DNA of 64,000 nt from Euglena gracilis (taxonomy: Eukaryota), in NCBI GenBank assembly GCA_039621445.1, contig CP154954.1, positions 46,045,847 through 46,109,846 on the forward strand, written 5' to 3'. Positions 1 to 64,000 of the stretch are shown in pieces; the stretch's first letter is position 1; every line of letters begins with the position of its first letter. The translations under genes and the position numbers were made by a program. The notes beneath the pieces are model-generated. The model had not been told where the DNA came from and did not search any database. It saw only the letters and a list, made by a program, of their open reading frames with translations.

Positions 1-314
1 AGCGCAAGCTGCCTCGTCCCCTTACCTGAGGCTGGGTCAGAAAATGGAAAAAAACCTGCTTGCATAGGATTGGTCTGAATTTTGCACAATGTGCTGCAGC
101 AGAGCTGGCTGGGGCACTGCTGCGTGGGGCAGGGCCATGCCAATGTGCACACGCCATCACCAGCTGGGGGGTTGGGTGTGACCCCACAAAATTCTCAGGT
201 GTCCCACTATTTAGTTCCCCTATTGTAGGAATCGAAGGAAATTCCTGGGAACTGTCCATCACCGTGCATAGACCTCCAAGGTCAGGTGCGCACCCGTTCT
301 GGGCCGCCATCAGG

Positions 315-490
315 CATACCTACCCCCCCCCCCCGGGAAATTGTCATGCCCGAGAACCTGTCAGGGTCTCACCCGGAAACTGTCAGGGTCCCTGGTACCG
401 GCCAACCTGTCATGATAGGAAGTTGTCAGGGTCCCCGGTACTGGCCAACCTGTCAGGTGACAGTTTCCCGGGGGGGGGGGGGGTAGGTGT
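315..490. mobile_element. MITE-like element
   Basis: TIR ACCTACCCCC..GGGAAA(T/C)TGTCA; internal AACCTGTCAGGGTC repeats. Confidence 0.6.
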
Positions 491-491
491 G

Positions 492-726
492 TAACCCCCC
501 CCCAATAGAAGCACAGGTGCATTTATAACAGACTGCCGCCTCCAGCGGCGGGGTGTGCGCTTCAATGGACCCTGCACCTGCACCATTTTTGTTGACTTCC
601 TTTTGGAAATCCCATCAAAATGAGGGGTGTGCTTGTGGTGGACCGCCGCCTTCAGCGGCGGGGGGTGCGCTTTTATTTGGACCCTGTGCTTGTAGCGGCC
701 CCGTGCTTCTATAGGGGGGGTTGTTA
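492..726. mobile_element. MITE-like element
   Basis: TIR CCCCCCC(A)ATAGAAGCAC; internal direct repeat CCGCCTCCAGCGGCGGGG. Confidence 0.55.
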
Positions 727-837
727 ATGGGGTATGTTAATGGGCTATTGGGGGGTCGGCTGTTAGTCTCAGCACTACACAAAACCTGTAAGTCAAGGAA
801 TTGTTGATGAAAATCCGACCCAATGACCAGGCACCTA

Positions 838-993
838 TGCCGACCGCAGCCGACCGCAGCCGACCGCAGCCGACCGCAGCCGACCGCAGCCGACCGCGGG
901 TTTCAGGACTGTCATAGGTGGGGTGCCGACCGCAGCCAACCGCAGCCGACCGCAGCCGACCGCAGCCGACCGCAGCCGACCGCAGCCGACCGC
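838..993. repeat. 10-bp minisatellite (CCGACCGCAG)n in two blocks; a third block at 1965-2022
   Basis: Directly visible. Confidence 0.9.
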
Positions 994-3644
994 GCAACTT
1001 TTTTCCAATTGATGTCAATTTTTCAGTGAGAATGAGGAATTAGGCTCATTTTTATCCCAGATGTTGAGATTTTTCCGGCTCATCTGGCTGATGTTGTCAC
1101 TTTTGGCCACTTTTGGCCATTTTTGGCCGTTTTTGGTCGCTTTTGTCCCCTTTTGGCCCATTTGCCACCATAATTCACCCATTTTGACCTATTTCGACCA
1201 TTTTTGGCCATTTTTTGCCCACTTCTTGTAATTTCGGGCCATTTTGTCCTGCTCTTGGGCCATTTTGGGCCATTTCGGGCCATTTCTGACCATTTAAAGC
1301 CACTTTCGACCTTTTCTTTTGTTATTTTTGCCCATTTTTTTTTTGGTCTCTTTTTGGTCCAATTTGACCATTTTGACCATTTTGCGCCAGTTTGTTGCCA
1401 AAAGTGAACAAAAGCTGCTAAAGTGACCCAAATTGGCCAAAAGCAGGGTCATTTTGGGCCATTTTTGGGCATTTTTTTGTTCTTTTTGCCTGCTTTTGGA
1501 ACTTTTGGCCATTTTAACCATGTTTTGCCACTTTTAGGCCATCTTTAGGTCACGTTTGACTGCTCTTGATGTCAAAAGCAACACAAAGACGTTTAAAGTG
1601 GCCTGAAAGTGGCCAGAAGTGGGTAAAAATGGCCAAAAGCAGAGAAAGTGGTCAAAAGTGGGTTAAAGAGGCCAAAAGTGGTCAAAAGAGGTCAAAGCAA
1701 AGCAAAAGCTGGCCAAAGCAGCCAAACCACAGCAAAAAGTGGGCAAAAGCAACAAAAGTGACCAAAAGAAAGCAAAAGGCAGGAAATAATGGGCAAAGGC
1801 AGCAAAAATTGACCAAAAGTCGGCAACAGTGGCCAAAAGCAGTCCAAAAGCATCAAAAACTGGCCAAAAGCAGCGAAAAGTGGCCAAAAGTTGGCAACAA
1901 TGGATTGTGTGATTGTATGCTCATTTTTTGTTGGCCTGCCCCCCACCTACAGCCAACTACTTTGCCGACCGCTGCCGACCGCAGCCGACCGCAGCCGACC
2001 GCGGCCGACCGCAGCCGACCGCGGGCTAAAATTTGGAATCTGTCATAGGTGCTTGCCAATGACCCCAAAGCCCCCCAAATTGGCATTTTTTGGCAAAATT
2101 GCCCAATTTGGCAAAAAAAAATTGCCAAAATGGCATTTTTGATTAGGGTCGGTCTCATAAAAATTGACAAAAAATGTGTTTGGCAGTTTGGGTGGTTTGC
2201 AGCCGAAGAAGTCGTCCCCCGGCGTCTTTTCATTTTTTTTCTTCGGGGGGGGGTTATAAGTTAAGGTTGGGTTTGTCGGCCTGGGGGTCACATGTGAGGG
2301 GGAGTTATAATTTGGGGGGTTCATAAGTGGGGGGGGGTTAGTTGTTCACGGGAGGTTGGGTGGCTGTTGGGTGGCCGCGGCCCAACCAAAACCCGAATTT
2401 CTGATCAAATTTGGAATTGGTTTGTGCCGCAGCCAGTCGCGGCCCAACCATGGACACTCTTGAAGCTTGTGCAAAGTTTTTGGTTGGGCCACGGTCAGGC
2501 ACAGCCGGCCACGACCCAACCAAACCCGGTGAGCCGTGCCCTAACCCTAGCCATAAACCGCCCCCAAAACTATCCCTATCCTTTCATTACAATCCCTCCT
2601 TTTTCATCTCTTTTTGAGTGCATGTTGCTTTAACCCTAACCAAACTCAAGAGAGAGAAGGGCAACGGGGAAGACCGCATATTGATCCCACTATCAAAATT
2701 CTGGTTGGAAAGAACCTCTCCTTATAAATCTACAACCCACTTAGCCTACATAAATCTACAACCTGCCTCAGTAACTAAAGCCAAACGATGACCTACACCC
2801 CCTCCCCCCGTGAGAAAAATACAGACACCTGAGGTTGGGTTGTGGGTCCACAAACCCAAAAAACGTGCTTTCGTTGTATGAAAACGTAAGTTCTGATTAT
2901 TCTTGCCTGACCCACAAATTGGAGGTGTATGAAAATTGATGCCCCTCACTGTAGGTTTTCTTTTTAAAAGCAGGGATTGCCAAAATCTTGGAGCAATGGG
3001 GATGCAACAGTATCAACCTCAAAGAAAAGTTTATTGCCATACGTTACAGAGAAATTCAGCAAAATGTGCATTTTTCGAGTTTATGCAGGTTGAAGAATTG
3101 CCCAAATCCCCCAGCCGATATATTCGCTCCCAACCAAGCAGCGACACGCAGTTATTAATACTGCGTGTCGCTGCTTGGTGTACTTCGTGTATATACTCAA
3201 ACAATATGCCCAGGTGTACATTATTTGGGGTTCATTGTATTTTGAGGTTTTTTTTGTGTCCGAGTTCTTTTGGTGCAGTTTGGCCCCGTGTCTTTGCCAG
3301 GAATCACATCGTGGGGCAGCTCAGTTTTTTGACATGTCGTGCCTGCCGGCGATGCACGGGTCATGGGCGACTCCGGCAAGGTTGGCAGGAGAGTCCCGCG
3401 GTGGGACAGGGCTCAGGGGAAGGTCCCTCTTGAGTTGACAATGGTGAGACAGACAGTGGAAGGACGGCGGGCAAGGAAGGCAGATGTGCAATGAGGGGGA
3501 ACAGCAGGATGAACCCCAGACCCAAGGAACCCAACTATTTGGAGTGTGCAGTTAATTGCACAGAAACACATATTATTATACATGATATAATACAACGTCT
3601 CATCATATGTATGTATAAAGCAATTATTATACATTGTTGTTGTT

Positions 3645-3665
3645 AATAATAATAATAATAATAAC

Positions 3666-3722
<57 letters not shown>

Positions 3723-3818
3723 TTGCAATAATAGCTGTAATAATGTAATAGTTAGTAATTATTATCATCATCATCATTATCATCTCCATCATCATCACCA
3801 TCATCATCATCATCATCG

Positions 3819-3885
<67 letters not shown>
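3645..3885. repeat. (AAT)n and (CAT)n microsatellites
   Basis: Directly visible. Confidence 0.95.
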
Positions 3886-6800
3886 TGTCATTATTGTTGT
3901 TGTAACCCCCAATAAGAAGCCCTTAAGGGCCACCATTCGGTCAGTCTGCGGAAAACCTGAGGGGGGGTGAGGGGGCTGCTAATTGGGTACCTTTGTGTGC
4001 GCGTCGCGCCGGGTGTGAAAAGTCAGGCTTTTTGGACTTCTGTTGACGGGAAATCACTCTTTTTTATGTGCCAAGTGTCTTCTGTCCCAACCTTCTCACC
4101 AAATGGTTCAAGAAACCCAAGATTGCTAAGACTATGGCAAAAACCCGATGTATGCTGCTTTTATGTGCTTGCAGTTTGCCAGCGCCGTGAATACTTGCGG
4201 CTGCCTAGGGGGGGGGGGGGGCTGTTATTTGGATTTTTGGAGGGAAACCCGAGGGGGGGACTTCAATATGGGGTTGTTATTTCGATGGGGGGGGGGGCTT
4301 CTAATTGGAGGGAGGGATTAATTAAGAAACCCGCCCTGAAACCTCATTTTGACTACCCCCCATAATGCCCATTTCCCCGCCGTTTTTGAATGTTTTTCAA
4401 AAAAAAATTGTCGCTTTTCCCATACTCAGATGGGTTTTTTTGACGACCCGGGCAAAGGCCTGGGGGTGGGTTTGGCCAAATATTTCCCAAGTGACGGGAA
4501 TTAGCCAAAAAGGTCCAATAACGGCTGGAAAATGATTGTATATCCCCACCCACAGAGGTTCCCCCCGAGATTGGCCATTTTAACGGCCAACCCCCCTGCC
4601 GGAGACAAACATAAGTGGTTGTTGACAAAGAAGGGTGTAGGCCCACTCACAGGAACCACATACGGCGCCAACCAGAGGCTTTAGTCTACCAAAGGGGAGG
4701 CCTCTGGTTGGCGGGGGACCTTGAAAACGTCCCCTGTTTCGTGGTGTATGATTTTTTTGCGTGATTGTGATGCAGAATTTTGGCGACCAAGTACATCGTG
4801 CAATTCCAGGATGCTGAATGGTGGGGGTGTGAATGCTTCTAGAGGTGAAATGGTCGCCCCAGCAATCCATCCACCTTGGGCTACTGTGTCTGATAAAAAG
4901 CTAGGGGGTTGTTGCCGGGAAGGGGGGGTGACCGTAGGAGGTTCGAGCTCAAACGTTCAAGCTCGAACCTGCTCAAAAGTTTTTAAGCCCCCCCACCTTG
5001 GGGTGGGGCTTAAAAACCCTCCTCAAACGACCTCGAACGACATTTGAGGAGGGTCTTGGCCCTCCTCAAATGTGCTTGAACGACATTCAAGGAGGGTCGA
5101 ACCTCCTCCTGCGCACATGCGTATATGCATTCAGGTATCACACACATCGCATGTGTAACACAAGGGATTTTGTTATTTTAGGGCCCTCCGAACAGTTGCG
5201 TTCGAAAGGGCATTGGCAACGAAAGGGAATTGCGCACACAGGCATATGTAACTCAAGGGATTTTGATATTTTGGGTCCCAGATAAAGGAGTTGTGATGTT
5301 AATTGAAGGGATGGGGTTAGGTCAACACATGCTCAAGAAGGAGGGCGACGGAAGGGACTTGCACACACACACACACACAAGGGATTTGCTACTTCAGAGC
5401 CCTCCGAACAGTTGCGTACAAAAGTGTCCAAAGGGGAGTTGCAGACACAGGGCAATACGATACTTAATGGTCTCGAACCTCCTCGAACGACATTTGAGGA
5501 GGGTCCCGATTGTCCTCAAATGTAGTTCGAGCACATTCGAGGATGGTCCATCCCCAAGCCATGCCCACCCCCCCCCCCGCCACGTTGTCAGACGGACGTG
5601 CTTGAGGGGAAAGCGGCCTGCTCCGATGCCGGCCATTTGCCAGCAGATGGGGCCAGAGCCTTTTTGGCCCTCCGGACCTCCCCCTGGCTGGGATGTGCAG
5701 TGGGACGCTGCGGGGGATGGGGCGGGCCCAGCGGGGTCGCGCCTCGGATGCCATTGCCGATGGGCTCTCTTCCCCTGAGCTCGAGGAGCCGTAATTCCAT
5801 TTGTGAAGGCTTTCGGGCATCACAGCATCACATGCATATAAAAAAACAAGCAAACAACAGGGCATACAAAAATCACAATTACGGGGAAAAATTAAGGTAT
5901 CAAATATTTTGGTAATTTTTGATTTTGGAAAATTTATTTTATTCAGCCGCTCTTTACCTCTTTTTTTTGCCATATTTGGAGTATTTGGGGGGCTTTACAT
6001 TTGGGGGGGGGGGTACGCCCACCATGTATCACGCCCCAAGATTCCTTTCAAGCCCTCAAAATATGCTACTTTTAACACCCCAAAAGTGTTCACAGGTGTC
6101 ACACGGTGAAACGTTTTACGTTCATGGGTGCCATATTGTGAAATGTTCAAAACAGTCATGGGTGCCACCATGGGCACCCGTGACGGTTTCATGATCTTCC
6201 TCATGTGGTACCCCGTGATTGTTAAACGGTTTTAACGTGGGACATTTTGGAATGGATTTTCGGTGGAGGTTTTGTGGCCATGCTTTTCACAAAGGAACAA
6301 CTTGATTTGAACAAATTCAGGCTAAACCCCCCCAAACAATACCCCCCCGGGGTATTATTTTTTTGCCCGAAGTCCCGACCCGAGGGGGGGTTATTATTTG
6401 GTGGGGGTATTATTTCCCCAAAATTTTCGAAATTTTTCGAAGTCCCGTAGGAGCCAAAATAGCACCAAAACCCCCCTTTGGGGTCATTTTTTGCACTTTC
6501 TTCTGCAATTTACCATTTTTTGGAGGTCAGATGATCCAGAAAAATCGACTTTTTTCGTAATTTGTTGTCAGAAATTGTGATATTTACCTAAATTTTCCCG
6601 TCAAAATCCGGGCCCTCAGCCGGAAACCTGGGGGGGGGGTATTATTTGGGGGGTTGCCCCAACGGTTTCCATCAAGGGTCAATGATATTTTCTCATGGCC
6701 GAACTGAGGCTTCCATGGATGACACCGGCCGAAAATTACAGTAAAGAAGATGGGTATTTCACCGAAAATTTTGTTTGCCGCAATTTTTGTTCACTCTGTG

Positions 6801-9629
6801 GGCAATCAGGCAAAAATGAAAGTTGAGCATGAACCAACTTGCAAAAGTTAAATGAAACCGCCCACCTGGGCAGATTTTTCCCCATCCCTATCCCTCCCTC
6901 TATCCCCAACCTTGATCCCAATCCTAACCCTAACCCAAACGTAAAGCCCTGAACTGAGCCCTAAATCACCCGGGTTCGTCCCACATGTGTGTCTGGGAGG
7001 ACGACAATCCCCATTTCCATTTCATGCAATGGAAGAAAAATACCCAAAGTATTTGCAACAACCCTTCCAAATGGCCATCGATATTGTGGAAATGGGTCCC
7101 ACTGTCCTCTCATGGCCCACCCCGAATTATTCATTGCTCCACCAGGTTTTACAGTTCACATTTGTGTTGACGTTAAGATGCAATGATGTTTGAGAATTAT
7201 ATAGGACAGTCCCATTCCCACTGTTTCGTAATCAACAGCTCCTAATTTATTGTGCCGAAATTATTATTGTTTTTATTGTCCCACAAAATTGGGAGCTTCG
7301 CAAAGAAAACCTAGGTGCGTCATTGTTTTCAAAACAGGTTTTGATTTACATAATGCCCTGCAGAATACATCATTCCAAAAGATGATTCCCCCTTTTATGA
7401 GGCGTGGGACTTTTTTGGTCAGATATGCAATGGTGCATGCACACATGGTACACGCGTGATTTGTTATTGTTCGTCCAGTGCAGCATTGATATGTTTCCCC
7501 ACAAACTCAGGCGATATTAATTGCCCACATGATTTCTGCATTTTGACATTTTTTGACTGTTTTTGGACCCCCAAAAAGCACCCAAAGTTTCTGGTTCAGC
7601 AGGGACTGAAGCACTTTTGAGCCAAAAATTTTAAGACATAACCTGGACGAATATCTACCTAACCGCCTGACCTTTAAATCATTGTGATGAGTTTTTTTTG
7701 AATTTGAATGAAGAGGGTGTGTGATTTTGTCTTCGTAATGAGCAAAAATGATTTTTTTCCCGTGGATGTCACATGGCATTTTGTTTCTGTTTCTGATGGT
7801 GTTTGAGACAGAAACATTTTTTTTCCTAGTGCCTGCAGATGCCTGCAATAAATGAAACAGCAGGTGACACAAAGTGGTTTTTAGTGATGAATGAGAATGG
7901 ATCACCGTGTAGCGTTGTTAATTGAGGGGAACCATCATGAGATTTTTGAGTGATCAATTTTAGGAGGGAACCTGCCAGTCTTTGATGTGAATAAAGGGAT
8001 TTGTTGACTAGTGGATGCAGAGAGGAAGTTCCAGAGGCGCAAAAAAATCGATGGAGGGGAATTGGGGAGGGGAACATCAACGATGAACATGAACAATGAA
8101 CAAGAAAATTGCCTGACGACGACGTTTGTAGATCATATGGGGAAGTGTTAGGTAGGAAACCTGGGGGTTGGTTTTAGACCCCGGTGCCTGACAACAAAGC
8201 CAATTCTCCCTTGAAAATTGCCATTTTCGGGCCCCCAGCGCCTTCGGTGCCGGGGGTGTGCTGTGGTATTCCCACCCCAAAACCCTACCCCCCCCTGGGG
8301 GTCGAAAGTCCCCTACCCCCTCCTGCCATAGCACCCCCCACGACGCACTTCCTTAAAAAGAAGCCTGGTAAGGTAATGTGGCTTCTCTTTTTCGGGCGGT
8401 TACCCGTCAAGATGTGTGGTGGACAGTGGTGTAGACGGTGGTGCATGGTGCTGTGCAGGCGGGTTTGGTTTGTGGTTCACCGGTGTCCCGGCCGCAAGAC
8501 ACGATGTTATGGGTTTGTTGTGCTGTGCCCGCTGAAAACCCTTAGGGACAAAGGATCCTTTTTGGTGGTCAGTCCCGAGGGGGGTTATAAGTGGGGGGGG
8601 TTATAAGTCCAGGTTTTGTTTGTAGCCGGAAGAGGTTCAAAAATAACCCCTATTTCTGCACCAGGGGGGGGGGTAAAAATGTATTTTAGCTGTTTTTGGC
8701 TTCTTTGGCCAAAATCTCAGAGGTTTGCAGGCCCACCACATTTGTTTTTTTCAGCACACCATTTGATTTTCTGGCACATTTTGTCTCTTGTTTATTCATA
8801 ATTTGTCCCTCTGGGGGGGGGGGGCGGGTATAAGTCACGGTTTGGTGGTTCTTCCAGTTAAACACTGAGCCTCCACGTGTAACCCCCCCCCCTATTTATA
8901 ACCCCCCACTTGGGCAAAACCACCAAACAGGATCCTGTTACCGGGGGGGTTTAATGGGAGGGTCTACTGTCCCACCATTTGTCCCATCCGTTTGAATATA
9001 TGTTGCTTGTGGTAGAGCCCAAATTTAAGGCAGCCATCTCTCCATACGTTGAGCCAAATCTTCCTTTTGCCAACAGCTTTCTCCGTATCAAACCCCAGCC
9101 CTTCACCTAACCCCCCCCCTAATTGTAGAGCGGGGTCCTCTTGTAGTGGACGCTCGCTTCGCCAGAGGGGGGGTGCTCTTCTATTTGGACCCTGCTCTTG
9201 TAGTGGACATCACACACATTTTCCTACAGTGTTCCAGCGCCCAGTCAGTTTCCGGTCCCCTCAACCTCCCTTCCTCCCATTTTTGGGAATTTTTGGAACA
9301 AAATCAGCCAAAAACCTGTTAAAAACCTCATTTTTCAAGTCCGGGGGACCCCCGGACCCCCCCCCCCAGGGGGGGTCTAGCTAGGCCACTTTTTCCAGTG
9401 TCTAGCCGATTGGCTAGCCAGTACCCTCCCCCCGGGGGGTCCTTAAGCAAATGCCTGCACCCAAGCGCAAACGGCAGCCGAGGTTGGAGGAATTGTTTAG
9501 CCGCTGAGCTCAGGCAAGTTACAAACCTCACAGTCACATGGAACACACTGCCACAACCACATAGTCACATGGAATATGGAATGACTTGCCTTGCTTCTGC
9601 TTCCATTGTTTTTCCAGGGGGTGCTCTTG

Positions 9630-10090
9630 TAAAACCCCCCCCAAAAATGAGACCCCCCCCAAAAATAAGACCCCCCCAGAAATAGGACCCCCCCTGGGCC
9701 GATTGAGCAAAAATCCAAAATAAGACCCCCCCATAAATAAGACCCCCCCTGACGGCGCGAAGCGCCGGGGATGGTGAAAATTTTCCCTGAGAAATTGCCA
9801 AAAACCCCAATTTCATACACAAAAATGATGAAATTTCAAAAATTTCAGGTTCTTGAAGTGCAAAAAACATGCTAAATGGCAACTTACACAACTTTACACA
9901 TGGCGCGAAGCGCCGAAGGAAAATTTTTAGTGTTTTTGGGAACCTGAAAAATGATGTTTTTTTTTCGGGCCCGGGTCGGTCAAGAAAAAATCCAAAAATA
10001 AGACCCCCCAAAAAATAAGACCCCCCCCTGGAGGTTTCCAGCAACGGACCCAAAAATAAGACCCGGGTCTTATTTTTGGGGGGGGTTTAG
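9630..10090. mobile_element. MITE nested in another poly-C/poly-G-ended element (~9108-10176)
   Basis: TIR AAACCCCCCCCAAAAAT(G/A)AGACC; internal AAATAAGACCCC repeats. Confidence 0.6.
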
Positions 10091-12172
10091 TGGACGCTCG
10101 CTTCGCCAGAGGGGGGGTGCTCTACTATTTGGGCCCTGCTCTTGTAGAGGGCATGCCCTACCATTAGGGGGGGGTTCACACACTGCAGGATCTGGCGCCG
10201 TCCTCCCCATTTCCACCCTTCCAAAGGTCTGATGACTTTGGGATCCGAGACACGTTGGCGGGACTGAATGTGGAAGAGTCAGGGGGGAAGGGGAAGTTTG
10301 GGCATTCTGTTTTGGTGAAAACTGCCCTTTTCAGAAAGAAAATGCTGTCTGACTTCTGGCCCGCCTGGACAAGCCCTGAAAATTCTGAACAGCAGAGGAT
10401 GCCGTCTGAAACCTCCCCCGAAAATTTCTGGCGGAGCATTGGTTGCTGCAACCAGCTGCTCAGAGAGGCTTCTTTCCGGACGTTTTTGGTCAGTTTTTTT
10501 TGGTCAGTTCTATTTCACTGTCCTTCTGTTCTCTCCAAGCCAAAACAGGGTATGTGTCCACTGCTCAAAAGCGCGAAGCAACTTCTCTCTCCATCGTTCA
10601 CATGGGTTTTGCCTTGCTTCCTGGGAGGGTTGTGCCTGCTATGGGCAGGGCTGAGGCACCCCACAGCACAACGCCCCCCCCCCCAGGATTGATAAAAAGA
10701 AGCCTGTACCCGACAATATCTGCCTCCCCATAACCAGCTCAGCCACCCCTCCCCTTTTGCCAAAGTTGTTCACTTGTGATATCATATGCACCAATGGATT
10801 GTTTGCAATTTCAGCGTCTTCCCACCTCCGACTCGACCGCAAACGCCAACGGAATTCCATTCCCCATCACAATCTGCCCACATAATCCGGGGCAAGCGCG
10901 CACAACACAAGTGTGTCCGGATCCATCCCTCGTTCGAGCGGATAGCCGCCCGAACGCTTTTTGCTTGTATTCTGAGGACAGTTTCCTTTCTCTGCAGATG
11001 CATTTGTTTCGCAAGGGGGAACCACCTAACTGCAGTCTTCCCTGAAAATTTTTAGTTCCAAGGGGCAATTCCCAACCCCTTAAAACGGCCAAAATTTCAT
11101 ATGCCCAATTCAAAATTACCCAAAATTTGGGGCATATTTGAACCCCTCAAATTTCCTCCAGGGAATGCTCGGAGAATTATGCACAAACCCCTCGTACCCC
11201 AACCATCCAAAAAATGCGAAAAAAATTGGCAGTGGGCAATTAGCGCTGCCAAACACAAGTGCTGTTTCGCCCATTTCACAATGGAGTGTGGACCAATTTC
11301 ACTTCTCATATGCCCATTTCACTATGGACTGTGAGTTTTTGGAGTGAGCTTATCACATTGTCCCTGCCACCGTGCAACCTTTGCCGGAGCAGGGTCGCAT
11401 GTGCAACACCATACTGTGCCTGGCAGCGCCATGGCAGGCTGTACTGTCTCATAGCTGACCAACAACACAACCAAGGTGGCAACCGCACGCGATGACCGGA
11501 CAATCTTTGACCACAAAATAGCCAAACCAACCTTCTTGTTTACCTTTTCGGCTTCGTTTTTTTTTTTTATTCTTGCTGTTTTGATCGGAGTGACCAGGCC
11601 TTGTTGCCATGGGATCATTTGGGGGAGGGATGTGGGACATATGTTGTCTGATGCTCGAAAACCTCCTCAAAAATATTCCAGACTTAGAGAACAATATTCC
11701 CCCTCCCGAGGGCAATTATTGATTGGGGAGGTTGGTTGGCGTTTTTGCGTGGGGGCATCAATTTCGACCCCAAAATCCGTTGTACATCAGTCCACATCCT
11801 TCAAGAATGCCTTCACCCCAATCGTCAAAGAAAATTTTCTCTGTTAGAATTTTTGGAGCTTTTGACCTTTTGTTCCTCACCCACGACATCCCTCATCCAA
11901 GGAACCCTCATCTGAGGAAACAAAAAAGTTCAATTGCATTTTTTTTTCTCAGATCCTCTTGCGTGTAGCTTTTTTAAGCTACACCGCGGCGTTTAAGGGC
12001 AATGATTGAGGTCTCCAGAAATTTTGTTCGATTGGTTTCAGTTTTGGGATCTTTATTTGGCATGTCGCGATTTTCAGGGTTCACCCGAACATTTCTGGTG
12101 TTTTGAGAAGTGCATTTTTGAATTGACCGCCCCAAGTTGGGAGATCACAGGAGTTTCCAAAGAATCGAAATT

Positions 12173-12980
12173 GACCATTCGGGCTCCGCACTGCGAGATG
12201 GTGAGGTCCTGCTTTCCTTGCCGGCTGTTCTGTTCTGGTGTGTTTGTGTGTGTGCGGGGGGTGCTTCTTACTGCTTTTTGTTGCCGGAGTTGGCTGATTC
12301 CTAACTCTGCCCTTCGACCTCAAGGAGAAAGACTTTCAACTCTACGAGTGCTGCCAATAAAAAAAAGACAAAAGAAAATCAAATATCAAGCACGTGCTCA
12401 ACGGACTTCAATGAAAGATGTTTTGGAAAAAATATCAAGCTGTCAAGAGGAAGTGGGGGCACAAGGAAGTTCAAAACAGACAGCTGAAGCTGGAAAACAC
12501 CGAGGAGCTGCAGGCGCTGGGGAACCTGATGATGATGGAGCAGGACCAACAGGTCCGTCTGTGGCCGTCGCACACCTTCCGCCCCCCAGTTCATCAGAAA
12601 TTTCCCATTTTCAACAAAACTTTTGCGACGGCCATGGACCCTGGACAATTTTAGCCAGAGCAAAGCGACGGAGAAGCCATCATGGGCAAGGCTCATTGGG
12701 TCATGGGGACCCATCACAGTCCTCCATAAAGGAAACATTGTCAGGAGATGGAAGGACAGGTCCCATCCCTTTTCTAATCCCCACCCCTATGGCAGGGAAA
12801 TATGACAAATTCAAAGGGTTCAAGGCAGGAATGTGGAGACCCTCCTCAAAATGGCCATGGCGGCCATCTATCTACAGGGCCTTGGGCCAAACTCCAAGGC
12901 AATGGCAGCCATCCTCACCATCTTCTTGGGCTTCGCCCTCTTGGTCCCTTCCTCCCCCTTCCTGTGTCGTGGGGGTCCGA
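12173..12980 (+). mobile_element. Internally deleted mini-DIRS related to 15587-20160
   Basis: Starts GACCATTCGGGCTCCGCAC (left ITR), has the ORF1 start, and ends with the 3' extension ...GTCGTGGGGGTCCGA. Confidence 0.8.
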
Positions 12981-13559
12981 GTACTTGCTGAATGTTCCCT
13001 CGGGGTGGGGGGAGAGTCCAAGGGAGGTCTGGAACCACCCTCCTCACCTTTTCCAACTTATTTCATTCTAAGGACACACCTCTGGTAAGGGCATTATCTT
13101 TGCATATGACGTTTTGGTTTCATGCGTATGGATGCTTTCCCTTTTGACTTCCATTTCTCTCGCTGCTGTTGGTTCGGCACCCCTTTCCCGTTCCTTTAAG
13201 GAGGGCAAATCGGTCATCGGCAAAACCAGCCATAGTAGCATGTTTCCTCATCTTCGCTATCCCACCGCTCGGGGGGGGGGGGGGGCTTCCCTTGGGAAGC
13301 TGCAGACGAACTGTGCCACAAGTCCTCAAGGAAGTTCAACGGCCTGGAACGTAACCCAAACGGCAATTGGGGGGGGAGGGGGGACATGAGAGCGAGCCTA
13401 AAGGAAATCGACGAGGGAGGGAGTGACGCAGAAGGGCACACAAACACACACCTTTCGAGCCCATGCCTCGCTAGAAACAGTGCTCCTGTGATTTGCAACG
13501 TGTTTGGCTTGGCGTTGCTTCCTACTGTCTTTGTCTTATCAAAGTCGAGCACTTGGAAC

Positions 13560-14250
13560 TAATTCATATCGATCCAATCTTGAGTGATTTTTTATAAAGC
13601 TTCTTTTCGTTCCCCGTGCATGAAAAATGGTTTTTGTCAGGTAGGCCGCGCTCCTTCTTGCAAAGGTATGAATGCATAACGATATGGTCCTCTTACGGGT
13701 GGGTCGGGTTGTTCCTTAGACCGAAATACGGTTCCATCATACCTGACAAAAATTTCCTCTCTTAGCTTTATTATTATGTCTTCCTCTTCGGATTCCGTTT
13801 CCTTACTCCCCTCCCCCTCCCTTGCAGTGATCATTTTGTGAATTGGTACCCGGTTGTCACTTCCAGGATGAGGTTCTTTTTTGGTGGGGGGGGGGGGCGA
13901 TTGTACAACGTTTGGCGCTGCCAGTGGCAACGTGAGTTTCATGTCTGTGTGCACTATTTTTTGTGACTGCCGAATGTCCACTGTTCTGCCAATGTCGACC
14001 CACTTTTCCTGAATGTTGGCCAGTTTTCTGGCGACCATCTCGTGAAATAAAATGCCTCCTGCTTGCTGTCTCATGCGCCTTCTCCAAAAAAATTCTTCCC
14101 TGAGGGACCGAAAATCTGGTTTTTCCCAAACTGGGACCCCTTCCAGGGGGGTGTTGGGTGGGGAGGCTGGTAAATCTGTTGCCTGGGGGGGGGGTCTTGC
14201 CATTGAAAGGGGCTGGGTTCCTCCTGCAGGATCACTGTGCCCAGTTTTGC
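13560..14250 (-). pseudogene. Degenerate Ty3/gypsy-like pol fragment (region just upstream of RT)
   Basis: IPLQEGARPT*QKPFFMHGERKEAL*KITQDWIDMN resembles the pre-RT segment of gypsy pol; in-frame stops. Confidence 0.45.
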
Positions 14251-15404
14251 CCACTGTGTGCTATCAAACATGGTGGGTTTTGTTGGAATTTTAAAAATGC
14301 GAAATGGTGGGCCTGGCCCCCCCCCCCTCTTGCAGGGGGGGCTGATATTGGGGGGCTGGTGCTGAGATCTTTTGGGGTTGCATTTGGCTGGGGGTGATGA
14401 TCCTCCTCTTTTGGGTGGGGGGGGGGTTGTTTTGCTGACTCCTTTTGATTTGGAGTTGCCTTGGGATGAAATTCTTGATCCACTTGTTTTACTGGGTGAA
14501 GGTATTGTGTTGAATTGTCTTCTCTTTGGGGGGGACTTTGTGAGACAAAAGGGAAAGCTGCAGGCAGAAAAGCACATTGGAAGGCTGACGGTGATGCCAG
14601 TACCACATCTGGGATTAAGGGTGCTGGCAGGCCAGGGTTGTATAATGGTGTTGGGAGGGGGGGGGCTTCTGTACTCTGGCCTGTGCTGAGAAAGGCTCTG
14701 AGGCTTCTGAAGAGTTCAGCCTCTCTCCTTCTCTGCTCTTCTTCTCTGATCCAATTCTTCCTCTGGTCATCTTCTCTGCTCCAGTTTGATTGCAGTGGCT
14801 GCTGAGATTGCTGGGGTTCACCCCAAAGGTTGGTCTGTGATGGAATGTACATTTGTATGATTGATGTGACAGATGGACATACTTGATTTCTACCCACTGG
14901 TGGGCATTGGAATGGGCTGTTCACTGGAATGCCCACTGATGGGCCTGACTGTGGAATGCCCACTGATGGGCTTGCTGTACAGGGGGGCCCCAGACTCACT
15001 TGCTGATGGAGCTGGGGCTGAGGAGAACTCTGTTGAGATATATGATAACTGGGTCGACCTCTCTGCCATGGAGGCTTGTAATCTCTTCCAAACCTTCTCT
15101 GTAGGTACTCTTCATGCTCTTCCCTCTCTTGCCATGTCCTCTTCTTTCTCTGTGAGCTGCTGTCTTGACTTTCTCTGTCACTATGTACAGGGCGGTCAGC
15201 AGTGAGTCGTTGTGCCGCAGCAGTGGTTAGCACCGGCACCAACAGCGGTAACAACATCTTGGCCAGCAGCTCCAACTGTCCAGTGTCCACTGCAACAGTA
15301 GGTGTACTTGAAGGGTTGGTTGTGGTAGCAGCTTGGTTGACAAGGGGTGTATTGTCTTGAGTCTTGGGGTCTTCTGGAGGGCAATCCGGCCCCTTTGCAG
15401 CCAT
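14232..15404 (-). CDS. Unknown 390-aa Pro/Gln-rich ORF directly behind an SL copy (retroelement ORF1 or processed retrocopy)
   Basis: Intronless ORF whose ATG lies 14 nt after the SL 25-mer. Confidence 0.5.
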   Translation of the reverse strand: MAAKGPDCPPEDPKTQDNTPLVNQAATTTNPSSTPTVAVDTGQLELLAKMLLPLLVPVLTTAAAQRLTADRPVHSDRESQDSSSQRKKRTWQEREEHEEYLQRRFGRDYKPPWQRGRPSYHISQQSSPQPQLHQQVSLGPPCTASPSVGIPQSGPSVGIPVNSPFQCPPVGRNQVCPSVTSIIQMYIPSQTNLWGEPQQSQQPLQSNWSREDDQRKNWIREEEQRRREAELFRSLRAFLSTGQSTEAPPLPTPLYNPGLPAPLIPDVVLASPSAFQCAFLPAAFPFVSQSPPQREDNSTQYLHPVKQVDQEFHPKATPNQKESAKQPPPHPKEEDHHPQPNATPKDLSTSPPISAPPARGGGGQAHHFAFLKFQQNPPCLIAHSGQNWAQ

Positions 15405-15418
15405 GGTGATTATGCAGA

Positions 15419-15443
15419 CGAAAAAAAATAGACACTCAGAAAG
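15419..15443 (-). other. Second genomic copy of the spliced-leader exon (25 nt)
   Basis: Identical 25-mer; 14 nt upstream of the ATG of the 390-aa ORF; not followed by GT. Confidence 0.9.
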
Positions 15444-15960
15444 ACTCTCGCTTTGTGTTTCTTATATACACGGTGGGTAGCACAGCTTCGCCCGAACCGT
15501 GCCCCGGGCCCAGGGAAACGTCTCTTTTGGCCCTCGCCACAAGAGGAACCCCCTTGTGACTCCCTGTGCCGCCACAGGTCGCGGGTTCGGACTCCCACGA
15601 CAGAGGAAGGGGGAGGAAGGGACCAAGAGGGCGAAGCACAAGAAGATGGTGAGGTCCTGCTTTCCTTGCCGGCTGTTCTGTTCTGGTGTGTTTGTGCGTG
15701 CGCGGGGGGTGCTTCTTACTGCGCCTTTGTTGCCGGAGTTGGCGATTATGAGGCCGCGTCCGACACCTTGGCGAAGCTGAACCGCCGTGGCTCCGCCCCC
15801 CCCCCCTCTCCCATGGTCGCTTGGTGGGCCCCCCCCCCTGATGGGGATGGTGGTCTCTTTCTGTGTTTCTGGGTGGGTTGCTGGGGTTGCTTGGTTGGGG
15901 GTCCCCTTTCTGGTTGGGATGTCTTTCTTTTTCTGCTGATTTTTTGGGTGAGAGGGTTGG

Positions 15961-16063
15961 GCTCACCATCTTCTTGTGCTTCGCCCTCTTGGTCCCTTCC
16001 TCCCCCTTCCTCTGTCGTGGAAGTCCGAGACCATTCGGGCTCCGCACTGCGAGATGGTGAGGT
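15961..16063. repeat. DIRS internal complementary region (ICR)
   Basis: Joins the complement of the 3' extension to the complement of the 5' terminus (junction GTCCGA|GACCATTC). Confidence 0.85.
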
Positions 16064-17025
16064 ACTGTGCACCCCCCTTTGGGCCATAATTGTTTGAATT
16101 TTTGAAACGTCCCCCAGCCTCAAATAATGAGCTTGGAAGGCCCCAAAATTTTTCCACTGAACCAGCTGCTGGACTTCTTCCACTTGCAAACCAGCATTTT
16201 TCCACCATAAAACCCCAGCCCCTCTGGTGCTGTGGGGTTTCCAGTGGGTGGTGTCCACCCCCCCCCTCCTGCAGAATTTCGTTGGTCAGGGAATTCACCC
16301 TTTCTGAAGTCAAAGGTCTTTTGCCATCCAAAGACCACAACAAATGATTTTTGTGCCCAACCAGGTGGGCTGTCCTTCCCACATATTCTTTCAATAAATG
16401 CCAGGGGCTGATGAGGGAGGTGTGTGGCAAAACCAAAATCTCCTCCCACCTTGGGCACTGCCATCCTTTCCTTTGCAATAAAATGAAAATTTTTTCTCCT
16501 ACGAAACTGATTTTTCGCTGTGTCCTGGCTAAATCAACCCCCCTGTGGAGGGACAACAGCCTCCAACAGATGGTGAGCCTGTTTCTGAGCTCTTTCACCG
16601 ATAGGTCTGAGAGGGGTTTGGATTTCCTGATGATGTTCTCCAAGAAATCAGTGGGGTCCCAAAAATGGGCATACTTGCAGACATTGGAATTCCATTTCGT
16701 CTTCAATGGAGACAAAAGAGCGGAAAACCTCAATGACCCAAACCCTGGGAGTAATAAAACTGCTGCATATGCATTTCTTGCAGTGTTGAGGCTGTGGGCA
16801 GCCAGGTCAAGGATGGCCTCAGCCATCCTGTGGACTGTGCAGTCCTGCAGGGGCACCCCTTTGTGCAACAATTGGCCCATCAAAGCCTTGAATGCTGAAT
16901 CATATCTTTTGACATTCCCCAAATTTTTTATGTAAGTGTCGATACTGGACATCGAAACTTCCTGGGATTGTAATATTTGCCTGACACAATCAAGCAGGCC
17001 AAATTCCACCTTGGGGGGGGGCATC
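16060..17025 (-). CDS. DIRS tyrosine recombinase (frameshift in a C-run near 16265)
   Basis: HRGVDL (Arg), KPHSTRGAG (HxxR), QWKN...AHY (Trp/Tyr). Confidence 0.82.
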
Positions 17026-18850
17026 TCCTCCCCCCAGCAGTTGGTGAACAGACAAAACTGGGGGGTACCAGCAAAACCTTGCTGCCTGGCTGCCTGATTG
17101 ACATTAATTGGCGCCACCATGATGTCGAAGCCCAGTGGGGTACAATCAACAGACAATTCAGGTCTGGGTTTAGCATCAATCTCTGAACCCACTGGGGGAT
17201 GATGCTCCAGGGAGGGTTGGCATAAACTGGGGGGAGACCCCTTAAATCTGCCTTCAAGGCATCCACCAGCAAGGCCCCTTGGTGGGGGTATCGACAAATG
17301 AACTTGGGGAATTTTTTGTTGCTGGGTGTGCAAAACATGTCCACCTCTGGGGTGATGTGGTGCTTGAAAAATTTCAGAATCTGGTGAAAAATGTTCATGT
17401 TCAGGGTGTAATCCCCTGGATCTTTTTGCTCCCTGGTCAGGGAGTCTGCCAGTTGTTCCTTTGTGGGAACCCAAACCACCTGCAAATTGATTTGCATTTC
17501 TTGGCAATGGTACAGAAGGGGTTTTAGGATGGAATTTAGGTATGGCTTTTTGCCTCCCCATTTTGTTAAATAACTTACTGCCACCTGGCTGTCCACATGA
17601 AGAACAATGGTTTGTTTTGGTTTTGCCAAAGCCTTTACAGTTTCCGCTGCAGACATCAATTCTTTTTGATTGATGTGAAGGACATGCAGATCCCTCCAGA
17701 AATCTTGGACCTTTTGACCAGAATTTTTGTCCAGCCCCCCCCATTGCCAGGTGCTGCTGTCTGAGAACAGTTCTTGAGAGGCCTGGGATTGAAAGGCTCT
17801 GCCCACACCTGCTGCAAAAATGCCTTTAACTCCACAATTTGATCTTTGACCCCCTGGGGAATGGTTAGGGTGTGGTCCCAACCCCACTTTGTGTGCAAAT
17901 CCACCATCTTGCAAAGTTGATCTGTCAGAATTCTGAGAAAAGGCATTGAAACTAAATAGCTTCTGACTTGCCCTACAATAGAGCTGAGTTTTCTGCAGCT
18001 CATTTTTTGTGCTGTCAGCACCTTTCCTAATTCCTTTGTTAGGGATTTTAATTTTTCCTGTGGAATTTCCAGTTGGCCTTTTTTCAAATTGATCCACTGG
18101 CCCAAATGCTTTATTTCCTGTGTTGGTTCCAGACATGATTTGGGGAGGTTTATTCTGAAACCTGCCAGCAAAAGATCTTTTTTCATTTCTGCCAAATGAT
18201 GGGCTGCTGTCTTCTTGCTGGGGGCTAACAGCAAAATGTCGTCCAGGTAGATGAAAACTACCTTTCCTTCCTTCCTCCGTTTCCTGTCCCAGACTCTCAT
18301 GAGAGTCATAAACTTTTGTGGCAGGCTGCTTAACCCAAAGCATGCAGCTTGAAATTGCCACGTTTCCCCCCCCCACCTGCATGCAAACATGCTTTTCCAG
18401 GCTGCTGTGAAGCTTTAAATGGAAATAAGCATCTTTCAGATCTATTTTTCCACAGAACCAACCCTTTCTGAGATATGGGAATATGTTTCCCATGTGTTCC
18501 AGTCTGAACTTCTGGGGGGTGAAATGTTGATTTAACTGTCGACAATCTGAAATTAGTCTTTCCTTTGTCTTTCCCCCTTCCTGTTTGGAAATGATAAAAT
18601 AAGGGACAAAATGTTTTGCTTCCTCTGGGGGGATTTGCCTGGTTGCCCCTGCACATTCGTATTCCGTCAGAATTTTTTGGGCAGTCATTATTTCTTGGGG
18701 AGTTTTGAAGAGAACTTTTAAGGACATCTGAGGGGGGAGGGGAAGATCTGCCCTGACCCCTTCCCTTATCAGGTTTAATACCTCTGTGCTGGCTCCTGCC
18801 TTGACCCAATGGGGAATGCTGGCCTGCAGGGCCTTGTAAGGGGGTACCCC
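16928..18850 (-). CDS. DIRS RT-RNase H-DNA N6-adenine methyltransferase-like ORF (frameshifts near 18370 and 17800)
   Basis: RLISDCRQLN; KIDLKDAYFH; CFGLSSLP; IYLDD (18238-18249); FSDSS, HINQKEL, VDSQ, ADSLTR (RNase H); EVDMF and VYANPPW (MT). Confidence 0.88.
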   Translation of the reverse strand, partial: GVPPYKALQASIPHWVKAGASTEVLNLIREGVRADLPLPPQMSLKVLFKTPQEIMTAQKILTEYECAGATRQIPPEEAKHFVPYFIISKQEGGKTKERLISDCRQLNQHFTPQKFRLEHMGNIFPYLRKGWFCGKIDLKDAYFHLKLHSSLEKHVCMQVGGGNVAISSCMLWVKQPATKVYDSHESLGQETEEGRKGSFHLPGRHFAVSPQQEDSSPSFGRNEKRSFAGRFQNKPPQIMSGTNTGNKAFGPVDQFEKRPTGNSTGKIKIPNKGIRKGADSTKNELQKTQLYCRASQKLFSFNAFSQNSDRSTLQDGGFAHKVGLGPHPNHSPGGQRSNCGVKGIFAAGVGRAFQSQASQELFSDSSTWQWGGLDKNSGQKVQDFWRDLHVLHINQKELMSAAETVKALAKPKQTIVLHVDSQVAVSYLTKWGGKKPYLNSILKPLLYHCQEMQINLQVVWVPTKEQLADSLTREQKDPGDYTLNMNIFHQILKFFKHHITPEVDMFCTPSNKKFPKFICRYPHQGALLVDALKADLRGLPPVYANPPWSIIPQWVQRLMLNPDLNCLLIVPHWASTSWWRQLMSIRQPGSKVLLVPPSFVCSPTAGGRRCPPPRWNLACLIVSGKYYNPRKFRCPVSTLT

Positions 18851-19098
18851 TGGGTGTAATGTGTCTGGGGATTCCACAGGCCCCATCACTGGGGTCCTTC
18901 CCCCTGGCTGCCCCATCACTGGGGTCACACCTGGCTGCCCCATCACTGGGGTTCTGCCTGGCTGCCCCATCACTGGGGTCACCTCTGGCCCTGCCATAGG
19001 GCTGTCCAAAGACAGGCTTTCCCCCTGAATTTGAAAGATTGGGGAAAGTCTGTGTCTGCAATGGGGAGGTACATATATAGCTGGGGGGTGTGGGCTGA

Positions 19099-20115
19099 TT
19101 ACCTTCTGGGGGGGGCCTGGTGTAGCCAATCTTGGGCCTCCCCCCCCAAAGGGCTGATGTGATCTTGAATGCACTGGCCTCCAATGGCCACTTGATTTTG
19201 ATTGAAATGGCCTCCATTGGCCTTGAAGTCTTGATGCTTCTCCTGGCCTCCATTGGCCTTTTGCATATAATGGCCTCCATTGGCCTTGATATTTTGATGC
19301 TTCCCCTGGCCCCCATTGGCCTCTTGCATATAATGGCCTCCATTGGCCTTCCCCTGAAGGGGGTGTTGGTTGCTTGGATGTGCAGCTCCTGAGGGTTTTG
19401 TGTTTGAGAGAGCTGTGGGGTAAGTTGGACACACCTTTCCCCCGTGGGAGCTTTCCAGGTTTGGACACAGGCTGCCATAGCTTTGCTCCTGGGCCCACTG
19501 CCTCTTGGATGATGGCTTCCATAGCCATGATTCTGGGCCCCAGGCCCTGTCCAATGATGGCTGCCATAGCCTTGGTTTTGATTTGAATCCTTTGGATTGA
19601 GGCTGCCATAGCCTTTGCTTTCTCCCCTGAAAGGGGAGGAACGGAGAAAAAGGGGTGGAGTCTGTTGGACCTGTGATGGTGGTCCCCCTCTGTCTTCTCT
19701 TCCTGACCACAGTTGTCCATGGTCCATGGCCATCATTTTTAGGGGGGGAGCCTGAAACCTTGAATTTTGAAATCTTTGAAGTACTGGGTGGTGGGGGGGT
19801 TGCGATGGCCACGGACGGACGTGTCGCTTCCGCCCCTCCAGCTTCTGCAGCTGCTGCTGTGTCTCCACCTTCCCCAGCTTCAGCTCTTTGAAATTCATTT
19901 TTCATGGAAGTCCCGTTGTTGATCTCCGAGAGTTGAATTCTTCCGTCAGGAAGTTGAAGTTCCGAGAATTTTCGTCCACTTGAGTTCGTAGAAGTAAAGT
20001 TCTTTCTCCTTGAGGTCGAAGGGCAGAAATAGGAATCAGCCAACTCCGGCAACAAAAAGCAGTAAGAAGCACCCCCCGCGCACGCACAAACACACCAGAA
20101 CAGAACAGCCGGCAA
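19099..20115 (-). CDS. DIRS ORF1 (gag-like), low complexity, probably frameshifted
   Basis: Position downstream of the left ITR; homologous to the 5' part of 12173-12980. Confidence 0.4.
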   Translation of the reverse strand: MPAVLFWCVCACAGGASYCFLLPELADSYFCPSTSRRKNFTSTNSSGRKFSELQLPDGRIQLSEINNGTSMKNEFQRAEAGEGGDTAAAAEAGGAEATRPSVAIATPPPPSTSKISKFKVSGSPPKNDGHGPWTTVVRKRRQRGTTITGPTDSTPFSPFLPFQGRKQRLWQPQSKGFKSKPRLWQPSLDRAWGPESWLWKPSSKRQWAQEQSYGSLCPNLESSHGGKVCPTYPTALSNTKPSGAAHPSNQHPLQGKANGGHYMQEANGGQGKHQNIKANGGHYMQKANGGQEKHQDFKANGGHFNQNQVAIGGQCIQDHISPLGGEAQDWLHQAPPRR

Positions 20116-20483
20116 GGAAAGCAGGACCTCACCATCTCGCAGTGCGGAGCCCGAATGGTCAGCTTATACTACGGGTGTAATGTACAAAAGAGTGATGAGA
20201 TGTACTTGTTCAGGGTGCGAAGGTCAGTGGTTAGTGGTTAGCCGAAGATGAGCAAAGGTCACCTTCAATATATATTGGGCGGGGAGGGGGGGATGTTTGT
20301 ACCTCTTTCGCCCCAGGATGGCGTGTTTGTGTCGGGTTTTGGCTTTTGTTGTGTTTTGCTTCTCTGCGCGTCTATGTGACCCCTTGATTTGTCTTTGGCT
20401 TGCCGTGTGGCCCTGCTCAGGGGGTAACCAGGGGTTAAAAATAGCAGGTGAGAGTTCAAGGTTGGTTATTTGGTTCAGAGTTT

Positions 20484-21083
20484 TGTTGGGGGGTTTGGAG
20501 GACCCTGCTCGCCCGGGGGGGGGCTGCTTTCGCTGGGGCCACGATTTCATTTTTCCGGCCCTGGTGGGCTCAGGCCAGGGCCTTTGGCAAGTTGGGCCCC
20601 GTTTTCAAATAAATACACAGGTGGTAATGGGGGTGAGGTGTGCCCCCTCGACCCAGGTCCCCCTGTCTCCCCGCGTAGGATCGTTTTTAGCCTCCACTGT
20701 TTTGCCTTTTCAAACATTTGGATCAAAAGGTGAGCAAAGACAAACCAACCCTCCTACTTGGAAGCACACAGCAGAGCACAACAAACCTTGGACTTGAGAA
20801 GGTGGGCAAGTACCTTTGAGTTTAGGTGTTGAGTGGGACAAAGAATGTGGAAATGAATGCCTTGGCTTCCTGATGTTATTTGAATTGATCTTTTTGCTCT
20901 TCAAGTCTCCAATTGACTTTTCTTCTTTTCTGATTCTCAAATCGAATTCTCAAATTCTTCTTGAAATTTGCTGCGGTTCCAATTCCACTCGCGTGGCGGT
21001 TGACTTGCTTTGGAGGTTCCTACTGGGAATTTTCTGGGAATTTTTGGGAAATTTTTGGCTGCCGCCGCCAGCGGCAGCCGACA
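20484..21083 (-). repeat. 3' LTR
   Basis: Near-identical to 27216-27813; TG...CA ends. Confidence 0.9.
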
Positions 21084-24000
21084 CCCCCTCCCTTGCGACG
21101 TTAGTCGGACCCGTTTTTCTGCCCCACCCCCCCGAACCAAAACGGGGAGAGTAAAATTGATTTTTTTTTTGTGGGGGGTGAAAATTCTGAGTTTTTTTTT
21201 TTAAAACGGGTCCTGTCGCTTTTTTTTTTTGAAAATCGGTGTTACGAGTCGACCCCCCCCCAGCCATAATCTCGGGCACCTTGGGGGACTCTGAAAAATC
21301 AGGTCTTCGGGGGAAGCCCCCCCACCCCTTTCCTCCGACAAGCATGGGGAACGGGTCTTTGAACACAAAATCTGAAAACCGATTCCAAACAAAACAAACT
21401 CTGGGCACTCCACCCCAAGGCCTATGTCCCACGCTACCCCCTTGGTGAAAATCCTTTCTCTTTTTTTTTTTGGCAGCTTTCATTGTGTGAGACTTCATTC
21501 GATTTCGATTTTTTTTAAAAAAAATCAGGGACTTTGGCCAACAGTGCCTCAGAAAACGAATTGTGTGGGGAAAGAGAAAACAGAAACCCAGGCATTCCTT
21601 TCCAATTCGGGACAGAAGAGGTAAAACGGTGAAAAGGTGATGGGTAAGGAAAGGCAAACGGTGAGGTGCAAAGGTAAGACGGTTATATGGGGGAATAGTG
21701 TACAGATGGGTGTGCGGGTTCGTGTGCGTTGTGTGTTTTGTGTGTATGCACGCTCACTTCCTTGTCATGCATTCCAACCGAAAATGACTGGGTCGATCGA
21801 TTTTTTTTTGAATGCAAAGAGAACAGGGCTTCACATTGGCCCTCAGCCACTATATCACAGGGCTTTAGTGCCCACGTGGCTGGTTTTTTTTTTCATTGGC
21901 CCACACCAGGGCCTGTGGACGGAGTAGGGGTCATCTCCGGTCCAGGGTCCCCCCCCCCGAGTTCGGATGCCTCCAAGCTGTGTTCCGTGAAAAAATGCCT
22001 TTGACCAATATCCAATAGTCCAAACCGAATCAAAAAACTGAGTTTTAAAACTCCAAATCGTTTTGTCGTCCACCAGAAAAATTATCAAAATCCCAGGTTT
22101 TTCCAACTCTTTGAATAAAAATCCTCCAGCAACAAAAATCATCAAAAAATCAAAATCAAAAAATCTGAGTCCAACACAGGGCTTACAAAAGCCCTCAACA
22201 AAATCCAGTCCAGAATTCCAACCCCTGACATCCAGCTGAGAACAACCAACCCAAACAAAAGCATCCAGCAGCATACCGTTGTTGAGGGGCCAGGCCATCC
22301 GGCCCAGCTTTTGGCCCAACCAACACACTGCCATGTAGCCAACCAATCCGGCTTGCCAATTAAAATTCACTGCCCCCCCCCAGTCCACGGGGCAATGGGG
22401 GTCAAATGACATGGCAAACTCAAAAATACTGAAAATCCAAATCCAATTTTCTCAGCCAAGGCGATTTTTCGCTGCCCCCCCCCCCCAGTCACATGGGGCC
22501 ATGGGGGTCACTCTGGCTTCAGCCTCCAAACAAAAAAAATCACAAACCTGGGCCGTAATATCCAAGCCGGCTGAAATCTCACGCATGTCAAAGGACGGGC
22601 CTTCACAATGTCGCCCCCCCCCCACCGTCAACCAATGCGGGGAGGGCCACGGGTTAAAAATTCCTGGCTGCAAAACCGGAATCCCCATTTGACGAAAAAA
22701 ATGGGAAAAATGGATCTTTCATCAAACCCCGCCATATCTGGGGTATGACCAAAACAGTCACGGTCACCAATTGATGCAATCCTGTCCCCACTCAAACGTC
22801 TCACAGGGTATCCAATTCTGAGTCAAAAAATTCCAGCCGCGAATCCAAAGCTGATTTTGATCCACCACACCAACAAAAAAACAGGGCTTAACACAGCCCC
22901 CCCCCCCCCCAGCTGCACGAGGAGGGGAGAATAAACCAAGTTCAACCTCAGAAGCAAGCAAACTGAAACTCAGCCCCTGGCACCATGGGATCTGCCAACC
23001 AGATTGTTGAGCCGGGCTTGGGCAATCGCGCCCGGCTTGGTGAAGGTCAGCCATTTAGACTTCTCCCCCAGCCAGGCGACTGAAGTCCAATGAACTCAAA
23101 CTCCTCGGCCAGAACATGAAATTCACCAATCAATATCCCAGCTTTGAGCTCCCCAGCAACTCTCTCCCCAGCAACTTGGGGAAAATGAATGTATCCACCA
23201 TTCTGTGACTCCACAAACAATCCACAATTGTGATCATGACAATGGTAAATCATGTGATTCAAATGCATGTGATTCAATTGCTTGGGTCCCACTTATGTCA
23301 TTGAAGTCTGTTCACCATCTCATTGAAATGTCAATGTCATCATCCCAGTCTTTGAAGTCATGTTGAAATTGTTGAAATCCTTGAATTCAATAAGTTCAGT
23401 GAAAAATCCTTGATAACTTGACTGCTTTGCTCCTTCGTTTCGTGATTGCTGCTTGAACCTGCATGACAAGGCAACACACACGCACAAATTCACCACTGGC
23501 AACACACAAGGCAGATTTCTGAATTTTCTCACTAAAATACCACTGAATTCTGAACCGAAACGGCACTTAAAATCTGATCATGATCCATCAAATGGGTCAC
23601 ACGAAAACTGTGTGAGCAAGCCTCCAACTGCAAAAATTGCCTTTGGGAATTTTGCATCGTGGGCCCTGTGTATTTCTCCCTTAAGCAGACTCCTACAGCT
23701 GAAAAAAAATGCAACAGAAAGTGTTACCCACAGATCAACAGATTTTCAGTGAAAACTGAACCAAATGATGGTGCCACTGATGGGCCCAAAAATGAACTTT
23801 CCTCAGGGGTGTCTTTTCCTCCTGGGTTAATCCACCTTGGTTCCCACTTGGACTGAAAACTGAAAACTTTCCTGAGCCCTTAGATGGGTGGCCACAGGGG
23901 TGTTTATTCCTTGCCTGGGTCTAGCCCCACCCTCGGAACCCCTCTTTGCGCGCTTTCCAAAAAAACTTTTTGGTTCGAGTGGTCAATCAGAGGTCTCCCC

Positions 24001-25191
24001 TACCTCAGGATTTGGCAAAACCCCAGATAAAACCTGCCACAGGACTGCTGGGCTTCCATACTCGAAAACCACAATGAAACTGGACTGAAAAATCTGAAAA
24101 AACTGTGCCGATTCTCCAACATATGTCCCTGTCCAGGGGTAAGTTTCTCTCTGGAAAAACTGTCCCGTGACAAAAGGGACCAGCAAAAACACAAACCAAA
24201 ATTCCACCTGAGATGCCTGATTTGTCCCCGTCAGGGATGGTGACACATGTCAGTGCCGTGCCCCACCCCAAATGACATTTGGGACAACCGAAAACTGAAA
24301 ACTCTGAAACTGAAAATCATGATCTGGCTGCCTGAACACTAGGAGAAAAATCCCAAGCATCGTGGCTGGGCGTCTCCATTTAAGTGGAAAGCAACTGGGG
24401 AAAAAACATGCACCCCAGAAACCAGATTCAACAAATGTTTGACTTGGCTGTTTTTCATAAGCCAAACTCTGTGAACTGAAAATCCAGAATTAAACTTCTG
24501 GCTGATTTCGCATCTGCCTCCAACACCAAATTACGATGAAAAACGTATGAAACAACAACAATCACAAAAAACAGACCACCGAAACATACTTGACACCGTA
24601 AAGTGCTGTGCTGTGCCAGTCAGTGGTTAGACCTGTGCTGAAAAAAATCACCACCACCACTGATATGGTGGAAACCACCCCCAGCTGTTCCAGGGATTTA
24701 AATGCCAGTCCCAACCCCACCAATCTTGAAACCAACTTGGTCTCAAAATCTGAAAGTCGTTCCAACTGCTTTTGGATGGCCTCCAGAATTTTTTCGTCTG
24801 TCTGAATTTCCTTGGCTGCGTGGCAAAATCTGAGGAAGATTTTTCAGAAGATGCTGATGACGGCTGCGAATTTGTGACATGTCCAGAATTCAGGTTCACA
24901 GACACAAAATTTTCTGGACCTGGAAACTTTTCACTGGACTGCAACTTTTCAGTGATTTCAAACATTTTCAGCCGTTCCTCCAGAATCTTTTCTTCACTCT
25001 CCAGCCGTTTTGACAGAGCCTCGCCCTTCTCACACAGGGACTGGATCCTTTCAGAAAAACGATTTTCTATACACAAATTGTGGCTGAGCCCAGATTTCAG
25101 CCTGAAAACGTGTTCAGCCAGGGGGCCCCCGAAGGGGGCCCCCTGAACACGTTTTCAGGCTGAAATCTGGGCTCAGCCACAATTTGTTTAA

Positions 25192-26560
25192 AAACGTGTT
25201 CAGAGCCCGCCAAATGCCTGCCCTGAAATTCGTGGTCATAATTCACGCAAGGGGTCAAAAACGCGAATTTGTGAAATTCGGACCCAAAAAACGGCGCCCT
25301 CACTGAAAACGTGCCTGAACACATATGCCTGCACTGAAAGCGTGTCATTGCCACAAATGCCCTCACTGAAAACGTGCCTGAACACAGATGCCTTCACTGA
25401 AAACGTGTCATTGCCACAAATGCCCTCACTGAAAACGTGTCACCCCCGCCCCCTTTTTTTTTTCCTTTTTCCCGCAGCCCTGCCAATATGGCCAAACGCA
25501 CAGCAAACTTTGTGAATGGTCTTTTGCCACCACCCCCTAGAACGGAACTGTTCCTGGCTGCTCTCGCGGTATACCAGCAAGATGCCAAGAAGCCGAAGGT
25601 TGACCCCCTTCATGGCACCTTGCTGGCACAGGGCAACACAAAGAAAAAGTCCGGCTCCGTGGGTGCAGAGCTTGCTGCTGTTGCCAACTGTTTGGAGTTC
25701 GCCAAACTGTGTCAACATCGGCAAGCCTCTTATCCTGAGCTGGATGCTTTCTTTGTTGCCTGGACGGGATGGGAGCTGGAACCCAGCCTGTTGTTCGATG
25801 AGGCGAGCGTCATCGAACAATGTGTGGCTCAACGTGAGCAGCAGTCGGGAACTTTGTTCGTTTCAGGGAATCGTTTGGCAACCTCTTTTCAGACATACGT
25901 GAATGCCGTCGCTCGGGCATTCCGCAAAACAACGACCGAGGGAGTAGTGTTGCCTTCCTCAGAGCGCCAATTCCCCCACTTCAACGAGATGTTTTCGCGT
26001 TCCCTGGAGCGCGAACAGGAGAAATGTGGTTTTTGTGGTGTTGCGATTCCGAAAAATCCAAATTGTGTGGACCTGAACAAAGTTGTCTGTGACGCCTGCG
26101 GTTTGGCATATCATTTTCATTGCCAAGATTTGCGGCGGCCACCAAAGTATGGCTCTTTTTTGTGTAAAGCCTGTCGTGTGCCGTGATTTTCGCCCCTTCC
26201 CTGTCGTTGTGCCAAGGCAACGTAGCCTTCTTGTTGTCGTCTTCGTGTTGTGGAGTGCCCCCGACCCGCCTCACCCGTTGAGGACCACCCGGCCTCTCAA
26301 CCGCACGCCGATTTTTCATGATTGCGATTTTGCACGCCGATTTTTCTTGCTGGGGGTTGCCACAGATGCCCTCACTGAAAACGTGCCTGAACACAGATGC
26401 CTTCACTGAAAACGTGTCATTGCCACAAATGCCCTCATTGAAAACGTGCCTGAACACAGATGCCTTCACTGAAAACGTGTCATTGCCACAAATGCCCTCA
26501 TTGAAAACGTGTTCATGACCACGAATTTCAGGGCAGGCATTTGGCGGGCTGAACACGTTT
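25192..26560. mobile_element. TIR DNA element with TTAA target duplication carrying a PHD-finger ORF
   Basis: ~46-bp TIRs (AAACGTGTTCAG..CCCGCCAAATGCCTGCCCTGAAATTCGTGGTCAT); TTAA at 25188-91 and 26561-64; subterminal tandem repeats of CTCACTGAAAACGTG. Confidence 0.75.
25488..26186 (+). CDS. Protein with C-terminal PHD-type (C4HC3) zinc finger, 232 aa
   Basis: CGFC...CDACGLAYHFHC...FLCKAC; intact ORF preceded by a pyrimidine tract and AG (25476-77). Confidence 0.7.
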   Translation: MAKRTANFVNGLLPPPPRTELFLAALAVYQQDAKKPKVDPLHGTLLAQGNTKKKSGSVGAELAAVANCLEFAKLCQHRQASYPELDAFFVAWTGWELEPSLLFDEASVIEQCVAQREQQSGTLFVSGNRLATSFQTYVNAVARAFRKTTTEGVVLPSSERQFPHFNEMFSRSLEREQEKCGFCGVAIPKNPNCVDLNKVVCDACGLAYHFHCQDLRRPPKYGSFLCKACRVP

Positions 26561-26577
26561 TTAATTTCACTGCAAGT

Positions 26578-27456
26578 TCATGTGAAAAGGTCATGAAAAC
26601 CATCTGCCAAATTTCTCAGACGGGTTTCAATTTCAGCCGTCCGTCCCTCCAAGTGGCTGGACTCACTTTGGCTGGGCACTTCCTCCAGTTTCGTCAGTCT
26701 CTCGTTCAGAGGAAAAGTGTTTGAAAACAATTCTGTGATACCTGCCTCAACTTTTTGCCACCACTCATCCCAGGGGTCATAAAAAGTTTCAGGTTTTGTG
26801 ACCTCTGAAGTTTGCACACTGTCTGATTTGACACTCAGCTGTCCGGATTCAGATTCGCACCGCACACCTCTCATTTGCAAAGCATTTGGACAAGGGTCAA
26901 AACTTTCTTGTTTAACTTCAGGTTCTCCTGACAGTGAACTTGTTGGGCTTACCCCTGACGGTTTACAAGATTGACATGGAGAAGATGAGTCAGGGCCATG
27001 AGAATGTCCAATGGCTGCTTCACATCTGAGTTTCCTAAACTCCCTCTGAGACGCCAGATATTCAGCCTCCCTTTTTCTTTGTTCCTCTGTTTGGGTATCA
27101 CTGAATTGAATTCCCAACAATTTGAATTGGTCACAGTATTCTTTGATTTCTTTGTCATCAACGGAATCTAAAAATTCTTCACTGACAGAGTCAGTGAAGC
27201 CACCTCTGCGTACCATGTTGGGGGGTTTGGAGGACCCTGCTCGCCCGGGGGGGCTGCTTTCGCTGGGGCCACAATTTCCTTTTTCTGGCCCTGGTGGGCT
27301 CAGGCCAGGGCCTTTGGCAAGTTGGGCCCCGTTTTCAAATAAATCCACAGGTGGTAATGGGGGTGAGGTGTGCCCCCCCGACCCAGGTCCCCCTGTCTCC
27401 CCGCGTAGGATCGTTTTTAGCCTCCACTGTTTTGCCTTTTCAAACATTTGGATCAA
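26578..27456 (-). pseudogene. Gag-like coiled-coil ORF of the LTR element, interrupted; likely continues at 24648-25076
   Basis: Position after the PBS; coiled-coil character; the frame appears to rejoin across the 25073-26564 insertions if one frameshift is allowed. Confidence 0.45.
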
Positions 27457-27813
27457 AAGGTGAGCAAAGACAAACCAACCCTCCTACTTGGAAGCACACA
27501 GCAGAGCACAACAAACCTTGGACTTGAGAAGGTGGGCAAGTACCTTTGAGTTCAGGTGTTGAGTGGGACAAAGAATGTGGAAATGAATGCCTTGGCTTCC
27601 TGATGTTATTTGAATTGATCTTTTTGCTCTTCAAGTCTCCAATTGACTTTTCTTCTTTTCTGATTCTCAAATCGAATTCTCAAATTCTTCTTGAAATTTG
27701 CTGCGGTTCCAATTCCACTCGTGTGGCGGTTGACTTGCTTTGGAGGTTCCTACTGGGAATTTTCTGGGAATTTTTGGGAAATTTTTGGCTGCCGCCGCCA
27801 GCGGCAGCCGACA
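27216..27813 (-). repeat. 5' LTR
   Basis: Near-identical to 20484-21083; followed on the minus strand by a TGG-initiated PBS (27203-27215). Confidence 0.9.
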
Positions 27814-27831
27814 GTTTGGGCTCAAAGGCCT

Positions 27832-29097
27832 TCAGACAGAATATGGTGAGTGGGCGGAAGACAGGGTGATCTCATCTTTGGAAGAATACAAGCTCCAAAC
27901 GAGCTGTCTGCTGACTTCTCTGGTTAGTGTGAAGGACAGGCCTTGCCAAATGTCTGCTTCTGCGGCACGCCGTTGCCACCCTTCCCGCTGCCCCAGAAGG
28001 GCCTTGAGGAGGGTGGCCATCAAGGAGCGCGCTTCTTGTCCCATGCCCCCATAGCAGTCCATGACGAATGGCATCAACCGCCAGCCCAGTCGTTGGCATG
28101 TTGCATCATATTTGGCATGCTTTTCAGCCTCCTGGCGTGTTTGCCATTGTGAAAGGCTCTCTGCACTTCGCAACGGATGACTTTGCGCAAGGGTGTGGCG
28201 GATTGTCACATCCACTGCAACGGGTCCATCACTGTCCAAGCGAGGAATGAAGATGTCCCCAGGCCGGGAACGGTCATCAGCTCGTTGTTCTTTATGGGCT
28301 GTAAATCCTGCCTTCTGTGTTGTGGTTGTCAGAAAATCTTGGACAGCCCCGTGCCGCCGGGTAATGAAGTTTGATTTGCAGCAAACGAGGTGGTGTCCGA
28401 GAAAATCAGATTGTCCAAAGCACTTGGGACAGAGGTTGGGATCGGATTCCATTGGTGTGAGAGTCATTCCGAGGGACCAACGAAGTGTGCAGCGGAATTC
28501 AGCCGTGGGTAACAGGGTGCGGAGTCCTTGAGATGGTGTCAAGGCGGCCCATGCCATAGCGTGAGGTTGGCATTGGCTTGCAAAGCGTACAGCATCAGGT
28601 CCATTCAATGTGTCCCGAAGTGTTTTCTGGCGGGCAAGCATGCTCTGCTGATTCCACCACCGTTGAGAATTGTGTGGAGACTGTGCCTGAGAGATCAAGT
28701 TTTTGTCACTGGCCCATTGTGGCAGTGGGGCCAAATGACCAAGTTCATTGAGGGCTGTCCGTAAACAATCGTCAACGTCTTTGGGAAGGATGTCCATGGC
28801 AGCGGGCAGGCCCAAGACAGAGGGAGCTCTTCGACAGAAGTCCACCACTTGAGACAATCTGGCAGGCGCACGTTGAAATAGTGGATCGGAGATTCCCAGT
28901 CCACCGCATCTGATGGCCAGGGAAACTTGCAACCATTCTTCTGGGGTGCAAGGGGAGCCGACCATGCTACTGAATGTTTCCCGAATAATTCCCGACAATG
29001 TCTTGCATGCCGCTGTTGCAGAGGCGATTTTGCAGGCGCGCAAGAGGTCATTCACTTTGCAAGCGGATAAACAAAAACGAAGCAAGGTGAATTGCAC
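27832..29097 (-). CDS. Non-LTR ORF, C-terminal part: thumb, CCHC zinc knuckle and RLE endonuclease
   Basis: GGLGI; CPKC..D.LGHHLVC; RHGAV; RPGD; VDV; EAEKHAKY; PFVMDCYGG. Confidence 0.88.
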   Translation of the reverse strand: MQFTLLRFCLSACKVNDLLRACKIASATAACKTLSGIIRETFSSMVGSPCTPEEWLQVSLAIRCGGLGISDPLFQRAPARLSQVVDFCRRAPSVLGLPAAMDILPKDVDDCLRTALNELGHLAPLPQWASDKNLISQAQSPHNSQRWWNQQSMLARQKTLRDTLNGPDAVRFASQCQPHAMAWAALTPSQGLRTLLPTAEFRCTLRWSLGMTLTPMESDPNLCPKCFGQSDFLGHHLVCCKSNFITRRHGAVQDFLTTTTQKAGFTAHKEQRADDRSRPGDIFIPRLDSDGPVAVDVTIRHTLAQSHPLRSAESLSQWQTRQEAEKHAKYDATCQRLGWRLMPFVMDCYGGMGQEARSLMATLLKALLGQREGWQRRAAEADIWQGLSFTLTREVSRQLVWSLYSSKDEITLSSAHSPYSV

Positions 29098-29182
29098 ATG
29101 CGATTGAGGTAGGTGCTGAAGTACTGTGCAAGAACGTCGGATGTCTTCAATGCGCTTATTCCAAACTTCTTCACAGAAGCGG

Positions 29183-31432
29183 TCATCTTCTTGGTGTTGG
29201 GACAGGGCCCCCCAAAACTTTCAAACCAGAACCAGCAACAAAGGCGGTCAGTGGTATTTGATGTAAGGGGCTGTCCTGTGGCGTGCCAGGGGGAATGCAA
29301 GGGACACCTTCTGTTGATGTGAACGCTGGTCCCCACAATCGACACTTTGCAGGGTTCACGGCCAACCCAAGCGCGGCTGCCTCGCGAATCAGAAAGGCAA
29401 GGGCATTGTGCAGCTGGGCTGGCGATCCCAGCAGATGGGCGTCATCCAAATACCAGCCCTGCCATTCGACCAAGGGTGAGAGGCCCTCACAAAGGTCTTG
29501 TACTCCCCAGGCGAAAGCGGCTGGTCCACATGGGTCACCTTGCTGAGCTCCCCTTTCGGAAGGCAGACAATGGTTTCCACAATACAGCTTGCTGTGTTGG
29601 GCGTAGCATGAATCCAGCCAAGGGCACGCTTCTGGGCATCGTCTACGGATGGATTGCAGGATTTTTTCCCGTGACAAAGAATTGAAGGCATTCCTGAAAT
29701 CCACTTGAAGCAGCCCCCAGCGATTGTCTCTGTCCGAGTGCAGAGTGTCCACCATTTGTTGGATTCCCATTGCGATCAGTGGACAAGCATTCGGCACACC
29801 AACGCCACATTGTGGGGGACTCAGTTCTTTCAAAGCGTTTACCACTGTTGGATGGCGCATGAGACATTTGCCAACCAAACGGCGGAGGGTTTCACCTGCT
29901 GCGATTGGGCGAGTGTCTTCATCACACACCGTGTGCTCCACAAGGTTTCCAAAAGCATCCTCTTCCATTGCTGTTTGTTTGTTTTGTTTTCGCAGCGGCG
30001 TCAACCTGGCGGAAGAAAGAATTGGGGCCATGCCAGGGTGAACACCCTTTGTAATTGCCCGACAGATGAAGGTATCAAGCACTTCGAGGAGGTCATCTCC
30101 ACAAGCCCCTGGGTAGTCTCCAACCATGGCCTTGAGGTGGTCGGGTCTCAGGCCAGAAGGGCCCGGTGCGGACTCCTTTGGGAACCCGAATATAGCTTTG
30201 CGCAGATTTTGCAATCGCTCTTTTGTGCTTTCCGGGTCTGAAGGAAAGGTGATCGTTTGGGAAGAGTCGGACACTGGGATGCGCGGTGGAGGCTCTGGTG
30301 GGTGAAGGTCACGTAGCCTTTGAATCACTTTTGGGTCATTGCTGTTCTGAACCCCTTCAGAGGTGAGCTCTCGGCAGGCTTTTGAAATGGCCCCGTGGCC
30401 AACAAGGCTTTCAATGCGGGAGAGGAAGCGTTCTTCAGTTGCCTTGGCCGCCAGTGCTGTTTTTTGCCTTGTCTGTCTGCCTTGCGGCTTTTGTGGGAGA
30501 CTGGAGTCCAACCAAGAATCAAACACAGGACGGGTGAGATACAGGCGAGCTCGTTCTGCAATTTTTCTCCCCACCATCGCCCAGTTTGATCGCCCGCCAC
30601 GCTGCAAAGGACAGAGCACCGCTTTGGGGAAGGCCCACAAGGCGTGCAGGGTTTCCCAGCCAGGTTCCATGTTGAAATGCTTCATCAGTTGCAGGTAGGT
30701 TTGATTGACATTGAGGAGGGCTCCACGTGGCAGGTATACAAGGGTCCCTCGATCATCAAAAGAAATTTCCTCAAAAGTGGGATGAAGGGATGGTGGGCAT
30801 GGAGCAGAGAATGGCGTAACCCCAGCAATGTGATTTTGACCAATGGGGCTTGGTGGGGGTCTAGCTGGGGCTGGTGATGATGCTGCTGCGGTTGTTGCCA
30901 CTGAGGATGAAGAGCTGGCACCCAAAGGGGGGTTGGAGAAGTTCAGGAAAGGCGTCGCCTGATTTGCTTGCATCCACATGGCCCCAACATCTGACGAGGG
31001 GAAGGGTCCTGGTCCTTGTGTGCCAATTGGGTTCGCCATGATGACCGTGGAGCACATTGAGGGGAGGCCTTGTTGGCCAAAGAACAACGGACCCGGCAGA
31101 TTTGGGAACCAAGATCGCCTTTCCAATGGTGGCACTGCGGGTGGTGGTGGTGCGGTCGGGGGGATGGAGATTTGTGATGCTGGCGCCATGTCAACGTCCT
31201 CACCCGACACCGACGGGGGCTCTGCGGGCGGTGGTGCAGTAGGAGGGATGGAGATTTGTGATGCTGGTGCCATGTCAATATCCTCAACCGACACAAATGG
31301 TGGGTCTGTAGGAGGTCCGGGGTTACTTTCAATGTCCCCGCAGGTCAGTAAAGACCGACCTCGGCCTGCTCCCCCCGATGCTGCCAGGGTAGGCTGTGTG
31401 CCGTCTTTTGCAGGAGTAGAAGGCACAAGCAC
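29183..31432 (-). CDS. Non-LTR ORF, N-terminal part: 2A-like peptide + reverse transcriptase (frameshift near 29205)
   Basis: SLLTCGDIESNPGP; RPIAAGETLRRL; VDFRNAFNSLSR; RGAQQGDPCGP; WYLDD; GLAVNPAKC; GLKVLG. Confidence 0.9.
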   Translation of the reverse strand: MLVPSTPAKDGTQPTLAASGGAGRGRSLLTCGDIESNPGPPTDPPFVSVEDIDMAPASQISIPPTAPPPAEPPSVSGEDVDMAPASQISIPPTAPPPPAVPPLERRSWFPNLPGPLFFGQQGLPSMCSTVIMANPIGTQGPGPFPSSDVGAMWMQANQATPFLNFSNPPLGASSSSSVATTAAASSPAPARPPPSPIGQNHIAGVTPFSAPCPPSLHPTFEEISFDDRGTLVYLPRGALLNVNQTYLQLMKHFNMEPGWETLHALWAFPKAVLCPLQRGGRSNWAMVGRKIAERARLYLTRPVFDSWLDSSLPQKPQGRQTRQKTALAAKATEERFLSRIESLVGHGAISKACRELTSEGVQNSNDPKVIQRLRDLHPPEPPPRIPVSDSSQTITFPSDPESTKERLQNLRKAIFGFPKESAPGPSGLRPDHLKAMVGDYPGACGDDLLEVLDTFICRAITKGVHPGMAPILSSARLTPLRKQNKQTAMEEDAFGNLVEHTVCDEDTRPIAAGETLRRLVGKCLMRHPTVVNALKELSPPQCGVGVPNACPLIAMGIQQMVDTLHSDRDNRWGLLQVDFRNAFNSLSREKILQSIRRRCPEACPWLDSCYAQHSKLYCGNHCLPSERGAQQGDPCGPAAFAWGVQDLCEGLSPLVEWQGWYLDDAHLLGSPAQLHNALAFLIREAAALGLAVNPAKCRLWGPAFTSTEGVPCIPPGTPQDSPLHQIPLTAFVAGSGLKVLGGPVPTPRR

Positions 31433-32085
31433 TTTTATTTGTTTGGCCGACGTTGGGGGTTTTTTCCGGTCAGCGGAGAGGGAACCTGGGGGTTGTCAAG
31501 TTCATTTTGCTGAGCAGGAGAGCTGAATCTGGCAGAACTGCCTAGCTGGGGGGCCACTGTTGCAGACCGAAAAGTGGATGTGCTGTCTGGCTGGGGGGCC
31601 ACTGTTGCAGGCCAAAATGTGGGTGAGCGTGGTTTGCCAGTTTGTCGGGGGCTTTTCAGGCTGAGTGCAAAAATGGTGTCCGAGGGGGCCTTTGCAGGCC
31701 CATGGCCTTTGTAGGCCACTGGGACAAAATGCTGCAAACATGACAAAAAGGTGTCACAGGGGGGCCTTTGCAGGCCCAGGGCCTTTGCAGGCCACTGGAG
31801 CAAAATGGTGTTGGGGGTGGGCCTTTGCAGGCCCAGGGCCTTTGCAGGCCACTGGGGTAAAACAGTGTTATTGAGGGGTTGGGGTGGCAAAATGTTTTTC
31901 AATGTCAAGTCAAAACTGCTGCAAAATGTGTCACTGAGGGGTTGGGGTGGCAGAATGTTTTTCAATGTCAAGTCAAAACTGCTGCAAAATGTGTCATAGC
32001 GGGTTTGCCATTTCGATTGATCAGAAGTTTGGGATGCAATGCAAAACACAGAAAAGAAGACACTGGAGCTGAAAGTGGCACTTAA

Positions 32086-32590
32086 ACCCCCCCCCCCAAA
32101 TATAAGAAACCCCTCGCTATAAGAAACCCCCAAATATAAGAAACCCTTTGGCTGATTTTCAGCCGACACCCAAATATAAGAAACCCCCAAATATAAGAAA
32201 CCCCTGGGCTGTTGGACGTCAATCCAATTATAAGAAACCCCTCATTTTCACCATGGGTCACAGCAAATCTCAAGGCGTGATCAACACAAAGATGAAGCCA
32301 ATCTAGTCTATTTCTTCTTTGCAAAGCAAGAGTTCAGAAGCAACTGCTATTTGGAAACACCTGTCCGTGTCACGACCCCCTTCCCCACTGTTTGAATCCT
32401 ACACACAGTGGTCACATGTAATTATTTATATGAAGGAACCGAAGGAAGAAAAAGTTCCATTTATAAGAAACCCTTGGGGCCGGCCTTCGACACCCAAATT
32501 TAAGAAACCCCCAAATATAAGAAACCCTTTGGGCCGATCGGCCGACACCCAAATATAAGAAACGGGTTTCTTATATTTGGGGGGGGGGGT
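32086..32590. mobile_element. MITE inserted in the 5' region of the CRE-like element
   Basis: TIR ACCCCCCCCCCCAAATATAAGAAACC; TTAA on both sides; internal TATAAGAAACCC repeats. Confidence 0.75.
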
Positions 32591-33019
32591 TTAATGGTTG
32601 GCAGATGGGGGGCCTTTGCAGGCCCAGATGAGGGGGCCTTTGAAGGCCCAGATGAGGGGGCCTTTGCAGGCCCAGATGAGGGGGCCTTTGCAGGCCCAGA
32701 TGAGGGGGCCTTTGCAGGCCCATAAGGTGCCACCAGGGCTGAGCAGCCCAGTACGCCAATGACGACAGCATGTCCAGCTGCAGCAGTACACCAGTACCCG
32801 CTCCTGCCTGCACCAGCAGGACTTCTTCTGCTGCACCACCAGGAGTTCCTCTGCCTGCACCAGCAGGACTTCAAGGCTGCTTCTGCCTGCACCAGCAGGA
32901 CTTCAGGACGTCTTCTGCCTGCACCAGCAGGACTTGTAAGTGACTCTCAATGGCAATTGAACTCTTGACTTGGATACCTGACCCCACCAGGGGCTTTCAA
33001 TTGTCCGCCATGTATTATG

Positions 33020-33044
33020 CGAAAAAAAATAGACACTCAGAAAG
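33020..33044 (-). other. Genomic copy of the euglenid spliced-leader exon (25 nt)
   Basis: Minus strand reads CTTTCTGAGTGTCTATTTTTTTTCG, matching the recalled Euglena SL ACTTTCTGAGTGTCTATTTTTTTTCG except the first base; not followed by GT. Confidence 0.9.
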
Positions 33045-33109
33045 CTTTGTGTGTGTGTGCGGCTAATTAGGAATTTCGATGTACAAATTCCACACCCGAC
33101 TTTTTCGTT

Positions 33110-33124
33110 GTTTTTTTTTTGCAG
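33110..33124 (+). promoter_or_regulatory. Putative trans-splice (spliced-leader) acceptor of psaD
   Basis: Poly-T tract followed by GCAG, with 6 nt between it and the ATG at 33131; no upstream cis donor or exon is evident. Confidence 0.65.
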
Positions 33125-33130
33125 ACAGCA

Positions 33131-56128
<22,998 letters not shown>

Positions 56129-58178
56129 TGATCCTGGCCCGGTTCCTGGACTTTTCTTTCAGTCGCGAGCGACTGGATTTCCAGTTTCCGAATCACCTCC
56201 CTTTGACCCCCAATTCCCCGCCAGGCCCTGTTATTCAGCCGCGAAGGGGTTTTTCAAACTGGGTAGGATTCACCCCCCCCTCTTCCGACTCTGCCATTTC
56301 GCCGGGGTCCAAAAATCAATTTTTCAAAAGTATCTCGAGAAAACGTACATTATTTCCGGAAATGTCGGTTTTGATGAAATGCACCCCCCGGAGGCCCTCT
56401 ATCACCCCACATTTGCCGTTTTGGCCGCCGACACGCCTGGCATTTTTTTTTTTTGAACAACGTGCAGCAGAAAGAAAAGGCCAAAAATTTGAGCCACCAA
56501 TTATCCTTGAGTTTGGGACATCCCAAGTCTGGAAATCTTCCAGCATGACGACAAGTTCCAATTTTTTTAAAAAAAATAAAACTTTCGGTGCACTTCCTTT
56601 TTTGCACAAACCGGATGACATGCCCTTCAAACTCCAAACGAGTTTTTTTTGTTTTTTTTAATGAAAAGCAATTCCCACATCCTTCACCAATCTCTCAGAC
56701 ATATTCGCCATATTTCGGTGTGGGTTTGGAAAGTTCAGGCTCAGGACTTCCATACACCGTTTTTTTTTTTGGCAGTCCTGACAAACTTTGGAAAAAAGCC
56801 AAAGAATCGGCTTACCCAAGGAAAAACCCCAAAAATTGCAAAAAAACAAACTTTTCCACTGGGAAGTGCGAAAAAAAATTTTCCCCAACCTTTGGCTTGA
56901 TGCTTTTGATGGTTTGGTGCTTTCCACATGAAGAAAAGCAAATACCCCACCCTCAAACTTAATCCAATAGCCCACAAACACCCTCACCCTTCGAAGTGCC
57001 GGTGGCCTCCAGGCACTCGGGGGGGGGGGGGCATTGGGGGCGTACTTCTGGTAAACCAAAAGTGGCCTCTTTTGAGGGGTGTAAACCAAAGTCTGACAAA
57101 ATTTGGCCAGGGGGACAAGTTTTTTTCCAAAGATTTTGGCCTGGCCTCCGTCTTCTCAAAAAATATTTCCTGCCACAAGGTGGGGGTCAGGGATTCCCTT
57201 GTTTGTTGTTTGGAAGGGTGGGTGGGGCCTCCCCCCAGTTCCTGTTGGTAGCCTGGTTGGGTCTAACCCCCCCCGGCTCATGGGAAATTGGTGATGGATT
57301 TTTTGGTGGTCGCTGGCGACTGTTGGTGGTCAGAGCGACTAGTTGCTCCGACCACCAAATTTAAATCCACCCCCCACCCCTCTAAAACCGTTTCAAAAGC
57401 CCCCTCCAGAAAAATTTCATTCAAATATGAATAAAAATGACTCGAAATCCACCCAAATGCCTTCAGAAACCCTCATTCGGGGGTTTATTTGCAAAAATTT
57501 TGGGTAATATCTTCCCATTTGGGCGGGACCCGGGCGGCAACCCCCCTGGGGCCGTCAACTAAGTTCGCATATCGAGGTTCATTGGGGAGCGCGATTTGGC
57601 CATCCTTGCCTTGCACACACAAGGGGATTTTGTTATTTTGGGCGGGCCCCCCCCCTCCCGGACCCCCGCCCAGAATAACAAAATCCCTTTGTGTGTGCAA
57701 GGCAAGGAGGGCCAAATCGCTCCCTAATGAACCCCAATGTGCGAACTTAGTCGGCCTACGGCCTCCTCCAGGGGGGGGGGGGGCAAAATCCCCTGGGGTG
57801 CGCAAGGCAAGGATGGCCGAATCGTGCTCCTTGACTCCTGGACAAAGACAAGGTTCACAGAACTGGTGCAAAAAGAAGATATTACCTTTTTTTGCAAATG
57901 GAACCCCGAATGTGTTTCTGAAGGCATTTGGGTGGCTTTTGAGTCATTTTTCTTCATATTTGAATGAATTTTTTTGGAGGGGGGGCTTAAAAACTTTTTA
58001 GAGGGGGGTGGACTTAAAATTGGTGGTCGCCAGCAACCAGCCTTACCACCAATGGTCGCTAGCGACTAGTCGCTAGAAAATGGTCGTTAGCGACCATGGT
58101 CGCTGGTGACCACCAAAAAGTCCATCACCAATTTTTCGCTCGGGGCCGACCCCCCCCCCCACCTCACCAGGCCTTCCG

Positions 58179-58884
58179 CAGGGGGGGGGAAATTATGCGG
58201 TCCGCATTATTCCGCATTATTCCGCATTTCCGCATTATTCCGCATTATTCCGCATTTTTCCGCATTTTTCCGCATATTTTCCGCATTTTTTTTGTAAATT
58301 TTCCGCATTTTTCCGCATTTTCGCATTTGACCGCATTTTTTCCGCATTTTTCCGCATTTTTCCGCATTTTCCCGCATTTTTCCGCATAATTTCCGCATTA
58401 TCCCGCATTTTCCGCATTTTTCCGCATAATTACTGCATTTTTTCGCATAATTTCCACATTTTTCCGCATAATTTCCGCATTTTTTGTGAATTTTTTACGT
58501 TTCAGGTCGACTACAAGGTTCATTGTTTCCCCAATATGTTGGAGCACAAGTGCTCGTCTTTTCATCTCTCTGTTTTATACATAATTTGTGCTTTGTTTTT
58601 CCATTGCATTTTGGTGACTTCTGGCAAGCTTGGGCATCAGCGATGGGAATCAAATAGCATCGGGACCCTGCATATTGTGAGGTAGAAATATATCTATCCT
58701 CTCCATGTGACCTGGGACTCCACAGAATTTCGGCATGTTTTCCGCATTTTCCGCATTTTTCCGCATATTTTCCGCATTTTTTTTCCGCATAATTTCCGCA
58801 TAATTTCCGCATTTTTCCGCATTTTTCCGCATAATTTCCGCATTTTTTCCCCGCCTGCCAGACCGCATAATTTCCCCCCCCCTG
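58179..58884. mobile_element. Non-autonomous TIR element with CCGCATTTT repeats
   Basis: Perfect 24-bp TIR CAGGGGGGGGGAAATTATGCGGTC; TSD CCTTCCG; empty site at ~35791. Confidence 0.85.
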
Positions 58885-59099
58885 CCTTCCGTATTTCTGG
58901 GGGCGCGTCTCTGCCCCCCCCCCCATTTGCCACAAAAACGTCCGCCTGACGTGGCACAGACCGGCCACCCGTTTGCTATTTATGCCATGTCCGCCAAACC
59001 AGACATTCATTTAGTGTGGTACACCAAGGTTGTCATTTTGTGGTTCACTGTGGACACCACAAAATTTTTTGTGGTTCACCTGTGGACACCAAAAAATTT

Positions 59100-59474
59100 G
59101 GTACTTGTCTGTTATCGCACGACATACCCCCCCCCTTTCGGTTATCGCACGACACCCTTTTTTCGGGTTATTTAGGGTTAATTAAAGGAATAGGGTTAGG
59201 TGCGCACATGCATGTTTGCGCTACATGGCCACGGGGTTAGGGTTAGGCTTGGGCTTAGGCTTAGGCTTAGGCCTTAGGCTTAGGCCTCAGGCTTAGGCCT
59301 TAGGCTTAGGCTTAGGCTTAGGGTTAGGGTCAGGGTCAGGGTTGGCCATGTAGCGCAACATGGCATGTGCGCACCTAACCCTACTCCTTTAAATAACCCC
59401 ATAAGACCAAAAAAAAAGGTGTCGTGCGATAACCGAAAGGGGGGGGGTATGTCGTGCTATAACTGACAAATACC
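59100..59474. mobile_element. Foldback MITE with ~130-bp arms and a telomere-like (TTAGGC/TTAGGG) core
   Basis: GGTA...TACC ends; AAAAATTT on both sides (possible 8-bp TSD). Confidence 0.75.
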
Positions 59475-59959
59475 AAAAATTTTTTGTTCACTTGTGGACA
59501 CCAAAAACATTTTTGTGGTTCACCTGTGGACCACAAAAATATACACCAAAGTAATATGTGTGGTTCACATGTGGACACCAAAAAATTTCCCACCGCCTGC
59601 TGACATTTGCATCATTTTCTTTCTCATCAACAGCAATGAAGCAATCTTCTTTGAACATATTTGACTCAGGCGGCGTAAGTTGGCCAAAAATTCTGGTGCT
59701 CTAAAAACAGAAGAGGAAGCGGAAAACTACTTCCAAAAAGGGTCATATTTTCGATTTTTTTTGAAGAGGTTCTGATTTTGGCCAATTCTGGTGGACGTTT
59801 GGCTCACAGTAAAGGAGACCTATACAGTCGAAAACAGACCTAAAAAGGCCAACTTATTTTTCGAATCCTAGTAAAATCAACAAAACCAATCAAAAAATAC
59901 ATGAACAGGAGGAACCGACAAAAATAAGCGTTTGTTTGTTTGTTTCGTCTGCCGGAGGC

Positions 59960-60540
59960 CGGGGGGGGCCCCCCCCCCCCCCCCCCCCCCGCCCCCCCCC
60001 CGCGCCCTCCAATAACAAAATCCCTTCCGGGGGGTAACCGACCCAGGGCCATGCGGGCATGTAATGCCACGCTCACCGTAAACAAAAGCGCCCTTGGTAA
60101 ACAAATACTTCGGCGCCCTTGGTCTTCTAGCAGGGGGGGGCTGCCGCCCCCCCCCCCCCCGCACCCCCCCCGCCCTCCAATAACAAAATCCCTTCCGGGG
60201 GGTAACCGACCCAGGGCCATGCGCGCATGTTATGCCACGCGCACCGTGAACAAAACCGTCCTAAGGCGCCTTCGGCGCCCTTGGTCGTCTAGCGGGGGGG
60301 GGGCTGCCGCCCCCCCCCCCCCGCACCCCCCCCCGCCCTCCAATAACAAAATCCCTTCCGGGGGGTAACCGACCCAGGGCCATGCGCGCATGTAATGCCA
60401 CGCGCACCGTAAACAAAGCCGACCTAAGGCGCCTTCGGCGCCCTTGGTCGTCTAGCGGGGGGGGGGCTTCCGCCCCCCCCCCCCCCGCGCACCCCCCCAC
60501 CCTCCAATAACAAAATCCCTTCCGTGGGGTAACCGACCCA
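59960..60540. repeat. ~170-180-bp tandem repeat (about 3.3 units), related in reverse orientation to 40215-40530
   Basis: Repeated CCAATAACAAAATCCCTTCCGGGGGGTAACCGACCCAGGGCCATGCG and GGCGCCTTCGGCGCCCTTGGTCGTCTAG. Confidence 0.8.
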
Positions 60541-61549
60541 TAGGGCCCCAAAATTTTTTTGGGCTTTGGCACCAAACGAAAGTGGCCACTTTGAGGGGGG
60601 GGTAAAGCAAATTTGACAAAAAATGCCATGCCACTCTGAGGGGGGGGGGGAGGGTAATGCCACCCCCCCCCCCCTGTCGCCCACCCCCCCCCCCCCCCGG
60701 ACCCCCGTACCGGCCTCTTGACAAAGGAACGTAAACGTTGTCTGATTTCGTGCAAGATCCTAAAAGCAGAAAAAGGAAATTTTGATATAATATTTCATGT
60801 TGTTCTCTGAGGGAAATTTTTCCATCGCAGGGGGGTGGGCTTAAAAATCTTCTGTGGGGGGAGAGTGGTCGAATTATTGGTGGTCGCTAGCGACCGGTCG
60901 CTCCGACCACCAATGGTCGCTAGCGACCGGTCGCCAGAATTCGGTCGCTAGCGACCATGGTCGCTAGCGACCACCAAAAGTTCCATGGCCAATTTTCTGC
61001 TCGGAGCCCAATGTGGCTGAGGTGTCTAAAGATCAATCCGCCTTTAGGTGTAATTTTTACTTTTTTTCGATCCTCAATCAATTTTTGTGGACCACAAAAT
61101 TTTTTGTGGACACCACAAAAATTTTTGTGGTTCACCTGTGGACACCAAAAAAAATTTTGTGGTTCACCTGTGGACACCAGAAAATTCCGGGGGTCCACGA
61201 CTAAAAAAAACCCCTGGTTAGTGCCCAAATCAGTGTCACGCCCTCAACGGCATTACTCAGTGGTCCAATAATGCGCGCGCCCCGTGCACTTAAGTCGGAG
61301 TCTGCTGGTGCATTTTTTCACAGCGCTGAAGGAAGTGTTCGTTCCAGCCAGGGGAACCCCCGGGTGGTCCACTCAGTGACTTTTTTCTGGTGGAAAGCCA
61401 AATGGTCTTGAGGAGAAACCGGGTCCCATGGGTGTTTTGTGAGGGAGTGTCAAAAGGGGGTACTTTTCATTGCTGAGAACTGCATTTTTTTTTCACTGTT
61501 TCCCAATGTCACCCTGTTGGCTGAAAAATTTGTTTTCGTTCCACCTCAG

Positions 61550-61594
61550 GCTGAAGCATTGAGCACCCAGCTGCCAGTTTTCTGGGACTTGCGG
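61550..61594 (+). CDS. psaD: Duplicate of unit 1 micro-exon
   Basis: Same sequence as 38403-38447, inside the duplicated block. Confidence 0.7.
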
Positions 61595-61643
61595 GTGTGT
61601 TTGGATTTCACAACATTCTGTTTTGATGGTTGCTGCAATGCAG

Positions 61644-61797
61644 GACGCTTTGGGTGAGGTTCCCAAGTCGAAGTTCCCAGAAGTGTTTGCAAGGTACAAG
61701 GGGAGCACTGGTACTTTGCTGTCAGCAGCAAAAACCGAAGAATATTACGCCATCACTTGGACAAGTCCCAAGACCCAGATCTATGAGCTCCCAACAG
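61644..61797 (+). CDS. psaD: Duplicate of unit 1 154-nt exon
   Basis: Same peptide as 38497-38650; splice sites intact. Confidence 0.75.
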
Positions 61798-64000
61798 GTG
61801 AGGATTGCTTTTTTTTTGTTCAGGATGGTGAGGAAAGAGGGCAGTTTGGCCCCCAGAGGAGGGTTTCAGGACAGGGTGTCAGTGAAGCCGAAGTGGACCC
61901 CATCCACCTGGGGGCGGAAGCCATCCAGCAGCTTTGTACCCCTCCCAATCGGTGATTTTTGTTGTGTGGGAGGAAGGTGAGGGATTTGCTTGTTTTCAGA
62001 AATGTATTTTTTAAAAAAGGGGGCAAATGGGCAAAAAATCCTGCGGTTGGCCCTCTGCGGGCTCCTTTTTAAGTCAGCAACCCCCCCCCGGGGGGGTGGG
62101 TCCCGCGCCGGGTATACCTTTTCGGCGCTTTGTGCCGAAAATTTTTGAAAATTGCCTTTAATGGGCCCGACTTTGGGGGCGGGCCCGCGCGCCACCCTGG
62201 GTGGGTGGGGGGGACCCCCCCCGGGGGCCTTAAAAAGAAGCCTGGCCCTCTGGTCCAGTGGTCCAGGAGCAGACAATTGCTTAAGCACTGGCCACCCCCG
62301 CCCCACAGGGGGTGGGTGACTGCTTTTTTCGGAGTGACTGACTGGTTTTTGGCCCAGACCCCCCCCCCCGTGACTGACTGGTTTTTTTCAGATGGTTGAC
62401 TGGTTTTCTGGCGAAGAGCTCCCCCCCCCGCCCGGGGTTGGGTGGATTTTTGGGAATTTTTTGAGATTTTTGGCGATAGTGCTTTGCCAACATAAGCGCA
62501 TTCAAGAGTGGCCGATCCCCCCAGGGGGGGGTGAAGTGACTGACTGGTTTTTTGGAAAAAGTGACTGACTGGTTTTTTTCAGAGTGGAAAGTGCCCCCCC
62601 CCCCGGGGTCCACCGAAATAAGGTTCGAAAAGGGGTCAAAATGGCCAAAAATGGCATCTTTGGGTGGTTTTTGGGTCTTCAGCACCAAATTTTGGCTGAA
62701 AAATGCCAACCCAGGCTTCTGGTGCATTTTTTCCACTCACACAGCTTCCTCCATCACAGCCCCCCAGCCTTAATCTAGCTCCATCCACCAAAATGTCAAA
62801 AATGGCAATTGTTTTTGGAAAATTCTGTTTTTCACCGACCCAGCCCAGCCCAGCCCAGCCCCCCAGCCCAGCCCAGCCCAGCCCACCCCCGGCACCCGCC
62901 TCCCCCCCCCCCGGGGGGGTCCAGGGGTCCCTGGCCACTCACCACGCAGCAAACTGGGCCAGAAGCGAAGTCAGCGCCGGCCATAAACAGACAAGAAGCC
63001 TAAGTGCAACTAAGGGGGGTCCAGCCAGTCAGCTCAAATCCAGCCAGGAGCCTTTTTGCCGGCCCCGGTCGGAAAATCGCGGGTGACCAAATTGCGGGTC
63101 GGCCCGACCTGTGTGGGTCGGGCCGACCTGGTCGGTAGGAAACGCAATTATCCGCACTACCCCCCCCCCTTTTGAAATCCCGAATCACCCCAAAACCAGT
63201 CAAAACCCACTCCAAAACCCCCCAATCGGGGGTGAATATGCAAAAACTTGGGGGGAAAATGCCCATTTTGGGCCACTTTTGGGAAAAACATTGTCTTTGC
63301 ACATACCTACAAACTGGGTCAGGGTCAGGGTTAGGGTTTGGGTCAGGGTTCGGATTAGGGTTTGGTATAGGGTCAGGGTTTCGGGTTAGGGTTGGGTTAG
63401 GGTTCAGCAGGGGGGGGGATGCGTTTCGCATTTTTGCGCATTTTTTCAAATTTTCTAAAAATGCGCATTTTTGCGCATTTTTTCGCATTTTTTGCGCATT
63501 TTTTCGTTTTTTTCAGCACATTTTTTTGCTTTTTGGCACATTTTTTCGGGAGTTTCCAAAATTTTCGCATTTTTTGACCATTTTTGCAATTTTTGACTTT
63601 TTTTGAAACGTATATTTTCCTCATCATTCTACATAATTTCTTCAAATTCGGTGCCATTTTTGCATGTTTTTGGGTAATTTTTGCATTTTCGTGATTTTTG
63701 CACATTTTTTCCTCGGATTTTGCACATTTTTACACAAGGTTAGGGTTAGGTTTAGGGTTTCGGGTTAGGCTTCGGGTTAGACGACCAAGGGCGCCGAAGG
63801 CGCCCTCCGACAATGGGTGTCTGATTGCGCATGCTCACAGAACGGTCCGGCAGCAAAGGGATTTTGTTACCCCCCCTAATTGAACCAGGTTTTGAATAGT
63901 GCTGTGCTTTTTATAAGCGCGCCCCCACCCCTTGATTGACCCCCGGCCCGGCAGCCCGGCGGCCCGGCAGCACGACCAGGCTTCTTTTTAAGTCACCTGA

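Follow-up and report, generated by a model that had tools for sequence, protein, structure and literature searches.

Retroelements and spliced leaders at the locus

The window, as we denote the entire 64-kb stretch of Euglena gracilis DNA analysed here, harbors a chain of retroelement-derived sequences on the minus strand that is associated with two copies of the spliced-leader (SL) exon (Table 1). The interval that starts at the upstream copy (SL1) is one full-length insertion of a non-LTR retrotransposon of the RLE (restriction-like endonuclease) type, R2-like and about 5.7 kb long without the elements nested in it, which begins with the mature host SL. It lies ~90 bp upstream of a host gene encoded on the other strand, at a site that reads (AC)n-AAAGC. 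The downstream copy (SL2) heads a different repeat family, denoted element 2, which represents a gag-pol (LTR-type) transcript over its 5' 1.9 kb and shows no similarity to the RLE element; the two SLs are flanked by an (AC)n site in intergenic DNA and by another retroelement.

Table 1. Features of the locus (window coordinates; TSD, target-site duplication)
Feature	Coordinates	Strand	Description
Upstream ACACAAAGC copy, putative TSD of 7-9 bp	33044..33052	-	final C doubles as first base of SL1
SL1	33020..33044	-	exact 25-nt spliced-leader exon, then CATAATACATGG in place of the SL intron; within the putative duplication
RLE element 5' region	31496..33019	-	no long ORF; tandem repeats of 17-63 nt; ATATAAGAAAC seven times at 32100-32576
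2A-like peptide (presumed) LLTCGDIESNPGP	31313..31351	-	near start of main ORF
ORF A, 770 aa (stop to stop)	29183..31495	-	N-terminal region and reverse transcriptase
ORF B, 462 aa	27832..29220	-	predicted thumb, linker, CCHC knuckle, RLE
RLE 3' UTR, first 18 nt	27814..27831	-	up to the LTR-element insertion point; from contig joints
Nested LTR element	20484..27813	-	600-bp LTRs, 98.5% identical; TG..CA ends; GTTT 4-bp TSD; not RLE sequence
RLE 3' UTR, middle part	20162..20483	-	in contigs of other copies, joined without a gap to 27814 onwards and to 15586
Nested DIRS-like element	15587..20161	-	terminal inverted repeats; internal complementary region; inverted repeats I6 and I14; not RLE sequence
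RLE 3' UTR, terminal part	15459..15586	-	ends ...GTGTATATAAGAA
Downstream ACACAAAGC copy, putative TSD	15450..15458	-	directly after the terminal ...ATATAAGAA of the RLE element
GAGAGT	15444..15449	-	six bases between putative TSD and SL2; presumptive junction bases
SL2	15419..15443	-	exact 25-nt spliced-leader exon; 5' end of the second, different retro-copy
Element 2	13564..15418	-	14-nt leader and ATG, 390-aa Gln/Pro-rich ORF (15404-14232), then pol-like stretch

The RLE element and the insertions nested in it

The RLE element encodes a reverse transcriptase of the non-LTR type: ORF A matches the Pfam RVT_1 domain (E=1.2e-11; bit score 45.2, cutoff 29.6) and is 51% identical to residues 18-554 of its best match, the metagenome protein P0001. 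ORF A and ORF B are split by one frameshift at ~29190-29215, a position at which homologues have a single ORF. The C terminus is predicted to combine a CCHC knuckle with a PD-(D/E)xK restriction-like endonuclease: the ORF B columns C264, C267, C281, H290, E311, P320, D322, D337 and K367 are nearly invariant in 33 sequences, and a CCHC...RHN...E...RPAD...D...K pattern is conserved in the aligned homologues. In a Foldseek search with the AF2 model of ORF B (pLDDT 93), the top 7 matches were all R2 proteins (E values from 1e-8 to 2e-6, with ~450-470 columns aligned). The family profile compared with the PDB matched R2Tg with E=2e-41 across the span from the reverse transcriptase to the RLE, with R2 proteins ranging from 2e-41 to 2e-17 and L1 ORF2p at 9e-12; phmmer searches of PDB sequences with ORF A or ORF B alone returned no match, the relationship to R2 being detected by the family profile. 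Judged by profile and structural model, the element is identified as an RLE-bearing, R2-like non-LTR retrotransposon. The earlier note had called it CRE-like, which is borne out only to the extent that the element is R2-like and RLE-bearing; the CRE clade is marked by insertion into SL RNA genes, within the SL exon, and this copy lacks that hallmark.

Similarly to other R2/RLE elements, the architecture consists of one long ORF with a reverse transcriptase, thumb/linker, CCHC knuckle and predicted C-terminal PD-(D/E)xK-type endonuclease, without LTRs and with a short putative target duplication (seen in one copy). Unlike R2, the element is not located in rDNA, shows 12-14% sequence identity in the aligned C-terminal module, and has a 2A-like peptide, a long 5' region full of repeats and, at its 5' end, the host SL. 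N-terminal zinc fingers are present in the homologues P0010 and P0011 and are not evident in the window copy. The peptide near the start of the main ORF we take to be 2A-like, with a putative function; similar motifs are found in the homologues P0023 and P0069.

The first ATG behind SL1 opens four codons only (MADN-stop). The contig depth of the 5' region in public runs, a measure that does not translate into copy numbers, is similar to that of the ORF bins; variant copies in the public-run contigs skip from 32081 to 32591, and no contig among the matches listed bridges the 5' 1.5 kb and the ORF beyond 31791. All 8 occurrences of the 11-mer ATATAAGAAAC in the window, against an expectation of 0.02, are inside the RLE element, 7 in the 5' region and one at 15457-15467, which ties both termini to one family. 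The 3' end is located at ~15459 and has no poly(A) tail; two contigs from run X19 diverge from the window at 15469, 11 nt before the direct repeat, so that the exact end is defined to within ~10 nt.

The 3' UTR of the RLE element is interrupted by two nested elements. The LTRs of the larger one (20484-21083 and 27216-27813) are in direct orientation, each is flanked on the outside by GTTT, and TGG-starting PBS-like and purine-rich PPT-like sequences adjoin them on the minus strand; no recognisable pol was detected within this element, which is absent from the other RLE copies represented in contigs. The DIRS-like element encodes a YLDD reverse transcriptase (ORF 17656-18414) and shows a weak match to a Dam-like methyltransferase (E=0.0021, below the cutoff), with no Pfam match for a tyrosine recombinase. 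Contigs from four public runs (X1, X2, X15 and X19), representing other copies, skip both nests. The joint 20478->27813 was recovered in all four runs, in at least 7, 2, 1 and 1 contigs of X1, X2, X15 and X19, respectively, with sides of up to 42, 40, 24 and 35 letters among the matches listed. Joints from 15586/15587 to 20161-20173 also occur in 4 of the 4 runs, with short sides of 18-34 letters that among the matches listed reach at least 31 in X2 only. The LTR and DIRS-like elements landed in the RLE 3' UTR after the insertion of the RLE element. The two nested insertions recognized in the earlier note are thus borne out by the LTR pair with its duplication, the inverted repeats and the contigs that skip both. 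Its attribution of 20161-20483 and 15444-15586 to the RLE element holds for 20162-20483 and 15459-15586, whereas 15444-15458 consists of the direct repeat and GAGAGT.

Spliced-leader exons, direct repeat and element 2

The 25-nt SL (CTTTCTGAGTGTCTATTTTTTTTCG) matches the window exactly at the two sites in Table 1 and at no other position with up to 3 mismatches; at the same threshold there were no matches in 100 shuffles, and a search with the 17-mer core at up to 2 mismatches yielded no further SL relics in the 64-kb window. Both copies are uninterrupted, stop exactly at the last base of the exon, G, and are followed by a short leader and an ATG; in both, a sequence identical to the mature exon is joined to transcript sequence without the SL intron. 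The earlier observations that the copies are identical and in direct orientation, and that GT follows neither, are both correct: CATAATACATGG comes after SL1 and TCTGCATAATCACCATGG after SL2. The element sequence joined directly to SL1 is CATAATAC, and that of element 2 at the SL2 junction is TCTGCATAATCACC. There is no likeness between the sequences behind SL1 and SL2 beyond GCATAAT and ATGGC; given that a 7-mer common to two 20-nt stretches is expected about once in 80 cases by simple arithmetic, we build nothing on the GCATAAT likeness.

A scan of metagenome contigs with the SL 20-mer gave 13 matches at 12 loci: 8 SL RNA genes, recognized by the GTAT intron behind the SL, 2 contig ends (transcript-like), 2 unrelated matches and L004. 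Neither the RLE family nor the family of element 2 is among these 13 matches, and a separate metagenome scan for an SL followed by a non-G base gave 0 loci. The SL was found in 0 viral contigs, and the prokaryote genome collection contained it at 2 loci, of which one is a chance match in a bacterium and the other is L014. The base before CTTTC is A in the metagenome SL RNA genes, and G (SL1) and T (SL2) in the window; the lack of the A at both sites is what one would expect if the cDNAs ended at the base next to the cap. Among the matches listed, no contig from the four public runs crosses either SL junction; the loose ends at 15409/15412 and 33009/33010 in run X15 represent diverse SL-bearing contigs that are uninformative on both elements.

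The 9-mer ACACAAAGC occurs in the window only twice, with one copy abutting SL1, downstream of (AC)n, GCACACACACACAAAG, and the other located 6 nt before SL2. The RLE insertion has a direct repeat of 7-9 bp, ACACAAAG(C), on either side, as anticipated in the earlier note, which had suggested examining this sequence as a target-site duplication; the repeat is present at both ends of the insertion, in one copy of the element. The repeat is short and adjoins an (AC)n run of low complexity. When the real 5' flank was compared with random 31-nt pieces of the window, the two had an exact match of at least 9 nt in common in 77 of 20000 trials, abutment not being required; in a broader test, in which pieces of the window were paired at random, 175 of 19890 pairs had such a match. 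The ACACAAAGC pair probably represents a 7-9-bp target-site duplication, observed for this single copy, with SL1 inside. The position of SL1 within the duplication implies that it arrived with the inserted cDNA, presumably that of a trans-spliced RNA. The proposal that the SLs sit exactly at the two ends of the RLE element applies to SL1 at the 5' end and fails for SL2, which follows only after ACACAAAGC and GAGAGT beyond ~15459. The GAGAGT bases probably belong to the target DNA or were added without a template where the 5' end of the second retro-copy was joined.

The pol-like stretch of element 2 is homologous to the protease-to-reverse transcriptase junction of retrovirus-like polyproteins. 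Element 2 ends at 13563, whereas other copies and homologues run on (KFIEPAT...); at least 5 contigs of run X2 have a loose end at this position, and exact single-copy contigs extend across 13271-13592. The protein P0069 is 92-94% identical to part of element 2 and then continues into the 2A-bearing ORF of another element. A Protein Atlas search with the pol-like piece was uninformative (best score, 0.77), and a protein look-up of short N-terminal fragments with the translated SL upstream of the element 2 ATG gave no match. No second ACACAAAGCGAGAGT was found in a sensible place at up to 3 mismatches, so no target-site duplication is assigned to element 2.

Origin and implications of the SL-headed copies

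The two SLs are tags of two separate insertions rather than brackets of one element: SL2 is outside the RLE duplication, and the 5' junction of element 2 is 6 bp beyond the repeat. The locus is probably best explained as an RLE copy of an SL-trans-spliced RNA and a separate SL-capped gag-pol retro-copy, both made by the same RLE machinery. Under this scenario, the SL would have been trans-spliced to the RLE template RNA before copying, and the RLE protein would have reverse-transcribed this template by target-primed reverse transcription, reaching within one base of the capped end, with the ACACAAAGC repeat resulting from target-site duplication in the RLE insertion event. The same machinery may have copied its own RNA in cis and the gag-pol mRNA in trans, with both insertions at the same preferred target; common machinery together with target preference would explain the head-to-tail arrangement. 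A candidate intermediate allele would have (AC)n-AAAGCGAGAGT joined straight to SL2 and element 2. Two independent insertions 6 bp apart would need a hypothetical target preference; the 3' truncation of element 2 is not predicted by simple target-primed copying. The earlier suggestion that SL-bearing RNAs retrotranspose and stack head-to-tail thus survives in part: SL1 is inside the duplication, but the stack consists of the RLE element followed by a gag-pol fragment, not of the same element repeated.

Insertion at specific sites is typical of RLE elements, and in the CRE and NeSL clades these sites are SL genes: CRE1/CRE2, SLACS and CZAR in trypanosomatids and NeSL-1 in nematodes insert into SL RNA genes, where they disrupt the SL exon and duplicate target sequence. 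The element described here resembles these in being of the RLE type, in residing in a host with SL trans-splicing and in its association with SL sequence, and it shares with the CRE clade a distribution within the Euglenozoa. The first alternative in the earlier note is that the endonuclease recognizes a genomic SL and that this SL makes up the target-site duplication or forms part of it, in the manner of CRE/SLACS/CZAR; identical SLs in direct orientation near both ends, and a distance of 6-15 bp between the insertion and an SL that was already there or came later, would fit. We consider it very unlikely and find no support for the SL as the target duplication or for insertion into SL genes. 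Unlike the SLs interrupted by CRE/SLACS/CZAR/NeSL-1, both copies here are intact, exon-exact and intronless; the putative duplication is ACACAAAGC, whose two copies flank the element at an offset from the SLs, and the SL appears to be RNA cargo, not target. Had ACACAAAG plus the SL (33 nt) been duplicated, the 7 extra bases of the downstream copy would fall inside the duplication rather than at its junction. Furthermore, SL2 leads into the ORF of an unrelated repeat family, and the 68 homologues include none with a trypanosomatid CRE/SLACS name and none named as a CRE, NeSL, R4 or Hero element. A wrong contig join at a 25-nt SL common to many transcripts and retro-copies seems exceedingly improbable. 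The SL is short and present on many RNAs, and the depth of the SL bins in run X15 is 1812 and 2297 compared to single or double digits in the neighbouring RLE bins; however, the structure is colinear across four nested elements with the duplications intact, exact contigs of two independent DNA runs span 13271-13592 including the element 2 breakpoint, and a 25-nt repeat is presumably far below the read length behind such assemblies.

Template switching by the LINE reverse transcriptase makes chimeric retro-copies, such as U6-L1, and end-to-end template jumping by the R2 reverse transcriptase is known. As in the U6-L1 chimeras, the units here are RNA-derived, head-to-tail and in one orientation, and each upstream end is a complete RNA 5' end. 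Conceivably, then, the locus arose in one event from two templates, the gag-pol mRNA being copied up to its SL, GAGAGT being added, and the enzyme jumping to the 3' end of the RLE RNA. With the repeat included, only 15 nt separate the two units, and 6 bases at their joint are unassigned; element 2 is 5'-complete and 3'-truncated at 13563, which fits an internal start or a switch of copying; and P0069, which joins element 2 sequence to a 2A-bearing ORF, suggests that such chimeras may recur. We regard this route as unlikely, given that ACACAAAGC brackets the RLE unit alone, whereas the duplication of a composite would be expected at the far end of element 2, where none is seen; it would also require that the RLE RNA itself ended in ACACAAAGC and that the 5' flank matched this sequence by coincidence. 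Unlike in U6-L1-type chimeras, the direct repeat surrounds one unit only, which favours two events. It is about equally improbable that the SL on the RLE copy is a one-off, acquired by a rare read-through transcript that was trans-spliced near the 5' end, in a family that otherwise starts without it, for example from an internal promoter within the 5' repeats. The tandem monomers of the 5' region do resemble the promoter arrays of other non-LTR elements. Only one RLE copy was read from end to end and no second one with an SL was observed, and trypanosomatid L1Tc/ingi elements provide a precedent with unspliced transcripts from an internal promoter, according to the available portion of the report (PMC1874656). 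Against this, a second, unrelated family in the window is likewise SL-headed at the 5' end, so that SL-capped templates are apparently not rare here, and no copy among the loose ends listed extends 5' of the SL position.

A close parallel to the favoured reading, two SL-tagged retro-copies, comes from dinoflagellates, in which, as far as the available portions of the reports go, a DNA-encoded 5' DinoSL marks copies of trans-spliced RNAs (PMC12014239, PMC6050394, PMC5585692). In both cases the SL is encoded in the DNA and heads a retro-copy; in these portions, the dinoflagellate tags are found on genes of the host and often form stacks of truncated relics, whereas the tags described here are single, complete SLs in a euglenid, one on an autonomous retrotransposon and one on a fragment of a different retroelement. 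In the part of the literature covered by our search, we found no description of SL-capped retroelement copies in euglenids.

A DNA-encoded SL is a built-in tag of passage through mature, trans-spliced RNA. Its presence on an R2-like element and on a gag-pol fragment suggests that euglenid retroelement RNAs enter normal mRNA maturation, and SL-headed copies suggest that the reverse transcriptase copies templates up to the capped end; the RLE machinery may also retropose other RNAs in trans. A more far-reaching possibility, to which we give little credence, is that the RLE family depends on host SL trans-splicing, has an endonuclease that revisits (AC)n-AAAGC sites, DNA beside genomic SL copies or both, and mobilises SL-capped mRNAs of other retroelements in trans. 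If so, every new copy would inherit an SL, SL-delimited retro-copies would pile up head-to-tail across the Euglena genome, and the family would have an SL-linked life cycle distinct from the SL-gene homing of CRE/SLACS/NeSL. If the SL-headed state is general, the question arises how an element without a promoter upstream of its SL is transcribed again, and the SL would be a genome-wide marker with which to count and date retroposition in the very large, repeat-rich genome of Euglena, similarly to the DinoSL relics of dinoflagellates.

Two spliced-leader copies fused to different retroelements

The window contains two exon-exact spliced leaders (SLs), and behind each begins the transcript of a separate retroelement, joined directly at its 5' terminus: an R2-like non-LTR retrotransposon with a restriction-like endonuclease (RLE element) behind SL1, and an unrelated retro-copy (element 2; 13564-15418, minus strand) behind SL2. 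The 25-nt string CTTTCTGAGTGTCTATTTTTTTTCG, which is the euglenid SL exon, matches the window at just these two places even when 3 mismatches are tolerated, and at none in 100 shuffles, and a search with a shorter core (2 mismatches allowed) yielded no further SL relics in the window. As the earlier note had observed, the two copies are identical, in direct orientation and not followed by GT, the subsequent sequences being CATAATACATGG (SL1) and TCTGCATAATCACCATGG (SL2). In metagenome contigs, the SL 20-mer core is followed by GTAT in 8 of the 13 matches, the layout of an SL RNA gene, and in these is preceded by ACACTTTC, ACATTTC or ACACCTTC. The Euglena SL consists of 26 nt and starts with A; SL1 and SL2 both begin at C, with G and T, respectively, as the preceding base, in contrast to the A of SL RNA genes.

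GCATAAT is located at most 4 nt behind both SLs (33013-33019 and 15409-15415, minus strand), followed by ATGGC at the start codon; by simple arithmetic, the chance of a 7-mer common to two 20-nt stretches is about 1 in 80, and the shared motifs possibly represent a common leader or initiation context, or a coincidence. Two environmental contigs, L004 (JACCDR010719729.1, 1252 bp) and L014 (988 bp, Pontimonas MAG), contain SL variants (ACACCTTC.../ACTTTC...) with upstream DNA, followed by non-intron sequence; in L004 this begins with a leader, after which an ATG opens an ORF without interruption for at least 262 aa; possibly, these are SL-tagged retro-copies in other euglenids, or assembly chimeras.

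About 90 bp from SL1, a host gene starts on the other strand (33107-33700, plus), with a T-rich tract and AG, likely a trans-splice acceptor, ahead of the ATG at 33131, a signal-like protein start and several short GT..AG-type introns downstream. Repeated blocks shared by 33864-40530 and 56437-63869 (spacing about 22.6-23.2 kb, 95-100% identity) indicate what would be a large segmental duplication.

Features of the window
Feature	Position	Strand	Remarks
SL1	33044-33020	minus	exact 25-nt string
SL2	15443-15419	minus	exact 25-nt string
ACACAAAGC, upstream copy	33052-33044	minus	final C shared with SL1, as its first base
ACACAAAGC, downstream copy	15458-15450	minus	directly behind RLE terminal ...GTGTATATAAGAA, 6 nt (GAGAGT) ahead of SL2
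Repeat-rich region		minus	1.5 kb directly behind SL1, no long ORF
ORF A	31495-29183	minus	Pfam RVT_1, E=1.2e-11
2A-like 'ribosome skipping' motif	31313-31351	minus	LLTCGDIESNPGP, in ORF A, near start of RLE main ORF
ORF B	29220-27832	minus	frame differs from ORF A; R2-like C-terminal module
Nested LTR element	20484-27813		interrupts RLE 3' UTR 18 bases past stop codon
DIRS-like element	15587-20161		second interruption of RLE 3' UTR; terminal inverted repeats
Repeated block pairs	34207-34738/56787-57320; 38030-38657/61187-61804; 40282-40386/63765-63869
Degenerate telomere-like arrays	39994-40228; 63299-63418		GGGTTA/GGGTCA variants

The R2-like element and its nested insertions

The best homolog of the RLE element, P0001, is a single 1007-aa protein spanning both ORF A and ORF B (51% identity over P0001 residues 18-554, 45% over 545-1006), so the window copy has one frameshift near 29190-29215. 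In the alignment of ORF B with 32 homologs, the CCHC, H, E, PxD, D and K columns are nearly invariant; its predicted fold (pLDDT 93) retrieves R2 retrotransposon proteins as all of the best seven structural matches (E 1e-8 to 2e-6), and the family profile matches R2Tg from the RT through the endonuclease (E=2e-41), compared to an RT-only match to L1 ORF2p (~1e-11). Thus, the element is an R2-like, RLE-bearing non-LTR retrotransposon. The top one of 68 homolog hits is 51% identical, organism names are attached to the three weakest alone (a Curvibacter MAG and Ephydatia muelleri), and no trypanosomatid name appears among the 68. Two 2A-like motifs are present in the homolog P0023 (DVEPNPGP and DVESNPGP) and two variants in the database protein P0069 (GDVETNPGL and GDVQTQPGP); R2-like elements akin to this one may carry 2A peptides as a family trait.

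The nested LTR element has 600-bp LTRs (98.5% identical) with TG..CA ends and GTTT at both sides; no recognizable pol was detected within 20484-27813, and the element is possibly non-autonomous, with captured sequence. Its opposite strand contains an ORF (25401-26186, plus) with weak PHD-finger matches (E=0.0012, under the cutoff) and internal 63-nt tandem repeats. In the DIRS-like element, whose family is the most abundant repeat of the interval by summed contig depth, the ORF at 16928-19732 (minus) weakly matches the Dam-like adenine methyltransferase family PF05869 (E=0.0021, under the cutoff), in line with bioRxiv 10.64898/2026.05.21.726589, which reports DIRS/LTR elements with DAM from Euglena gracilis. 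A miniature derivative of this family (~0.8 kb; 12172-12980, plus), in the opposite orientation, retains the two termini, which match 19986-20161 and 15587-15654 at 95-96% identity, without the coding interior.

The joint of 20478 to 27813 is found in contigs from four public sequencing runs (at least 7 in X1, 2 in X2, 1 in X15 and 1 in X19), with sides of up to 42, 40, 24 and 35 letters, respectively, among the matches listed; the joint of 15586/15587 to 20161-20173 also occurs in all four, with sides of 18-34 letters, only X2 reaching 31 among the matches listed. Hence, in other copies, 20162-20483 and 15444-15586 adjoin the ORF end without a break, contrary to the outcome that the earlier note said would refute its reading, namely 20161-20483 and 15444-15586 falling outside the element consensus.

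Ends of the two units

The two copies of ACACAAAGC listed above are the only ones in the 64-kb window. Random 31-nt window pieces had an exact match of at least 9 nt to the real 5' flank in 77 of 20000 cases, and to each other, taken as random pairs, in 175 of 19890, in a test that is deliberately broad, with no demand for abutment to the insert; the real repeat does abut it. We read this repeat as a putative 7-9-bp target-site duplication bracketing the unit from SL1 to ATATAAGAA. Because the duplication encloses SL1, SL1 would have come in as part of the inserted cDNA, with SL2 outside that insertion. The 11-mer ATATAAGAAAC, present 8 times in the window (0.02 expected), is confined to the RLE element (7 copies in the 5' region and one at the 3' terminus), which independently supports the assignment of both ends to one family. 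At least two X19 contigs leave the window sequence at 15469, 11 nt ahead of the repeat, and the last ~10 nt of the element may be a variable tail.

In element 2, an ATG 14 bases past SL2 opens a 390-aa Gln/Pro-rich ORF (15404-14232), followed by a frame ending ...RGPYRYAFIPLQEGARPT and then by QKPFFMHGERKEAL.KITQDWIDM. An HMMER comparison of all against all produced 35 hits. The alignments of P0077 and P0095 cover 13840-13568, and both proteins run on with KFIEPATSKNSEWLSQTFPVPKK; P0095 also has weak aspartyl-protease matches upstream of the aligned region (E=5.9e-5, under the Pfam cutoff). Element 2 thus represents the 5' portion of a retrovirus-like gag-pol family of the LTR type. At least 5 X2 contigs part from the window sequence at 13563, and their continuation translates as KFIEPATTKN; in both DNA runs, 13271-13592 is spanned by exact contigs whose depth (47-58) is ordinary, so this copy truly ends at 13563, followed by unique DNA. 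The summed contig depths of the two families, about 50-100 thousand and 200-390 thousand, are not copy numbers but are high enough to imply that both are repeated. Over 66 residues, P0069 (444 aa) matches element 2 (14074-13877, minus) at 92-94% identity; beyond them it passes into an unrelated ORF, absent from the window, that carries the 2A-like motifs and a Cys/His cluster. P0069 represents either a nested insertion or a chimeric retro-copy, located at another site in a closely related genome.

Origin of the SL-headed copies

The RLE unit encodes an R2-like RT/RLE protein, and the short direct repeat encloses this unit along with SL1. Both template RNAs would have been SL trans-spliced before being copied by target-primed reverse transcription, at most one base of the capped end being left uncopied, with the RLE protein acting in cis on its own RNA and in trans on the gag-pol mRNA. 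One preferred target, (AC)n-AAAGC, regenerated by the duplication, would have served both events. Alternatively, one event in which the enzyme jumped between templates would account for the adjacency of the two units and the 3' truncation of element 2, and P0069, with its passage from element-2 sequence to another element's 2A-bearing ORF, lends this some color. It leaves unexplained why only the RLE unit has the repeat on both sides. If the SL itself were the target duplication, or part of it, 7 extra bases would fall inside the downstream copy, and the sequence behind SL2 would not be accounted for. Of the two alternatives in the earlier note, SL-capped retrotransposition is therefore retained, given that SL1 lies inside the putative duplication, and the SL as target or duplication is abandoned; the proposed head-to-tail stacking holds for the orientation but not for the identity of the units, given that the RLE element is followed by a gag-pol element with no similarity to the RLE 5' region.

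The RLE element falls within the R2-like RLE group; it does not show the target choice that defines CRE, SLACS, CZAR and NeSL, which insert into SL RNA genes. At the level of titles and abstracts, the literature on Euglena and SL retrotransposons, retrogenes and trans-spliced non-LTR elements yielded no description of SL-bearing retro-copies in euglenids. The SL-tagged retrogenes of dinoflagellates, as described in PMC12014239, work in the same way as the window copies would, except that here the tagged copies are retroelements and the host is a euglenid.
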